Part shown: piece by piece, positions 1 to 64,000 of the stretch
How the letters are laid out: the number at the start of each line of letters is the position of its first letter
Numbering within the stretch: the first letter of the stretch is position 1
Assembly: GCF_964213995.1 (NCBI RefSeq)
Contig: NC_135829.1
Coordinates: 17,608,001-17,672,000, forward strand
Length of the DNA stretch: 64,000 nucleotides
Direction: 5' to 3'
DNA from: Mustelus asterias
Lineage: Eukaryota
Notes under the pieces: model-generated
Seen by the model: only the letters and a program-made list of their open reading frames with translations
Told to the model about the DNA's origin: nothing
The model's database searches: none
Position numbers and translations under genes: made by a program

Positions 1-84
1 AAGGAGCAGTGCTCCGAAAGCTTATGGTATTTGCTACCAAATAAACCTGTTGGACTTTAACCTGGTGTTGTGAGACTTCTTACT
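1..84 (+). mobile_element. Penelope-like element terminal repeat fragment, cut by window edge
   Basis: Same sequence as the right arm of the 2686-2872 element and 8497-8620; begins with hairpin ggagc-agt-gctcc followed by GAAA (hammerhead stem II-like). Confidence 0.6.
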
Positions 85-500
85 AAGATATCCGTCAGAG
101 AGTCGGTGCAGACTCGATGGGCCGAATGGCTTCCTTCAGCACTAGGGATTCTGATTCATTCTGTCGGAATTCTATGAAATCTGGACGGAAAGGGGTTTGA
201 GGATCAGATCCTGTGTGAGCAATTGAATGAAGCGGAAGCTGAACGGTTTGATGTTCTGTGCAGCAAGCAGCCACGAGAGGGAGTTAGCTGTCTCTGGTTA
301 GAGTCTGCGGTCGCTGTGTCCTCACATAACTTCTGTGTTTAATTTAACTAGTTTACCGAGAGGTGATTTCAACAGAAAATGACCGTTAACAGTGGAATTT
401 TCTATATTGTTATTTTGACACAGGCAGTTTTACTTGTATGTGTAAAAGTTTGTTAAACATTAGTACCGAAAGCCTCGTGTAAGGATGTAAATTAACTTGA

Positions 501-602
<102 letters not shown>

Positions 603-1192
603 TAAGATAATCCATTAGTTTTGAATGAGCTTTCCCTCTGAAATAGTCTTCTTATCACACTCGAGTTTCATTCACAGCAGTTCGAATTTCAGAATGTTTT
701 AATTGTTTGATGCCAAACTGCTCCTTGCAGCACATCACACCCACAGTGGAAACTGTTCTAGGATATCTCCCATCAGTAATCACAGCCCTGTCTCAGTCAA
801 AGCACCCGCAATCCTTCAGTCATCCTCTAGTGACGACTGATCGTTCTCGAGCTGCAGGTTGTTGGTGCTGGGATCCTGGTGCCTAATGTTGACAGGAAGT
901 AAACCCCTTAGCAAGTCCAGCATGAGGTCCATTGAGAGTAGAACCTCTTGCTACTCCACCACAGCAATATGCCTTAACATCAACTTCCCGAATGCCCACT
1001 GCAGAAGCATAACATTCACGGCCAACTTTGTCACCTTTTAAGTAAAGCTGCAGGTTCTTGGCCCCTGAGTGGATTTAGTACGTGGAGTCAGTGCCGTGAG
1101 GCCATGTACAATGCCCGCAGTGTACACAATCGACAGGATGCAAATCGCCACGGTTTTACCAGAACCTCCCAAACCCACGGTTTCCGACACCT

Positions 1193-1470
1193 GCGGGTGG
1201 CACAGTGGTTAGCACTGCTGCCTCACAGCGCCAGGATCCGGGTTCGATTCCTGGCTTGGGTCACTGGCTGTGCGGTGTGTGCGCGTTTTCCCTGTGTCTG
1301 CCTGAGTTTCCTCCCACGGTCTGAAAGACGTACTGGTTAGGTGAATTGGCCATGCTAAATTCTCCCTCAGTGTACCCGAACAGGCGCCGGAGTGTGGCGA
1401 CTAGGAGATTTTCACAGTAACTTCATTACAGTGTTAATGTAAGTCTACTTATGACACTAATAAAATAAAC
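1193..1470 (+). mobile_element. tRNA-derived V-SINE (HE1-like head), tail type B
   Basis: A box tggcacagtgg, B box gggttcgattc, V-domain core; tail ctcagtgtacccgaacagg...taataaa. Confidence 0.85.
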
Positions 1471-1940
1471 CTAGTAGGACAAGGGAAACATCTGCATGGA
1501 AACGGTGTCAGGTCCAAGTCCCAGACCATCTGACTCTGTATTCATTAATGGAATACAGGATTGGTTGGCACAGCCAGTATTTATTGATATTCTTGTACAG
1601 CATAGTAGCTTGCTGAGTCATTTCAGGGGGAAGTTAATCGTCCACATTGCTGTGGTTATGGAGTCACCCACAAACTAGTCAGGCAGGACACCCAGTTTCC
1701 TTCCCTAAAAAACAGTGGTGAGTCAGATGGGTTTTACCGATAATCTGGTAGTTTCATGGTCACCATCTTCGAGACGAGCTTTCATTTCAGATTTAATTAA
1801 CTGAATGTGAATTCCCCAGGCTGCCATGTTGGGATTTGAACTTGTGCCTCTGGATCATTAGTCCAGGCCTTTGGATTACTCGAGTAGTAACCTAACCACT
1901 ATGATACCCACCCAACCCCAAGCTTGGAAATACGTCCCCC

Positions 1941-2248
1941 GGTGGCACAGTGGTTAGCACTGCTGCCTCGCAGCGCCAGGAACCCCGGTTCAATTCCAGC
2001 CTCGGGTCACTGTGTGGAGTTTACATGTTCTCCCCGTGTCTGCGTGGGTTTCCTCCGGGTGCTCCGGTTTCCTCCCACAATCCAAAGATGTGCGGGTGAG
2101 GTTGATTGGCCATACTAACTTAACCCTAGTGTCAGGGGGAATAGCAGGATAAATATGAGGGGTTACGAGAATAGAGCGTGGGCGGGATTGTGGTCGGTGC
2201 AGACTCAGTGGGCCGAATGGCCTCCTGCACTTCAGAGATTCTATGATT
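1941..2248 (+). mobile_element. tRNA-derived V-SINE (HE1-like), CR1-type tail A
   Basis: Same head and core; tail gggccgaatggcctcc...attctatga shared with CR1 3' ends. Confidence 0.85.
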
Positions 2249-2685
2249 AATTTAGCATTGCGGTGTCAGAATGTTGGAAGTCCCTCCGGAACATTGTCGG
2301 ACCATGTTCATCACTCGAGCTGTACCGGTTCAAGAAGGTGGCTCACTGCTCGGGTGAATAGTGATGGGTCATAAACAAAGTCCACATCCCTAAGCATGAA
2401 TGAATAAAGAAGCTTCAGTTTAGTGTGCTGTGCATATTCTTCCTAGTGTGACCTGAAGTAGGTCCAGGGTCCTGGAGATGAGAATGCTCCAGCTTGGACT
2501 GTCTTTTTATAATTCTACATCCAGCATATAGACTTGACTTTCTCTTAAAGAATGAACTTCTCAATTCCACATTTAAAAACATTGTGGGAGTGTTAGCGTT
2601 TCTTTACACCCACTTAAACTAAATAATGAAGAGTAAAAATCCCCCTGCAAGTGTCCAGATTGCAGTCATGGTTTCCTTTTATATT

Positions 2686-2990
<305 letters not shown>

Positions 2991-3563
2991 TAAAGTATGT
3001 TTCAAAACAAATGTGTGAATGATAATGTGACCATCAAACTTAAGATTGCAGGACATCTCCATGGTAACATGAATCGCACGGGCCTTATATCCAGGTAGAA
3101 ATCCTGATTAAATACATTTAAGCCCCCAAATCCTTTTTCATCTTGAAATTAAAGACTACTTAAGATGTAACCGTTTACAAAACCTGACATTCCTGACTCT
3201 CCCTTGTGACACTTGTAGACTTGCGCTCTCTCCATAACTTCCCAGGTCATTGTTTGTAGCTGTGAATATTTTACACATTCTCCTCAGTAAGACAATCTGA
3301 ACCACCAGTTGCAGGCTGCCGTGTTACTCCGATGAACTTAAATCAACTATCTGTCACTGTTCTGCCTTTAGCAGAAAGAGGGGTGGTAGGGGACTGTTCC
3401 CTGGTGCATCCTCCAAGGCAACTCCTCGACTAATCAGAGTCAACTTGCATTTACAATTTGAAACAAGTTTGTGGGATAACCTCTCTGGTTCATTCTCCAT
3501 GGCAACTCCACAGCCAACTCCTTCTCATGCAGTATAAATTGTTGAAATTTGGTATTCTTGCAG

Positions 3564-3599
3564 CTGTTCTGATGAGTGTAAGGTGAAAAGCTTCAACAG
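3564..3599 (+). ncRNA. Degenerate minimal type I hammerhead ribozyme motif (repeat-derived)
   Basis: CUGUU-CUGAUGA-GUGUAAGGU-GAAA-AGCU-UC-AACAG; stem I CUGUU/AACAG, palindromic AAGCUU stem III; stem II eroded. Confidence 0.5.
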
Positions 3600-4309
3600 T
3601 ATGTCCCTTTTTCAGCAATACGCAAGTGACTTATTTGTGAATAATTCTGTTTGGCCTGTTGCAAAAACATCTGGCCTGACCAGTACAAATTATCCATTGA
3701 AACGTTGTGGCGACACAGTGGGAATATTGAGCAGAATGTAATTCTATCCCTGGAATCGGACTGGGAGGCAAGATGGGGAGCATAGAATCTGGAGAGAAGG
3801 CAGGAGGTGGACAACCGTATTCCCTCTAAGCTGTGTGCCTGCACAATTGTCCATGAAGCACCGCACGTTCATTGTTATAGTTGGGCAGATCCTGATGATT
3901 AAATGATGTTTACTGCCACCCTAGCCCACCAGCAAAGATCTGGTAAACTCCCCCAAGACAGGAAATTAATGAACAAGAACCAAGCCTGACGTGATCAATC
4001 AGTTAGAAAAAGCAGCCACAATTCCAGTTCCTGGGGCCCCACGCTATCCCAGCACTTGCCTTTCCTGCGGCCCACTAGAAACCTCTCTCACTGCTTCCTC
4101 CCTTGTTCACGGAGAGGGCTTGGGAGAGGGAAGTGTACAAGCAGGAAGAGGATGCGGTGCGGAGGAGAGTCCAGGGGGGAAGTGGTGAGTCGGGTAGCAC
4201 GTTGTAAGAGTTAGTAAGAAAATTCTTGGACCAGTGAATACAACTGATGTAGACATTCTGCTATAGCTGATTTTGTAGAATTATTAAAGGAAGATTGATC
4301 CCAAAGATA

Positions 4310-4725
4310 TAAGAACATAAGAAATAGAAGCAGGAGTAGGCCATCTAGCCCCTCGAGCCTGCCCCGTCATTCAATAAGATCATGGCTGATCTGAAGTCAA
4401 TCAGTTCCACTTACCCGCCTGCTCCCCATAACCCCTAATTCCCTTACCGATCAGGAATCCATCTATCCGTGATTTAAACATATTCAACGAGGTAGCCTCC
4501 ACCACTTCAGTGGGCAGAGAATTCCAGAGATTCATCACCCTCTGAGAGAAGAAATTCCTCCTCAACTCTGTCCTAAACTGACCCCCCTTCATTTTGAGGC
4601 TGTGCCCTCTAGTTCTGGTTTCCTTTCTAAGTGGAAAGAATCTCTCCACTTCTACCCTATCCAGCCCCTTCATTATCTTATATGTCTCTATAAGATCACC
4701 CCTCAGCCTTCTAAACTCCAACGAG
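4310..4725 (-). mobile_element. CR1 LINE 3' fragment
   Basis: ORF 4401-4739 YSLEFRRLRGDLIETYKIM...RNFFSQRV..LWNSLP, the CR1 ORF2 C-terminus, plus 3' UTR. Confidence 0.9.
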
Positions 4726-4823
4726 TACATATTCGACACAAGGGTATCTCTAAGGGGTTTCTGAAAAGTTTTGGATTACTCGCCCAATCTCCAAATAATA
4801 AATACAAAACTTCTTATGAGGTT

Positions 4824-5142
4824 CATAGAATCATAGAATCCCTACAGTGCAGAAGGAGGCCATTCAGCCCATCGAGTCTGCACCGACCACAATCTGACCC
4901 AGGTCCAATTGCCGTAACCCCACATATTTACCCTGCTAACCCCCTGACACTAGGGTCAATTTAGCATGGCCAATCAACCTAACCCGCACATTTTTGGACT
5001 GCGGGAGGAAACCGGAGCACCCGGAGGAAACGCATGCAGACACGGGGAGAATGTGCAAACTCCACACAGACAGTGACCCGAGGCCAGAATTGAACCCAGG
5101 TCCCCGGTGCTGTGAGGCAGCAGTGCTAACCACTGTGCCACC
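4824..5142 (-). mobile_element. V-SINE, tail A
   Basis: Reverse complement of SINE consensus with catagaat tail. Confidence 0.85.
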
Positions 5143-5214
5143 ATATCTCGTAAGACAAATTAAATCATGAACACTTCCAAATACTGCATCTCCCCAGTTC
5201 ACATCTGGATGCAT

Positions 5215-5797
5215 TAGAACATAGAAAAGCTACAGCACAAACAGGCCCTTCGGCCCACAAGTTGCGCCGAACATGTCCCTACCTACGAGGGTTACCTATA
5301 ACCCTCTATCTTACTAACTTCCATGAACTTATCCAAAAGTCTCTTAAAAGACCCTATCGAATCCTCCTCCACCACCACTACCGGCAGCCGATTCCACACA
5401 CCCACCACCCTCTGAGTGAAAAACTTACCCCTAACATCTCCTCTGTACCTATTCCCCAGCACCCTAAACCTGTGACCTCTTGTGACGACCATTCCAGCCC
5501 TGGGTAAAAGCCTCTGAGAATCCACTCTATCAATACCTCTCAACATCTTATACACCTCTATCAGGTCACCCCTCATCCTTCGCCTCTCCAAGGAGAAAAG
5601 ACCTAGCTCTCTCAACCTATCCTCATAAGACATGCCACCTAATCCAGGCAACATCCTTGAAAATCTCCTCTGCACCCTTTCTATGGCTTCCACATCCTTT
5701 CTGTAATGAGGCGACCAGAACTGGGCACAGTACTCCAAGTGGGGTCTGACCAGGGTCCTATACAGCTGCAGCATTATCTCCCAATTTCTAAACTGCA
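5215..5797 (-). mobile_element. CR1 LINE 3' fragment
   Basis: ORF 5292-5810 LYRTLVRPHLEYCAQFWSP...RGDLIEVYK, the CR1 ORF2 C-terminus. Confidence 0.9.
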
Positions 5798-6349
5798 TTG
5801 TGAGACACAATTACTTTAATAATGGTTAATTGGTTTATTATTTCACAGTTCATAAATATATACTTCATTAATTCAGAAGAAAACTGGAGCTGGAATAAAT
5901 TCACTCAGATTCCACAAAAACAATTTCAACAGTCATTCATTCTCCCTCCTGGATTCTCTCTTCACCAGTTCCCCCTTGCAGTTTCCCCCTTCGATATTCA
6001 CTGAATTTATTGGGACACTTTTCTCTCTGACCTTCACCCTCCAGTTCGCAAGAGCCAACTTCTCTCCAAATTCACAGTGAAACTTTCCCACTGCCTGATT
6101 CTGTTTGTTGATGTGATGAAATGACTCAGCTGCTTTCCTTCTTATTCACGGCAGTTTCAAGTAAAGAAAACACTCGACGAGCTGGGAAAAAAATAAAAGT
6201 CGCCTTTTCCACATTTTCTACCAATTTAAAAGGCCAACCTCCTGAGCTCTTTCTATTTTTAACTTATCGAATTGAATCTTGTGTTGTCCTGAGTCCTCAC
6301 TGCCGTTCACTGATGAAAATGCTAGCTACAATATGAAAGTAACAGGACC

Positions 6350-6512
6350 TACCTCGCACTAAGTTGATCTTTCTCTACACCCTAGCCATAACTGTAACAC
6401 TACATTCTTCATTCTCTCCTTTCCTTCTCTGTGAACGGTATGCTTTGTCTGTATAGAAACAATACTTTTCACTGTATCCCAGTACATGTGACAATAATAA
6501 ATCAAATCAAAT
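6350..6512 (+). mobile_element. Rex1/Babar-like LINE 3' end (related copies ~18155-18305 -, ~19135-19228 +, ~26240-26461 +)
   Basis: Shared 3' UTR ending aataataaa(tcaaa)n; the 26240 copy carries a remnant resembling LKNSFFPAAVRLLN. Confidence 0.6.
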
Positions 6513-6700
6513 ACAGATGTTTGTCGGTGTATGGTGGTGTACTGGTTATGGTCCTGAACTTAAAACCATGAGTTCAAATGCCACCGTGGTAAATTTAAAA
6601 CTGAATTCATTTAATTCTGGTGATCCGTGGAGTAGCCTGTTACAGTGTCAATGGCTGGGGTGGTATTCTTTATTATTCTTCCATACCTGTGTAGCTTTGG

Positions 6701-7048
6701 CATAGAGTCCCTATAGTGCAGAAGAGGCTATTTGGCCCATCGAATCTGCGGCGACTCTCTGATAGAGCATCTTCCGAGGCCCTATCCCCGTAACCCCACA
6801 CATTTCCCATGGCCAATCCCTCTAACCTATACATCTTGGGAAACTTAAGGGGCAGTTTATCATGGCCAATCCACCTAACCGCCACATCTTGGGACTGTGG
6901 GAGGAAACCGGAGCACCCGGAGGAAACCCATGCAGACACGGGGAGAACGTGCAAACTCCACACAGACAGTGACCCAAGCTGGGAATTGAACCCAGGTCTC
7001 TGGTGCTGTGAGGCAGCAGTGCTAACACACTGTGCCACCGTGCTGCCC
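6701..7048 (-). mobile_element. V-SINE
   Basis: Reverse complement SINE head and core. Confidence 0.85.
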
Positions 7049-7565
7049 CTTTTTTTTTGTTTCTGTTGGTGGCACATATCTGCACGTGATCTGGATAACA
7101 AAGCTCATTCCACATGTGGATGGAATAAACTAAAGGAAACATTGAGGAGCCTGTCACCTTCCTGACTTTCCCCCATGCCCCAGTTATGCCGAGGGTTAGA
7201 GAGGTCAGGGACAACTTTCCTGCCCAGAGGCCTAGTGAGGCCTTAAGTGGTCAATTAAGAGTTACTTAAGGGCCTCATCCTTCTTGCTGTTATGAGGCCT
7301 GTACACCATGTGGGGAGACCAGCAATACCCTGTGGGCTCAGGGTGGGGGGTGCTACCTATTCAAGCAGTCCCACAGAGGGCCATCCCTGTCAAAAGACTC
7401 CTCCCTTCTCCTTCCGCCCATCATAGAGTCCACCCATCTCCCCCTCCCCTGCCTCTAATTGCCCAGCAGCTCTTGGAGACAGGCTCTTTGGATTTAAAGG
7501 CTCCAGGAGCCTATTTAATCCCATTGGAGCTCCAGTGAGTTTGGAACCTTACTCCCAACTCGTTC

Positions 7566-7910
7566 TCATTTTTTAAATTCATTTGTGAGACATGGGCGTC
7601 GCTGGCTGGGCCAGCATTTATTGCCCATCCCTGGTTGCCCGAGGACAGTTGAGAGTCAACCACATTGCTGTGGCTCTGGAGTCACATGTAGGCCAGACCA
7701 GGTCAGGACGGCAGATTTCCTTCCCTAAAGGACGTTGTTTTTCTGACAATCGACAGTTTCATGGTCATCAGTAAATTCTTAATTCCAGACATTTTTAAAA
7801 TTGATTTCAAATTCCACCACCTGGCGTGACCGGACTCGAACCCGGTTCCCCAGAACATTAGCTGAGTTTCTGGACTAATAGTCTAGCGATAATACCACTA
7901 GGCCATCACC
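7566..7910 (-). mobile_element. Second tRNA-derived SINE family (older copies ~1560-1910, ~23280-23400, ~24450-24730)
   Basis: Minus-strand A box tggcctagtgg and B box gggttcgagtcc; body recurs in diverged form elsewhere in the window. Confidence 0.65.
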
Positions 7911-8086
7911 TTCTCCTTGCTGTGTGAAAGATGATTATCATGTTTGTCTACCTAATCGCTGTGCTTCAGGATAATTTGCTGTACGCGAAGCCTTTTGAGA
8001 CCTGCGATAGATTGTTCACTGTTGAAGGTTTTTAATATATACACTCTTCATACTTTCTATTAACCTCCTCTTGACATCTCTGACAG

Positions 8087-8217
8087 GAAAGCGTCCTTTT
8101 GGTGTTTCACTGCTCTATATGGGGTGGGATAAACACTATGGCTATCAGCTTTATCAGAGTGACCCCAGCGGAAACTACGGAGGTTGGAAAGCCACCTGCA
8201 TCGGGAATAACAGTGCT
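8087..8217 (+). CDS. PSMA4: PSMA4 internal exon (131 nt)
   Basis: tctgacag| ... |gtaagt; encodes [44 protein letters not shown]. Confidence 0.98.
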
Positions 8218-8496
8218 GTAAGTACCTTAACTATAGAGCTACCCTGACGCTGTACAGAGAGATGTAACTGCTGTATTAGCATGTTGGTTTGATCTTTTAC
8301 TGAGGTATGAAAGCCTACTATTTCTAATTCAAAGCATGGAAGAGTTGATGGAGTATTTGATGAATGGCAGGACACTAGGAAGCTCAAAGGAGCAGAGGAA
8401 TCTTGGGGTGCTTGTCCACAGATCCCTGAAGGCAGCAGGGCAGTTTAATAGGATAGTTAAGACATACGGGGCACTTGCCTTTATCAATTCTGGCAA

Positions 8497-8620
8497 CGAA
8501 GGAGCAGCGCTCCGAAAGCTAATGGTATTTGCTACCAAATAAACCTGTTGGACTTTAACCTGGCGTTGTTAAAACTCTTACTGTGTTTACCCCAGTCCAA
8601 CGCCGGGATCTCCACATCAT
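8497..8620 (+). mobile_element. Penelope-like terminal repeat fragment inside an old CR1 remnant
   Basis: acgaaggagcagcgctccgaaagct...ccccagtccaacgccgggatctccacatca; same family as 2686-2872. Confidence 0.6.
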
Positions 8621-8809
8621 CGATTATAAGAGCAGTGAGGTTATGTTGGAACTGTACAGGGGCATTGGTTACCTGGAGTACGGTGTGCAGTTCTGGTCAC
8701 CTCATTATCGGACGTGATGCACCCTCCAGTGCAGAGGAGATTCTGTCTAATGTTGTCTGGGTTGGAGCATTTGAGCTATGCAGTGGTGGTGAATAAGCTT
8801 GGGTCGTAG

Positions 8810-9190
8810 AGTAATAGAGATTTACAGCATGGAAACAGGCCCTTCGGCCCAGCTTGTCCGTGCCGCCCAGTTTTTACCATTAAGCTAGTCCCAATTGCCC
8901 GCATTTGGCCCATATCCCTCGATATCAATCTTACCCATGTAACTGTCTGAATGCTTTTTAAAAGACAAAATTATACCCGCCTCAACTGCTGCCTCTGGCA
9001 GCTCGTTCCAGACACTCACCACCCTCTGTGTGAAAAAATTGCCCCCCTAGACCCTTATCTCTCCCATCTCACCTTAAACCTATGCCCTCTAGTTTTCGAC
9101 TCCCCTACCTTTGGGAAAATATATTGACTATCTAGCTGATCTATTCCCCTCATTATTCTATAGACCTCTATAAGATCACCCCTAAGCCTC
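8810..9190 (-). mobile_element. CR1 LINE 3' end
   Basis: Nearly the same sequence as 19257-19635. Confidence 0.8.
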
Positions 9191-9574
9191 GTGCATTTTC
9201 AATGTTTGGTTCTTTTTGTTTGGTTAAGCCAATGCAACAATACAGAAAAGCAATAAAAGATCCCTCTGCGGTTCCCCTATTCAGTAAAAGACGTATTCCA
9301 GACCAACCCCTCCCTACCCTGTCATATTGATAACTCCTGGGGTGAATAAAAGAAATCCTAGCCAGATTCAGGAGAAACTCTGCAGAGATTCATTTTCCAA
9401 TTCCCTCAGGCAGCCAGGTTACTCATCGTTGCTTCATTGATGAGCTTGAGTTTAATGGTCATACCTGTAATATCCCCGTGTGCCTTAGCAGTCCATTTCA
9501 AACTCAATCCTACACCGGGACTCACTGCTTGCATTCACTCGTTGCTCCTTTCATTGCTGACCCAGTATTAGTGT

Positions 9575-9880
9575 GGACGGCACGGTGGCACTGTGGTTAG
9601 CACTGCTGCCTCACAGCGCCAGGGACCCGGGTTCGATTCCCGGCTTGGGTCACTGTCTGCGTGGAGTCTGCACGTTCTCCCCGTGTCTGCGTGGGTTTCC
9701 TCCGGTTCCCCCGTTTCCCCTCTCACTCCGAAGATGTGCAGGTTAGGTGGATTGGCCATGGTAAATGCGCAGGGTTACAGGGATAGGGCGGGAGGGGTAG
9801 GCCGAGGTATGATGCTCTTTCGGAGAGTTGGTGCAGACTCAGTGCCCTCTTTCTGCACTGTGCGGATCCTATGGTTCTGT
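9575..9880 (+). mobile_element. V-SINE, tail A
   Basis: SINE head and core. Confidence 0.85.
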
Positions 9881-10671
9881 GACCCTGTCCTCCAGTACCT
9901 CCAGTTTAAAATGCTCATCCTTCTGTTTGAAATTGCTGTATTTAATACTCCTGATACCTATAAACTTCTTCAGCCTTAGAACTCTTTCAGAACACAGTGC
10001 ACCCATCTCGCTCTCCACACTTTGTTATTAGTGAGTGTGCCTTCAGCTGCTTTGAGATTTTCTCCCTGAATCCCAGCTCCTTCAATCCCTCTGATATAAC
10101 CATTGGCCAGTTCATTTAATTTTTGTCATTACTGCCTTGTCACTTGTTTTTGCCTGATTAGCATTGCTGCAGTGCACACTGGGATGTTTCTCTCTGTCAA
10201 TAGGTGCTCGGTCAATGCAAGTTACAGTCATCTACTTGGCCTCAGTGCCCTGGGGGCCAGTTAAGTTTACGACTAGCGGTAACCACCCAGTGGCCACCGC
10301 TGGGAAGCCCCATCTCTGGGTGGTTACAACTTTGAGCTGTGCCGCTGCTCCGTAAGCAGAAGCTGATTGTCCGAGCTCCTGTACTTGTGGAAACCTGAGA
10401 TGTCCCAGAAGCAGTGAAGGTGTCAATCTGCTTCAGTCACCATCATAGTTAACCGGGGAAGGAATATTTTTCAAATGGGAGTGATCAAGAGTTAAGCATG
10501 AAGAATTATGATAAAATTATCAGCAACAGCATTTGGTATGTAAGCTCCTTTTAATGTATTAAAATATCCCATCTAACTTCACAAGAATAGAGTTGAAAGG
10601 GTGAATCTTCCCTATAAAGCAACTCTTTCAGACATTGTCCCCCGGTTCATCTACAAGTCCCGGCCTCGGTG

Positions 10672-11370
10672 CGTCAGCCACAGCTCAGTGTGTAGCCCAC
10701 TCCCCTCGGACGTCGGTTGATTGTGGGTTCAAGTTGCACGTCAGAGACTGAGCACAAAGTCTAGGCTGACTCTAGTACCGAGGGAGTGCTGCACTGCTTG
10801 AGGTACAGCCTCTCACATGAAACAGAGGGGCCTCATCTGCTTCCTTGGGTGAATGTCAAAGATTTCCATGTCTCTATAGAAAAGCACATCTGTTATCCTG
10901 TGTTCTGCTCGATATAGTCACATCGCAAGAAAACAGATTATCTGGTTATTATCACAGTGTCTGTGGGAGCTTGCTGTGTGTAAATTGGCTGCTGTGTTTT
11001 TTTAAATTAGTGCTTACATTAACACTGCAATGAAGTTACTGTGAAAATCCCCTAGTCGCCACACTCCGGCGCCTGTTCGGGTAGACTGAGGGAGAATGTA
11101 GCATGGCCAATGCACCTAACCAGCACATCTTTTGGACTGTGGGAGAAAACCGGAGCACCTGGAGGAAACCCACTCAGACACGGGGAGAACGTGTAAACCC
11201 CACACAGACAGTGACCCAAGCCGGGAATCGAACCCAGGTCCCTGGCGCTGTGAGGCAGCAGTGCTAACCACTGTGCCACCCATGCCGTGTTTCCTACGTG
11301 ACAACAATGACTATAGTTCAAAAATAGTGAATTGTCTGGTGGTTGTGAAGGGTGCTATTTAAATGCAACA
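10672..11370 (+). mobile_element. Ancient Deu-domain SINE (SacSINE1-like) interrupted by a V-SINE
   Basis: Deu-like core gggagcttgctgtgtgtaaattggctgc; resumes at ~11283 after a minus-strand V-SINE; related fragment ~13020-13140. Confidence 0.6.
11008..11283 (-). mobile_element. V-SINE, tail B
   Basis: Reverse complement of the 1193-1470 type. Confidence 0.85.
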
Positions 11371-11437
11371 TTTGTTTTTCCATTGGGTAGCTTGGAACCT
11401 TTACTTTGCTCTGGGGTGATCAATTGTAAACACACCA

Positions 11438-11731
11438 TGGGTGGCACAGTGGTTAGCACTGCTGCCTCACAGCACCAGGCATCCAGGGTTCGATTCCCAG
11501 CTTGGGTCACTGTCTGTGCGGAGTCTGCATGTTCTCTCTGTATCTGCGTGGGTTTCCTCCGGGTGCTTCGATTTCTTCCCACAGTCTGAAAGACGTGCTG
11601 GCTAGGTGGATTGGCCATGCTAAATTCTCCCTCAATGTACCCGAACAGGTGCCATAATGTGGCGACTAGGGGATTTTCACAGTAACTTCATTGCAATGTG
11701 ATGTAAGCCGAATTGTGACACTAATAAATAA
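11438..11731 (+). mobile_element. V-SINE, tail B
   Basis: SINE consensus ending ctaataaata. Confidence 0.85.
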
Positions 11732-11809
11732 AATTATTTTACACTAGTTAAAAGGTTTAAGCCGTTGAATGATGAGGTTTTCAATAATTGAGTTTCTTTG
11801 TTGTTGTGA

Positions 11810-11980
<171 letters not shown>

Positions 11981-12027
11981 TAGTTTTAGCTTGCAAGTTA
12001 TAATTTAACGGTCATATTCACAAATAT

Positions 12028-12377
12028 TATAGAAATCATAGAAGCCCTACAGTACAGAAAGAGGCCATTCGGCCCATCGAGTCTGCACCGACCACAATCC
12101 CACCCAGGCCCTACCCCCATATTCCTACATATTTTACCCACTAATCCCTCTAACCTACGCATCTCAGGACACTAAGGGGCAATTTTAGCATGGCCAATCA
12201 ACCTAACCCGCACATCTTTGGACTGTGGGAGGAAACCGGAGCACCCGGAGGAAACCCACGCAGACACGAGGAGAATGTGCAAACTCCACACAGACAGTGA
12301 CCCAAGCCGGGAATGGAACCCAGGTCCCTGGAGCTGTGAAGCAGCAGTGCTAACCCACTGTGCTACCGTGCCGCCCG
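12028..12377 (-). mobile_element. V-SINE, tail A
   Basis: Full-length reverse copy. Confidence 0.85.
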
Positions 12378-12674
12378 TATCATCAATGATCGTATTTAAT
12401 TGCTCAATATCAAAGCCTCATTATATCCCTCGTTTGCGTTTTCAGAGATTAAAACATTTAATATACAAATAATTATACTGAAGTCTTGAGATATTTTCAG
12501 GGGAAACGGAAACACAACTTTATTCAGTGATATCTGCAGCCGGAAAGTGAGATTGGTTTTATAAATCCTATTCTAATCTCTGCTATTACCCTCCCTGCAG
12601 CGTGGTTAACAACTGAGTAGTTCGTGGGTTCAGTTCCTGTTGGTGTTTAGGCTGACTGTAGTGCTGAGAGAAGA

Positions 12675-13017
12675 AAGCAAATTAGTGCAGATGCTGGAAT
12701 CTGAAACAAAAACAGAAAATTCTGAAAAATCCCAGCAGGTCTGACAGCATCTGTGGGAAGAGAATAAAGCCAACGTCTCGAGTCTAGATGGCCCTTCATC
12801 AGTGCGTTACTGAATGTATTCACTACTGAGCTAGAGAGATGTTTGATAGACAAAAGAGTCCCCCGTGCTCTCTGGGGAAGAGAATTCCCAACAATTAAGG
12901 ACTCACTGAGAGAAGATATTTCTGACCCGCTCTGATGAAGGGTCATCCAGACTCGAAACGTTGGCTGTATTCTCTCCCCGCAGATGCTGTCAGACCTGTT
13001 GAGATTTTCTGTTTTGG
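12675..13017. repeat. Inverted pair of Penelope-like terminal repeats with hammerhead-like cores
   Basis: 12932 ctgatgaagggtcatccagactcgaaacg... is the reverse complement of ~12720-12802; spacer ~130 bp. Confidence 0.6.
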
Positions 13018-13329
13018 CTGTGGTACTGAAGGAGTGCTGCACTGCTTGAGATGCAGTCTTACACATGAGGCATTAAAGAGAGGCCTCATCTGCTCTCGGG
13101 TGAATGCCGAAGATTTCCATGCCTCTATTTTGGAGAATAGCACATCTTTAACCACAAGAACACAACATAAGCAAAAGAAATAGGAGCAGGAGTAGGCCAT
13201 TCGGCCCCTCGAGCCTGTTCCCCCATTCAATAAGATCATGGCCAATCTGATTGTGGCTTTAACTCAATTTATAGACTGCCCTATAACCCTTGATTCCTTT
13301 TGTCTATCACAATTTTCTCTAGCTCAGTA

Positions 13330-13617
13330 AAAGTTCATTTATTAGTGTCACAAGTAGGCTTATATTAACACTGTTACTGTGAACATCCCCTAGTCGCCAC
13401 ACTCTGGCGCCTGTTCGGGTACACTGAGGGAGAATTTAGCACGGCCAATACACCCTAACCAGCACGTCTTTCGCACTGTGGGAAGAAACCGGAGCACTTG
13501 GAGGAAACCCACCCAGACACGGGGGGAATGTGCAGACTCCGCACAGGCAGTGACCCAAGCCGGGAATCGAGGCGCTGTGAGGCAGCAGTGCTAACCACTG
13601 TGCCACCGTGTCGCCCA
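13330..13617 (-). mobile_element. V-SINE, tail B
   Basis: Reverse SINE copy. Confidence 0.85.
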
Positions 13618-13732
13618 ATAGTGAATGTATTTAGTCACGCAGATCCCCCTGCTCTCTGGGGAAGAGAATTCCTAGTGATTAACGACTCCCTGAGAGAAGA
13701 TATTTCTCCTCCATCTCCATCTTAATCTCCTC

Positions 13733-16594
13733 CTGGAGGTCTGGAGTGCTTATACTTCAATGCAAGGAGCGTAGCAGGTAAGACAGACGAACATAGGGCC
13801 TTAATGCTCACGAGGAATTTGGATGTGGTTGCGGTGACAGAGACTTGGTTGAAAGAGGGACAAGACTGGCAGCTGAATATTCCAGGGTACAAGTGTTTTA
13901 GGCGAGACCGAGGAGGGGCCAAAAGAGGTGGGGGAGTAGCTGTATTAGTTGGAGAGCATATTACAGCGGTGCAGAGGGAGGACAATTCAGAGGGGTCGTG
14001 TAACGAGTCACTGGGTGGAGCTTAGAAACAGGAAGGGCGCAGTCACTATGTTGGGGGTGTACTACAGGCCCCCCAACAGCCCAAGGGAAGTGGAAGAACG
14101 GATATGTCAGGAGATACTGGATAGGTGCAGGAAAAATAGGGTTGTTGTGGTGGGAGACTTCAATTTCCCTGGTATAGACTGGAAATCGCTGAGAGCTGGG
14201 ACTCTGAATGGGGAGGAATTTGTAAAATGCGTACAGGAGGGTTCTTTGGAACAATATATAGATAGCCCGACTAGAGAGGGGGCTATACTGGACCTAGTAC
14301 TGGGGAATGAGCCCGGTCAGGTCTTCAAAGTTTCGGTAGGGGAACATGTGGCAAATAGTGACCACAATTCTGTTAGCTTTAGGATAGTGATGGAGAAGGA
14401 TGAGTGGTGTCCCAAGGGTAAGGTGTTGGATTGGGGGAAGGCTAACTTTAATGGGATTAGACAGAAATTGGCAGCTCTTGATTGGGAGAGGCTGTTTGAG
14501 GGTAAATCCACATCTGGCATGTGGGAGTCTTTTAAGGAACAGTTGTTAGGGCTGCAGGACAGGCATGTGCCTGTCAAAAAGAAGGATAGGAAGGGTAGGA
14601 TTCGAGAACCGTGGATAACCAGGGAAATTGAGGGACTGGTCAAAAAGAAAAGAGAGGCGTATGTTAGGTCCAGGCAGCTAAAAACGGAGGGAGCTCTGGA
14701 GGAGTACAAAGAAAGTAGGAAAGAACTCAAACGGGGAATTAGAAGGGCAAAAAAGGGTCACAAAATGTTCTTGGCAGACAGGATTAAGGAGAATCCCAAG
14801 GCATTTTATTCATACGTTAGGAACAAAAGGGTTGTCAGGGAAAAAATCGGACGGACCTCTCAGGGACAAAAGTGGGGAATTATGCTTGGAGCCCAAAGAA
14901 GTAGGGGAAATCCTAAATGAATACTTTGCGTCGGTATTCACAAAGGAGAGGGATGTGTTGACTGGGAGTGTCTCGGAGGGGAGTGTTGAACCGTTGGAGA
15001 AAATCTCCATTACAAGGGAGGAAGTGTTAGGTTTGTTAGAGAATATAAAGACTGACAAATCCCCAGGGCCTGATGGAATCTATCCAAGGCTGCTCAGGGA
15101 GACGAGAGATGAAATCGCTGGGCCTCTGACGCAAATCTTTGTCTCGTCACTGGACGCAGGTGAGGTCCCAGAGGATTGGAGGATAGCTAATGTGATCCCG
15201 TTATTTAAGAAGGGTAGGAAGGATAACCCGGGTAATTATAGGCCGGTGAGCTTGACGTCCGTGGTGGGGAAGTTGTTGGAGAAGATTCTTAGAGATAGGA
15301 TGTATGCGCATTTAGAAAGGAATAAACTCATTAACGATAGTCAGCATGGTTTTGTGAGAGGGAGGTCATGCCTCACTAACCTGGTGGAGTTTTTTGAAGA
15401 AGTGACCAGAATGGTTGACGAGGGAAGGGCCGTGGATGTCGTCTATATGGACTTTAGTAAAGCGTTTGACAATGTCCCTCATGGTAGGCTGGTGAAAAAG
15501 GTTGGATCTCTTGGGATAAAGGGGGAGGTGGCTAGATGGGTGGAGAACTGGCTTGGTCACAGAAGACAGAGGGTGGTAGTGGAAGGGTCTTTTTCCGGCT
15601 GGAGGCATGTGACTAGTGGTGTTCCGCAGGGCTCTGTATTGGGACCTCTGCTGTTTGTGATTTATATAAACGATCTGGAAGAAGGTGTAACTGGGGTGAT
15701 CAGTAAGTTTGCAGACGACACAAAATTGGCAGGACTTGCAGATAGTGAGGAGCATTGTCAGAAGCTACAGAAGGATATAGATAGGCTGGAAATTTGGGCA
15801 AAGAAATGGCAGATGGAGTTCAATCCTGATAAATGCGAAGTGATGCATTTTGGTAGAAATAATGTAGGGAGGAGCTATGCGATAAATGGCAGAACCATAA
15901 AGGGTGTAGATATGCAGAGGGACCTGGGTGTGCAAGTCCACAGATCCTTGAAGGTGACGTCACAGGTGGTGAAGAAGGCATATGGCATGCTTGCCTTTAT
16001 AGACGGGGCATAGAGTATAAAAGTTGGGGTCTGATGTTGCAGATGTATAGAACGTTGGTTCGGCCGCATCTGGAATACTGCGTCCAGTTCTGGTCGCCAC
16101 ACTACCAGAAGGACGTGGAGGCTTTGGAGAGAGTACAGAGGAGGTTTATCAGGATGTTGCCTGGTATGGAGGGGCTTAGTTATGAGGAGAGATTGGGTAA
16201 ACTGGGGTTGTTCTCCCTGGAAAGACGGAGGATGAGGGGAGACTTAATAGAGGTGTATAAAATTATGAAAGGCATAGATAGGGTGAACGGTGGGAAGCTT
16301 TTCCCCAGGTCGGTGGTGACGTTCACGAGGGGTCATAGGTTCAAGGTGAAGGGGGGGAGGTTTAACACAGATATCAGAAAGACATATTTTACACAGAGGG
16401 TGGTGGGGGCCTGGAATGCGCTGCCAGGCAAGGTGGTGGAGGTGGACACACTGGGAATGTTTAAGACTTATCTAGACAGCCATATGAACGGAGTGGGAAT
16501 GGAGGGATACAAAAGAATGGTCTAGTTTGGACCAGGGAGCGGCACGGGCTTGGAGGGCCGAAGGGCCTGTTCCTGTGCTGTACTGTTCTTTGTT
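13733..16594 (+). mobile_element. CR1 LINE, near-complete ORF2 (APE endonuclease + RT), frameshifted
   Basis: APE motifs VAVTETWL, GDFNF, SDHN; RT motifs [23 protein letters not shown]; ORF broken into four pieces; 3' tail tgttctttgtt; 21-bp flanking duplication. Confidence 0.95.
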
Positions 16595-17272
16595 CATCTC
16601 CATTTTAATCTCCTCATCTCCATCTTAAATACCTGGTGGGTAGTTTTGCTCAGTGTAGCTGGCTGGTCACAACCTGCAGAGGTGACAAGTCATTCAGGAC
16701 TCCAGCATCTAATGACCAACCACTCTCCCTCCTATGAGTGTCTTCCGAGGACAGGGCCAAGCTCTGCATTGTACCTGCTGCCCATAGTTGGATAAACTGC
16801 ACGTTGCAAATTACACAGAGAATGGCAATTTGAATGAGGGGTATTATTCATTAACTGCCTTGATGTAAATTTGTTTGCCTTGAAGAATGATTGGGGGACA
16901 ATTTCTCTCTCCACCTGTGCAGAAATTCCAGATGATGCCAGCCAATATGAAACCTGAGGTTTTATTTTAATACTAATGTTATTGCCGCCTGTATTTTGCT
17001 TTGTATCCCCACAATAGTAATCCTTTCCAAGTTGCATTCTAACAGTCCAGATTGACATCCAGCTGTTTGAGGCCGCAGTTGGAAGGATAGGAATGCTGCT
17101 TTGTTGCTGTCCCACAGTGTAGCTGCTGTAAAATTTTATTGGTCCACCAAGTAATTGGCACAATTTGAAGATGTTTTATCGTCTGTTTTACCCTGTTCTT
17201 ATCGGCAGGGCCTTGCCCAGCTCGTTGAGTAATCTTTGAAATTCAAATAACCGCTAGAATTGAAATGTTTGA

Positions 17273-17440
<168 letters not shown>

Positions 17441-17619
17441 GACTGCGGATTGATTGAGGCCCAGGTTCGTGTTTGAGTGAAAAATAGAAGTTTATTAAAA
17501 ATCCAGGTGACTGCAGAACCTTCAATATAGAGTTGGAGGAGCCAGACGTCATCCAACCACCTTGTACACTTCCGCACATCAATTGTATATGCACTAGAAA
17601 TTGCCAGATGGGTTTTTAC

Positions 17620-17632
17620 AATAAAGAATAAA
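17620..17632 (+). terminator. PSMA4 polyadenylation signals
   Basis: Two AATAAA (17620-17625, 17627-17632) about 180 nt after the stop, followed by a T/GT-rich tract. Confidence 0.8.
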
Positions 17633-18737
17633 GACAAAAAAAATGTATTTCTGATGTTTATTTTGGGGGTGGCACGGTGAGTGGGATTGTCGTCGGTGCA
17701 GGCTCGATGGGCCGAATGGCCTCCGGGATTCTATGATAAACTGTGAGCCATTTGAAGACACAAGTGTTCGACCAGACCTTGTACAAGAGTCATTACGTGA
17801 CCAGATGGGGTAGAGTCCTCTATTGGCAGTTGGATACATTGGGCTGGTGCTAGTGGGAGGATTATCAGACTTGCTCTCGATGCTATGCAGTGTAGGAGTT
17901 AATGGCAGCCTCGCAGGAAGGCCCAGGCAGCAGGAATGTGTGAATGGCGCAGAGTGCAATGGGCTTGACAATAGCACCAAGTGAGACCTCACCCAGGAGG
18001 CAGTGAATCAGTATTCCATTGTGAGTTATATTATTAGCTTGATGTTCAACCCACCATGCCAAGTATCTCTCACTTCGTGGAAAAGCCCCTTACTCTCCTG
18101 TTTCATTTTCCAAATCCCTCCAGAAGAAGAGTATGTGTTGTCCACTCTGAATCGATTTGATTTGATTTCCTATTGTCACGTGTATTAGTATACAGTGAAA
18201 AGTATTGTTTCTTGCGCACTATACAGCCAAAGCATACCGTTCATAGAGAAGAAACGGAGAGAGTGCAGAATGTAGTGTTACAGTCATAGCTCGGGTGTAG
18301 AGAAAGAATCGAGTAACCCCACCCCAAAAGTGAGTTGTAACCATTGCAGCCTGGGAGAAGGTGAATTGAAATACTCTGTGCATGTATCACTCCTGACATG
18401 TGGGTTCTGGATACCCAATGTTACAGTAGCTTCCAAACCAAGATGTGGAACAGAAGAGCTCTGAAGAACAACCTATTGGCTGAGTCACAAGATGTCATGC
18501 ATGATGGATACTGTCCAACTGTATTGCCTCAGTGACAGCATGAGAGATCTTTGTGTCCACTTCACCAGCAGTACCTGACACAAAAGTGTTCAGAAACTTT
18601 CACTTTTAAATAATGCTTCAAATCCAGAAAAACAACAGAGAAATGCCGGAAGAGCTGTATACTAAATTAACCTTTTCTCTGGTCGTGCTCTCTGTTTTAT
18701 CAGTGGTATTTCCCTCGTTAGCCATTAATTAATGGCT

Positions 18738-18756
18738 GCAGCCACTAGGTGGCACA
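18738..18756 (+). promoter_or_regulatory. CTCF-binding motif candidate
   Basis: gcagCCACTAGGTGGCac matches the CTCF core CCACYAGRKGGC; no repeat recognised around it. Confidence 0.6.
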
Positions 18757-19256
18757 ACTCCTCTGTAAGACCGCTCTCACACTGACCAATTGGCAGAGCA
18801 TGTCAGCCCCAGTACTGCTTAATAAGGGTGGTGGAGCTTACAACTAGAGATTGAAGTGGTTTTGAGCCCCCCCCCCCCCCCCCGCCCCCGCCAATGCTGA
18901 TGCCCTCTGTTTACCCAGTACAAGGGGAGGGATCCAGCTGTAGTTCCCTGAGGCCAGACCAAGGCCCACTTTTAAAGCCACAAAGGAAATAAATGCAGCA
19001 ATGAGCAAGATTGAAAGAATAGATTTGCAAGGATTTGATGTGGTTCACAGGTGCCCCCTTGTGGAGAAACAGACGGTGAGGTCAGAGTCACCTGGGAAGG
19101 CTAGACATGTAGGAACCAGGTGCTGCCTGTACTACACACTCCTTCTCTATCTATTCTATGAACGGTATGCTTTTTTTGTCTGTATAGTGTGGAAGAAACG
19201 ATACTCTTCACTGTGACAAATCAAAATCATGTCCCAGGCCTCAAACCAGGGAGTGT

Positions 19257-21857
19257 CACAGAGATTTACAACATGGAAACAGGCCCTCCGACCCAACTTG
19301 TCCATGCCACCCAGTTTTTACCACTAAGCTAGTCCCAATTGCCCGCATTTGACCCATATCCCTCTATACCCATTTTACCATGCAACTGTCTAAATGCTTT
19401 TTAAAAGACAAAATTGTACCCGCCTCTAACACTGCTTCTGGCACCTCGTTCCAGACATTCTCCACCCTCTGAGTGAAAAAATTGCCTTTCTGGTCCCTTT
19501 TGTGTCTCTCCTCTCACCTTAAACCTATGCCCTCTAGTTTTAGTCTCCACTACCTTTGCAGAAAAGATATTGACTATCTAGCTGATCTATGCCCCTCATT
19601 ATTTTATAGACCTCTATAAGGTCACCCCTAAGCCTCCTACGCTGCAGAGAAAAAAGTCCCAGTCTATTCAGCCTCTCATAACTCAAACCATCAAGTCCCG
19701 GTAGCATCCTAGTAAATCTTTTCTGCACTCTTTCTAGTTTAATAATATTCTTTCTATAATAGGGTGACCAGAATTGCACACAGTATTCCAAGTGTGGCCT
19801 TACCAATGTTTTGTATAACTTCAACAAGACGTCCCAACTCCTGTATTCAATGTTCTAACCAATGAAACCAAGCATGCTGAATGCTGTCTTCACTACCTTG
19901 TCCACCTGTGACTCTACTTTCAAGGAGCTATGAACCTGTACCCTTGGATCTCTTTGTACTATAACTCTCCCCAACACCTTACCATTAACTGAGTAAGTCC
20001 TGCCCTGGTTCAATCTACCAAAATGCATCATCTCGCATTTATCTAAATTAAACTCCATCTGCCATTCATTGGCCCACCGGCCCAATTGATCCTAGATCAC
20101 CTTCACTGCCCACTATGCCACCAATCTTGGTGTCATCTGCAAACTTACTAACCATGCCTCCTAAATTCTCGTCCAAATCATCAATATAAATAACAAATAG
20201 TGGGCTCAGCACCGATCCCTGAGGCACACCGCTGGTCACAGGCCTCCAGTTTAAAAAACAACCCTCTACAATCACCCTCTGTCTTATGTCATCAAGCCAA
20301 TTTTGTATCCAATTGGCTACCTCATTCTGGATCCTGAGAGATTTAACTTTATGCAACAACCTACCATGCGGTACCTTGTCAAAGGCCTTGCTAAAGTCTT
20401 GTGTAGACAACGTCGACTGCACTGCCCTCATTTACCTTCTTGGTTACCCCTTCAAAAAATTCAATCAAATTTGTGAGACATGATTTTCCACTCACAAAGC
20501 CTTGCTGACTATCCCGAATCAGTCCTTGTGTTTCCAAATGCCTGTAGATCCTGTCTCTCAGAATACCTTCCAACAACTTACCCACCACAGATATGAGGCT
20601 CACCGGTCTGTAGTTCCCAGGCTTTTCCATGCAGCCCTTCTCGAACAAAGGCACAACATTTGCCACCCTCCAATCTTCAAGCACCTCACCTGTGACTATC
20701 GATGATTCAAATATCTCTGCTAGGGGACCCGCAATTTCCTCCCTAGCCTCCCACAGTGTCCTGGGATACACTTCATCAGGTCCCAGGGATTTATCTACCT
20801 GGATGCGCTTTAAGACTTCCAGCACCTCCTTCTCTGTTATATGTACACTCCTCAAGACATCACTATTTAATTCCCCAAATTCCCTAACATCCATGCTTTT
20901 CTCAACAGTAAATACCAATGAGAAATATTCATTTAGGATCTGACCTATCTCTTGTGGATCTGCACATAGATGACCTTGTTGATCCTTAAGAAGCCCTACT
21001 CTCTCCCTAGTTACTCTTTTGCCCTTTATGTATTTCACAGAATCCCTACAGTGCAAAAGGAGGCCATTCGGTTCATCGAGTCTGCACCGACCACTATTCC
21101 ACCCAGGCCCTATTCCCATAACCCCTCATATTTACCCCGCTAATCCTCCTGACACTAGGGTTAATTTAGCATAGTCAATCAACCTAAGCTGCACATCTTT
21201 GGACTGTGGGAGGAAACCCATGCAGACATGGGGAGAATGTGCAAACTCCACACAGGCTGGAATTGAATGTGGGTCTCTGGCGCAATGAGGCCACAGTGCT
21301 AACCACAGTGCAACTCTTTGGATTCTCCTTTGCCTTATCTGCCAAAGCAATCTCGTGTCCCTTTTTGCCCTCCTTTCTCTCTTAACTACTCCTACACCCC
21401 CTATACTCTTCAAGGGATCCACTTGATCCCAGCTGCCTATGCATGTCATGTGCCTCCTTCTTCTTGACCAGGGCCTCAATATCCAGAGTCATCCAGTGTT
21501 CCCTACTTCTACCAGCCTTGCCCTTCACTCAAGGAATGTGCTTACCTTGAATCCTGGTTAACACGCTTTCGAAAGTTTCCCACTTACCAGATGTCCCTTT
21601 GCCTGCCAACAGACTCCCCCAATCAACTTTTGTAAGTTCCTGTCTAATACCACCAAAATTGGCCTTGCCCCAATTTAGAATTTTAACTTTTGGGCCAGGC
21701 CTATCATTCTCCACAGCTATCTTAAAACTAATGGAATTAAGAGGTCACTGGTCCCAAAGTGATCCCTCACTAACACTTCTGTCACCTGCCCTTCCTTATT
21801 TCCCAAGCGGAGGTCAGGTTTTGCCCCCTCTCTAGTCGGGCCACCCACATACTGAAT
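19257..21857 (-). mobile_element. CR1 LINE (end of APE, RT, 3' end), degraded, with V-SINE inserted at ~21037-21313
   Basis: ORF pieces 19540-21714 with [37 protein letters not shown]. Confidence 0.92.
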
Positions 21858-21944
21858 GGAGGGTTCAGGGTGAATAATATTCAGGCAAGTTGTGCAATGT
21901 TATACAGTTTATTGGATTTCTCATCATTTTCAGTCAGCCTACAG

Positions 21945-22250
21945 GGGTGGCACAGTGGTTAGCACTGCTGCCTCACAGCGCCAGGGACCCGGGTTCGATT
22001 CCCGGCTTGGGTCACTGTCTGTGTGGAGTCTGCACGTTCTCCCTGTGTCTGCGTGGGTTTCCTCCAGATGCTCTGGTTTCCTCCCACAGTCCGAAAGACG
22101 TGCTGGTTAGGTGCATTCAGCCGTGCTAAATTCTCCCTCAGTGTACCCAAACAGGGGCCGGAGTGTGGCGACTAGGGGATTTTCACAGTAACTTCATTGC
22201 AGTGTTAATGTTAGCCTACTTGTGACTAGTAAAGAAAAATAAATAAAATA
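21945..22250 (+). mobile_element. V-SINE, tail B
   Basis: SINE consensus. Confidence 0.85.
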
Positions 22251-23409
22251 CTCTACCACCACATTTAATTTCATTGTGAGGTTTTTTATATAGAGAAATC
22301 TGTAAAGAACTCATGAGAAAATAAGAACTACTTTTAATCTTTACAGCTGCACTTGGTGGTTTTGAGGGAAGATTTGAGAGACCCATTATAGTTCCCACTG
22401 TGTTAACATTCCTTTCTCCCAGGTCTGTTTCCTGACCAATGCTTCTTTAAAATGTAATTGCAGCATGCAGGGGCTGTTCTTGTGTGTGCGTGTGTGTGGT
22501 CTCTCATAAGTGGCTGCAGACACATGTTATTTATCACTGAGTAAGGCCTGCGTGGTATCTTTAAGGATACTGCACGCGTAACTTAGTGGGACTGGTGTTG
22601 CTGAACCGGGTCCAAAGTTTAAAACTTGTTACACCGCTTAAACTTTGTCCACTTCTCAAAGAAGGTCAGCGACCTGAAACATTAACCCTTCCTGCCAGAC
22701 CTGCCGAGCAATGTCATTTGCAAAACATAAACACTCTATTCCTTCATCCAGCGCTGATATGGTGAGAAGCTGTGTCCCCCATCCCCCCCGGTATAGATCT
22801 CTGGGAACATCCACAGCATATCTTACCAGTCAGGTCATATTCCCTTTCTCGCCATTTTCTGTTTCTTGCCTCCCACCCAATCATTGTGGCATGTCACAGT
22901 GTCTCCTTCAATTCCAAGTACTTTTATTTTTACTAATAATCTGTCTTGTGGGGTTGTCAAAATGCCTCCAAAAAATCCATATCGACAACGTCCATAGACA
23001 CCTGATGGAAGATTGTTGATCTGAAACTTGAAGTGAGTTTTTCTCTCTCCGCAGGCGCTGCCTGACCTGCCGAGTATTTCCAGCATGTTCTGCTTTTTCA
23101 CTTTCCAGCATCTGTGTTTTTTCTGTTCCAGGGACACCCTGGTCTGCTACAATTGTGATCTCAACAAGATTAGTCATTCACAACTTGCTGCCCTTCCCGA
23201 CACCACAAAAATAGCTGCACTTCCCTTTTTTTGTCTCAGTACAACTGGCTGGATTTTGTTATTTTCAGATATTATTTCACAGGATGTGGGTGTCGATGGG
23301 CAACATCTATTACTCCTCCTTAATTGGCCTTGAGAAGGTGATGGTGAGCTGTCTTCTTGAACTGCTGCAGGCCACGGGTGTAGGTTCACCCACTATGCTG
23401 TTTGTCGTT

Positions 23410-23979
23410 TATTTATTAGTGTCACAAGTAGGCTTACATTAACACTGCAATGAAGTTACTGTGAAAATCCCCTAGTCGCCACACTCCAGCGCCTGTTTGG
23501 GTACAGCGAGGGGGAATTTTAGCCTGGCCAATGCACCTAACCAGCACGTCTTTCGAACTGTGGGAGGAAACCAGAATATCCGGAGGAAACCCACGCAGAC
23601 ACTGGGAGAGCATGCAGCCTCCGCACACGAATGGAATTCCAGGGTTTTGACCCAGTGACAATGAAGGAATCATAGAATCCCTACAGTGCAGAAGGAGGCC
23701 ATTCGGTCCATCGAGTCTCCACCAACAATAATTCCACCCAGGCCCTATCCCCATAACCCCATGTATTTACCCTGCTAATCCCCCTGACACTAAGGGGCAA
23801 TTTACCATTGCCAATCCACCTAACCTGCACGTCTTTGGACTGTGGGAGGAAACCGGAGCACCCAGAGGAAACCCACGCAGACATGGGGAGAACGTGCAAA
23901 TACCGCACAGATAATGACCCAAGACCAGAATTGAACTTGGGTCCCTGGCATTGTGAGACAGCAGTGCTAACCACTGTGT
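23410..23979 (-). mobile_element. Two adjacent V-SINEs (tail B truncated; tail A)
   Basis: Reverse SINE copies at ~23410-23630 and ~23667-23979. Confidence 0.8.
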
Positions 23980-24789
23980 CAGGGTCGGTGATTACAGTTC
24001 CAAGTTAGGAAGTGTGTGTCTTGGAGAACTTTCAAGTGGTGGTGTTTGTTATTATCTGCTGCCCTTGTTCTTCTAGGTGGTAGAGGTTGCAGATTTGGAA
24101 AGCATTGTCAAAGGAGCCTTGATGAGTTTGTGCAGTGCATTTTGTAGACGGTACGCACTGCTGCCATTGCACATTGGCACTGGAGGGAGCGAATATTCAA
24201 GGTGGCGAATGGAGTGTCAATCAAGTGGATTGCTTTGTCCTGGATGATGTCAAGCTTCAAGTGTTGTTGGGAGCTGCACTCATCCAGGCAAATGGAGAGT
24301 ATTCCATCACACTCCTGACTTGTTGGTGGTGGACAGGCTTTGGGAATCAAGAAGTGAGTGACTCATTGCAGAATTCCCAAACTCTGCCCTGTCCCTCGAG
24401 CGCCTTCGCTTTGATTGAGCTTGTAGGAACCTGATTTTTCTTTATTATTTATTCATGGGATGTGGGAGTCACTGACAAAGCCAGCATTTGTTGCTAATCC
24501 CAATTGCCCTTGAAAGCTATTATAAGTCTAACACATTGCTCTGGGTCTGGAGTCACATGTGGGCCAGACCAGGTAAGGATGGCAGATTTCCTTCCCTAAG
24601 AGACATTAATAATCCAGGTGGGTTTTTATGACAATTTACTGAGACTTAGCTTTCGATTTGAACCCATTTCTCGAGGCCATTAACCTGGGCCTTTGGTCTT
24701 GTGACATTATCGTTATGCCACAGTTTCCCCTTCTATTTACAGATAATAATGAGACTCTAATCTGATTCAGCTGGGCTGCCAAGTGGGAT

Positions 24790-25112
24790 CATACAATTCA
24801 TACAGTGCAGAAGGAGGCCATTTAGCCCATCGGGTCTGCAGTGACTTGCTGACAGAGCATTTTTACCTGTAACTCCATGCGGTTACTATGGCTAATCCCC
24901 CTAACCTCCACATCTTTGGACACGAAGGGGCAATTTAGCCAATCCTCCTAACCTGCACAACTTTGGACTGTGGGAGGAAACTGGAGCACCCGGAGGAAAC
25001 CCACGCAGACAGGGGGAGAACGTGCAAACTCCACACAGTCACCCGAGACTGGAATCGAACCCGGGTCCCTGGGGTTGTGAGGCAGCAGCGCTAACCACTG
25101 TGCCACTGCGCC
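24790..25112 (-). mobile_element. V-SINE
   Basis: Reverse SINE copy. Confidence 0.8.
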
Positions 25113-25255
25113 GAAGGAAGGGATTTTCACAGCAACTTCATTGCGATGTTAATGTATGCCTACTTGTGACACTAATAAATAAACTTTAAACTTAAATCTG
25201 GCATTCGAGTGAGAAAAAGCTGACAGGGATTTTAGTTATGCCATGGCCCAGTTTC

Positions 25256-25945
25256 CATAAGACCATAAGCTATAGGAGCAGAATTAGGCCATTCGGCCCG
25301 TCGAGTCTGCTCCGCCATTCAATCAAGGCTGATATGATTCTCATCCCCATTCTCCTGCCTTCTCCCCGTAACCCTCGATCCCCTTATTGATCAAGAACTT
25401 AACCATCTCTGTCTTAAAGACACTCAATGACCTGGCCTCCATAGCCCTCTCTGGCAATGAGTTCCACAGATTTACCACCTTTTGGCTGAAGAAATTCCTC
25501 CTCATCTCAGTTTTAAAGGAGCGTCCCTTCACTCTGAGTTTGCGCCCTCGAGTTCTAGTCTCCCCCACTAGTGGAAACATCCTCTCCACATCCACTCAGC
25601 TAGGCCTCTCAGTATTCTGTAAGTTTCAATTAGAGCCCCCGTCATCCTTCTAAACTCCATCGAGTATAGACCCAGCCTCCTCAACCTCTCCTCATATGAC
25701 AAACCCTCCATTCCTGGGATCATTCTCGTGAACCTCCTCTGGACCCCCCTTCCAAGGCCAGCACGCCATTCCTTAGGTATGGGACCCAAAACTGCTCACA
25801 ATATTCCAAATGGGGTCTGATCAGAGCCTTATACTGCCTCAGAAGTACATCCCTGCTCTTGTATTCTGGCCCTCTAGAAATGAATGCTAACATTGAATTT
25901 GCCTTGCTAACTGCCAACCGAACCTGCACGTTAACCTTAAGAGAG
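25256..25945 (-). mobile_element. CR1 LINE 3' fragment
   Basis: ORF pieces RPHLEYCEQFW, LSYEERLRRLGLYS, RNFFSQKVVNLWNSLP. Confidence 0.9.
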
Positions 25946-27167
25946 TCCTATCCCGGTAACCCCACACATTTGCCACGGCTAATCCATCCGTCAGATAGGC
26001 TGAGTTAAAATTTGGCATTGTGAGACATGGCATCATATGGATTGACGAAGCATTCTTTACCATTTGCAACCAGCGGCCAATCTTTTTAAACCTGTGGTGT
26101 TTCTGTTCTTTTAAAAAATATTATCCTTAAACAATTCCACACTCAAGTTAGAAAAAAAATCAAAAATCTTGGACATAATAATTTGTTTTGTGATATTAAT
26201 CTGGGACATTAGTACCATCTGCGTTTATATTAATTTGTTACAGAACAGCTCAAGAATAGTTTCTTCCCTGCTGCCGTCAGACTTTTGAATGGACGTACCC
26301 TGCATTAAGTTGATCTTTCTCTACACCTTAGCTATGACTGTAACACTACATTCTGCACCCTCTCCTTCCCTTCTCTATGAACGGTATGCTTTGTCTGTAT
26401 AGCGCACAAGAAACAATACTTTTCACTGTATACAAATGTGACAATAATAAAATCAAATCAGAATGGCAGCAGTCTGGGCAGTCTGCCCCGTACCACTGCT
26501 AAGTTTACAGATGGGTGTCCTTAGAGAAGGAGCGTGCAGTGTCTTTCTGCTCGATCATCGCCTTCCATGCCCAGTGGGCACAAAGGGGCTGGAGTATTTT
26601 ATCAACCCCTTTAATCACATTTTGTTTCGATGTTTTAAGTTTCCTTTGCAGTTCTATTCCTTCGAGTTGTTGTGGTATTTCCTCAATCCAACTAGAAACA
26701 ATGTGCTGTGCTCCATCCACACCCCCCCACCCCCCCCCCCCCACCCCCTGCCCATCAGCAGGACGGTTCCCTTTTCAGATAACTCTGCATTTCGAAGAAA
26801 TTGCTCTGAGAGACACTTTGGTTCCTTCTATCAGCTCCTCATTCACATTTTTTCCTTCGAAACTTGAATCAGAAGAAAATTCCAGTGAATGTGACAAATA
26901 ATTAACGGACTCGAGTTTAATTCATTCCAATCTCCCACCCACCCAAAGGAAATGTACCAACAACCTAGGAATTACTGGTGAACAATGTGTAATACCACCT
27001 CAGGGGTGTTTACTGACCACAGCAGATGTTAATTACGGAGTAAACCAAGCCCCAGAGGGAAACTTGGCTCACAGGCCATAACCTTTTTTTTGGTATTCCA
27101 AAAATAAGAAGTCCAATAACACTTTCAGTATTTGTTTTAAAAAGCAAAATATTTGTTAACAAGAAGG

Positions 27168-27511
27168 ATAGAATCTCTACAGCGCAGAAGAAAAGCCACT
27201 CGGCCCATTGAGTCTGCACCAACTCTCTGACAGAGTATCTTACCCAGGCCCTTTCCCCCACCCGATTCCCAGAACCTCACACATTTGCCATGGTTAATTC
27301 ATATAACCTAAACATCTTTCGACATTAAGGAACAATTTAGCATGGCCAGTCAACCTAACCTGCACATTCTTGGACTGTGGGATGAAACCGAAGCCCCAGA
27401 GGAAACCCAGGTCAACATGGGGAGAAAACTCCACACAGACAGTGACCTGAGGCCAGAATTGAACCTGGGTCCCTGACGCTGTGAGGCATTAATGCTAACC
27501 ACTGTGCCACC
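27168..27511 (-). mobile_element. V-SINE
   Basis: Diverged reverse SINE copy. Confidence 0.8.
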
Positions 27512-29064
27512 TCAATTCCAGTCAATGTAATTTTGGTACATCCACGCTGCACATCCTTTAAGGTCAATCTATCCTTTGAGCTCAGGTTCCATTTTGTTTA
27601 TGCCTCTGTGAAGCATCTTGGGATATTTTACTGTCTTGAATGCTAATTCAGTTGTTGTGGTATTTCCTTAAACCCATCAGAGGCCACAACCTGCTGACCC
27701 TCTGTCCAACATTCAGCTTGTAACAATTCAGAACGGTTCCTCTACACTACTGTCGATTTCCACCTAAGCATCCTCATCAATTGGCTTCCACTTCCCCCAG
27801 CAACCCCGTCCAAATACCCCCTCCAAATACCCTCACCCCCACCCCTCCACAGCATCCCTCCCCACCCACTGAGCACAGGTTAATGAGGGCAATGAGGGTT
27901 CGAAATATGCCACAGTAAAGGTGAATTAATAGATTGAGTAAAAAGGTGAATAGATCTAACGCCCCTGCATTAGAGTGTTGTCACGTGTGAGTCAAATGCA
28001 CAACCTGAAGGACTTGAGGTCGGCAGAACTCGTCGACAATGTAGTTTACATTTTAAGAAAACAGACAGTTCCCAGCTGGCAGTGGGAACCTTGTTGCTGA
28101 GCTCCCGGCTCCCGGGGGGGGGGACACTAAATTGCCGGACGCTCCCCAGTCGAATGGGAATTCCGCTTCAGAGAACTGCCGACCAATCAGAGGCTGGCAG
28201 CTACCCACTGTTGGCAGCACCACCGGGCGCCGTGTCTGCTGCTGTTAATCCAACCGAGCCTTCACAAGGGGGTCATCGTGGGGGCCCCTGGAGAAGGACA
28301 AGTGCTGGATGGGATGGGGGCTGTGGGGAGTGGTTTGCCAGGAACTTCAGCCACTGTGGGCCATTCAGTGCCTGTGTTTAGTTTGAGTTCATTGTATTTT
28401 TGCCTCAGTTTTCTCCTCTTGAGGCTCTCACTCTTCCTGTGTGAGCGTGGGTTAGAAATGGCTGCATGTTGTGTGATGTTGGGACCATCACAACCCCACA
28501 CCCTGATCATGTTCAATGTGCATGGGCAAAGCAGGACCAGTAAGCGCAGGAGGAGGCCATTCAGCCCCTCGAGTCTGTTCGTCCTTTCAATGAGACCATG
28601 GTAAATATTCACTGTAACTCCATGTATCTCCCTTTGCCCCAAATCCCTTGGAACCCTTGACTGACCAAATGTTATCTGTCTGTGCCTTGAAGGCTCCAGT
28701 TCTCCCCCAGTGTCCACGGCATTTTGGGACAAACAGTTTCAGGTTTCCACTAGCCTTGGTGGTAAAAAGAATGCTTCTTGATTTCAAATCGAGATGACGA
28801 ATCTCTAATTTTAAGAGTATCTTCCCCTGTTTTTCATCTGTATCGACTCTGTCAAATCATTTTAACATTGGAATGGATAAAGGATTGGTAAACTAACGGG
28901 AAACAATGAAACAGGATAAATGGGATATTTTCAGGTTGGCAAAGAGTAAGTAGTGAAGTGATTGGCAATTCTAAGCTTAAACCCAGTGTCGTAACCTCGC
29001 TGGGGTCAATTGATTTATTCCATTAGATTGGGATAAAATTCCTACTCAGCTCATCATTTCATTA

Positions 29065-29353
29065 TCATTTCAAAGCAATCATTTATTGAGTGACTTCCCA
29101 TCGCATGAGTTGCATGTTGTGTATAATAAGCAGCAGAGCATTGTTCTGTCCATGGCGAGGGTTGGGTGGGGGGCGGAAATTGATCTTCGTAACTTCAGGA
29201 CAATCTGTGAAAGCTGTGGAGTGGCCTATCGCAGGATGGGTGAGAAGATTTCTCTGCTCTTCAAGCAACTTCCACATCACAAGCTGTGAAAACACATCTG
29301 ACATTGAGGGGCTCGGTCACGTCGCTCACACTCACGGTCCCTCTGGCCTCTCT
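29065..29353 (-). other. Ig receptor copy 1, terminal exon (3' UTR, or alternative tail ERGQRDRECERRDRAPQCQMCFHSL* ending 29277)
   Basis: Acceptor ctcttctcttactatccag| at 29354; minus-strand AATAAA at 29087-29082; 3' end approximate. Confidence 0.65.
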
Positions 29354-29506
29354 CTGGATAGTAAGAGAAGAGATCACATTGAATGGGTTCCAGTTCTGGC
29401 CGGGGACAAATAATAAAATGGCACTGTGATGTCACATGGGATAACGGAGCCTTAGATACAGCGCCGACTGGGAGGATTATACTCAAACCTTGAAACTACT
29501 TACATT

Positions 29507-29538
29507 TTAATTCTTGAACTTCACATTTGCCTCTGTCA
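29507..29538 (-). CDS. Ig receptor copy 1, cytoplasmic micro-exon VTEANVKFKN* (exon 29504-29538)
   Basis: ttttctgtattcttag| acceptor and |gtaagt donor 3 nt after TAA; phase-1 entry matches the TM exon. Confidence 0.75.
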
Positions 29539-29679
29539 CTAAGAATACAGAAAACAAAACAGGTGAAATATTTAATAACATATACTTCAAACAATGTCAA
29601 ACATCTGGAAGTGGGATTTGGCATTTTTAAGTCAAGGTTTTCCAAAACTCGATTGATTCAGGAATTATCCCTCTGGATT

Positions 29680-31180
29680 GGAATGCTGCCATTGTTATTC
29701 CATAATTTCAGATGGGTAGGATAGAGAAAGCAGAAAATAATAGACCCGTTAGTCTGATGTCTGTTGTGGGGAAGTTACTAGGATCTGCTACTGGAACTAA
29801 AGATCGAAAGATTTAGGAGCAGGAGTGTAGGCCATTCAGGCCCTTAAGCCTGCTCAGCCATTGGCTGATCTAATTGTGGTCTCAACTCTACTATCCTTTC
29901 TGCTTCATACAACCTCGTCATTCAGGAATCTCTCGAACTCAATGCAAACATGTAAGTTCCTTCTAACAAACCTAGTTTAATTTAATAAGTGGTTCCCTAA
30001 TTTGGTTGATAAGGGAGTGCATTTGGATGTGACCCATGTAGATTTCTAGACAGAACTCAATAAAGTTCCACACAAGAGGCTGTCATCAAAAATAAAGTGC
30101 ATGGAATTGGAGGCAATGACATGAATATGAAATTGGTTAGGAAGTATAGAAGGCAGACAATAGGGACAATAGGTACATAGTCACATTGGCAGGATGTAAA
30201 TATCAGTATCTCCCAGAACCCCAGCATTTCACTCTATTTATAAATGACTTAGATAAAGCAATAGCGACCTGGATATCTGAGCTTGCTGATGACACCAAGG
30301 CACATTAAGTAGTGCAGACTGCAGTCACAAGGGGACATTGATGGATTAAGTGTGTTAGCAAATTGGCAGCGACAGAGTTCAAAGTGGGGAAGTGTAAAGA
30401 CATCATCCACATCGCACCCAAGACTGCTCAGAGTATTTCGAAATGGTGAGAAGCTTAGAACTCTGGAGGAGCAGAGAGGGAATTAGGGTTCATTCATGTA
30501 AATCACTAAAGGTTCGTTGACAGGAACACAAAATGATGAAAAAGGCTGATGGGATGTTAACCCATCTCACAGAGGCTGGAGTACAAAGGGGGAGAAGTTA
30601 TGCTCCAGTTCTGGGCACTGCGCTTCTGGAAAGTTAATTTGATGAACAGAGATTCATCAGGATGCTAAAAGGAATAAATTATGGGGTTGGGCTTGAATAT
30701 ATTAAGTGGTGATCTAATTGAGGTGATTAAGATGTTTTCAGGATTACACCAGGAAGATCGAGAGAAACTGCTACCTCTGCTGTGAGAGTCTAAAATCAGG
30801 AGAGCCATCCGTGAGGTTAGAGCAGGGCTGTACAGAAAGCACATCTAAGGATAATGGAAATCTGGACCTCTTTCCCCAAAGGGTGTTAGTTTGGGGATCA
30901 ATTGAAAATTTCCTCGGTGAGACTGATAGGTTTTCTATGAGGTATATGAAGGGATGTGGAACCAAGGTGAGCGAATGGAGTAAAGATAGAGATAAAATTA
31001 AAATTAAAATTTAATTAAATGGCAGAACAAGCTCGATGGGCTGAAAGGAAAATTGGGCGGGGATCCTGGATTCAGGATTCAATCCTGGACCGGGGAGCGG
31101 CGCGGGCTTGGAGGGCCGAAGGGCCTGTTCCTGTGCTGTATTGTTCTTTGTTCTTTGTTGTCTCCTCCTGTTCCCATGAT
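29680..31180 (+). mobile_element. Old degraded CR1 in receptor intron (paralog ~52520-53870)
   Basis: Remnants of CR1 RT (aatagacccgttagtctg, ttgctgatgacaccaag, gttctgggcac). Confidence 0.65.
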
Positions 31181-31290
31181 CAAGACAAATGAGATGTGTT
31201 AGAATCATGACTTTAAAAATCATCATAATTAGTTGGTATTAAAATACAATTTTCCAGTTTGCAGAAACAGATTTTAAAACTCTTGCTTAC

Positions 31291-31407
31291 CTCTGGCAGA
31301 TTGTTGTCCTCTTCTGATTATGCAGATTACTCCATTAGAGCAAATTAATGCAGCCACATACAAAACCAGGATACCTACACGCATGGAACTGCAACTGGTG
31401 TCAGGAC
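31291..31407 (-). CDS. Ig receptor copy 1, transmembrane exon
   Basis: ttctcctcggtag| ... |gtaagc; 117 nt, phase 1-1; PDTSCSSMRVGILVLYVAALICSNGVICIIRRGQQSAR (hydrophobic helix followed by RR). Confidence 0.85.
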
Positions 31408-31637
31408 CTACCGAGGAGAAGCAACATTAAATTCAGGCTGTGCAATCCAGTGTTCTACATACGGCTCATTGCACTGGCTACCAAACCTTCCCCTCAGAAT
31501 CTAGAATAGTCAATGGCGAAGGAAGGAAATTGAACCAATTTACAACGGGTACAAACTGTACAAACAGACCCAGAATCTCTCAGCTGGAGCTCCTGACATT
31601 GAATGATTCATGTTGCCGATTGTCTTACTTTTTAGAG

Positions 31638-33154
31638 TATCAAGAAGCAGAGGTAATTTTAAGTGTTTGTACCGTTGGATATTAGAAATGAGTTATAGAT
31701 TTACATGAGTTTAGTGTTCCTGTATAAGGAAAGGTAAACCTCCAGTTAGATTCATATTAAACAATGTTTGCTTGTATGGGGGGATTTTTTAGAATCATAG
31801 AATACTACAGTGCAGAAGGAGGCCATTCGGCCCAGTGAGTCTGCACCAAACACAATCCCACCTTATTCCCATAACCCCACATATTTACCCTGCTAATCCC
31901 CCTGACACGAGAGTCTATTTATCATGGCCAATCAACCGAACCCGCAAATCTTTGGATTGTGGGAGAAAACCGAAGCACTCGGAGGAAACCCACCCAGACA
32001 CTGGGAGAATGTGCAAACCCCACACAGACAGGAATTGAACACAGGTCCTTAGTGCTGTGAGGCAGCAGTGCTAACCACTGTGCCACCATTTCAGTTCAAA
32101 CTGTGGTAGCATTATGCTAAGAGAGTTTACAGCGTGTAAAATAGATAAGAGCTTAGAGAAAGAATTAGATGTTGTTTAGCAACCAAGGTTCACTTATAGG
32201 GGAAGAGACCTCACTGTGTTCTTAGTTTAACTGAGCCAGAGTAGAAGGAGCTTAGCAGTGAGAGAGGGAACATCTCTCACTGCTTTGCCAGAAAAAAAGC
32301 CATATAATAGAGTAACGGGCAAGGAAGCAAGTGTCAGAAATCTAAAAACAGCCAGTTAAGGAGGATGAAGAGAAGTCTCCAGGAAGTCTGAAGTTAAAGG
32401 AACAGAGGAAACTGGAACGAGGTTACAGACAGAGTTGAGAAGCTGAAGAGTTTGCTGGTGAAAAACAGAGATATCTGAAATTATTTCAAAGTTTTTGAGA
32501 TTTACTATAGCCTGGAAAGTGACAGTTGAAGCAATTGTGAAGTAATTAGTGACTGGATCTTTTAGCGTTTGTGTGAAAGCTTGAAAGCATTCAAGACAAA
32601 GGAACATTGAAAGGAGAGCTATAAAACCTGGAAGTGAATCCTTGTTGGGAAAAGGTGAAAGAAATAATTGTTTGAAAGAAGATTCTAAAGTGTGTCTTTT
32701 TGAGAGTGGGGTTTGGAATCACTCATGTGGAAGTCAGAGTCCAGTAAGATCAGTTGGCTCATGGTGTGAGAATCATCTGGGGGGATTTGAGAAGAAGTCC
32801 ACAGAAGTTCACTTGGGTGGCGTTTGCCACTTGGTTTCAGAATGGAGTGTGTTTGACCACAGTTAGCCTGTGGTTTAAAGAATTGTGTGTTGAATGAGAC
32901 CATTATAGCATAAGATATATTTTGTAACCTCTGTCATCCTTAAAATCCATGTATATTTGTGAAGATAAGTGGGAATGAAGGAGTATTGTATCATAGTCAA
33001 ACTTTTCATGTTCAATAAATGTTTTTTTGTTGTTAAAAGCTAATTGTTAGTCCTATGACTCTCTTCATTCCCATTTTCTCAAAGATATGTAAAAGTTATG
33101 GTCTTTTGAGCCAAGGTTCCATTTGGGATCTTCCTGTCCAGTAGTGACATACAC
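31638..33154 (+). mobile_element. Solo LTR-like element (V-SINE inserted at ~31789-32088), 3' end shortened
   Basis: Paralog 54326-55859 ends tgtaaca and is flanked by TSD agag; TATA-like 32620-32626, AATAAA 33014-33019. Confidence 0.7.
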
Positions 33155-33168
33155 AGAGACACACTCAC

Positions 33169-33252
33169 TGTTAGTCACTGGAGATATTCCAGATGTTGAG
33201 GTGAGGGCGTCTGGGGATTCACTACTTGAGATTGGACTCCTTGTTAACAGGT
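33169..33252 (-). CDS. Ig receptor copy 1, second Ser/Thr/Pro stalk exon
   Basis: ttatgtttctcag| ... |gtgagt; 84 nt, phase 1-1; DLLTRSPISSSESPDALTSTSGISPVTN. Confidence 0.75.
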
Positions 33253-33398
33253 CTGAGAAACATAACTTTCCAGTTAGAATCTGGAATGATAAATGACGAA
33301 CGATGGAAATTGAACCAGTTTACAACAGGTACAAAATCCCTCAGCTGGAATTATTGATATTAAATGATTTAAATCATATCGTGCATTGTCTGACTGAC

Positions 33399-33878
33399 CT
33401 TCATTATTTGTAGGAGTCTCACTGCTGGTCACTGGAGATATTCCAGATGTTGAGGTGTGAGTGTCTGGAGAGTCTGCACTTTTTGTCACACTGAGGGAGA
33501 TGTTTGCTCTAATCTTCCAGACAGGTTTCCCTGAGACCACACCGTGTACAACACAGAGATAGCTCCCAGTGTCCAACTCCTTCACTGAGTGAATAGTGAG
33601 GTTGTGAGTCTGGATTTTATTTGTAGGACTGTTTGAGCTTTGGTTGGAGATTCTTTGTGATGACTCTTTATCCACACAGCAGCGTGTGTTAGAATGTAAG
33701 CTATAACCCTCAATATGAACAGAGTGCAGACACTTGTTAACATTTCCAGATATGATCCAAAACAGAGTGAAGGGCAGAGATTTTCCATTCTCAAACTGGC
33801 AGGGTAAAGTCACATTCTCTCCCTCTGCTACAGTCAGTGACGAGAAAGTTTCAACAGCAGAAAATACTTCATCCGAAT
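33399..33878 (-). CDS. Ig receptor copy 1, IgV domain (D2) plus stalk exon
   Basis: attgtttctag| ... |gtcagt; 480 nt, phase 1-1; V-set hallmarks GENVTLPC, LFW, NLTI, DTGSYLC; extra Cys at 50, 67, 68. Confidence 0.92.
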
Positions 33879-34029
33879 CTAGAAACAATATTGAAAAGAA
33901 TAATTTTACTCAAATAATCTCCAACGCGGTACTTTGTCAAAGGATTTCCAAAAGTCCATGTTAACTACATTCACTGCATTTCTCCATCTACTTTGTCTGT
34001 TACCTCCTCAACAGTTTATCAAGCACATC

Positions 34030-35083
34030 GGGCAGAATTTTTCGTTCTTTTGTGGCCCGCCAGCTCCACTGCCGGCTTTTCCCACCATAATTTTTGATAC
34101 TTGTTCAAAATAAATCCAGGAGGTGGGTCCCAAATGTCACGCTGGCGGGGCAGCCACTGATTGAACCTGCCCCTCCAGCAACCTCAGACTTCAAGAGACC
34201 CGGCATCTTTCAAACCAAACCAATAAAAATAAGAGGGGATCCCACCGCCCCCCCCCCCCACCTCCACGGACATGGGGAGCCCCCTCCCTCCCACCGCCCT
34301 CCACTTCCACGCAGACACCCCTTCCCAGCGATGCCCCCATCACCAGGGAATACCATCTCCCACAGACCACCCCATTGGAGCCCACTCTCTCCGGCAATTC
34401 CCTCTGGCACTGCAGTGTCAGGAGATGCTGCCAGGACAGTTTCCAGGCATGACCCTCTACCCCCTTGAGGCTGTACTTCCTGTGCACCCAAGGAGGGTTC
34501 TCTTCGCCAGGTCCCTGTTTGCGCCATGGTGGCACAGCCGTTAGAACTGCTGCCTCACAGCGCCAGGGACCCGGGTTCGATTCCCGGCTTGGGTCACTGT
34601 CTGTGCGGAGTCTGCATGTTCTCCCCGTGTCTGCGTGGGTTTCCTCCGGGTGCTCTGGTTTCCTCTCACATTCTGAAAGATGTGCTGTTTAGGTGCATTG
34701 GCCGTGCTAAATTCTCCCTCAGTGTAACCCAAACAGGCGCCACACGGATTTTCGCAGTGGATTTTCACAGTAACTTCATTGCAGTGTTAATGTAAGCCTA
34801 CCTGTGACTGTAATAAATAAACTTTAAAACTTTAAACTGTTTGTCAAAAGCTGTTATAAACCCCACTGAAGCGAGGGGGGAAATTGAAGGGTAAGGGGAT
34901 ACTAGAGTGGGAAGCCCGTTAATGAGATTAAAATGTGTGGCAATGGGATTCCCGACCTTTCATGGCAGGAACTAACATCACAGACGGGAAATCCCGACTG
35001 CGTAAAAGCCATTTGGGGACTCCCGTTGATTCTCCGGCCCCACCGCCATTCCCACTGACCAAAAACGGGGGAAAATCCTGGCC
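34030..35083. mobile_element. GC-rich MITE-like repeat with V-SINE inserted at ~34525-34836 (paralog ~56730-57806)
   Basis: Imperfect terminal inverted repeats gggcagaattttt / aaaatcctggcc; non-coding. Confidence 0.45.
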
Positions 35084-35276
35084 ATCATCTTTGGAATCTG
35101 TCGGTTGCGTCTCAATTTTTACTCTTTATTTACATGCTTGATAATTTCATCTCCATAAAGAATCTATAATTGTCTCGAATGGCAGCTATCTGTCCTAATA
35201 CCTCCCCTAATATCTCAGCTTAAATCGTCCCAACGTCCCGCTGTGATAATTCCCCCGATATCTCCAGTTCACTCAC

Positions 35277-35675
35277 CGTCCGGGTTTATCACAAAGAACA
35301 AGTTGTGGTTTTCACATCCCTCCCCTGTCAGGGTTTTCCAGTTTGGACATTTTGATGATTCTGTGGAATCCTGAACCGTGCAGGTAAATATCATCGAATC
35401 ATCACATAGCATCACAGCGAATGTCAGTGAATTCATTTCACCTCCATTTCTTTTGCATGTTTGACACTGCAGCTTCTCTTTCTGTTTCTCATGATCGATA
35501 TTTTCACAATCCTGCATTTTCTTCGCTCCTGTCTCACATTGTATTTTCTCAATTTCTGCTCCAGCACTGAAATCCCGAATGCTGCACAAGGTTCCGACAT
35601 TCCCAGCACCAGTGGGTGTGTTGCATTGCAGAGTGGTGACATCTCCTGATCCTCGAAAATGGACATAGGTGGATC
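35277..35675 (-). CDS. Ig receptor copy 1, Cys-rich atypical Ig domain (D1) exon
   Basis: ccttatccctgcag| ... |gtgagt; 399 nt, phase 1-1, open frame; GDVTTLQC ... SLTF ... DDSMIFTC; 10 Cys. Confidence 0.85.
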
Positions 35676-36007
35676 CTGCAGGGATAAGGACAGAATTGGA
35701 TGGAGATAAACAACATTCCATACAGGAAAGATAATTAAACCTTAATGTTCATCAAAGCCTCGCACAGTAAGTGAGTCTGATTTAGAGATTCCCCCATCAC
35801 ACAGTCTGGATAGAGACACCCCTTCCCCCTCCCCACATTATTACACTGAGTCTAAAAACTCTCACACATGGGAGAAAGAGGATGGTTGAAGTTGTTGACG
35901 GAAGGCCAATCTTCAAATGCTTCATCAATCCCCTTCCCTCCATCATAAGTTACATGTGGGACTGTGACTGATGATTACACAATGTTCATTCTCCAATCAC
36001 TATTGAG

Positions 36008-36592
36008 TATTTGAGTATAGGAGTAAGGATGTCTTGCTGCAGTTGCACAGGGTCTTGGTGAGGCCACACCGTGAGTATTGTGTGCAGTTTTGGTCTCCTA
36101 GTCTGAGGAAGGGCATTCTTGCTATTGAGGGAGTCCAGCGAAGGTTCACCAGACGGATTCCCAGAATGGCAGGGCTGACATATGAAGAGAGACTGGATCG
36201 GCTGGGCTTGTACTCACTGGAATCTAGAAGAATGAGAGCGGATCTCATAGAAACATATAAAATCCTGATGGGACTGGACAGGCTGGATGCAGGAAGAATG
36301 TTCCCGATATTGGGGAAGTTCAGAACTAGGGGTCACAGTTTAAGAATAAGAGGTAAGCCATTCAGGACCCAGATGAGGAAGAACTTCATTCAGAGAGTTG
36401 TGAACCTCTGGAAGGGCCAGTTCGTTAGACATGTTCAAGAGGGAGCTGGATGTGGCGCTGGTAGTTAAAGGGTATGGAGAGAAAGCGGGAGTGAGATACT
36501 GAAAGTGCATGATCTGCCAGGACCATATTGAATGGTGGTGCAGGCTGAGGGGCCGAATGGCCTTCTCCTGTAGCTATTTTCTATGCTTCTAT
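36008..36592 (+). mobile_element. CR1 3' fragment (paralog ~58733-59313)
   Basis: ORF 36034-36468 LVRPHREYCVQFWSP...DLIETYKI. Confidence 0.88.
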
Positions 36593-36759
36593 TCCTCAGA
36601 TACTGAAGCAGTCCTTTCCCACATGAAGTAAGACCGACAGAACGTTCAGGCTTGGGCTGATAAGTGACACACGATATTCACATCACACAAGTGTCTGGAA
36701 AATGACTAACTCCAAAAAAAAGAGAGAATTCTTTCCTTCCAAAAGGTGTTTGATACAGA

Positions 36760-38215
36760 GCCACAAAACTGCTTTGTGAGCAGCTCCAGGAATAAGAGGG
36801 ACTTCAGCAACATGGAGACGGAATTGGCTGAGCGACAGAGAACAGCGAGCAGTGATTAATGGATGTTTTTCTTGCTGGAGGGAGGTTTGTGGTGGAGTTG
36901 TCCAGGGGTCAGTGTTGGAACCGTTGCTTTTCCCGATATCTATTGCTGACCTATAACTGGGTGGACAGGGCACTATTACAAAGTTTGCAGATGATCCAAA
37001 ATCTGGAAACTTTGTGAACTGTGAGGAGGAGTATCAAACTTCAAAAACACGTAGACAAGTTGGTGCCGTGGGCAGACGGGTGGATGATGCAGTTCAATGC
37101 GGAGAAGTGTGAGGTGATTCAATTTGGTAGCAAGAACATGGAGAGACAATGTAAAATAAAGGTTACAACAGTAAAATGGATGCAGGAGCAGAGGGAGCTG
37201 GGAGTATATGTACATATATCATTGAAGGTGGCAAGGCAGTTGGAGAGCAGTTAATAAAGTATACAGCAACCTGGGCTTTATTAATAATGGCATAGAGTCC
37301 AAGAGCAAGGAGGTGATGTGGAATTTCTATAAGACGCTAGTTTGGCCTCAGTTGGAGTATTGCTTCCAGTTCTGGGTGCTGCACTTTCATAGAATCATAG
37401 AAACCCTACAGTGCAGAAAGAGGCCATTCGGCCCATCGAGTCTGCACCGACCACAATCCCACCCAGGCCCTCTCCCCAGATATTTACCCACTAATCCCTC
37501 TAACCTACACATCCCGGGACACTAAGGGGAAATTTAGCATGGCCAATTAACCTAACCCGCACATCTTTGGACTGTGGGAGGAAACCGGAGCAACCGGAGG
37601 AAACCCACGTAGACATGAGGAGAATGTGCAAACTCCACCACAGACAATGACCCAAGCCGGGAATCGAACCCAGGTCCCTGGAGCTGTGAAGCAGCAGTGC
37701 TAACCACTGTGCTACCATGCCGCCACTTTAGGAAGGATGCGATGGCATTGGAGAGAATGCAGAATATTCATAAGAATGATTCCAGGGATGATGAAGATAG
37801 ATTGAAGAAGTTGGCATTGTTTTCCTTGGAGAAGAGAAGGCTGAGAGGAGATTTGATCGAGATGTTCAAAATCATGAGGGGTTTGCACAGTGTAGATAGG
37901 GAGAAACTGTTCCCACTCATGGAAAGATCGAGAATGAGGGGACACATTTAGAGTAATTAGTAAAAGAAGCAAACTGATACGAGGAGAAGCTTTTCATGCA
38001 GTGAGTAGTTAAGGTCTGGAATGCACTGTCTGAGAGTGTGGAGGGGGCAGTTTTATTGAAGCATTTGGAAAGGAATTAGACTGTTAACTGTAATGGAAGA
38101 TAGTGCAAGGTTACGGCGAGAAGGCAGAGGAATGGTATTAGGTGAGATACTCATTCAGAGAACCGGTGTGGACAGAATGGGCCGAATGGCCTCCTGCACC
38201 GTTACAATTCTGTGA
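36760..38215 (+). mobile_element. Degraded CR1 RT/3' fragment with V-SINE inserted at 37388-37723 (copies in each array unit)
   Basis: MQFNAEKCEVIQFG, RRLRGDLIEMFKIM remnants; SINE flanked by TSD cacttt. Confidence 0.85.
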
Positions 38216-38907
38216 TCTCCCCTTGATATTCAATAGCAGCAACATTGTCAAATCATCGCCAACATTCTCAAGGTTACCATTGACCATCTCCATGACACTG
38301 TGGCTACAAGAGCAGGTCACAGACTGGGAATTCTGTGATGTATCGTTCACTTCCTGAATTCCCAAAATCTTTTCAACTTCTACAAGACACAGGTCAGTTG
38401 TATTTTAACACAGAGACAAGAATATTGCCGTAGGGTCGGAGTGAAGGAGATGTACCAAGCATAATGGAGAGTGATGAAAATCTGGATTCAAAGGGATTTG
38501 ATCTGCCTGTAACACTGAACAACCCACTCCGATATGTAATGTATTTTAATTGTGGTTCTCTGCCAGAACTAACTGACCCACTCGCTCTCCTGTATCTTTC
38601 GCATCTCAAATTCTTATCCAATTCTCAGTTGAAATACAGAATGATCTCTGTCTCAAGCACTGCCTGTCAAAGTATTCCATTGCCCCAACAACTCTCTGTG
38701 TAAAGAATTGCTCCGAATCTCTCCCCACTCTCTGAATGACAATATCAAACTGATGCTCCATGGTTACACCATATTAAACAGACACAGCAAAGACTGTGAG
38801 TCGACTGTGTTAAACATCTACACAAGAACAGCAATGCTTCGAATCTCTCTGTTTTTCTTTCCAGGTGAGGAACATTTGGAAGATTAATGGAAAGTATTCA
38901 TCCTTAC

Positions 38908-38962
38908 CAGCAACATGTTGGAAGAGAAGAAAAAGACCCACAAACAAAGCACCGAGTGCCAT
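38908..38962 (-). CDS. Ig receptor copy 1, signal-peptide exon (proximal leader L1)
   Basis: gaaATGg start; MALGALFVGLFLLFQHVA g|gtaagg; phase 1, joins the D1 exon in frame. Confidence 0.88.
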
Positions 38963-38999
38963 TTCAGATTCCTAGACCGTGCTTGCTGAGTGGTGGTTG

Positions 39000-39080
39000 C
39001 GTTCTTACTTCCCTATCTGTGAGAGAGAAGAGAAGCTGAACTTCTCGAAATGGCGTGAGAGATAATAGCTTCCTGTTTGA
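39000..39080 (-). promoter_or_regulatory. Putative TATA-less promoter region with ETS and GATA motifs (similar in all four leader modules)
   Basis: GGAAGT at 39012-39007, AGATAG at 39018-39013, AGATAA at 39060-39065, ACAGGAAG at 39076-39069, just upstream of the ATG. Confidence 0.45.
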
Positions 39081-39315
39081 CCAACTTAGGTGAAATGTGG
39101 GCTCTGATGTTGTGTTAATGCAACCGGGGCAGCAGTTGAGATGTTCGTTTGACCCTCCAACCAGAGACGTCACAGAAAGCTCCGAAATACAAAGAGCGGA
39201 ATTTAATGAAAAGAATTCAAAGTTCTGAACGAGTGAGAAAACAGGAGAGAAGCAAACGGGATTTGGGACGAGCTGTGAGTCACAATCTTATTGCTGTTCG
39301 TGCAAAATAAGAGCC

Positions 39316-40080
39316 AGGATGCGATTCTCGCCAATAGTGGGTGGAGCGGAGCCTAATCTCACCGGTGAAGCCGGCTACTGAGCTCATGAGGCACCATCCC
39401 GCAGGTGCTCCGATCTTCCTATCTACGCTCTCCCCATCAGTTGCTCCCTGTGTTGGTCTCCCCTGCCCCATCACCACATATATCAGCACCCCCCCGCCCC
39501 TCAATCCCCCGCTTTGCTGAGTTTCCTCCAGCCCCCCAATTGCCCATTCTGAAGTGTTTGTCCCCTCCCATTGCCCCCATTGCAGAGTTCCTCCCACTCT
39601 CCAATCCCCCCTTTGTGGACATTCCTCCACTAACCCCTTCAATCGTCACGGCTGCAGAGTTGCTCACTGCCCTCCACTGTGGAGCTCCCTCCCATTGCCT
39701 CCCCCCTCCCCTTTCCCCACCTCACTCATGCCCAAACCCCCTTAGGACCTGCCCCTTTAGCACTGCCCCTGGCATTCCCAGGATGCCTGGTTGGGCACTG
39801 CCAGGCTGGCACTGCCCAGGGGGCGTGGCCCGGCCCAGTCCCCGACAACCCGCTGATGGAGACCAGCTGTGATTCTCGCTGGTGGGGACCCCGACTGGTG
39901 AGTAGGTCAGGGCAAGTGAACCTGGACCATAGGGTCCCGGACTCACTCATGACAGTTCAATGATGTCTTTGATATTTCTGGGCGCAAAGCTAATGTCGTC
40001 GGCAAAACCGTGCCGGTGGATCAGGAGAGGCGAGAAACCAGGCATAAAACCAGTCTGGGGAGCCGGGAAGATTGCACCCA
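39316..40080. mobile_element. GC-rich MITE-like repeat upstream of leader (copies in each unit)
   Basis: Imperfect terminal inverted repeats ggatgcgattctc / gaagattgcaccc; C-rich non-coding interior. Confidence 0.4.
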
Positions 40081-43000
40081 AAGTGTACATTCTGCGTGTG
40101 CTTCTGTGCATCATGATGAGAGTGCGTAACACCGGAGCAGAGATATCAACACACCCCGCGCCCAAAGCATGATGGAGATACTAACCATCTGGAAACACAA
40201 GGACCAGGATTTTCCAGTCTCGCCATGCTTGGCGCAGAGCGATCTCCAGGAGCCCCAATGGAATTAAGTTCCGAGCTGGCAGTGGGAACCCTGCTGCTGA
40301 GCTCCCGGCTCCAGGGGAAACATTAATTTGCCAGATGTTACCCAGTCGGTTGGCAATTCCGCTCCTGAGAACCAATCAGAGGCTGGCAGCTCCCCATTGT
40401 TGGCAGCACCACCGGGCGCCGTCTCTGCAGCTGGTAATCCAACCGAGCCTTCACCAGGGGGTCATCGTGGGGGGCCCTGGAGAAGGACAAGTGCTGGATG
40501 GGATGGGGGCTGTGGGGAGTGGTTTGGTAGTAAGGGAGGGGTAATGGGTGGGAGGAAAGAGTGGGGGATGGTGACTCTCAGCAGGCCCCCTCTCCCATTC
40601 CCGATGCCAGATCCCTTGATCTTGTGCTGAGTGACAATAAGCACCTCCCACTCCACACTTGGCCACAAGCAAACCTGACAGGGATAGTTTGTCAACCTCC
40701 CCAGATGGCGAGTCCCCCACCCGCTATGGGTTGAATACCAGTGACAGTCGGATGAAGCCGTGAGTTGCTCAGTCAAAGGCGTCAATCGGTATCCGGTGGG
40801 AAGGTTGCCCAGAGCCTTCCTGTTCCAGATTAAACTGGGTGGAGGCAGGGAAGCAGCAGGGGCCATATCCCACACCCTTAGAGCCGAACAATTGCACCCT
40901 CCCCTTCCTCTCCCTCTCCCCATCACCATCCACACCCTGAGAACTTGCCTTGGAGGTGAAGCATTCCGTTCTGTCCCACTGCATCTAAACAGTGGAAGTG
41001 CATGATACTCCATCACTGTCTTTAACCACTATCTCAGCAAAGAAACAGGAAACATTGGAACTTCAGCCACTGTGGGCCATTCAGTCCCTGTATTTAGTTT
41101 GAGTTCATTGCATTTTTGCCTCAGTTTTCTCCTCTTGAGTCTCTCACTCTTCCTGTGTGAGCGTGGGTTAGAAATGGCTGCACGTTGTGTGATGTTGGGA
41201 CCATCACAACCCCACACCCTGATCATGTTCAATGTGCATGGGCAAAGCAGAACCAGTAAGCCATTCAGACCCTTGAGCCTGTTCGTCCTTTCAATCAGAG
41301 CATGATAAATCTTCGCCATAACTCCATGTATCTCCCTGTGCCCCAAATTCCTTGGAACCCTTGACTGACCAAATGTTATCAGTCTGTGCCTTGCAGGCTC
41401 GAGTTATCCCCCCGTGTCCACAGCATTTTGGGACAAAACAGTTTCAGATTTCCACTATCCCGAGTGGTAAAAAAATGCTTCTTGATTTCAAATTGAGATG
41501 ATGAATCTCTAATTTTAAGATTACCTTCCCCTGTTTTTCATCTGTATCGACTCTGTCAAATAATTTGAACACTGGAATGGATAAAGGATTGGTAAACTAA
41601 CAGGGAATACATACTGAAGCAGTCCTTGCCCACATGAAGTAAGACCTACACAACGTTCAGGCTCGGGCTGATAAGTGACACGCGACATTCACATCACACA
41701 AGTGTCTGGAAATGATTAACTCCAAAAGTAGAGAGAATCGTTTCCTTCCAAAAGGTGTTTGATACAGAGCCGCAAAACTGCTTTGTGAGCAGCCCCAGGA
41801 ATAAGAGGGACTTCAGCAACATGGAGACGGAATTGGCTGAGCGACAGAGAACAGCGAGCAGTGATTAATGGATGTTTTCCTTGCTGGAGGGAGGTTTGTG
41901 GTGGAGTTGTCCAGGGGTCAGTGTTGGAACCGTTGCTTTTCCCGATATCTATTGCTGACCTATAACTGGGTGGACAGGGCACAATTACAAAGATTGCAGA
42001 TGATCCAAAATCTGGAAGCTTTGTGAACTGTGAGGAGGAGAGTATCGAACTTCAAAAATACGTAGACAAGTTGGTGCCGTGGGCAGACGGGTGGATGATG
42101 CAGTTCAATGCGGAGAAGTGTGAGGTGATTCAATTTGGTAGCAAGAACATGGAGAGACAATGTAAAATAAAGGTTACAACAGTAAAATGGATGCAGGAGC
42201 AGAGGGAGCTGGGAGTATATGTACATATATCATTGAAGGTGGCAAGGCAGTTGGAGAGCAGTTAATAAAGTATACAGCAACCTGGGCTTTATTAATAATG
42301 GCATAGAGTCCAAGAGCAAGGAGGTGATGTGGAATTTCTATAAGACGCTAGTTTGGCCTCAGTTGGAGTATTGCTTCCAGTTCTGGGTGCTGCACTTTCA
42401 TAGAATCATAGAAACCCTACAGTGCAGAAAGAGGCCATTCGGCCCATCGAGTCTGCACCGACCACAATCCCACCCAGGCCCTCTCCCCAGATATTTACCC
42501 ACTAATCCCTCTAACCTACACATCCCGGGACACTAAGGGGAAATTTAGCATGGCCAATTAACCTAACCCGCACATCTTTGGACTGTGGGAGGAAACCGGA
42601 GCAACCGGAGGAAACCCACGTAGACATGAGGAGAATGTGCAAACTCCACCACAGACAATGACCCAAGCCGGGAATCGAACCCAGGTCCCTGGAGCTGTGA
42701 AGCAGCAGTGCTAACCACTGTGCTACCATGCCGCCACTTTAGGAAGGATGCGATGGCATTGGAGAGAATGCAGAATATTCATAAGAATGATTCCAGGGAT
42801 GATGAAGATAGATTGAAGAAGTTGGCATTGTTTTCCTTGGAGAAGAGAAGGCTGAGAGGAGATTTGATCGAGATGTTCAAAATCATGAGGGGTTTGCACA
42901 GTGTAGATAGGGAGAAACTGTTCCCACTCATGGAAAGATCGAGAATGAGGGGACACATTTAGAGTAATTAGTAAAAGAAGCAAACTGATACGAGGAGAAG

Positions 43001-43921
43001 CTTTTCATGCAGTGAGTAGTTAAGGTCTGGAATGCACTGTCTGAGAGTGTGGAGGGGGCAGTTTTATTGAAGCATTTGGAAAGGAATTAGACTGTTAACT
43101 GTAATGGAAGATAGTGCAAGGTTACGGCGAGAAGGCAGAGGAATGGTATTAGGTGAGATACTCATTCAGAGAACCGGTGTGGACAGAATGGGCCGAATGG
43201 CCTCCTGCACCGTTACAATTCTGTGATCTCCCCTTGATATTCAATAGCAGCAACATTGTCAAATCATCGCCAACATTCTCAAGGTTACCATTGACCATCT
43301 CCATGACACTGTGGCTACAAGAGCAGGTCACAGACTGGGAATTCTGTGATGTATCGTTCACTTCCTGAATTCCCAAAATCTTTTCAACTTCTACAAGACA
43401 CAGGTCAGGAGTTGTATTTTAACACAGAGACAAGAATATTGCCGTAGGGTCGGAGTGAAGGAGATGTACCAAGCATAATGGAGAGTGATGAAAATCTGGA
43501 TTCAAAGGGATTTGATCTGCCTGTAACACTGAACAACCCACTCCGATATGTAATGTATTTTAATTGTGGTTCTCTGCCAGAACTAACTGACCCACTCGCT
43601 CTCCTGTATCTTTCGCATCTCAAATTCTTATCCAATTCTCAGTTGAAATACAGAATGATCTCTGTCTCAAGCACTGCCTGTCAAAGTATTCCATTGCCCC
43701 AACAACTCTCTGTGTAAAGAATTGCTCCGAATCTCTCCCCACTCTCTGAATGACAATATCAAACTGATGCTCCATGGTTACACCATATTAAACAGACACA
43801 GCAAAGACTGTGAGTCGACTGTGTTAAACATCTACACAAGAACAGCAATGCTTCGAATCTCTCTGTTTTTCTTTCCAGGTGAGGAACATTTGGAAGATTA
43901 ATGGAAAGTATTCATCCTTAC

Positions 43922-43976
43922 CAGCAACATGTTGGAAGAGAAGAAAAAGACCCACAAACAAAGCACCGAGTGCCAT
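43922..43976 (-). CDS. Orphan leader exon L2 (unit lacks gene body)
   Basis: Identical MALGALFVGLFLLFQHVA exon with intact GTAAGG donor. Confidence 0.7.
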
Positions 43977-46900
43977 TTCAGATTCCTAGACCGTGCTTGC
44001 TGAGTGGTGGTTGCGTTCTTACTTCCCTATCTGTGAGAGAGAAGAGAAGCTGAACTTCTCGAAATGGCGTGAGAGATAATAGCTTCCTGTTTGACCAACT
44101 TAGGTGAAATGTGGGCTCTGATGTTGTGTTAATGCAACCGGGGCAGCAGTTGAGATGTTCGTTTGACCCTCCAACCAGAGACGTCACAGAAAGCTCCGAA
44201 ATACAAAGAGCGGAATTTAATGAAAAGAATTCAAAGTTCTGAACGAGTGAGAAAACAGGAGAGAAGCAAACGGGATTTGGGACGAGCTGTGAGTCACAAT
44301 CTTATTGCTGTTCGTGCAAAATAAGAGCCAGGATGCGATTCTCGCCAATAGTGGGTGGAGCGGAGCCTAATCTCACCGGTGAAGCCGGCTACTGAGCTCA
44401 TGAGGCACCATCCCGCAGGTGCTCCGATCTTCCTATCTACGCTCTCCCCATCAGTTGCTCCCTGTGTTGGTCTCCCCTGCCCCATCACCACATATATCAG
44501 CACCCCCCGCCCCTCAATCCCCCGCTTTGCTGAGTTTCCTCCAGCCCCCCAATTGCCCATTCTGAAGTGTTTGTCCCCTCCCATTGCCCCCATTGCAGAG
44601 TTCCTCCCACTCTCCAATCCCCCCTTTGTGGACATTCCTCCACTAACCCCTTCAATCGTCACGGCTGCAGAGTTGCTCACTGCCCTCCACTGTGGAGCTC
44701 CCTCCCATTGCCTCCCCCCTCCCCTTTCCCCACCTCACTCATGCCCAAACCCCCTTAGGACCTGCCCCTTTAGCACTGCCCCTGGCATTCCCAGGATGCC
44801 TGGTTGGGCACTGCCAGGCTGGCACTGCCCAGGGGGCGTGGCCCGGCCCAGTCCCCGACAACCCGCTGATGGAGACCAGCTGTGATTCTCGCTGGTGGGG
44901 ACCCCGACTGGTGAGTAGGTCAGGGCAAGTGAACCTGGACCATAGGGTCCCGGACTCACTCATGACAGTTCAATGATGTCTTTGATATTTCTGGGCGCAA
45001 AGCTAATGTCGTCGGCAAAACCGTGCCGGTGGATCAGGAGAGGCGAGAAACCAGGCATAAAACCAGTCTGGGGAGCCGGGAAGATTGCACCCAAAGTGTA
45101 CATTCTGCGTGTGCTTCTGTGCATCATGATGAGAGTGCGTAACACCGGAGCAGAGATATCAACACACCCCGCGCCCAAAGCATGATGGAGATACTAACCA
45201 TCTGGAAACACAAGGACCAGGATTTTCCAGTCTCGCCATGCTTGGCGCAGAGCGATCTCCAGGAGCCCCAATGGAATTAAGTTCCGAGCTGGCAGTGGGA
45301 ACCCTGCTGCTGAGCTCCCGGCTCCAGGGGAAACATTAATTTGCCAGATGTTACCCAGTCGGTTGGCAATTCCGCTCCTGAGAACCAATCAGAGGCTGGC
45401 AGCTCCCCATTGTTGGCAGCACCACCGGGCGCCGTCTCTGCAGCTGGTAATCCAACCGAGCCTTCACCAGGGGGTCATCGTGGGGGGCCCTGGAGAAGGA
45501 CAAGTGCTGGATGGGATGGGGGCTGTGGGGAGTGGTTTGGTAGTAAGGGAGGGGTAATGGGTGGGAGGAAAGAGTGGGGGATGGTGACTCTCAGCAGGCC
45601 CCCTCTCCCATTCCCGATGCCAGATCCCTTGATCTTGTGCTGAGTGACAATAAGCACCTCCCACTCCACACTTGGCCACAAGCAAACCTGACAGGGATAG
45701 TTTGTCAACCTCCCCAGATGGCGAGTCCCCCACCCGCTATGGGTTGAATACCAGTGACAGTCGGATGAAGCCGTGAGTTGCTCAGTCAAAGGCGTCAATC
45801 GGTATCCGGTGGGAAGGTTGCCCAGAGCCTTCCTGTTCCAGATTAAACTGGGTGGAGGCAGGGAAGCAGCAGGGGCCATATCCCACACCCTTAGAGCCGA
45901 ACAATTGCACCCTCCCCTTCCTCTCCCTCTCCCCATCACCATCCACACCCTGAGAACTTGCCTTGGAGGTGAAGCATTCCGTTCTGTCCCACTGCATCTA
46001 AACAGTGGAAGTGCATGATACTCCATCACTGTCTTTAACCACTATCTCAGCAAAGAAACAGGAAACATTGGAACTTCAGCCACTGTGGGCCATTCAGTCC
46101 CTGTATTTAGTTTGAGTTCATTGCATTTTTGCCTCAGTTTTCTCCTCTTGAGTCTCTCACTCTTCCTGTGTGAGCGTGGGTTAGAAATGGCTGCACGTTG
46201 TGTGATGTTGGGACCATCACAACCCCACACCCTGATCATGTTCAATGTGCATGGGCAAAGCAGAACCAGTAAGCCATTCAGACCCTTGAGCCTGTTCGTC
46301 CTTTCAATCAGAGCATGATAAATCTTCGCCATAACTCCATGTATCTCCCTGTGCCCCAAATTCCTTGGAACCCTTGACTGACCAAATGTTATCAGTCTGT
46401 GCCTTGAAGGCTCGAGTTATCCCCCCGTGTCCACAGCATTTTGGGACAAAACAGTTTCAGATTTCCACTATCCCGAGTGGTAAAAAAATGCTTCTTGATT
46501 TCAAATTGAGATGATGAATCTCTAATTTTAAGATTACCTTCCCCTGTTTTTCATCTGTATCGACTCTGTCAAATAATTTGAACACTGGAATGGATAAAGG
46601 ATTGGTAAACTAACAGGGAATACATACTGAAGCAGTCCTTGCCCACATGAAGTAAGACCTACACAACGTTCAGGCTCGGGCTGATAAGTGACACGCGACA
46701 TTCACATCACACAAGTGTCTGGAAATGATGAACTCCAAAAGTAGAGAGAATCGTTTCCTTCCAAAAGGTGTTTGATACAGAGCCGCAAAACTGCTTTGTG
46801 AGCAGCTCCAGGAATAAGAGGGACTTCAGCAACATGGAGACGGAATTGGCTGAGCGACAGAGAACAGCGAGCAGTGATTAATGGATGTTTTCCTTGCTGG

Positions 46901-48592
46901 AGGGAGGTTTGTGGTGGAGTTGTCCAGGGGTCAGTGTTGGAACCGTTGCTTTTCCCGATATCTATTGCTGACCTATAACTGGGTGGACAGGGCACAATTA
47001 CAAAGATTGCAGATGATCCAAAATCTGGAAGCTTTGTGAACTGTGAGGAGGAGAGTATCGAACTTCAAAAATACGTAGACAAGTTGGTGCCGTGGGCAGA
47101 CGGGTGGATGATGCAATTCAATGCGGAGAAGTGTGAGGTGATTCAATTTGGTAGCAAGAACATGGAGAGACAATATAAAATAAAGGTTACAACAGTAAAA
47201 TGGATGCAGGAGCAGAGGGAGCTGGGTGTGTATGTACATATATCATTGAAGGTGGCAAGGCAGTTGGAGAGCAGTTAATAAAGTACACAGCAACCTGGGC
47301 TTTATTAATAATGGCATAGAGTCCAAGAGCAAGGAGGTGATGTGAAATTTCTATAAGACGCCAGTTTGGCCTCAGTTGGAGTATTGCTTCCAGTTCTGGG
47401 TGCCGCACTGTAGGAAGGCTGCGATGGCATTGGAGAGAATGCAGAATATTCACAAGAATGATTCCAGGGATGATGAAGATAGATTGGAGAAGTTGGGATT
47501 GTTTTCCTTGGAGAAGAAAAGGCTGAGAGGAGATTTGATCGAGGTGTTCAAAATCATGAGGGGTTTGCACAGTGTAGATAGGGAGAAACTGTTCCCACTC
47601 ATGGAAAGATCGAGAATGAGGGTATAAATTTAGAGTAATTAGTAAAAGAAGCAAACTGATATGAGGAGAAGCTTTTTCATGCAGTGAGTAGTTAAGGTCT
47701 GGAATGCACTGTCTGAGAGTGTGGAGGGGGCAGGTTTATTCAAGCATTTGAAAAGGAATTAGACTGTTAACAGTCAAGGAAGATAGTGCAAGGTTACGGG
47801 GAGAAGGCAGAGGAATGGTATTAGGTGAGATGCTCATTCAGAGAACCGGTGTGGACAGAATGGGCCGAATGGCCTCCTGCACCGTTACAATTCTGTGATC
47901 TCCCCTTGATATTCAATAGCAGCAACATTGTCAAATCATCGCCAACATTCTCGAGGTTACCATTGGCCATCTCCGTGACACTGTGGCTACAAGAGCAGGT
48001 CACAGACTGGGAATACTGCGAGTTGTAGCTCACTTCCTGAATTCCCAAAACCTTTCCAACTTCTTCAAGACACAGGTCAGGAGTTGTATTTTAACACAGA
48101 GACATGAATATTGCTGTAGAGTTGGAGTTATGGAGATGCACAAAGTGTGGCCAAGAGTGATGGAAATCTGGATTCAAAAGGATTTGATCTGCCTGTAACA
48201 CTGAACCACCCACTTCTATATGTAATGTATTTTAATTGTGGTTCTCTGCCAGAAGTAACTGACCCACTCGCTCTCCTGTATCTTTCGCATCTCAAATTCT
48301 TATCCAATTCTCAGTTGAAATATAGAATGATCTCTGACTCAAGCACTGCCTGTCAAAGTATTCCATTCCCCCAACAACTCTCTGTGTAAAGAATTGCTCC
48401 TAATCTCTCCTCACTCTCTGAATGACAATATCAAACCGATGCTCCATGGTTACACCATATTAAACAGACACAGCAAAGACTGTGAGTTGACTGTGTTAAA
48501 CATCTACACAAGAAAGCAATGCTTCAAATCTCTCTGTTTTTCTTTCCAGGTGAGGAACATTTGGAAGATTAATGGAAAGTATTCATCCTTAC

Positions 48593-48647
48593 CTGCAACA
48601 TGTTGGAAGAGAAGAAAAAGACCCACAAACAAAGCACCGAGTGCCAT
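48593..48647 (-). CDS. Orphan leader exon L3 (unit lacks gene body)
   Basis: Same peptide, gca g|gtaagg donor; surrounding unit more diverged than L1/L2. Confidence 0.7.
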
Positions 48648-49692
48648 TTCAGATTCCTAGACCGTGCTTGCTGGGTAGTGGTTGCGTTCTTACTTCCCTA
48701 TCTGTGAGAAAGAAGAGAAGCTGAACTTCTCGAAATGGCGTGAGAGATAATAGCTTCCTGTTTGACCAACTTAGGTGAAATGTGGGCTCTGACGTTGTGT
48801 TAATGCAACCAAGACAGCAGTTGAGATGCTTGTTTGATCCTCCAACCAGGGACGTCAGAAAAAGCTCCGAAATACAAAGAATGGAATTTCATGAAAAGAA
48901 TTCAAAGTTCCGAACGAGTGAGAAAATGGGAGAGGAGTGAGCGGGTTTTTGGGTTAAGCTGCGAGTCACAATCTTATTGCTCTTTGTGCAAAATAAGAGC
49001 CAGGATGCGATTCTCGCCAGTAGTGGGTGGAGTGGAGCCTAATCTCACTGGTGAAGCCGGTTACTGAGCTCATGGTGCGCCATTGCGCTGGTGCCCTGAT
49101 CTCCCGGCGTACACTCCCCCATCAGTTGCTCCCTGTGTTGGTCTCCCCACCACCCCCAATCACCACATATATTGGCACCCCCACCCCTCAATCCCCCGCT
49201 TTGCTGAGTTTCCTCCAGCCCCCCAATTGCCCACTCTGAAGTGTTTCTTCCCTCCCATTGCCCCTATTGCAAAAATCCTCCCACTCTCCAATCCCCCCTT
49301 TGAGGAGATCCCCACACAAACCCCTTCAATCGTCATGGCTGCAGAGTTGCTCACTCCCCCACTGTGGAGCTCCCTCACATTGCCTCCCCCCTCCCATGTC
49401 CCCACCTCACTCAGGACCAAACCCCCTCAGGACCTGCCCCTTTAGCACTTCCCCTGGCATTCCCATGGTGGCAGTTGGGCACTGCCAGGCTGGCACTGCC
49501 CAGGGGGTGTGGCCCGGCCCAGTCCCCGACAACCCACTGATGGAGACCAGCTGTGATTCTCACCGGTGGGGATCCGGACCGATGAGTAGGTCAGGGCAAG
49601 TGAACCTGGACCATAGGGTCCCGGACTCACTAATGACATTTAAATGATGTCTTTGATATTTCTGGGCACAAAGCTGATATCGTCGGCAAAAA

Positions 49693-50038
49693 GGGGCGGC
49701 ACAGTAGCACAGTGGTTAGCACTGCTGCTTCACAGCTCCAGGGACCTGGGTTCGATTCCCGGCTCGGGTCACTGTCTGTGTTGAGTTTGCACATTCTCCT
49801 CGTGTCTGCGTGGGTTTCCTCTGGGTGCTCCGGTTTCCTCCCACAGTCCAAAGATGTGCGGGTTAGGTTAATTGGCCATGCTGAATTTACCCTTAGTGTC
49901 CCGGGTTGCGTAGGTTAGAGGGATTAGCGGGTAAATATGTAGGGATATGGAGATAGGGCCTGGGTGGGATTGTGGTCGGTGCAGACTCGATGGGCCCGGT
50001 GGCCTCTTTCTGCACTGTAGGGTTTCTATGATTCTATG
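49693..50038 (+). mobile_element. V-SINE insertion specific to unit 3
   Basis: Absent at the equivalent site ggcaaaaccgtgcc in the units at ~40001, ~45014 and ~62725. Confidence 0.88.
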
Positions 50039-51909
50039 AAAACCATGCCGGTGGATCAGGAGAGGCGAGAAACCGGGCGTAAAATCGGTCTGGGGAGCCG
50101 GGAAGATTGCACCCAAAGTGTACATTCTGAGTGTGCCTCTGTGCATCATGATGAAAGTGCGTAACACCGGAGCAGACATATCAACACATCCCGCTCCCCC
50201 AGCATGATGGAGATACTAACCATCTGGAAACACAAGGACCAGGATTTTCCAGTCTCGCCGCTCCTGGCTCAGAGCGATCTCCAGGTGCCCCAAAGGAATT
50301 AAGTTCCCAGCTGGCAGTGGGAACCCTGCTGCTGAGCTCCCGGCTCCAGGGGAGACATTAATTTGCCAGACGTTCCCCAGTTGGGTGGCAATTCCGCTCC
50401 TGAGACCAATCAGAGGCTGGCAGCTCCCCATTGTTGGCAGCACCACCGGGCGCCGTGTCTGCTGCTGGTAATCCAACCGAGCCTTCACCAGGGGGTCATC
50501 GTGGGGGCCCCTGGAGAAGGACAAGTGCTGGATGGGATGGGGGCTGTGGGGAGTGGTTTGTCAGTAAGGGAGGGGCAATGGGTGGGAGGAAAGAGTGGGG
50601 GATGGTGACTCTCAGCAGGCCCCCTCTGCCATTCCCGATGCCAGATCCCTTGATCTTGTGCTGAGTGACAATAAGCACCTCCCACTCCACACTCGGCCAC
50701 AAGCAAACCTGACAGGGATAGCTTTCAATCTCCCCAGATGGTGAGTCCTCCACCCCAGCCCCAGCTATGGGTTGAATACCAGTGACAGTCGGATGAAGCC
50801 GTGAGTTGCTCAGTCAAAGGCGTCAATCGGTATCCGGTGGGAAGGCAGCCCAGAGCCTTCCTGTCCCAGATTAAACTGGGTGGAGGCAGGGAAGCAGCAG
50901 GGGCCATATCCCACACCCTCAGAGCCAAACAATTGCACCTCCCCCCGCCCCCCCCCCCCCCGCTCATCTCACCTTCCTCTCCCCCTCCCATTCACCATCC
51001 ACACCCTGAGAACTTGCCTTGGAGGTAAAGCATTAAATTCTGTCCCACTGCGTCTAAACAGTGGAAGTGCATGATACTCCATCACTGTCTTTAACCAGTA
51101 TCTCAGCAAAGAAACAGGAAACATTGGAACTTCAGCCACTGTGGGCCATTCAGTGCCTGTATTTAGTTTGAGTTCATTGCATTTTTGCCTCAGTTTTCTC
51201 CTCTTGAGGCTCTCACTCTTCCTGTGTGAGCGTGGGTTAGAAATCGCTGCACGTTGTGTGATGTTGGGACCATCACATCCCCACACCCTGATCATGTTCA
51301 ATGTGCATGGGCAAAGCAGGACCAGTAAGCGCAGGAGGAGGCCATTCAGCCCCTCGAGCCTGTTCGTCCTTTCAATGAGACCATGGTAAATCTTCACCGT
51401 AACTCCATGTATCTCCCTTTGCCCCAAATCCCTTGGAACCCTTGACTGACCAAATGTTATCAGTCTATGCCTTGAAGGCTCCAGTTCTCCCACAGAGTCC
51501 ACAGCATTTTGGGACAAAAGTTTCAGATTTCCACTAGCCTTGGTGGTAAAAAAAATGCTTCTTGATTTCAAATCGAGATGATGAATCTCTAATTTTAGAA
51601 AAAAACATGGAAAAACTACAGCACAAACAGGCCCTTCGGCCCACAAATTTTAATTTTAAGAGTATCTTCCCCTGTTTTTCATCTGTATCGACTCTGTCAA
51701 ATCATTTTAACACTGGAATGGATAAAGGATTGGTAAACTAACGGGAAACAATGAAACAGGATAAATGGGATATTTTCAGGTTGGCAAAGAGTAACTAGTG
51801 AAGTGATTGGCAATTCAAAGCTTAAAGCCAGTGTCGTAACCTCGCTGGGGTCAATTGATTTATTCCATTAGATTGGGATAAAATTCCTACTCAGCTCATC
51901 ATTTCATTA

Positions 51910-52197
51910 TCATTTCAAAGCAATCATTTATTGAGTGACTTCCCATCGCATGAGTTGCATGTTGTGTATAATAAGCAGCAGAGCATTGTTCTGTCCATGG
52001 CGAGGGTTGGGTGGGGTGGGAAATTGATCTTTGAAACTTCAGGACAATCTGTGAAAGCTGAGCAGTGGCTTATCGCAGGATGGGTGAGAAGATTTCTCTG
52101 CTCTTCAAGCAACTTCCACATCACAAGCTGTGAAAACACATCTGACATTGAGGAGCTCGGTCACATTGCCCATGTTCACGGTCCCTCTGCCCTCTCT
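51910..52197 (-). other. Ig receptor copy 2, terminal exon (3' UTR, or alternative tail ERGQRDREHGQCDRAPQCQMCFHSL* ending 52121)
   Basis: Acceptor cttctcttatccag|; minus-strand AATAAA at 51932-51927; 3' end approximate. Confidence 0.65.
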
Positions 52198-52347
52198 CTG
52201 GATAAGAGAAGAGATCACATTGAATGGGTTCCAGTTCAGGCCGGGGACAAATCATGAAATGGCACTGTGATGTCACATGGGATAACGGAGCCTTAGATAC
52301 AGCGCCGACTGGGAGGATTATACTCAAACAGTGAAACTACTTACATT

Positions 52348-52379
52348 TTAATTCTTGAACTTCACATTTGCCTCTGTCA
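52348..52379 (-). CDS. Ig receptor copy 2, cytoplasmic micro-exon VTEANVKFKN* (exon 52345-52379)
   Basis: Identical to the copy 1 exon and splice sites. Confidence 0.75.
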
Positions 52380-53978
52380 CTAAGAATACAGAAAACAAAA
52401 CAGGTGAAATATTTAATAACATATACTTCAAACAATGTCAAACATCTGGAAGTGGGATTTGGCATTTTTAAGTCAAGATCTCCCAAAACTCGATTGATTC
52501 AGGAATTATCCCTCTGGATTGGAATGCTGCCATTGTTATTCCATAATTTCAGATGGGTAGGATAGAGAAAGCAGAAAATAATAGAGCTGTTAGTCTGATG
52601 TCTGTTGTGGGGAAGTTACTAGGATCTGCTACTGGAACTCAAGATCAAAAGATTTAGGAGCAAGAGTGTAGGCCATTCAGGCCCTTAAGCCTGCTCAGCC
52701 ATTGGCTGATCTAATTGTGGTCTCATCTCTACGATCCTCTCTGCTTCATACAACCTCGTCCACCAGGAATCCTCGAACTCAATGCAAACATGTAAGTTCC
52801 TTCTAACAAACCTAGTTTAATCTAATAAGTGGTTCCCTAATTTGGTTGATAAGGGAGTGCATTTGGATGTGACCCATGTAGATTTCTAGACAGAACTCAA
52901 TAAAGTTCCACACAAGAGGCTGTCATCAAAAATAAAGTGTATGGAATTGGAGGCAATGACGTGAATATGAAATTGGTTAGGAAGTATAGAAGGCAGACAA
53001 TAGGGACAATAGGTATATAGTCACATTGGCAGGATGTAAATATCAGTATCTCCCCGAACCCCAGCATTTCACTATATTTATAAATGACTTAGATAAAGCA
53101 ATAGCGACCTGGATATCTAAGCTTGCTGATGACACCAAGGCACATTAAGTAGTGTAGACTGCAGTCACAAGGGGACATTGATGGATTAAGTGTGTTAGCA
53201 AATTGGCAGCGACAGAGTTCAAAGTGGGGAAGTGTAAAGACATCATCCACATCGCACCCAAGACTGCTCAGAGTATTTCGAAATGGTGAGAAGCTTAGAA
53301 CTCTGGAGGAGCAGAGAGGGAATTAGGGTTCATTCATGTAAATCACTAAAGGTTCATTGACAGGTACATAGAATGATGAAAAAGGCTGATGGGATGTTCA
53401 CCCATCTCACAGAGGCTGGAGTACAAAGGGGTAGAAGTTATGCTCCAGTTCTGGGCACTGCACTTCAGGAAAGTTAATTTGATGAACAGAGATTCATCAG
53501 GATGCTAAAAGGAATAAATTATGGGGTTGGGTTTACATCAGGATTACATCAGGAAGGTCGATAGAAACTGCTACCTCTGCTGTGAGAGTCTAAAATCAGG
53601 AGAGCCATCCGTGAGGTTAGTGCAGGGCTGTACAGAAAGCACATCAAAGGGTAATGAAAATCTGGAACTCTCTCCCCAAAGGGTGTTAGTTTGGGGATCA
53701 ATTGAAAATGTCCTCGGTGAGACTGATAGGTTTTCTATGAGGTATATGAAGGGATGTGGAACCAAGGTGAGCGAATGGAGTAAAGATAGAGATAAAATTA
53801 AAATTAAATTTTAATTAAATGGCAGAACAAGCTCGATGGGCTGAAAGGTCTCCTCCTGTTCCCATGATCAAGACAAATGAGATGTGTTAGAATCATGACT
53901 TTAAAAATCATCATAATTAGTTGGTATTAAAATACAATTTTCCAGTTTGCAGAAACAGATTTTAAAACTCTTGCTTAC

Positions 53979-54095
53979 CTCTGGCAGATTGTTGTCCTCT
54001 TCTGATTATGCAGATTACTCCATTAGAGCAAATTAATGCAGCCACATACAAAACCAGGATACCTACACGCATGGAACTGCAACTGGTGTCAGGAC
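53979..54095 (-). CDS. Ig receptor copy 2, transmembrane exon
   Basis: Identical to 31291-31407. Confidence 0.85.
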
Positions 54096-54325
54096 CTACC
54101 GAGGAGAAGCAACATTAAATTCAGGCTGTGCAATCCAGTGTTCTACATACGGCTCATTGCACTGGCTACCAAACCTTCCCCTCAGAATCTAGAATAGTCA
54201 ATGGCGAAGGAAGGAAATTGAACCAATTTACAACGGGTACAAACTGTACAAACAGACCCAGAATCTCTCAGCTGGAGCTCCTGACATTGAATGATTCATG
54301 TTGCCGATTGTCTTACTTTTTAGAG

Positions 54326-55859
54326 TATCAAGAAGCAGAGGTAATTTTAAGTGTTTGTACCGTTGGATATTAGAAATGAGTTATAGATTTACATGAGTTT
54401 AGTGTTCCTGTATAAGGAAAGGTAAACCTCCAGTTAGATTCATATTAAACAATGTTTGCTTGTATGGGGGGATTTTTTAGAATCATAGAATCCTACAGTG
54501 CAGAAGGAGGCCATTCGGCCCAGTGAGTCTGCACCAAACACAATCCCACTTTATTCCCATAACCCCACATATTTACCCTGCTAATCCCCCTGACACGAGA
54601 GTCTATTTATCATGGCCAATCAACCGAACCCGCAAATCTTTGGATTGTGGGAGAAAACCGAAGCACTCGGAGGAAACCCACCCAGACACTGGGAGAATGT
54701 GCAAACCCCACACAGACAGGAATTGAACACAGGTCCTTAGTGCTGTGAGGCAGCAGTGCTAACCACTGTGATACCATTTCAGTTCAAACTGTGGTAGCAT
54801 TATGCTAAGAGTGTTTACAGCGTGTAAAATAGATAAGAGCTTAGAGAAAGAATTAGATGTTGTTTAGCAACCAAGGTTCACTTATAGGGGAAGAGACCTC
54901 ACTGTGTTCTTAGTTTAACTGAGCCAGAGTAGAAGGAGCTTCACAGTGAGAGAGGGAACATCTCTCACTGCTTTGCCAGAAAAAAAGCCATATAAAAATA
55001 GAGTAACGGGCAAACAAGCAAGTGTCAGAAATCTAAAAACAGCCAGTTAAGGAGGATGAAGAGAAGTCTCCAGGAAGTCTGAAGTTAAAGGAACAGAGGA
55101 AACTGGAACGAGGTTACAGACAGAGTTGAGAAGCTGAAGAGTTTGCTAGTGAAAAACAGAGATATCTGAAATTATTTCAAGATATGTGAGATTTGCTACA
55201 GCCTGTGAAGTGATAGTTGAAGCAATTGTGAAGTAATTAGTGACTGGATCTTTTAGTGTTTGTGTGAAAGCTTGAAAGCATTCAAGACAAAGGAACATTG
55301 AACCGAGAGCTATAAAACTTCGAAGTGGATCCTTGTTGGGAAAGGGTGATTGAAATAATTGTTTGAAAGAAGATTCTAAAGTGTGTCTTTTTGAGAGTGG
55401 GGTTTGGAATCACTCATGTGGAAGTCAGAGTCCAGTAAGATCAGTTGGCTCATGGTGTGAGAATCATCTGGGGGGATTTGAGAAGAAGTCCACAGAAGTT
55501 CACTTGGGTGGCATCTGCCACTTGGTTTCAGAATGGAGTGTGTTTGACCACAGTTAGCCTGTGGTTTAAAGGGATTGTGTGTTTCGTGAGACCATTATAG
55601 CATAAGATATATCTTGTAACCTCTGTCATCCTTAAAATCCATGTATATTTGTGAAGATAAATGGGAGTGAAAGAGTATTGTATTATAGTCAAACTTTTCA
55701 TGTTCAATTAATGTTTTCTGTTGTTAAAAGCTAATTGTTAGTCCTGTGACTCTCTTCATTCCCATTTTCTAAAAGATATGTAAAAGTTACGGTCTTTTGA
55801 GCCAAGGTTCCATTTGGGATCTTCCGGTCCAAGTAGTAACATACACAGGGGCTGTAACA
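54326..55859 (+). mobile_element. Solo LTR-like element with 4-bp TSD (V-SINE inside, ~54478-54776)
   Basis: TSD agag at 54322-54325 and 55860-55863; ends ggggctgtaaca; starts tatcaag (possibly a decayed TG). Confidence 0.72.
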
Positions 55860-55869
55860 AGAGATACAC

Positions 55870-55953
55870 TGTTAGTCACTGGAGATATTCCAGATGTTGA
55901 GGTGAGGGTGTCTGGGGATTCACTACTTGAGACTGGACTCCTTGTTACCTGGT
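55870..55953 (-). CDS. Ig receptor copy 2, second stalk exon (donor weak; may be skipped or read through)
   Basis: Acceptor ttatgttcctcag|; DQVTRSPVSSSESPDTLTSTSGISPVTN; the in-phase donor position reads GTGTAT. Confidence 0.5.
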
Positions 55954-56099
55954 CTGAGGAACATAACTTCCCAGTTAGAATCTGGAATGATAAATGACGA
56001 ACGATGGAAATTGAACCAGTTTACAACAGGTACAAAATCCCTCAGCTGGAATTATTGATATTAAATGATTTAAATCATATCGTGCATTGTCTGACTTAC

Positions 56100-56579
56100 C
56101 TTCATTATTTGTAGGAGTTCCACTGCTGGTCACTGGAGATATTCCAGATGTTGAGGTGTGAGTGTCTGGAGAGTCTGCACTTTTTGTCACACTGAGGGAG
56201 ATGTTTGCTGTAATCTTCCAGACAGGTTTCCCTGAAGCCTGACCGTGTACAACACAGAGATAGCTCCCAGTGTCCAACTCCTTCACTGAGTGAATAGTGA
56301 GGTTGTGAGTCTGGATTTTATTTGTTGGATTGTCTGAGCTTTGGATAGAGATTCTTTGTGATGACTCTTTATCCACACAGCAGCGTGTGTTAGAATGTAA
56401 GCTATAATCCTCAATATGAACAGAGTGCAGACACTTGTTAACATTTCCAGATATGATCCAAAACAGAGTGAAGGGCAGAGATTTTCTATTCTCAAACTGG
56501 CAGGGTAAAGTCACATTCTCTCCCTCTGCTACAGTCAGTGACGAGAAAGTTTCAACTGTAGAAAATACTTCATCCGAAT
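56100..56579 (-). CDS. Ig receptor copy 2, IgV domain (D2) plus stalk exon
   Basis: 480 nt, canonical |gtaagt donor; 10 aa differences from copy 1. Confidence 0.92.
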
Positions 56580-57999
56580 CTAGAAACAATATTGAAAAGA
56601 ATAATTTTGTTCAAATAATCTCCAATGCGGTACTTTGTCAAAGGATTTCCAAAAGTCCATGTTAACTACATTCACTGCATTTCTCCATCTACTTTGTCTG
56701 TTACCTCCTCAACAGTTTATCAAGCACATCGGGCAGAATTTTTCGTTCTTTTGTGGCCCGCCAGCTCCACTGCCGGCTTTTCCCACCATAATTTTTGATA
56801 CTTGTTCAAAATAAATTCAGGAGGTGGGTCCCAAATGTCACGCTGGCGGGGCAGCCACTGATTGAACCTGCCCCTCCTGCAACCACAAACTTCAAGAGAC
56901 CCGGCATCTTTCAAACCAAACCAATAAAAATAAGAGGGGATACCACCGCGCCCCCCGCCCCCCCCCCCCTCCACGGACATGGGGAGTCCTCCCCCCACCC
57001 CACCGCCCACCACCTCCACACAGACTCCCCTTCCCAGCAATGCCCCCAACACCAGGGAATACCATCTCCCACAGACCTCCACATTGGAAGCCCACTCTCT
57101 CTGGCAATTCCCTCTGGCACTACAGTGCCAAGGGGCAGTGTCAGGAGACGCTGCCAGGACAGTTTCCAGGCATGACCCTCTACCCCCTTGGGGCTGTACT
57201 TCCTGTGCACCCAAGGTGGGTTCTCTTCGCCAGGTCCCTGTTTGCGCCACGGTGACACAGCAGTTAGAACTGCTGCCTCACAGCGCCAGGGACCCGGGTT
57301 CGATTCCCGGCTTGGGTCACTGTCTGTGCAGAGTCTGCACGTTCTCCCCGTGTCTTCGTGGGTTTCCTCTGGGTGCTCTCGTTTCCTCTCACAGTCTGAA
57401 AGATGTGCTGTTTAGGTGCATTGGCCATGCTAAATTCTCCCTCAGTGTAACCCAAACAGGCGCCACACGGATTTTCGCAGGGGATTTTCACAGTAACTTC
57501 ATTGCAGTATTAATGTCAGCCTACCTGTGACTGTAATAAATAAACTTTAAAACTTTAAACTGTTTGTCAAAAGCTGTTATAAACCCCACTGAAGCGAGGG
57601 GGGAAATTGAAGGGTAAGGGGATAATAGAGCGGGAAGCCCGTTAATGAGATTAAAATGTGTGGCAATGGGATTCCCGACCTTTCATGGCAGGAACTAACA
57701 TCACAGACGGGAAATCCCGACTGCGTAAAAGCCATTTGGGGACTCCCGTTGATTCTCCGGCCCTGCCGCCATTCCCACTGACCAAAAACGGGGGAAAATC
57801 CTGGCCATCATCTTTGGAATCTGTCGGTTGCGTCTCAATTTTTACTCTTTCTTTACATGCTTGATAATTTCATCTCCATAAAGAATCTATAATTGTCTCG
57901 AATGGCAGCTATCTGTCCTAATACCTCCCCTAATATCTCAGCTTAAATCGTCCCAACGTCCCGCTGTGATAATTCCCCCGATATCTCCAGTTCACTCAC

Positions 58000-58398
58000 C
58001 GTCCGGGTTTATCACAAAGAACAAGTTGTGGTTTTCACATCCCTCCCCTGTCAGGGTTTCCCAGTTTGGACATTTTGATGATTCTGTGGAATCCTGAACC
58101 GTGCAGGTAAATATCATTGAATCATCACATAGCATCACAGCGAATGTCAGTGAATTCATTTCACCTCCATTTCTTTTGCATTTTCGACACTGCAGCTTCT
58201 CTTTCTGTTTCTCATGATCGATATTTTCACAATCCTGCATTTTCTTCGCTCCTGTCTCACATTGTATTTTCTCAATTTCTGCTCCAGCACTGAAATCCCG
58301 AATGCTGCACAAGGTTCCGACATTCCCAGCACCAGTGGGTGTGTTGCATTGCAGAGTGGTGACATCTCCTGATCCTCGAAAATGGACATAGGTGGATC
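58000..58398 (-). CDS. Ig receptor copy 2, Cys-rich D1 exon
   Basis: 399 nt, open frame, same splice sites; all 10 Cys kept; 3 aa differences from copy 1. Confidence 0.85.
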
Positions 58399-61300
58399 CT
58401 GCAGGGATAAGGACAGAATTGGATGGAGATAAATAACATTCCGTACAGGAAAGATAATTAAACCTTAACGTCCATCAAAGCCTCGCACAGTAAGTGAGTC
58501 TGATTAGAGATTCCCCCATCACACAGTCTGGATAGAGACACCCCTTCCCCCTCCCCACAGTATTACACTGAGTCTAAAAACTCTCACACATGGGCGAAAG
58601 GAGGATGGTTGAAGTTGTTGACAGAAGGCCAATCTTCAATTGCTACATCAATCCTCTTCCCCCCATCATAAGTTCCATGTGGGACTGTGACTGATGATTA
58701 CACAATGTTCATTCTCCAATCACTATTGAGTATTTGAGTATAGGAGTAAGGATGTCTTGCTGCAGTTGCACAGGGTCTTGATGAGGCCACACCGTGAGTA
58801 TTGTGTGCAGTTTTGGTCTCCCAGTCTGAGGAGGACATTCTTGCTATTGAGGAAGTCCAGCGAAGGTTCACCAGACGGATTCCCAGAATGGCAGGGCTGA
58901 CATATGAAGAGAGAATGGATCGGCTGGGCTTGTACTCACTGGAATCTAGAAGAATCAGAGCGGATCTCATAGAAACATATAAAATCCTGATGGGACTGGA
59001 CAGGCTGGATTCAGGAAGAAGGTTCCCGATGTTGGGGAAGTTCAGAACTAGGGTCACAGTTTAAGAATAAGGGGTAAGCCATTCAGGACCCAGATGAGGA
59101 AGAACTTCATTCAGAGAGTTGTGAACCTCTGGAGGGGCCAGTTCGTTAGACATGTTCAAGAGGGAGTGGATGTGGCGCTGGTAGTTAAAGGGTATGGAGA
59201 GAAAGCGGGAGTGAGATACTGAAAGTGCATGATCTACCAGGATCATATTGAATGGTGGTGCAGGCTGAGGGGCCGAATGGCTTTCTCCTGTACCTATTTT
59301 CTCTGCTTCTATTCCTCAGATACTGAAGCAGTCCTTTCCCACATGAAGTAAGACCGACAGAACGTTCAGGCTTGGGCTGATAAGTGACACGTGACCTTCA
59401 CATCACACAAGTGTCTGGAAATGACTAACTCCAAAAAAAAGAGAGAATTCTTTCCTTCCAAAAGGTGTTTGATACAGAGCCACAAAACTGCTTTGTGAGC
59501 AGCTCCAGGAATAAGAGGGACTTCAGCAACATGGAGATGGAATTGGCTGAGCGACAGAGAACAGCGAGCAGTGATTAATGGATGTTTTTTTTGCTGGAGG
59601 GAGGTTTGTGGTGGAGTTGTCCAGGGGTCAGTGTTGGAACCCTTGCTTTTCCCGATATCTATTGCTGACCTATAACAGGGTGTACAGGGCACTATTACAA
59701 AGTTTGCAGATGATCCAAAATCTGGAAGCTTTGTGAACTGTGAGGAGGAGAGTATCAAACTTCAAAAACACGAAGACAAGTTGGTGCCATGGGCAGACGG
59801 GTGGATGTTGCAGTTCAATGTGGAGAAGTGTGAGGTGATTCAATTTGGTAGCAAGAACATGGAGAGACAATGTAAAATAAAGGTTACAACAGTAAAATGG
59901 ATGCAGGAGCAGAGGGAGCTGGGTGTATATGTACATATATTATTGAAGGTGGCAAGGCAGTTGGAGAGCAGTTAATAAAGTATACAGCAACCTGGGCTTT
60001 ATTAATAATGGCATAGAGTCCAAGAGCAAGGAGGTGATGTGGAATTTCTATAAGACGCTAGTTTGGCCTCAGTTGGAGTATTGCTTCCAGTTCTGGGTGC
60101 TGCACTTTCATAGAATCATAGAAACCCTACAGTGCAGAAAGAGGCCATTCGGCCCATCGAGTCTGCACCGACCACAATCCCACCCAGGCCCTCTCCCCAG
60201 ATATTTACCCACTAATCCCTCTAACCTACACATCCCGGGACACTAAGGGGCAATTTAGCATGGCCAACTAACCTAACCCGCACATCTTTGGACTGTGGGA
60301 GGAAACCGGAGCATCCGGAGGAAACCCACGTAGACATGAGGAGAATGTGCAAACTCCACACAGACAATGACCCAAGCCGGGAATCAAACCCAGCTCCCTG
60401 GAGCTGTGAAGCAGCAGTGCTAACCACTGTGCTACCATGCCGCCACTTTAGGAAGGATGCGATGGCATTGGAGAGAATGCAGAATATTCACAAGAATGAT
60501 TCCAGGGATGATGATGATAGATTGAAGAAGTTGGGATTGTTTTCCTTGGAGAAGAGAAGGCTGAGAGGAGATTTGATCGAGATGTTCAAAATCATGAGAG
60601 GTTTGCACAGTGTAGATAGGGAGAAACTGTTCCCACTCATGGAAAGATCGAGAATGAGGGTATAAGTTTAGAGTAATTAGTGAAAGAAGCAAACTGATAC
60701 GACGAGAAGATTTTCATGCAGTGAGTAGTTAAGGTCTGGAATGCGCTGCCTGAGAGTGTGGAGGGGGCAGGTTTATTGAAGCATTTGAAAAGGAATTAGA
60801 CTGTTAACTGTAAAGGAAGATAATGCAGGGTTACGGGGAGAAGGCAGAGGAATGGTATTAGGTGAGATGCTCATTCAGAGAACCGGTGTGGACAGAATGG
60901 GCCGAATGGCCTCCTGCACCATTACAATTCTGTGAGCTCCCCTTGATATTCAATAGCAGCAACATTGTCAAATCATCGCCAACATTCTCGAGGTTACCAT
61001 TGACCATCCCCATGACACTGTGGCTACAAGAGCAGGTCACAGGCTGGGAATTCTGTGATGTATCGTTCACTTCCTGAATTCCCAAAATCTTTTCAACTTC
61101 TACAAGACACAGGTCAGGAGTTGTATTTTAACACAGAGACAAGAATATTGCCGTAGAGTCGGAGTGAAGGAGATGTACCAAGCATAATGGAGAGTGATGA
61201 AAATCTGGATTCAAAGGGATTTGATCTGCCTGTAACACTGAACAACCCACTCCGAAATGTAATGTATTTTAATTGTGGTTCTCTGCCAGAACTAACTGAG

Positions 61301-61631
61301 CAACTCGCTCTCCTGTATCTTTCACAACCTCAAACTCTTATCCAATTCTCAGTTGAAATACAGAATGATCTCTGTCTCAAGCACTGCCTGTCAAAGTATT
61401 CCATTGCCCCAACAACTCTCTGTGTAAAGAATTGCTCCGAATCTCTCCCCACTCTCTGAATGACAATATCAAACTGATGCTCCATGGTTACACCATATTA
61501 AACAGACACAGCAAAGACTGTGAGCCGACTATGTTAAACATCTACACGAGAACAGCAATGCTTCGAATCTCTCTGTTTTTCTTTCCAGGTGAGGAACATT
61601 TGGAAGATTAATGGAAAGTATTCTTCCTTAC

Positions 61632-61686
61632 CTGCAACATGTTGGAAGAGAAGAAAAAGACCCACAAACAAAGCACCGAGTGCCAT
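61632..61686 (-). CDS. Ig receptor copy 2, signal-peptide exon (L4)
   Basis: MALGALFVGLFLLFQHVA g|gtaagg. Confidence 0.88.
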
Positions 61687-64000
61687 TTCAGATTCTTAGA
61701 CCGTGCTTGCTGAGTAGTGGTTGTGTTCTTACGACCCTATCTGTGAGAAAGAAAAAAAGCTGAACTTCTTGAGATGGCGTGAGAGATAATAGCTTCCTGT
61801 TTGACCCACTTAGGTGAAATGTGGGCTCTGATGTTGTGTTAATGCAACCAGGGCAGCAGTTAAGATGTTCATTTGACCCTCCAACCAGAGACGTCACAGA
61901 AAGCTCCGAAAAACAAAGGGTGGAATTTAATGAAAAGAATTCAAAGTTCTGAACGAGTGAGAAAACAGGAGAGAAGCGAACGGGATTTGGGACGAGCTGT
62001 GAGTCACAATCTTATTGCTGTTCGTGCAAAATAAGAGCCAGGATGCGATTCTCGCCAATAGTGGGTGGAGCGGAGCCTAATCTCACCGGTGAAGCCGGCT
62101 ACTGAGCTCATGAGGCACCATCCCGCAGGTGCTCCGATCTTCCTATTTACGCTCTCCCCATCAGTTGCTCCCTGTGTTGGTCTCTCCCGTCCCATCACCA
62201 CATATATCAGCACCCCCCCACCCCTCAATCCCCCCACTTTGCTGAGTTTTCTCCAGCCCCCCAATTGCCCATTCTGAAGTGTTTGTCCCCTCCCATTGCC
62301 CCCATTGCAGAGATCCTCCCACTCTCCAATCCCCCCTTTGTGGACATTCCTCCACTAACCCCTTCAATCGTCACGGCTGCAGAGTTGCTCGCTCCCCCCC
62401 ACTGTGGAGCTCCCTCCCATTGCCTCCCCCCTCCCCTTTCCCCACCTCACTCATGCCCAAACCCCCTTAGGACCTGCCCCTTTAGCACTGCCCCTGGCAT
62501 TCCCAGGATGCCTGGTTGGGCACTGCCAGGCTGGCACTGCCCAGGGGGCGTGGCCCGGCCCAGTCCCCGACAACCCGCTGATGGAGACCAGCTGTGATTC
62601 TCGCTGGTGGGGACCCCGACTGGTGAGTAGGTCAGGGCAAGTGAACCTGGACCATAGGGTCCCGGACTCACTCATGACAGTTCAATGATGTCTTTGATAT
62701 TTCTGGGCGCAAAGCTAATGTCGTCGGCAAAACCGTGCCGTTGGATCAGGAGAGGCGAGAAACCAGGCATAAAACCAGTCTGGGGAGCCGGGAAGATTGC
62801 ACCCAAAGTGTACATTCTGCGTGTGCTTCTGTGCATCATGATGAGAGTGCGTAACACCGGAGCAGAGGTATCAACACACCCCGCGCCCAAAGCATGATGG
62901 AGATACTAACCATCTGGAAACACAAGGACCAGGATTTTCCAGTCTTGCCACGCTTGGCGCAGAGCGATCTCCAGGAGCCCCAATGGAATTAAGTTACTAG
63001 CTGGCAGTGGGAACCCTGCTGCTGAGCTCCCGGCTCCAGGGGAGACATTAATTTGCCAGATGTTACCCAGTCGGTTGGCAATTCCGCTCCTGAGAACCAA
63101 TCAGAGGCTGGCAGCTCCCCATTGTTCGCAGCACCACCGGGCGCCGTGTCTGCTGCTGGTAATCCAACCGAGCCTTCACCAGGGAGTCATCGTGGGGGCC
63201 CCTGGAGAAGGACAAGTGCTGGATGGGATGGGGGCTGTGGGAAGTGGTTTGCCAGTAAGGGAGGGGTAATGGGTGAGAGGAAAGAGTGGGGGATGGTGAC
63301 TCTCAGCAGACCCCCTCTCCCATTCCCGATGCCAGATCCCTTGATCTTGTGCTGAGTGACAATAAGCACCTCCCACTCCACACTCGGCCACAAGCAAACC
63401 TGACAGGGATAGTTTGTCAATCTCCCCAGATGGCGAGTCCCCCATCCGCTATGGGTTGAATACCAGTGACAGTCGGATGAAGCCGTGAGTTGCTCAGTTA
63501 AAGGCGTCAATCGGTATCCGGTGGGAAGGCTGCCCAGAGCCTTCCTGTTCCAGATTAAACTGGGTGGAGGCAGGGAAGCAGCAGGGGCCATATCCCACAC
63601 CCTTAGAGCCGAACAATTGCACCCTCCCCTTCCTCTCCCTCTCCCCATCACCATCCACACCCTGAGAACCTGCCTTGGAGGTGAAGCATTCAGTTCTGTC
63701 CCACTACATCTAAACAGTGGAAGTGCAAGATACTCCATCACTGTCTTTAACCACTATCTCAGCAAAGAAACAGGAAACATTGGAACTTCAGCCACTGTGG
63801 GCCATTCAGTGCCTGTATTTAATTTGAGTTCATTGCATTTTTGCCTCAGTTTTCTCCTCTTGAGGCTCTCACCCTTCCTGTGTGAGCGGGGGTTGGAAAT
63901 GTTGTGTGATGTTGGGAACATCACAACCCCACACCCTGATCATGTTCAATGTGCATGAGCAAAGCAGGACCAGTAAGCGCAGGAGGAGGCCATTCAGCCC

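What the first reader, a model, noticed from the sequence alone, without database searches (positions are those of the whole stretch)
29065..61686. Unassigned tandem family of two-Ig-domain membrane receptors (main candidate system)
Seen: six exons with canonical splice sites join in frame (55+399+480+84+117+32 = 1167 nt, 388 aa): signal peptide, 10-Cys Ig-like D1, IgV D2, S/T/P stalk, TM, 18-aa tail, then a terminal exon with AATAAA. There are two copies, both with open frames, and the array runs off the window. The ORF track shows only fragments. Known: this layout resembles non-rearranging leukocyte receptors (CD300/TREM/pIgR-like, TIM, skate MDIR), but I cannot match the D1 cysteine pattern to any of them. 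Inference: an expanding, possibly chondrichthyan-specific immune receptor family.
Basis: partly seen in the sequence, partly recalled or inferred. Interest (0 to 1): 0.9.

Follow-up and report, generated by a model that had tools for sequence, protein, structure and literature searches.

The report
Shark-only paired Ig receptor genes
The window holds two neighbouring copies of a shark gene for a short-tailed cell-surface receptor with two outer domains; it has a long-tailed twin gene, relatives were found only in sharks, and no study of it turned up.

Summary
On the minus strand lie two tandem copies (22.7-kb period, about 97% identical) of a six-exon gene. It encodes a leader, a 10-Cys D1, a V-set D2, an S/T/P stalk, a TM segment and an 18-aa tail. 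All introns are phase 1 with AG/GT sites. Copy A equals, exon by exon, a public RefSeq model: Mustelus asterias LOC144480428 isoform X3, 388 aa, "uncharacterized".

Three searches (D1 alone, whole-protein profile, long tail alone) found relatives only in sharks, 13 species across Galeomorphii and Squalomorphii, none with a functional name.

The family has two forms. Long-tail members carry four invariant tyrosine motifs ending in NPIY. Short-tail members, the window's type, carry a conserved C-S/T-x-x-R...LVLY...LICI(D/H)G transmembrane segment. TM exons group by type across species (100/96). D1 and D2 exons group by species. This is the pattern of paired receptors with homogenised ectodomains.

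My reading is that the window genes are the adaptor-coupled, activating-type partners. That is inferred.

- No RNA evidence could be obtained.
- Mustelus has Asn where most sharks have the membrane Asp.
- A-versus-B dN/dS is 0.87.

I rate it a new variant of a known kind, of moderate interest.

The parts
28341..41261 (-). Duplication unit A: gene body of copy A plus its nearest leader module
   Evidence: Self-BLAST: 28341-41261 aligns to 51126-63978 in three pieces at 96.4-96.9% identity
51126..63978 (-). Duplication unit B: gene body of copy B plus a leader module that reaches the window's end
38908..38962 (-). Copy A leader exon, candidate 1 (55 nt, MALGALFVGLFLLFQHVA + G, donor gtaagg)
43922..43976 (-). 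Copy A leader exon, candidate 2 (intact)
48593..48647 (-). Copy A leader exon, candidate 3 (intact)
35277..35675 (-). Copy A exon D1: 133-codon Cys-rich domain with 10 Cys, no Pfam match
33399..33878 (-). Copy A exon D2: V-set Ig domain plus the start of the S/T/P stalk
33169..33252 (-). Copy A exon E4: 84-nt stalk exon, skipped in public isoforms X4 and X6
31291..31407 (-). Copy A exon E5: membrane-proximal Cys, Arg at the outer TM boundary, TM helix with Ser-Asn, then RRGQQSAR
29507..29538 (-). Copy A exon E6 coding part (VTEANVKFKN, then stop)
29082..29087 (-). AATAAA downstream of copy A; the terminal untranslated exon is not verified
   Evidence: read directly
31079..31167 (-). Alternative terminal coding exon of public isoforms X1 and X4. 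It lies in a stretch that is largely not aligned to copy B and resembles a repeat at 16527-16595
61632..61686 (-). Copy B leader exon
58000..58398 (-). Copy B exon D1 (395 of 399 nt identical to A)
56100..56579 (-). Copy B exon D2 (464 of 480 nt identical to A; 10 amino-acid differences)
55870..55953 (-). Copy B exon E4 (donor GTGTAT, weaker than A's GTGAGT)
53979..54095 (-). Copy B exon E5 (117 of 117 nt identical to A)
52348..52379 (-). Copy B exon E6 coding part (32 of 32 nt identical to A)
36600..51597 (-). Three stacked modules of about 5 kb, each with upstream sequence and a leader exon. Modules 1 and 2 are 99.3% identical over 5802 bp; module 3 is about 92%

Best explanation
The window carries two young tandem copies of the short-tail member of a shark-restricted family of type I membrane glycoproteins.

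Each copy encodes, in order:
- a signal peptide;
- a Cys-rich N-terminal domain D1, probably a much-altered Ig-like domain;
- a V-set Ig domain D2;
- a probably O-glycosylated Ser/Thr/Pro stalk with an optional 28-residue exon;
- a Cys just outside the membrane;
- a transmembrane helix with Arg at its outer edge and a polar position in its inner half (Asp in most sharks, Asn here);
- an 18-residue tail without tyrosine.

A sister gene in the same species (LOC144480561) has a 91-93% identical outer part. Its helix is plainly hydrophobic, and its tail of about 160 residues carries conserved tyrosine motifs.

I read this as a paired-receptor system. Both forms would bind the same, unknown ligand through D1-D2. 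The long form would signal through its own phosphotyrosine motifs. The short form, having no motifs, would signal by assembling through its polar membrane residues, and perhaps its outer Cys, with a separate signalling chain.

Shown here: the gene structure, the two forms, their age, the shark-only distribution, and the within-species homogenisation of the ectodomain exons.

Inferred: ligand sharing, adaptor coupling, the direction of signalling, and expression in immune cells.
For: Gene model:
- AG/GT sites, phase-1 introns and open frames in both copies.
- Identity to public model P0001, 388 aa.

Distribution. All hits with shared architecture are from sharks:
- D1 by HMMER against 1.84 billion representatives: 8 hits at E<=0.001. 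Five are shark proteins. Three are weak multi-stretch hits to large bacterial or unnamed repeat proteins.
- Whale-shark full length: 21 of 21 hits.
- Ten-sequence profile: 27 of 27 hits, the weakest at E 1e-110.
- Long tail alone: 15 of 15 hits.
- 13 species in all, including Squalomorphii and Galeomorphii.

Two forms:
- 7 of 7 short-tail sequences share C-S/T-x-x-R and LV(L/F)Y.
- The inner polar position is D in 4, H in 2 and N in 1. All 10 long-tail sequences have V there.
- The TM-exon tree splits short from long at 100/96, and in 100% of 200 bootstrap trees.
- The short tail VMEA(N/K)VK is shared by Scyliorhinus, Pristiophorus and Mustelus.

Homogenised ectodomains:
- In the D1 and D2 trees, short and long forms of one species group together: Mustelus, S. 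torazame, Heptranchias and Pristiophorus at 100/98-100 in both trees.
- Stegostoma (97/90) and Hemiscyllium (99/99) do so in the D2 tree.
- Mustelus long versus window: D1 91-93%, D2 90.6%.

Long tail:
- Four invariant tyrosine motifs, VAYxVT, TEHVYC, YSxI and MEENPIY, in 10 of 10 sequences.

D2:
- A true V-set domain.
Against: - No expression evidence.
- Mustelus has Asn, not the Asp seen in 4 of 7 species, at the inner membrane position. Classical charge pairing may be weakened here.
- The known activating partners that I recall carry a basic residue in the membrane and pair with an acidic adaptor. An Asp in the receptor is unusual for that scheme.
- The membrane-proximal motif fits the ITIM consensus (recalled) in only 5 of 11 long-tail rows. 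It does not fit in Mustelus (LPYSVF). 'Inhibitory' is therefore not established.
- A-versus-B dN/dS is 0.87 (18 replacement and 6 silent changes), which cannot be told from neutral drift.
- The zero differences in E5 sit in an identical patch that also covers 131 nt of intron. They show no exon-specific constraint.
- Copy B has a weaker E4 donor. No protein with its diagnostic residues is in the two clusters I read.
- The D1 fold is unknown.
Confidence: 0.6

Rival explanations
1. The short-tail forms are non-signalling decoys or modulators. They would bind the same ligand, or pair with the long form through the membrane-proximal Cys and polar helix residues, and so tune long-form signalling without any adaptor.
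For: The tail has 18 residues and no tyrosine. A membrane-proximal Cys is conserved in 7 of 7 short forms. The inner polar residue varies (D, H, N) across species, which is loose for a strict salt bridge.
Against: The boundary Arg and LV(L/F)Y are conserved in 7 of 7 species across the deepest shark split. That argues for a specific intramembrane contact, as in adaptor-coupled receptors.
Confidence: 0.15
2. The family is not an immune receptor. It is a mucin-stalked adhesion or barrier glycoprotein of epithelium, endothelium or the reproductive tract. The NPxY and tyrosine motifs would then serve endocytosis or cytoskeletal linkage.
For: There are no tissue data. The C-terminal MEENPIY is an NPxY-type motif, known (recalled) from integrin beta tails and endocytic receptors. 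The stalk is 56-57% Ser/Thr/Pro, counted by hand on the translations. NCBI names some members 'serine-rich adhesin'-like and 'GPI-anchored protein pfl2' on composition.
Against: The short/long pairing with homogenised ectodomains and tandem copy-number change are, from general knowledge, typical of leukocyte receptor clusters. The language-model neighbours are leukocyte V-set receptors: JAML, VSIG4, BTLA, CD7 and G6F at 0.94-0.97. These are leads only.
Confidence: 0.15
3. One or both window copies are young, drifting duplicates on the way to pseudogenes. The functional short-tail gene type survives in other sharks but is decaying in Mustelus.
For: dN/dS is 0.87. D2 divergence (3.3%) is not below intron divergence (about 2.6%). 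The inner TM residue has changed from Asp to Asn and its neighbour from Ile to Ser. Copy B has a weakened E4 donor and is absent from the protein clusters I read. With only 24 substitutions, an open frame is not strong evidence.
Against: Both copies keep all six exons, all AG/GT sites and four intact leader exons. RefSeq predicts several isoforms for copy A. Replacements in a V domain can equally reflect diversifying selection.
Confidence: 0.2
4. The family is a strongly diverged orthologue of a named vertebrate receptor, for example a PD-1/CD28-family member, JAML, a VSIG or BTLA.
For: D2 alone aligns over its full length to PD-1 at E 0.004 and to VISTA at E 0.05. The family profile hits TCR V-alpha at E 6e-5 and PD-1 at E 0.007. 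Atlas neighbours are listed.
Against: These are framework-level V-set similarities. D1 and the tail have no relative outside sharks. The architecture (extra D1) and the tail motifs differ from PD-1. A 2025 paper reports a shark PD-1 gene (PMC12151841; only the start of its abstract was seen). Whether it differs from this family I did not compare.
Confidence: 0.07

Closest known systems
RefSeq models LOC144480428 (isoforms X1, X3, X4, X6) and LOC144480561 (X1-X3) of Mustelus asterias, with 'uncharacterized protein' models in 12 other shark species
   Same: Copy A is identical, exon by exon, to isoform X3 (388 aa). The domain order is the same in all.
   Different: These are automatic predictions without name, function or publication. 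Copy B has no counterpart in the clusters I read.
Paired activating/inhibitory Ig-superfamily receptors (KIR/LILR, SIRP, PILR, CD300, TREM; teleost NITR and LITR; skate MDIR). Family properties are recalled.
   Same: Near-identical ectodomains sit on a short-tail form with polar or charged TM residues and on a long-tail form with tyrosine motifs. The genes are tandemly arranged, and ectodomains are homogenised within species.
   Different: No sequence relationship beyond the V-set fold. The membrane-distal D1 has no detectable relative. The conserved TM signature combines a boundary Arg with an inner Asp/His/Asn, not a single central Lys or Arg. The long tail ends in NPIY and fits the ITIM consensus in only some species.
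PD-1 and TCR V-alpha type V-set domains (solved structures)
   Same: D2 shares the V framework: B-strand Cys, Trp, the R/Q-I-S ... L-T-I ... D-T-G-x-Y-L-C pattern. E values are 6e-5 to 0.007.
   Different: The similarity is weak and framework-only. D2 has three extra Cys, including a CC pair, and no J-like FGxG motif (read). PD-1 has a single domain and other tail motifs.
TIM (HAVCR) and other IgV-plus-mucin-stalk receptors (recalled)
   Same: A V domain followed by a Ser/Thr/Pro-rich stalk, a TM segment and a tyrosine-bearing tail in the long form.
   Different: No TIM chain among the 60 best PDB matches shown for D2. The Cys pattern is different. There is an extra D1.

Membership tests
Pfam V-set / Ig domain (D2) | Score above the curated gathering threshold of PF07686 or PF13927 | tested here: met
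   V-set 34.5 bits (cut-off 26) and Ig_3 37.1 bits (cut-off 30) for window D2
Ig-like fold (D1) | Significant profile or structure match to an Ig-type beta sandwich | tested here: inconclusive
   Window D1 matches no Pfam family at E<=10. Of 10 D1 sequences, 3 match 'ig' (best E 0.0038) and 2 match I-set. The D1 profile against PDB gives titin at E 0.041, on the F-strand motif only. hhalign against D2 gives probability 0.2%. C17 and C98 are placed like the B and F strand Cys, and one species has Trp at position 30.
Shark two-domain receptor family (unnamed; LOC144480428 / LOC144480561 type) | D1 signature followed by V-set D2 with a CC pair, an S/T/P stalk and a single TM | tested here: met
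   Window D1 is 48-93% and D2 about 51-91% identical to members from other species. The alignment is co-linear.
Short-tail subtype of that family | TM exon with C-S/T-x-x-R, LV(L/F)Y and a polar inner residue; short tail without Tyr | tested here: met
   The window E5 groups with the 6 other short-type TM exons at 100/96. The inner residue is Asn instead of Asp or His.
Paired activating/inhibitory receptors (functional class) | Short-tail and long-tail genes with near-identical ectodomains in one genome | tested here: met
   D1 is 91-93% and D2 90.6% identical between the window copies and P0023. They group by species in the trees.
Paired activating/inhibitory receptors (functional class) | Charged TM residue in the short form that recruits an ITAM or YxxM adaptor | tested here: inconclusive
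   The boundary Arg is present. The inner Asp is replaced by Asn in Mustelus. Adaptor binding cannot be tested with these tools.
Paired activating/inhibitory receptors (functional class) | ITIM or ITSM in the long form | tested here: inconclusive
   The membrane-proximal motif fits (I/V/L/S)xYxx(I/V/L) in 5 of 11 long-tail rows, not in Mustelus. The four invariant Tyr motifs do not fit the recalled ITIM or ITSM consensus.
Paired activating/inhibitory receptors (functional class) | Expression on leukocytes | not testable with these tools
CD300 / TREM / pIgR-like V domains (including skate MDIR) | Specific sequence similarity, and the extra C-C' disulfide next to the conserved Trp (recalled) | tested here: not met
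   pIgR appears only as a partial hit at E 0.13. No CD300 or TREM chain is among the 60 best of 100 PDB hits. None is among the 38 profile hits. The D2 Cys pattern is C...W...C...CC...C. MDIR sequences themselves were not available to compare.
PD-1 / CD28 family | Single IgV ectodomain, and for PD-1 an ITIM plus ITSM tail (recalled) | tested here: not met
   Two ectodomains. The tail motifs differ. Similarity is only E 0.004-0.007.

The most novel reading that the evidence does not exclude
A receptor pair that arose before the split of the two great shark lineages and is confined to sharks. For that whole time its binding exons have been repeatedly homogenised between the signalling-tail gene and the short-tail gene. 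Its short-tail partner uses an unusual membrane code: an outer Arg, an inner Asp/His/Asn and an outer Cys. That would point to an assembly partner other than the classical acidic adaptors, for example a basic-helix chain or the long form itself. Its outermost domain would be a new Cys-knotted derivative of the Ig fold, or a new fold, that carries the ligand site.
Probability: 0.3. Interest if true: 0.7.

Novelty: new variant of a known kind. Interest (0 to 1): 0.5.

Why it matters
Paired Ig-type receptors are a recurring solution in vertebrate innate immunity. Almost nothing of the kind has been characterised in sharks, the oldest living lineage with antibody-based immunity.

This family offers a dated, shark-wide example with three features that can be tested directly:
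- a conserved and unusual transmembrane code in the short form;
- a long tail with four invariant tyrosine motifs ending in NPxY;
- clear discordance between TM-exon and ectodomain-exon trees, which measures gene conversion between partners.

It also gives annotators a name and a subtype rule for about 30 'uncharacterized' or misnamed shark protein clusters.

If expression turns out to be non-immune, or the Mustelus copies are decaying, the interest falls to that of an ordinary lineage-specific gene family.

Tried and rejected
Steps that led nowhere:
- RNA evidence. The look-up of sequencing runs listed 22 runs. None is on record as RNA. Four runs of one organism hold 47-87% of the words and look like genomic DNA, possibly the source. 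The 18 small-share rows (0.05-0.15), from several organisms, were never laid, so I do not know what they hold.
- ESM Atlas for window D1. The stored whale-shark homologue gave only generic V-set leukocyte-receptor neighbours and no structure.
- hhalign of D1 against D2 found no relation.
- phmmer of D1 against PDB gave one hit at E 0.64.
- I looked for relic long-tail exons in the window by tblastn with four long-tail proteins. None was found at E<=0.01 beyond the TM exon.
- I looked for exon-specific constraint between A and B. It was not demonstrable.
- The first 28 kb of the window holds LINE and SINE ORFs only, and no neighbour gene for synteny.

Identities rejected:
- UrIg/UrIg2, whose architecture is V-C1-C2-C3 (abstract and outline of PMC12227049).
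- NKp30, CD300, TREM and TIM, none among the PDB hits shown.
- The three large bacterial or unnamed repeat-protein hits to D1, which are 20-29% identical and multi-stretch. I take them as compositional or generic beta-sandwich noise.

Literature:
- Full-text searches found no paper on this family. That includes six LOC identifiers, which gave 0 papers.
- Subscription journals are not covered. Supplements were closed and I did not ask for them. Gene lists in supplements of shark genome papers could mention these loci.
- The MDIR paper (Cannon and colleagues, 2006) is recalled and was not seen. Only a citing paper appeared in a listing (PMC3031540).

Full report
WHAT IS IN THE SEQUENCE

The finding lies on the minus strand. 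Reading the strand directly and tabulating the sites by script gives this model for copy A:
- D1, 35675-35277 (399 nt)
- D2, 33878-33399 (480 nt)
- stalk exon E4, 33252-33169 (84 nt)
- TM exon E5, 31407-31291 (117 nt)
- E6, 29538-29507 (32 nt, ending in TAA)
- AATAAA at 29087-29082

Copy B runs as follows:
- leader 61686-61632 (55 nt)
- D1 58398-58000
- D2 56579-56100
- E4 55953-55870
- E5 54095-53979
- E6 52379-52348

All acceptors are AG and all donors GT, and every intron is in phase 1. No in-frame exon of either copy holds a stop. The one weak site is the E4 donor of copy B, GTGTAT against GTGAGT in A.

The leader exon occurs four times in the window, each with ATG, an identical peptide and a gtaagg donor: 61686, 48647, 43976 and 38962. 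Three of the four sit upstream of copy A.

A self-comparison shows the reason. A unit of gene body plus leader module (28341-41261) is repeated at 51126-63978, at 96.4-96.9% identity. Between the two lie two further 5-kb leader modules. Modules 1 and 2 are 99.3% identical over 5802 bp, and module 3 is about 92%.

tblastn of the D1 and D2 translations finds exactly two full copies of each in the window. There are no N runs.

IT IS A REAL, ALREADY PREDICTED GENE

I searched exon by exon and did not join the exons.

D1 alone, run by HMMER against 1.84 billion representative proteins, gave 8 hits at E<=0.001. The best, P0001, is 388 aa long and 100% identical over D1. Read beside my exon translations, it is the same in every exon. 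Its source name is 'uncharacterized protein LOC144480428 isoform X3 [Mustelus asterias]'. The window is therefore from the starry smooth-hound, and copy A is that locus.

The public isoforms differ in two ways. X4 and X6 skip E4. X1 and X4 use another terminal exon at 31167-31079, which lies in a stretch largely unaligned to copy B and resembles a repeat at 16595-16527.

I found no protein with copy B's diagnostic residues in the two 90% clusters where it should fall. Those clusters hold 3 and 4 members.

THE DOMAINS

D2 is a V-set Ig domain: Pfam V-set 34.5 bits against a cut-off of 26, and Ig_3 37.1 against 30.
- Against solved structures, D2 alone gives only framework-level matches. ROBO1 is partial at E 1e-4, PD-1 covers the full domain at E 0.004, and VISTA scores 0.05.
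- The ten-sequence family profile gives TCR V-alpha at E 6e-5 and PD-1 at 0.007. All listed matches lie within profile positions 160-332, that is D2 and the start of the stalk.

D1 has 10 Cys in both window copies. Nine positions are usual in the family, and the tenth (position 90) is found only in Mustelus.

D1 matches no Pfam family at E<=10. Of ten D1 sequences, 3 match 'ig' (best E 0.0038), 3 match Ig_2 and 2 match I-set. A D1 profile against PDB gives three hits at E<=10: titin 0.041, DSCAM 1.1 and LRIG1 1.1. All fall on the stretch 'S-x-V-F-T-C-x-x-Q-D-S', which looks like an Ig F strand. hhalign of D1 against D2 finds nothing.

Three further points suggest a derived Ig domain:
- Cys17 and Cys98 sit where the B and F strand Cys would be.
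- Heptranchias has Trp where the others have Cys30.
- Heptranchias lacks Cys30 and Cys73 together, and Hemiscyllium lacks Cys56 and Cys70 together. This hints at extra disulfides 30-73 and 56-70 inside a Lys/Glu-rich insert.

So 'Ig-like D1' is plausible but not shown.

The stalk is 56-57% Ser/Thr/Pro, counted by hand on the translations.

WHO ELSE HAS IT

Three further searches agree with the D1 search:
- The whale-shark member, full length: 21 of 21 hits at E<=0.001 are shark proteins.
- A ten-sequence profile: 27 of 27 hits at E<=0.01 are shark proteins, with the weakest at 1e-110 and nothing between that and the threshold.
- The cytoplasmic tail of the Mustelus long form alone: 15 of 15 hits among 125 candidates are shark proteins.

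Thirteen species appear:
- Mustelus asterias
- Scyliorhinus torazame and S. canicula
- Carcharodon carcharias
- Cetorhinus maximus
- Rhincodon typus
- Stegostoma tigrinum
- Hemiscyllium ocellatum
- Chiloscyllium punctatum and C. plagiosum
- Heterodontus francisci
- Heptranchias perlo
- Pristiophorus japonicus

The last two are Squalomorphii, and Mustelus is Galeomorphii. No skate, ray, chimaera or bony vertebrate protein appeared.

Two cautions apply. The word-based searches score only the 8000 candidates that share most words. I also cannot see which proteomes the collections hold.

Every source name I saw is 'uncharacterized', apart from two compositional misnomers: 'serine-rich adhesin for platelets-like' and 'putative GPI-anchored protein pfl2'.

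TWO FORMS, OLD AND CONSERVED

The proteins fall into two forms.

Long forms are about 490-560 aa. Their TM helix is fully hydrophobic (...IVCVVVLICIVGVICIIRRKRQ...). Their tail of about 160 residues has four tyrosine motifs that are invariant in 10 of 10 sequences: VAYxVT, TEHVYC(L)I, YSxI and MEENPIY. A fifth, membrane-proximal tyrosine is nearly invariant.

Short forms are the window's type. They have a different TM exon and a tail of roughly 10 to 40 residues.
- All 7 of 7 share C-S/T-x-x-R just outside or at the edge of the helix, followed by LV(L/F)Y.
- They have a polar residue where the long forms have Val: Asp in Scyliorhinus, Pristiophorus, Heterodontus and Heptranchias, His in Stegostoma and Hemiscyllium, and Asn (with a neighbouring Ser) in Mustelus. 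All 10 long forms have Val there.
- Three species share the short tail V(M/T)EA(N/K)VK.

A tree of the 38-residue TM-exon segment splits short from long at 100/96 support, and in 100% of 200 bootstrap trees.

Trees of D1 and D2, each built on its own exon, group short and long forms by species instead.
- Mustelus, S. torazame, Heptranchias and Pristiophorus group at 100/98-100 in both trees.
- Stegostoma (97/90) and Hemiscyllium (99/99) group in the D2 tree.
- The two N-terminally truncated orectolobiform short models fell below my 80% length filter for D1. That tree has 20 rows of a possible 22.

In Mustelus, the long form P0023 (LOC144480561, on a contig of the same length as P0001) is 91-93% identical to the window copies in D1 and 90.6% in D2.

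Both types thus predate the deepest split of living sharks, while the binding exons are kept alike within each species. The simplest cause is repeated gene conversion or exon exchange. This is the classic picture of paired receptors.

HOW IT PROBABLY WORKS

Shown: the window genes encode type I membrane proteins with D1-D2 on a mucin-like stalk and a tail without tyrosine. They have a long-tail twin.

Inferred:
- Both forms see the same ligand.
- The long form signals through phosphotyrosine docking. NPxY is a PTB-type motif and YxxM a p85-type motif, as in Mustelus NPIYSKM. The membrane-proximal LxYxxV fits the ITIM consensus in 5 of 11 rows, but not in Mustelus. All motif meanings are recalled.
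- The short form signals through a partner chain, held by its boundary Arg, its inner polar residue and perhaps its outer Cys.

WHAT SPEAKS AGAINST THIS, OR LEAVES IT OPEN
- There is no RNA evidence.
- Mustelus has lost the Asp.
- An acidic residue in the receptor is not the usual activating code.
- Between A and B there are 18 replacement and 6 silent changes, giving dN/dS 0.87. D2 (3.3%) is no more conserved than the introns (about 2.6%).
- The identical E5 lies in an identical patch that includes 131 nt of intron. Selection on the Mustelus copies is therefore not demonstrated.
- Of the 10 D2 differences, about half fall in CDR-like loops (placed by eye). That is too few for a test.

COMPARISON WITH WHAT IS KNOWN

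By mechanism, the closest kind is the paired Ig-superfamily receptor: KIR/LILR, SIRP, PILR, CD300, TREM, teleost NITR and LITR, and skate MDIR (recalled). By descent, I can place the family in none of them.
- No CD300, TREM, TIM or NKp30 chain is among the PDB matches shown.
- UrIg/UrIg2 has a V-C1-C2-C3 architecture (abstract of PMC12227049).
- PD-1 similarity is at framework level only.
- The Atlas neighbours of the whale-shark member (JAML, VSIG4, BTLA, CD7, G6F; 0.94-0.97) are leads only.

Full-text searches found no paper on the family. Supplements were closed and were not consulted.

EARLIER NOTES OF THIS SCAN

They had already marked the three leader modules, the ten-Cys D1, replacements in the IgV loops, the Arg-bearing TM helix and the E4 donor difference. 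One note also places an NPxY/YxxM tail about 16 kb beyond the window's end.

VERDICT

I rate it a new variant of a known kind, with interest 0.5.

Noticed in passing
window 36600-51597: Three stacked modules of about 5 kb, each with an intact leader exon and upstream sequence, lie ahead of copy A. Two are 99.3% identical over 5.8 kb. This could be a very recent duplication, alternative first exons, or an assembly expansion.
   Followed up: partly
window 31079-31167 (also 16527-16595): The alternative terminal coding exon of public isoforms X1 and X4 (tail GGDNKEQRTIQHRNRPFGPPSPRRSPVQD) lies in a stretch largely unaligned to copy B. It resembles a repeat elsewhere in the window. It is likely exonisation of a mobile element, or a prediction artefact.
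   Followed up: partly
window 55838-55870 vs 33140-33169: Immediately after the E4 donor the two copies differ in sequence, not just by point changes (A gtgagtgtgtctctg..., B gtgtatctcttgttacag...). I did not test that.
   Followed up: no
window 30692-31159 vs 53532-53847: This is the only long stretch of the gene body where A and B do not align in the self-comparison. It is an indel or insertion in intron 5.
   Followed up: no
window 13949-16525 (+), 20066-21119 (-), 5292-5810 (-), 4401-4739 (-): Long ORFs with what look by eye like the endonuclease, reverse-transcriptase and C-terminal motifs of LINE elements. The first 28 kb shows no host-gene exon by ORF inspection.
   Followed up: partly
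P0002 (Heptranchias perlo, 683 aa): This short-tail model has the D1-D2 unit twice in tandem. It is either a real four-domain variant or two neighbouring genes fused by the predictor.
   Followed up: no
P0003, P0028, P0030 (Pristiophorus japonicus): Public long-tail isoforms that lack D2 altogether (D1-stalk-TM-tail). This suggests that D1 can be displayed alone.
   Followed up: no
window D2, positions 31, 113, 114, 123 of the exon translation: At these sites copy B agrees with the long-tail gene P0023 and copy A differs. At sites 7, 57, 78 and 82 copy A agrees and B differs. Both copies have therefore gained replacements since duplication, or exchanged patches with the long-tail gene.
   Followed up: partly

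Follow-up and report, generated by a model that had tools for sequence, protein, structure and literature searches.

Receptor gene copies and their splice forms

The window, as the whole stretch of DNA analyzed here is called, covers 64,000 nt (17,608,001 to 17,672,000 of NC_135829.1) of the 3.68-Gb genome of Mustelus asterias (GCF_964213995.1) and carries two copies of a receptor gene whose product is a 100% match to the NCBI 'uncharacterized protein LOC144480428' of this species. In DNA and protein searches, exactly three copies were found in the genome, all on the minus strand: copies 1 and 2 inside the window and copy 3 (LOC144480561) ~28 kb past it, where it went unnoticed in the original prediction, which was confined to the window. 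The receptor layout runs from a leader exon through a cysteine-rich first domain, for which Pfam gave no match, an Ig V-set exon, an 84-nt Ser/Thr stalk exon, and a transmembrane (TM) exon to a short tail (Table 1). The end of the V exon and the intron after it recur in tandem as the stalk exon and its intron. Copies 1 and 2, which differ by ~3.6% over 11 kb, diverge from copy 3 at window position 31496, beyond which they have a TM exon of another type and a ~17-residue tail, while copy 3 encodes a hydrophobic TM segment and a long tail carrying five tyrosines.

Table 1. Features of the receptor locus, in window coordinates
Feature	Position	Strand
Copy 1, nearest leader (signal peptide) exon; other leader-exon copies at 43976, 48647	38908..38962	-
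Copy 1, first Ig-like exon, Cys-rich, divergent, no Pfam match	35277..35675	-
Copy 1, Ig V-set exon and first Ser/Thr stalk unit; weakened donor AAG|GTCAGT	33399..33878	-
Copy 1, cassette stalk exon, 84 nt, phase 1-1	33169..33252	-
AGTG-AGTG duplication creating donor ACA|GTGAGT (GT at 33168), also in copy 3	33162..33169	-
Copy 1, proximal target-site duplication AGAG, adjoining the 13-bp deletion of the LTR end	33155..33158	+
Copy 1, LTR-like insert in antisense orientation, 13 bp missing from one end	31638..33154	+
SINE nested in the insert, present in all three copies	31790..32090	.
Copy 1, distal target-site duplication AGAG	31634..31637	+
Copy 1, stranded probable original donor AAA|GTAAGA	31623..31628	-
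Copy 1, short-tail-type TM exon (ICSNG), identical in copy 2	31291..31407	-
Copy 1, small last coding exon (VTEANVKFKN*)	29504..29538	-
Copy 2, nearest leader exon	61632..61686	-
Copy 2, first Ig-like exon	58000..58398	-
Copy 2, Ig V-set exon, strong donor AAG|GTAAGT	56100..56579	-
Copy 2, stalk exon, intact acceptor, then just the weak ACA|GTGTAT (GT at 55869, same phase)	55870..55953	-
Copy 2, proximal target-site duplication AGAG	55860..55863	+
Copy 2, read-through stop codon	55787..55789	-
Copy 2, LTR-like insert, both ends intact, 1,534 bp with SINE	54326..55859	+
AATAAA within the nested SINE of copy 2 alone, AATAAG in the other two copies; chance expectation 0.88	54550..54555	-
Copy 2, distal target-site duplication AGAG	54322..54325	+
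Copy 2, stranded probable original donor	54311..54316	-
Copy 2, TM exon	53979..54095	-
Copy 2, small last coding exon	52345..52379	-

Several other rearrangements mark the region. Tandem duplications of 5-11 kb with 91-99% identity occupy window positions 36600-64000 and continue beyond (L007), and they account for five copies of the leader exon of short-tail type (38962, 43976, 48647, 61686, and 66367); near window-equivalent 69970 they also left the last exons in a third, orphan copy. A repeat insertion after the TM exon of copy 1 (window about 31050-31170), which copy 2 does not have, is the source of the alternative C-terminus in NCBI isoforms X1 and X4 (P0013 and P0016). The introns of copy 3 hold two LTR-retrotransposon-like elements of 4.7 kb that are 96% identical to each other (L008, window-equivalent about 82156-86865, and L010-L011, about 103049-107760), in one of which stretches similar to coding sequence for reverse transcriptase and integrase can be made out by eye.

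When the exons of copy 1 are joined at 33168, NCBI protein P0002 is reproduced exactly, and skipping the stalk exon gives P0014 (360 aa); among the copy 1 models, the exon is included in P0002 and P0013 and skipped in P0014 and P0016. It is likewise included (P0017 and P0003) or skipped (P0015) in the models of copy 3, and both forms are on record for S. torazame (P0018/P0004), S. canicula (P0050/P0036), and Pristiophorus (P0032/P0051), with a Heterodontus-like record that includes it (P0064 vs P0019). According to these gene models, the stalk exon is an old cassette exon, and the GTGAGT donor that ends it would be used in both copies 1 and 3. Because copies 1 and 3 and other sharks skip the exon too, a short stalk does not set copy 2 apart, and with both forms on record in other sharks, exon skipping as a novelty was rejected. 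Five other species contribute nine short-tail records, and all nine lack the second stalk unit; copy 1 is the only gene in which a short-tail form with a long stalk is seen.

These models bear on the protein forms that had been assigned to the two copies. Copy 1 was proposed to be a long-stalk membrane form, and P0002 and P0013 do use the donor in question, although not exclusively, as P0014 skips the exon. Copy 2 was proposed to be a short-stalk form, and skipping does leave it an open frame of 360 aa, but the same skipping is equally annotated in copies 1 and 3. The proposed functional split between copies 1 and 2 is mostly not supported. The weak GT of copy 2 lies in the place and phase of the copy 1 donor, and therefore any use of it would yield the same 388-aa form, making the difference between the copies one of degree.

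RNA data were also inspected. Of 108 RNA joints from four runs on copy 2, the 15 listed all fell within the nested SINE; in a relative's RNA run, one contig ended at the V-exon boundary and another spanned only the TM exon; and in run X9, one long contig crossed intron and exon unspliced. None of these observations has a bearing on expression.

The insert and the interrupted exon

In copy 2, the stalk exon is interrupted within its last codons by an element that, on the plus strand, starts with TATCAAGA and ends with GTAACA. The flanks on either side read ...ACTAACAGTGTATCTCT and CTCTAAAAA|GTAAGAC, with the stranded GT at 54316 (31628 in copy 1). As had been predicted, removing the element together with one AGAG target-site duplication (TSD) rejoins a 99-nt exon that ends in ...VTNSVSLK plus a phase-1 A before GTAAGA; flanks, TSDs, and coordinates all check. 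The tandem origin of the exon allows a further comparison: the upstream unit reads AGTGCAACTCCTACAAATAATGAAG|GTAAGTCAGACAAT and, as AGTG-CAACTCC-TACAAA...GTAAGTCAGACAAT, has no extra AGTG, and the copy 2 flanks read AGTGTATCTCT and CTCTAAAAA|GTAAGACAAT.

The insert belongs to a large, dispersed, and old family (3,486 candidates, of which 40 were scored) and is 76-83% identical to the 27 best other family copies. Among the 14 of these 27 that have both ends, the 4-bp flanks match in 55% of cases vs 28% after permutation (p 5e-5), and flanks of 3, 5, or 6 bp show no excess matching. Family copies start with TG in 10/14 cases and end with CA in 10/14, while the insert in the receptor genes starts with TA (decayed) and ends with CA. 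Flanks of different family copies are unrelated, with 0 end-adjoining matches among 39. Beside the 33 copies examined, no internal retroelement body turned up, and for the six copies followed by NNTGG, the common downstream sequence amounts to one 306-nt match at differing distances from the end. The label 'LTR' is applied because ends, TSD, size, and copy number fit, and the insert is likely the solo LTR of an LTR retroelement (Gypsy or ERV).

Orthologs speak to the order of events. Orthologous stalk exons run in frame past the insertion point, reading VTTSVTPLKSE in S. canicula, VTSNVTPLNSK in S. torazame, and VANSISPKNSL in Carcharodon; the comparison was made at the protein level, and the absence of the insertion from these orthologs is likewise deduced from their proteins. 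The residue at the junction changes from E (skipped) to K (included) in S. torazame and from D to N in S. canicula, so the ortholog exons end in a phase-1 A, like AAA A|GTAAGA, and the stranded GTAAGA is likely the original donor. The original prediction had looked to LTR-free orthologs ending at SVSLK; none ends exactly there, and the exons instead run on for three more residues, leaving the rebuilt exon three codons (9 nt) shorter than its orthologs. Since the orthologous exons continue beyond the insertion point, the proposed order, in which the insertion split the exon from its donor and a repair followed, holds. Considering that the stranded donor is weak and that the rebuilt exon falls 9 nt short of its orthologs, decay of the exon may have begun ahead of the insertion.

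Donor repair, mosaic copies, and the state of copy 2

In copy 1, as the original prediction described, an extra AGTG is present, the LTR end lacks 13 nt, and an in-phase ACA|GTGAGT lies at 33168; the exon closed by this donor is 84 nt long with phase 1-1. The junction of copy 3 (AACAGTG AGTG TATCTCT GTGTATG) carries the same 4-bp duplication and the same 13-bp deletion. At the copy 2 junction, ACA|GTGTAT at 55869 stands without an extra AGTG.

The scoring of the three donors that the original prediction had called for was run by U1 pairing, that is, donor strength was taken as the U1 duplex energy in kcal/mol, a crude measure. By this measure the new donor ACA|GTGAGT scores -7.6 kcal/mol, placing it in the top 2-4% of the 7,077 GT sites in the window, the copy 2 sequence ACA|GTGTAT scores -3.9 (about the top 30-40%), and the stranded donor is weak at -4.5; the donors of the gene models range from -6.5 to -10.6, and the median of the 7,077 sites is -2.4. 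In copy 2, no strong in-phase donor was found within 400 nt after the stalk exon.

Other candidate splice sites differ among the copies. The V-exon donor of copy 1 (33398) is weakened to GTCAGT (-6.5), and copy 1 has gained a weak in-phase GCA|GTGAGA (33422; -4.6) 24 nt upstream of it; both changes are absent from copies 2 and 3. A strong CAG|GTAACA (-8.0) lies 5 nt into the stalk exon of copies 2 (55948) and 3, but not of copy 1, and could influence exon recognition. Near the distal LTR end is a pyrimidine-rich acceptor that, together with the stranded donor, could make a stop-containing exon of 91 nt (window 31629-31719 and 54317-54407; 96 nt in copy 3).

The relationships of the three copies change along the insert. 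In the proximal LTR, with sites polarized on other family copies (8 sites unclear), copies 1 and 3 share eight derived sites, copies 2 and 3 share one, and copies 1 and 2 share none, with 8, 14, and 10 private derived sites in copies 1, 2, and 3, respectively. In the stalk exon, copies 2 and 3 are the closest (83/84), and the distal 294 bp show no difference between copies 1 and 2. Sites at which one copy differs from the other two are clustered (98 runs vs 139 expected, p 5e-5, a value somewhat inflated by the per-base counting of multi-base changes). The three genes are mosaics, and the GTGAGT repair common to copies 1 and 3 arose once. Copy 2 is read as the earlier state because 19/25 other repeat copies keep the LTR end that is missing from copies 1 and 3. 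The claim that two paralogs had resolved the insertion differently thus gives way to a single repair shared by copies 1 and 3 with copy 2 merely unrepaired, and the idea that copy 2 had 'resolved' the insertion at all was rejected, as it shows no sign of adaptive resolution and retains the unrepaired junction.

We consider it probable that the LTR split the exon, that copies 1 and 3 share one later repair, and that copy 2 is unrepaired and likely mostly skips the exon. The feature is real and the insertion and repair history is well supported, and its steps may be laid out as follows: (i) the insertion made a 4-bp target duplication and stranded CTCTAAAAA|GTAAGA about 1.5 kb downstream, as the flanks of copy 2 record; (ii) it would have been tolerated because the exon was symmetric (phase 1-1) and already optional, being alternatively skipped; (iii) the AGTG duplication and the loss of the 13-bp LTR end, which are shared derived characters, occurred a single time, in a segment from which those of copies 1 and 3 both descend; and (iv) exchange between copy 3 with its long tail and copies 1 and 2 with their short tails, by gene conversion or unequal crossing-over, would have homogenized the ectodomains, as in all six sharks that have both types, and spread the LTR and the repaired donor from partner to partner. 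Copies 1 and 3 are accordingly predicted to give long- and short-stalk membrane forms, the end of the long stalk being 9 residues shorter than in orthologs. Copy 2, if expressed, would give mainly the 360-aa short-stalk membrane form, and its read-through transcripts would likely be minor or degraded.

For GTGAGT to predate the LTR, or to have arisen independently in copies 1 and 3, copy 2 would need to have lost the donor. The upstream tandem unit of copy 1 does likewise read AGTGAG, but that unit lacks AGTGAG in copies 2 and 3 and in orthologs. Moreover, copy 2 has an intact LTR end and both TSDs; the duplication, the deletion, and the eight derived sites are common to copies 1 and 3; and ortholog exons extend 9 residues beyond the GTGAGT position. 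Largely refuted by the orthologs, the LTR end, and the shared derived characters, an ancestral GTGAGT was rejected, and the whole reading is highly improbable. A better, though still doubtful, case can be made for copy 2 being a recent duplicate that is silent or does no work, or else a divergent allele that the assembly placed in tandem, with a junction of no consequence. Copy 2 alleles (13 substitutions) occur in none of the seven Mustelus protein records in the cluster, several 91-99% tandem duplications and five leader-exon copies lie in the region, and the distal LTR end and TM exon are identical to those of copy 1. Nevertheless, the leader, both Ig, TM, and last exons of copy 2 are all intact, bounded by GT-AG, and leave a frame of 360 aa open; copy 2 also stands ~3.6% from copy 1 over those 11 kb, and its 14 private derived sites indicate that its proximal LTR segment is old. 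A silent copy 2 is compatible with the same insertion and repair history.

The original prediction also raised the possibility that copy 2 encodes a secreted decoy. Its sequence features were confirmed: with just GTGTAT after the exon, read-through gives ...SVSLVTAPVYVTTWTGRSQMEPWLKRP*, a 366-aa product with an intact signal peptide whose frame stops before the TM exon and whose best 19-residue hydropathy in the last 60 residues is 0.96 vs 2.58 for the TM segment. Copy 2 as a decoy gene would thus read through into the LTR, stop at 55789, and be cleaved near the AATAAA at 54555, for which the intact acceptor, the absence of a strong in-phase donor within those 400 nt, the TM-less product, and an intronic gene-strand AATAAA found in copy 2 alone of the three copies all speak. 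However, under exon definition, the usual fate of an exon that lacks a donor is to be skipped. An early stop without intronic polyadenylation would also likely lead to decay, so a decoy requires such polyadenylation, and the single AATAAA, 1.23 kb past the stop, matches the 0.88 expected by composition in the 1.69-kb stretch; copy 3 has an ATTAAA within the same intron, and the seven Mustelus records include no annotated copy 2 protein. Taken together, a secreted-decoy gene seems unlikely. A wider scenario, in which one insertion yielded a receptor, partner, and decoy set, the repair spreading by conversion in two genes and the third secreting its product by way of a SINE-derived AATAAA, is more unlikely still.

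There is nonetheless precedent for a decoy of this kind. U1 binding suppresses intronic polyadenylation (reviewed in PMC3826338), and, as described in PMC6877088, soluble PD-L1 arises in CD274-L2A from a weak human donor (GUAAUA) and a retroelement poly(A) signal that give a TM-less read-through form, while rodents have the consensus GUGAGU and have lost the poly(A) signal. There as here, a retroelement directly follows the last ectodomain exon of an Ig-superfamily gene (PMC6877088), and the contrast between human and rodent donors mirrors that between copy 2 and copies 1 and 3. Unlike the shark locus, however, the CD274-L2A element is intronic, and its poly(A) site and protein have been demonstrated (PMC6877088), whereas the shark element lies inside an exon that can be skipped in frame, the contrast is between paralogs, and the decoy transcript is hypothetical. 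IL18R1-Short, a LINE2-derived decoy receptor, is a similar case of a transposable element truncating an immune receptor by intronic polyadenylation; it is described with RNA-seq and functional data and as having no intracellular signaling domain (PMC13232192), while the shark decoy form is hypothetical and would be TM-less. In Pristiophorus, three models (P0011, P0027, and P0061) skip the TM exon in frame and keep the tail, and therefore TM-less isoforms are annotated in this receptor family without the LTR.

In returning to the preferred history of insertion and a single repair, this single locus records an exon cut from its donor by a retroelement, its rescue by a 4-bp duplication, and the unrepaired state next door. 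It is a new case of known processes, namely insertion at an exon end, a new donor that rescues the exon, and homogenization among paralogs that spreads the change. The biological effect is probably small because the exon was already optional and the types of process are known.

A shark-wide receptor pair

Long-tail and short-tail receptor types are both present in six sharks. In trees of 17 rows (one isoform per gene, with fragments and TM-less records excluded), the ectodomains of long- and short-tail members pair by species in 6/6 species, while in the TM tree all six short-tail members group together (100/99). The homogenized tract in Mustelus asterias (35774 to 31496) spans the LTR, and because the tract includes it, both tail types carry the LTR. 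Within-species homogenization of ectodomains therefore likely carried the insertion and the repair between the partners, which suggests that the ectodomain homogenization of paired receptors also carries intronic insertions and splice-site repairs.

The short-tail TM segment contains Asp in 5/6 species and Asn in Mustelus asterias, so copies 1 and 2 do not have the acidic residue. The five tyrosines of the long tail lie in conserved settings (LPYSVF, VAYAVT, HVYCLI, TYSLI, and NPIYSKM) that are mostly non-canonical and just loosely ITIM-like by the consensus given in PMC12447643. This arrangement resembles that of paired receptors with homogenized ligand-binding domains, such as KLRC, KLRI, KLRB, KLRA, and PIR (PMC3210942), and of CD300A/CD300C (PMC12447643), in which a long-tail member with tyrosine motifs accompanies a short-tail member and the ectodomains are most alike within species. 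CD300C signals via the acidic TM residue E191 (PMC12447643), a counterpart to the Asp of the shark short-tail type. Unlike these paired leukocyte receptors, the shark family has two extracellular domains, the first of them cysteine-rich and without a Pfam match. The likeness to CD300 lies in the layout of the pair. We would describe the genes as putative paired immune receptors.

Resemblance to the CD28 family (CD28HL1-3 and CD28X) was considered as well, given that these are ancient V-domain receptors with a stalk, a TM segment, and tyrosine motifs in sharks and basal bony fish (PMC11599192). CD28 members are described there as having a single V domain and CDR3 proline motifs, whereas the shark receptor has two extracellular domain exons and no PPP/EIP motif after the F-strand Cys (YLCVVHG...GKPVWK); by the criteria given in PMC11599192, membership in the CD28 family was rejected.

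No paper on the locus or receptor family was found in the literature searched, and structural and sequence searches supplied no family name: AlphaFold on an 18-row alignment reached a mean pLDDT of 38, Foldseek gave only generic tandem Ig-V folds, a PDB sequence search just weak TCR-alpha stretches, the Atlas only generic V-set clusters with a PD-1 cluster as one neighbor, and a 'near length' homolog search nothing. A profile search found 80 proteins. Of the distant relatives, 10 were looked up; 9 have names, all of them uncharacterized or hypothetical, and come from sturgeon, gar, lungfish, frog, turtle, lizards, and echidna. The family is unnamed and may be an ancient two-Ig family of jawed vertebrates. 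For comparative immunology, this uncharacterized pair, whose TM segment can carry an acidic residue and whose relatives range from sturgeon to echidna, is a better lead than the splice repair itself. In Heptranchias, the short-tail model has its two-domain unit duplicated to give four domains (P0001 and P0047-P0049), which may reflect either a genuine duplication or the fusion of two genes in the model.

Follow-up and report, generated by a model that had tools for sequence, protein, structure and literature searches.

An unusual cysteine-rich tip in a likely paired-receptor family of sharks

Little is known of the innate and NK-type receptors that cartilaginous fish possess, and a cysteine-rich exon in the shark Mustelus asterias raises the question of what kind of domain it encodes and what kind of protein carries that domain. 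The window, the whole stretch of DNA that was analysed, is 64,000 nucleotides long (RefSeq assembly GCF_964213995.1, contig NC_135829.1, positions 17,608,001 to 17,672,000). The exon lies on its reverse strand at 35675-35277, spans 399 nt, has AG/GT borders and is in phase 1 at both ends. The evidence below indicates that the exon likely encodes the unusual tip of an unnamed family of shark paired receptors. The domain is called D1, and its residues are numbered with the exon-start Gly as 1; residue n of D1 is residue n+18 of the 388-aa protein LOC144480428 (P0001).

A preliminary description of this exon, made from the letters alone, had proposed a disulfide-rich Ig variant, and its reading of the primary sequence was accurate. 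The translation contains ten Cys (18, 31, 47, 57, 71, 74, 91, 99, 110, and 121), and the segments GDVTTLQC, SLTF, and DDSMIFTC are present, with 81 residues from C18 to C99. The region of the putative C strand is free of Trp, the sole Trp of D1 being W113, inside the C110-C121 loop. The next domain, D2, has an odd number of Cys as claimed: 5, including a CC pair (protein residues 178, 201, 218, 219, and 260). If the Cys frequency is assumed to be 2.2%, at least 10 Cys would occur in 132 aa with a probability of 7e-4, and at 3.7% with one of 0.025; conservation is a stronger argument than this figure that the Cys are real.

The exons of the gene that contains this D1 (copy 1), when joined, gave an open frame identical to P0001, the 388-aa RefSeq product of LOC144480428 of Mustelus asterias, annotated as "uncharacterized". 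The gene is intact, with a leader, D1, a V-set D2, a Ser/Thr stalk, a transmembrane segment, and a short tail. The features of copy 1 and of a second copy in the window are as follows.

38908..38962 (-): leader (signal peptide) exon nearest copy 1, found by tblastn with P0001; has a GT donor and is joined to D1 in contigs
35277..35675 (-): copy 1 D1 exon, encoding a Cys-rich, probably Ig-derived membrane-distal domain with 10 Cys; splice joints in contigs
33399..33878 (-): copy 1 D2 exon, a V-set Ig domain with 5 invariant Cys, 4 N-glycosylation sequons, and the start of the Ser/Thr stalk
33169..33252 (-): copy 1 second stalk exon, skipped in RefSeq isoforms X4 and X6
31291..31407 (-): copy 1 transmembrane exon of the short type, with a juxtamembrane Cys, Tyr, and Asn where other sharks have Asp/His
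29507..29538 (-): copy 1 last coding exon, a short tail without Tyr, followed by the stop
58000..58398 (-): copy 2 D1 exon, 3 residues unlike copy 1, with the same 10 Cys
52348..56579 (-): copy 2 D2 (56579-56100), stalk (55953-55870), short-type transmembrane exon (54095-53979), and tail (52379-52348)
61632..61686 (-): leader exon nearest copy 2
43922..48647 (-): two more leader-exon copies (43976-43922 and 48647-48593), in tandemly repeated units upstream of copy 1

Contigs from each of 4 sequencing runs covered the D1 exon and ended at its borders. Their loose ends read into the start of the D2 exon (4 of 4) and into the leader exon (3 of the 4 shown), in run X14 letter for letter. The runs carry no record of being RNA, yet across the joints the contigs lack two introns, one of 1.4 kb and one of at least 3.2 kb. 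Run X14 also contained a variant with six differences, and differences of these kinds are also what sets the third gene copy apart in this stretch. A pseudo-exon or a chance open reading frame was considered for the D1 exon and was ruled out by splicing and conservation.

Several leader exons have identical translations, and the nearest one is listed above as the candidate partner of each D1. The leader exon is repeated: copy 1 is preceded by three of them (window positions 36600-49700) and copy 2 by two, the second of which lies just past the end of the window (L004:2311-2367, contig C70). Those of copy 1 comprise two 5.0-kb units that are 99.3% alike and one more diverged copy, and all five translate to the same 19 residues. 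These repeats are either alternative first exons or debris of duplication.

The genome contains at least 3 matches to D1 and at least 3 to D2, all within 60 kb, and they make up three tandem genes, two short and one long. Copy 2 has an open frame of 388 aa with 17 residues unlike copy 1 and is also short-tailed. Copy 3, beyond the window, is LOC144480561, the long form, with a tail of about 180 residues. Copies 1 and 2 may represent a false duplication of the assembly; against this, they differ at those 17 residues and at 3% of bases over 10 kb.

In protein searches, related sequences came from 12 shark species, which belong to six orders (Mustelus, Scyliorhinus, Carcharodon, Cetorhinus, Rhincodon, Stegostoma, Hemiscyllium, two Chiloscyllium, Heterodontus, Pristiophorus, and Heptranchias), and from nowhere else in the searches run. 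All of these relatives are unnamed or bear an automatic low-complexity name. No ray, chimaera, or bony vertebrate matched in searches that were mostly word-based with length limits, the unindexed one having been started from a single D1. HMMER with D1 over 1.84 billion representatives returned 8 matches, 5 from sharks and 3 to long repeat proteins (20-29% identity, one named a bacterial cadherin-domain protein); the latter were set aside as likely compositional. The openly accessible main texts searched, whose supplements could list such genes, gave no name or description of the family, and six LOC identifiers of the family were absent from them. Among the database models, which include P0033 (Heptranchias), P0005/P0007/P0010/P0059 and P0009 (Pristiophorus), are a short form with the order D1-D2-D1-D2, isoforms that leave out D2 and keep D1 only, and isoforms lacking the membrane exon. 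The D1-only forms would leave the partner of any D1-D2 bond free.

Eight of the 12 species have both a short and a long form. A tree was built from 24 ectodomains, with the doubled P0033 left out; in it, short and long forms grouped by species in 7 of 7 pairs, and the tree needed 7 label changes, all forced by strongly supported branches. D2 identity was 93-99% within species against a mean of 67% between species. The membrane segments behaved in the opposite way: short forms were 56% identical to short forms of other species and long forms 46% to long forms, whereas short and long forms of the same species shared 27%. The membrane exons therefore keep their type across species while the ectodomains follow the species. 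These are linked paralogs with near-identical ectodomains and differing membrane and tail segments, a pattern that, as read from the sequences, likely reflects gene conversion acting on paired receptors. In mammals, PMC3210942 describes paired receptors whose ligand-binding ends are homogenised while the ends that signal in opposite ways are conserved. The preliminary description had treated D1 without this paired-receptor context.

We therefore favor, with a probability of roughly 0.6, the reading that the short and long forms would be opposing immune receptors and that D1 would be their likely remodelled V-type Ig tip. All 8 short forms have a polar residue in the membrane segment (Asp in 5, His in 2, and Asn in 1, Mustelus), where all 8 long forms have Val; the 8 short forms also share a juxtamembrane Cys, and short forms have a Tyr. 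The short-form membrane segments contain no Lys/Arg and no FxxDT/FxxNT, but C-x-D/H/N-G instead. Every one of the 10 long tails contains NPxY, HVYCxI/L, and YxxI/L motifs, whereas only 6 of them have a strict ITIM; the Mustelus long tail and those of 3 other species have none.

The same ends could be read differently. The long form could be a co-stimulatory or adhesion scaffold (NPxY, YxxI, YxxM-like), and the short form a non-signalling decoy or a disulfide-linked dimer partner that modulates it, with D1 probably the same Ig-derived domain. The invariant NPxY beside a strict ITIM in only some of the tails fits such a scaffold, and a decoy or dimer partner would be consistent with short forms that have a juxtamembrane Cys throughout, a polar membrane residue that varies, and neither a basic membrane residue nor FxxDT. 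However, homogenised ectodomains combined with retained type-specific membrane exons are the pattern described for opposing receptors in PMC3210942, and an acidic membrane residue drives activation by CD300C according to PMC12447643. We consider the scaffold and decoy roles rather unlikely.

D2 is an ordinary V-set domain, apart from three additional invariant Cys. Its Pfam E value for V-set is 5.1e-8, above the cut-off, its AlphaFold2 pLDDT is 51-88 by block, and Foldseek returned V-set matches with an E value of 3.5e-7 to CD96 and PD-1. The predicted D2 model folds like CD96 D1, PD-1, and CD8, with a TM-score to the target of up to about 0.75. Each of the five Cys occurs in 24 of 24 aligned rows, three of them in addition to a plain V-set.

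Whether D1 is also an Ig domain is less direct. We regard it as probably Ig-derived, likely a remodelled V-type domain, judging from its sequence and that of its orthologs. The B- and F-like Cys are spaced as in V-type domains, with C18 in 17 of 17 rows and C99 in 16 of 17, 81 residues apart (65-85 expected). A 133-codon exon with phase 1 at both ends is usual for V-type domains. The other hallmarks have been replaced: in the C strand 16 of 17 rows have Leu30-Cys31, Trp-Trp occurring in Heptranchias only, and the tyrosine-corner motif D-x-[GA]-x-Y-x-C appears as x-S-x-x-F-T-C, with Phe in 17 of 17 rows and Asp at -6 in only 5 of 17. CD160 is another V-like domain with Cys in place of the strand-C Trp. 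In relation to the IgSF V-set (PF07686) and the Ig clan (PF00047, PF13895, PF07679), then, D1 resembles them in the B- and F-like Cys 81 apart and differs in scoring below every cut-off, in Leu for Trp, and in Phe for the tyrosine corner.

The searches gave a consistent but faint signal. The window's own D1 matched 0 Pfam families. On the orthologous D1s, Ig-clan models were found below the cut-off (Ig_2 in 6 of 17, ig in 4 of 17, I-set in 3 of 17, best E 0.0038) and in 0 of 17 above it, and these matches mostly cover the D-F part of D1. The D1 of Heptranchias (sevengill), with Trp-Trp at 30-31, matches Ig_2 over residues 11-115, also below the cut-off; this Trp-Trp may be secondary in view of the sequences, because its closest relative here has Leu-Cys. 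Three D1 queries gave five weak PDB matches, of which 3 were to Ig domains (bovine Fab, titin, and LRIG1), with the alignment falling on the E-F strands, and two were non-Ig (kinesin and scytalidopepsin); one query gave a non-Ig match only. With Atlas language-model features, the D1 of Chiloscyllium (bamboo shark) matched V-set clusters at 0.88-0.90, and 9 of its 10 best named matches fell in one clan; its top three matches were unnamed clusters, Ig clusters scoring 0.90 or less. The window's own D1 gave no usable match in Atlas. An hhalign comparison of the D1 profile with the D2 profile found no similarity (probability 0.2%).

The AlphaFold check that had been proposed was run, and D1 stayed unfolded: alone, with a 20-row alignment, it gave no model (pLDDT 29.6), and within the two-domain protein of Cetorhinus, with 24 rows, D1 blocks had a pLDDT of 21-35 and again no D1 model was obtained. 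Because AlphaFold2 failed on D1, its fold stays inferred. The earlier proposal of an Ig-like D1 thus gained weak support from sub-cut-off Ig-clan, PDB, and language-model matches and none from structure prediction.

The failed prediction could also mean that D1 is not an Ig domain, or only half of one, but a small disulfide-rich domain with chance Ig-like motifs atop the true V-set D2. Consistent with this are the empty Pfam result for the window's D1, the confinement of the sub-cut-off Ig matches mostly to the D-F part, the rarity of the canonical Asp six residues before C99, and the absence of the F-strand Cys from some sawshark genes, C99 being Phe in 3 of 5 sawshark rows while C18 stays. 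However, weak matches from three kinds of search agree on Ig, the B-F spacing and the exon's length and phases are those of a V-type domain, and no other Cys-rich family matched more than 1 of the 17 D1 members. A non-Ig D1 is accordingly quite improbable.

W113 was present in 16 of 17 D1 rows, the row without it being the Heptranchias row that has the strand-C Trp-Trp. The second D1 of Heptranchias P0033 has both W113 and the strand-C Trp-Trp. W113 may stand in for the core Trp of D1.

Conservation of the Cys refined the claim of ten. C18, C110, and C121 occurred in 17 of 17 rows from 12 species, C31, C47, C71, and C99 in 16 of 17, C74 in 15 of 17, and C57 in 12 of 17 in the column, with 3 more rows one column to the left. 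C91 occurred in 3 of 17 rows, all Mustelus. The count of ten thus holds for Mustelus, but most sharks have nine, and nine Cys are the core of the D1 family as judged from the aligned sequences. C31 and C74 are lost jointly in Heptranchias, and C57 and C71 are lost jointly in Hemiscyllium; because of these joint losses, each of them a single event, the sequences suggest the pairs C31-C74 and C57-C71. C74 is lost singly in the long form of Mustelus, a lineage that has acquired C91, and C57 singly in Carcharodon, which has acquired C13. Since nine Cys in D1 and five in D2 leave one free in each, an inter-domain or inter-chain disulfide, also proposed earlier, is plausible from the sequence.

Mean identity across 11 species was 54% for residues 2-34, 33% for 35-82, 62% for 83-133, and 67% for D2. 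The variable part of D1 is therefore residues 35-82, 48 residues of which 18 are charged. An excess of replacements in D1 between short and long copies (10 against 1) was not significant (Fisher p 0.47), nor was pN/pS among the three Mustelus copies. The C110-C121 loop, which the preliminary description had likened to the CDR3 disulfides of IgNAR, lies in the most conserved segment of D1 (62% against 33% for residues 35-82) and is therefore not CDR3-like. That D1 is an IgNAR-like binder with this disulfide-closed FG loop as a variable paratope is highly improbable: the window's D1 has a single PDB match, to a bovine Fab heavy chain in which Cys of the long CDR3 line up with C110 and C121 (E 0.64), but one germline exon encodes the loop, its two Cys and most of its length are conserved in the least variable part of D1, and there are three copies per genome and no J-like FGxG motif.

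Taken together, the favored reading of opposing receptors would work as follows. C18-C99 would be the B-F bond, with Leu30 in place of the core Trp and Phe97 in place of the tyrosine corner. The extra bonds (C110-C121, C31-C74, and C57-C71) would brace D1 and pin the charged insert at 35-82, which would be the ligand-contact surface and could change without unfolding the domain. The ninth Cys, C47 by elimination, would bond with the odd Cys of D2 or with another chain. A shared ligand would bind both forms through D1. In the long form, ITIM-like and NPxY tyrosines would attract phosphatases or PTB adaptors, and the cell would be dampened. In the short form, the intramembrane Asp/His/Asn would provide the link to an ITAM adaptor of the FcR-gamma/zeta kind, and the cell would be activated, this form acting as a counterweight whenever the long one is engaged by a pathogen. 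The two ligand-binding ends would be kept alike by gene conversion.

A bolder form of this reading is that the receptors would be an undescribed, shark-wide paired family built on a new Ig subtype, in which extra disulfides would take the place of the core Trp, and in some genes of the B-F bond as well, and would display a fast-changing charged insert, and in which the activating member would couple through C-x-D/H/N-G, unlike the Lys/Arg or FxxDT modes. We offer this only tentatively. Paired IgSF receptors with extra Cys are already well known as a class, which limits the surprise. A single-locus pair conserved across six shark orders is nevertheless a candidate early vertebrate inhibitory/activating checkpoint, and residues 35-82 of D1 provide a defined variable surface for a ligand search. 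If the reading is true, D1 would show how far disulfides can remodel an Ig domain, and the short form may illustrate an additional mode of ITAM-adaptor docking.

On one flank of the receptor genes, a Pfam scan of ORFs identified exons of a proteasome alpha subunit, a phosphotransferase, a lipocalin, and a DnaJ gene.

11810-17437 (+) of the window, then segments L043, L039-L042, L030, and L024: flanking exons

We take these to be PSMA4, HYKK, CRABP1, and DNAJA4, which in human lie at 15q25. The nearest matches of the acetylcholine-receptor family on the contig are 12 Mb away, so a synteny break may fall at the receptor cluster. Beyond the long copy, no neighbor gene was recognised in about 350 kb by ORF ranking and Pfam on 146 ranked ORFs (L044-L063 were ranked only), and no MHC gene was found among those 146 flank ORFs scanned with Pfam. 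Two phosphotransferase (APH) exons, at L039:3987-4505 and L042:4078-4617 (+), suggest a tandem duplicate of the HYKK-like gene, and a mitochondrial-carrier exon (L038:6275-6910 (-), E 1.7e-31) lies between the lipocalin and phosphotransferase genes. An endogenous retrovirus at L014:1168-7885 (+), about 65 kb past the long-form gene, has gag-, pol-, and env-like frames (zf-CCHC, RVT_1, RNase H, integrase, TLV_coat).

Several known systems resemble this family in part. IgNAR V is set apart by its rearranged VDJ and hypervariable CDR3, whereas D1 is a single germline exon with a conserved FG loop. CD16A and CD64 use FxxDT/FxxNT to work with FcR-gamma or zeta, according to PMC13107469; these motifs are absent here, and C-x-D/H/N-G is found instead. 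The NITR and DICP of ray-finned fish, as described in bioRxiv 10.1101/2021.06.11.448072, are inhibitory/activating receptors with two Ig domains and family-specific extra Cys. NITR consist of a V domain and a six-Cys I domain with J-like ends, whereas the shark Cys-rich domain is distal, D2 is a V-set with five Cys, and neither D1 nor D2 has FGxG. DICP are MHC-linked in bowfin; the shark locus lies beside the proteasome alpha subunit, kinase, lipocalin, and DnaJ genes.

Skate MDIR, also multigene activating/inhibitory IgSF receptors of cartilaginous fish, have domains that resemble CD300/TREM/pIgR, the CD300 type having WCR in strand C and FTV in strand E, as described in PMC3031540; the shark D2 has LFWI and NLTI, and D1 has TLC and SLTF, and no MDIR-named protein was among the protein-search matches. 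The strand-C WC(R) and the second Cys pair C-C' of CD300 and MDIR were found in neither D1 nor D2, and no search gave a sequence match to CD300. There is a likeness in organisation to CD300A/CD300C, which PMC12447643 describes as a type I IgSF pair with a long Tyr-motif tail in one member and a short tail with an acidic membrane residue in the other, a Ser/Thr stalk, and gene-converted ectodomains. CD300 has one V domain with a C-strand Trp and a C-C' Cys pair, whereas the shark family has two domains and a nine-Cys D1. By analogy, the shark family likely works in the manner of the CD300A/C, NITR, DICP, and MDIR pairs.

Follow-up and report, generated by a model that had tools for sequence, protein, structure and literature searches.

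Why does an immune receptor gene of the shark Mustelus asterias carry more first exons than gene bodies, and can the spare first exons be used? The gene, RefSeq LOC144480428, encodes an Ig-superfamily receptor on the minus strand. The window analysed here is the whole stretch of 64,000 nucleotides (positions 17,608,001 to 17,672,000 of contig NC_135829.1), and coordinates below are those of the window unless stated otherwise.

A stack of leader modules and its origin

On the plus strand, the array reads spacer (28341-28905), body 1, module M1 (from 36600), spacer (41057), M2 (from 41611), spacer (46070), M3 (from 46624), spacer (51126), body 2 and M4 (from 59320), the order that the original prediction had given. 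The features are as follows.

28341..28905, no strand: spacer S0, flanking gene copy 1 on its 3' side; this sequence recurs at the end of every module
28906..36598, minus: gene body 1, the block without counterpart in the body-less modules
29014..29538, minus: last exon (VTEANVKFKN-stop) with AATAAA hexamers at 29082 and 29014, putative poly(A) signals
31291..31407, minus: transmembrane (TM) exon of the short-tailed receptor
33169..33252, minus: second Ser/Thr stalk exon, left out of some RefSeq isoforms
33399..33878, minus: D2 exon, Ig V-set domain and stalk
35277..35675, minus: D1 exon, Cys-rich, with the common acceptor at 35675
36600..41056, minus: module M1, with the 5' part of intron 1, leader L1, promoter and upstream DNA
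38908..39020, minus: leader exon L1, ATG 38962, GCT, donor GTAAGG; 5' end of the exon approximate
39059..39076, minus: predicted ETS core and GATA site of M1
41057..41610, no strand: spacer S1, terminating in a spacer/intron junction
41611..46069, minus: body-less module M2, a hybrid that resembles M3 up to 42059 and M1 from 42103 on
43922..44034, minus: leader L2, ATG 43976, sequence as L1
46070..46623, no strand: spacer S2 with the second junction, 1/554 differences from S1
46624..51125, minus: body-less module M3, 5.75% divergence from M1
48593..48705, minus: leader L3, ATG 48647, GCA; letters agree with the spliced contig of run X4
51126..51750, no strand: spacer S3, the 3' flank of gene copy 2
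51751..59319, minus: gene body 2, exons open, D1 at 58398-58000
59320..63781, minus: module M4 with leader L4, ATG 61686, GCA, exon end 61632
63782..64000, no strand: start of spacer S4, joining body-less module M5 with leader L5 past the window edge

Module M5 lies outside the window at contig positions ~17672339-17676803 (L5 ATG at window-equivalent 66367, above copy 2) and has the same spacer/intron breakpoint as M2 and M3. Three leaders (L1-L3) stand in front of body 1 and two (L4, L5) in front of body 2, which diverges from body 1 by 2.9% (233/8096 columns, spacer counted). The whole assembly holds 3 D1 copies and 5 leader modules, every one within this cluster.

The spacer end meets intron-1 sequence (36600-equivalent) at 41610/41611 and again at 46623/46624, so that the predicted direct joins of spacer to leader module are real. 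Absent at these junctions is the block 28906-36598 (~7.7 kb), which contains D1, D2, the stalk, the TM exon, the last exon and both AATAAA hexamers. Probes for D1, D2 and TM match the bodies only; none of these exons lies between the stacked first exons, and no D1 or later exon lies between L3 and the acceptor at 35675. The block had been described as removed, but removal is only one of two equivalent origins: judged from the letters, the junction could reflect a ~7.7-kb loss or a 5-kb partial tandem duplication, and the repeated unit, in tandem on one strand, runs from the promoter through exon 1 into intron 1. One junction is common to M2, M3 and M5, and M3 and M5 agree at 93 sites against M1/M4. 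We infer that one old rearrangement, by either route, yielded the first spare leader and that the cluster duplicated afterwards.

The origin of M2 appears to be different and recent. Left of 37048, M2 tracks M3 at 18/19 informative sites; to the right it tracks M1 at 247/248, and across its right 4.5 kb only 1 substitution and 2 small indels separate it from M1. On this pattern, L2 is a very young unequal-crossover hybrid of M1 and M3, and the crossover would have taken place between the LINE-derived intron pieces of the two modules. The near-identity to M1 would also suit an assembly duplicate, with a true stack of two leaders rather than three. Against this, M2 is a clean hybrid, with the junction and an M3-like left end, rather than a simple repeat of M1, and one base (36785-equivalent) is private to it; we regard a duplicate as scarcely probable, and L3 and L5 would be unaffected either way. 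Per-copy depth in run X2 was more even with M2 counted (15.6-25.7) than without it (16.8-43.6), but it was not used for or against L2, because the depth of a contig does not measure copy number and the assembled L3 is a different sequence from record 8.

Leaders, promoters and spliced contigs

All five leaders encode the same 18-codon signal peptide ending in G|GTAAGG (exon ends at 38908 in L1, 43922 in L2, 48593 in L3 and 61632 in L4), so the protein would stay unchanged whichever leader is used, as had been anticipated. Each of the 5 modules keeps the ETS core (CAGGAAG) and the two GATA sites, and the ETS core is also retained in the promoter of a long-tailed paralogue. L2 and L3 indeed keep the ATG, signal peptide, donor and motifs attributed to them, and L3 is intact in a module that is, as predicted, the more diverged one. 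The leader coding part (55 bases) varies only by one synonymous GCT/GCA difference. GCT in L1 and L2 and GCA in L3 had been offered as diagnostic; the letters are right, but L4 also carries GCA, so GCA by itself does not identify L3, and the G at 38989 alone is found in L3 and in no other leader.

The expectation of diversified expression divides between the two spare leaders. L2 is identical to L1 in exon and promoter, so it could add dose but never diversity, and its use is indistinguishable from that of L1 in transcripts. In contrast, the proximal promoter of L3 differs from that of L1 at 26/200 sites, so diversified expression is possible there. M3 also lacks the intronic SINE of M1 and has its own 351-column insertion upstream. 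The orphan branches have zero changes in 61 coding and donor sites versus a background of 7.7%. This conservation looks selective, yet 297/4559 windows of the same kind are equally change-free, and M3 and M5 would lack private changes by chance with probabilities of 0.23 and 0.14. The intact spare leaders are therefore weak evidence for function.

The evidence for the use of L3 comes from assembled contigs. Runs X1 and X4 were taken as RNA solely because their contigs are spliced, no RNA status being on record. Record 9 of X4 is 199 nt long at depth 6. Over 38910-39020 it departs from L1 at 2 bases: 38989 G, which is listed, and a second one placed at 38992 by inference; for the same span the predicted differences from L1 are 2 for L3, 4 for L5 and 5 for L4. 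The loose end of the record reads 38909 T (GCA) and then D1 sequence starting at the acceptor (35675). The D1 letters are of the copy-1/2 type and not of copy 3; because the contig ends at D1 base 85 and copies 1 and 2 first diverge at base 214, the two bodies are not told apart. In run X1 from the same sample, a GCT leader (L1/L2/L5 type) is joined to the same D1 acceptor, so that two leader types are spliced within one sample. In the genome-sized DNA run X2 the sequence continues into the intron past the leader. Since all D1 copies and leader modules of the assembly lie in this cluster, a processed copy cannot explain the leader-D1 join. No aligned stretch contained both a leader and D1, so 30-letter loose ends supply the join, that of the L3 type in a single contig of depth 6 from one sample; as positions 38909 and 38989 are 80 bases apart, the assembly path might have fused an L3 UTR with an L4-derived junction.

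In the assembly, body 2 is upstream of L3, so cis-splicing from L3 reaches body 1 only. The L3 donor would splice over ~12.9 kb into the copy-1 D1 acceptor, a distance within the range of the family because the first intron of the long-tailed paralogue is 16.3 kb. We therefore propose that L2 and L3 are body-less copies of promoter, leader and 2.3 kb of intron 1, and that L3 probably serves as an alternative first exon for the same protein. L3 would supply a diverged promoter, and L2 a second promoter of the L1 type, for dose only. The original prediction that both spare leaders could act as alternative first exons is thus supported for L3 by one contig spliced to D1, while L2 cannot be distinguished from L1.

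Alternatively, the spare leaders may be inert relics left by birth-and-death turnover of the tandem immune genes, and the L3-type RNA may come from an allele on the other haplotype with its leader directly on a gene body. In DNA run X2, an L3-like promoter departs from L1 at 5 sites, compared with 9 for the assembled L3, and two further records have no counterpart in the assembly; with such alleles outside the assembly, another haplotype or individual may have an L3-type leader directly on a body. Such an allele could, for example, be the reciprocal counterpart of L2, left by the same crossover. The relic reading also fits further debris in the cluster, a lone 3' gene end (window-equivalent 69367-71737), and the unexceptional conservation of the leaders. 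However, the L3/L5 lineage with its one old junction makes L3 alleles body-less by default, a body-attached L3 needs an extra crossover of which the analyses run gave no sign, and the visible X4 letters agree with the assembled L3. We consider the relic reading unlikely, though a serious competitor.

Very improbable, in our judgement, is that the stack lowers output, with upstream transcripts crossing downstream promoters or splicing into an acceptor-like tract in the 5' UTR of L2/L1 (AG|44030, AG|39016). The tract has 14/15 pyrimidines ahead of CAG, and splicing there would leave a predicted upstream ORF of 35 codons with its stop one base before the next ATG; AATAAA/ATTAAA hexamers occur within the intron piece of every module. 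Yet the X4 contig has a single leader joined straight to D1, and a leader-leader join is found in no contig.

The start of the X4 contig (39020 plus one unlike base) was rejected as a transcription start because contigs cannot show starts. The X1 contig ends at 38991, one base short of the L1/L5 difference, and both X1 and X4 contigs stop at D1 base 85, one base before the copy-1/copy-3 difference; these end points are a weak hint at transcription from L5 too. In RefSeq, isoforms X3 and X6 have two accessions each, which is compatible with alternative UTRs.

Duplicated first exons in other systems

In Arabis alpina, PEP1a and PEP1b stem from a partial duplication in tandem that took in the promoter, exon 1 and some of intron 1, and both exon-1 copies splice to one exon 2 (5' RACE), with differential expression, the same protein and a structure that differs among individuals (PMC3527215). 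PEP1 differs in being a plant transcription factor gene with two copies, whereas the shark leader exon encodes a signal peptide only; and PEP1 is proven by 5' RACE while the shark leader use is read from one contig. Drosophila hydra has nine tandem first exons, at least four of them used, and resembles the shark stack in that exon 1 was duplicated repeatedly together with neighbouring transposon DNA and in that a few 5' UTR bases distinguish the near-identical copies (PMC1904467). Expression of hydra is lower in the species that carries nine of these exons, so extra first exons need not raise RNA (PMC1904467), a precedent for a dampening stack. Unlike the shark units of 5 kb inside a tandem whole-gene immune cluster, hydra is a young testis gene with short units. 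The mechanism of a duplicated first exon is already known from this plant and this fly.

In UGT1, GCNT2 and the protocadherins, first exons have their own promoters and splice to a common exon, and their variable exons encode different protein domains. All shark leaders, in contrast, encode the identical 18-residue peptide; the likeness is in tandem first exons ahead of shared exons (PMC1885805). Among the titles and abstract openings searched, with subscription papers mostly outside, there was no identical-leader stack in a vertebrate immune receptor. If true, the shark locus would be a vertebrate immune-gene case of promoter stacking through partial duplication, caught at two ages (L2 near-identical, L3/L5 ~6% diverged), and its built-in diagnostic bases would permit a test of whether extra promoters act on dose or on cell type.

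The receptor family

The gene is the short-tailed partner of the long-tailed paralogue, which lies ~36 kb away, and the two ectodomains share 93% identity over residues 20-290. Short- and long-tailed forms occur in several sharks, and all hits were from sharks (10/10 in one search, 19/19 in another). In paired receptors, the short-tailed partner has a charged TM residue. The TM segment has Asp in the short forms of other sharks (P0008, P0009, P0016, P0035) and Asn in P0001 of M. asterias, and an Arg ahead of it is conserved. CEACAM1/3 and CD300A/C are likewise neighbouring genes with near-identical ectodomains and a long tyrosine-motif tail versus a short tail (PMC5112662, PMC12447643); this is a likeness of arrangement, with no orthology implied, and the TM of M. 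asterias has Asn where the short forms of other sharks have Asp. The shark family is unnamed in the titles and abstract openings of the paired-receptor literature searched, is apparently without prior description and may merit its own.

A more speculative and rather improbable extension treats the stack as a promoter dial of variable copy number, set on this family's activating member. Unequal crossover would gain or lose 5-kb promoter-leader cassettes, old diverged cassettes would fire in different leukocytes, and haplotypes would tune the activating/inhibitory balance with the protein unchanged.

D1 matches no Pfam family and no PDB sequence better than E 0.6, and its predicted structure has pLDDT < 50 for residues 12-160, so an Ig fold of D1 is unsupported. 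Identity with PD-1 was rejected because the tail motifs (I/V)(D/E)Y(A/G)(E/V)L(D/E)F and (T/V)EYATIx(F/Y) are missing from P0001 and P0002; the PD-1 likeness (fold, atlas) is that of a generic V-set at ~20% identity. The ITIM is defined as (S/I/V/L)xYxx(I/V/L) (PMC12151841). The long tail has a canonical LPYSVV in white shark P0003 and horn shark P0029, and in M. asterias it has LPYSVF and four other tyrosines, none of them in a strictly canonical ITIM.

Arrangement of the promoter-plus-leader modules

Protein matches named the gene in the window as Mustelus asterias LOC144480428, which lies on the minus strand with the exon order leader, D1, D2, stalk exon, TM exon and last exon.

Exons of LOC144480428 in the window
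35675-35277, minus strand: D1 exon
33878-33399, minus strand: D2 exon
31407-31291, minus strand: TM exon
from 29538, minus strand: last exon

D2 is a V-set Ig domain, and D1 matched no family and gave no confident fold. The genome has three D1/D2 pairs: the two short-tailed copies in the window (copies 1 and 2) and a long-tailed paralogue, LOC144480561 (copy 3), about 36 kb past copy 2. A repeat insertion found only in copy 1 (31049-31168) is the source of the alternative tail in RefSeq isoforms X1/X4. The second stalk exon of copy 2 (55870-55953) has an altered donor (GTGTAT vs GTGAGT), and the copy-2 protein was absent among the RefSeq proteins seen.

Self-alignment and probes confirmed the originally noted array order spacer-body-L1, spacer-L2, spacer-L3, spacer-body-L4 (leaders L1-L4 of modules M1-M4; M1 and M4 sit on copies 1 and 2). 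Spacer is joined to intron-1 sequence at 41610/41611 and 46623/46624, with about 7.7 kb of the body missing there, as originally noted. Past the window the pattern recurs as spacer, body-less L5, spacer, isolated 3' gene end and long-tailed gene.

Features past the window on the same contig (L001-L005, regions of it)
G000:C70 ~17672339-17676803 (window-equivalent 64339-68803): body-less module with L5 (M5), the third of its kind, intact, above copy 2, junction as in L2/L3
L001, window-equivalent 69367-71737: lone 3' end belonging to one more short-tailed gene, with the last exon and no TM exon found; situated downstream of LOC144480561
L001-L005, window-equivalent 80200-110950: LOC144480561, long-tailed paralogue, five tail tyrosines

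Searched against the genome, the leader and promoter matched the five modules and the leader of the paralogue; of 40 scored matches, the remaining 34 covered only a short repeat at one query end. The leader features claimed for L2 and L3 are intact, as all five leaders carry the ATG, the same 18 codons, the GTAAGG donor, an ETS core and two GATA sites. These motif names are consensus labels. The paralogue promoter, although diverged elsewhere, also retains the ETS core. That the spare leaders have a clean coding sequence is weak evidence of function, since 297 of 4559 windows of equal size are also free of changes and the probabilities of zero private change are 0.23 for M3 and 0.14 for M5.

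The stacked leaders are a real feature of a kind already known. In Arabis PEP1 a duplication covers the promoter, exon 1 and some of intron 1, and both copies are spliced to one exon 2 (PMC3527215). Drosophila hydra carries its first exon in nine tandem copies, of which at least four are used, and is expressed at a lower level than in its sibling species (PMC1904467). The shark module anatomy fits this kind; splicing to a common exon is supported, though unproven, here. A UGT/PCDH-type cluster was ruled out, as the leaders leave the protein unvaried.

Origin of the body-less modules

Pairwise differences are 0.4% for M1-M2, 3.05% for M1-M4, 5.75% for M1-M3 and 6.42% for M3-M5. Because M3 and M5 have in common the junction, 93 sites vs M1/M4 and the absence of the intronic SINE present in M1/M2/M4, the body-less state probably arose once, before the 2.9% split of the two bodies, which conversion may have shortened. 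Loss of the body from a full copy and a 5-kb partial duplication would fit the junction equally well. At informative sites, M2 is M3-like up to 37048-equivalent (18/19) and M1-like past it (247/248), the signature expected of an unequal crossover in a LINE-like intron piece common to the modules. Right of the crossover, one substitution and two small indels separate M2 from M1, and L2 is likely a recent dose copy, possibly polymorphic.

Spliced contigs and the use of L3

D1 was matched by 20 runs, none recorded as RNA, and four of 21 listed runs were compared with the L1 leader and promoter. In each of runs X1, X4 and X6, a single contig follows the leader as far as the donor and then continues with D1 sequence, while X2, a genome-sized run, reads through into the intron. 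X6 is from another organism and uninformative on these modules. The X1 contig (depth 15.7) has no differences from L1 across 38907-38991 and is thus of L1, L2 or L5 type. The X4 contig, from the same sample at depth 6, departs from L1 at two positions across 38910-39020, including the L3-only G at 38989, with T at 38909; two are predicted for L3, five for L4 and four for L5. Its D1 letters match copies 1 and 2 rather than copy 3.

The original prediction that L2 and L3 could splice to copy-1 D1 as alternative first exons thus gains support for L3, whereas L2 is indistinguishable from L1 in RNA. The support is a single contig, which stops short of the first difference between copies 1 and 2 and has its diagnostic letters 80 bases apart; it may be a joined path, in which case the L3-only base would still belong to the transcript pool. 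Body 2 is upstream of L3, so that in the assembled haplotype an L3 transcript could be cis-spliced only to 35675, 12.9 kb away; the first intron of the paralogue is 16.3 kb. Another haplotype or animal might instead have a body to which an L3-type leader is attached directly. It does have other alleles, as X2 holds an L3-like promoter unlike the assembled L3 (five differences from L1, not nine) and two records with loose ends not found in the assembled genome, and cluster structure likely differs between haplotypes or animals. On balance, we lean slightly towards L3 serving copy 1 as an alternative first exon.

X2 records 4, 5 and 8 are module variants that the assembly lacks; two of them seem to have deletions close to the leader or promoter. 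The leader 5' UTR has a strong acceptor-like tract at 39016-39034 and 44030-44048, whose use would create a 35-codon upstream ORF and could make L2 or L1 an internal exon, but none of the contigs shows this.

The receptor family

All homologues found were from sharks, several of which have both a short tail and a long tail with tyrosine motifs. The short- and long-tailed genes read as a paired receptor family with presumed activating and inhibitory roles, apparently an undescribed one of sharks in which the two forms recur. A PD-1 identity was rejected. The TM segment of the short form (31291-31407) has Asn (CSNG), where short forms of four other sharks have Asp (CIDG/CLDG), and this difference may alter adaptor binding. 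The introns of LOC144480561 contain two 4.7-kb elements, 95.7% identical, with long gag/pol-like frames (L003/L004, window-equivalent 82156-86865 and 103049-107760).
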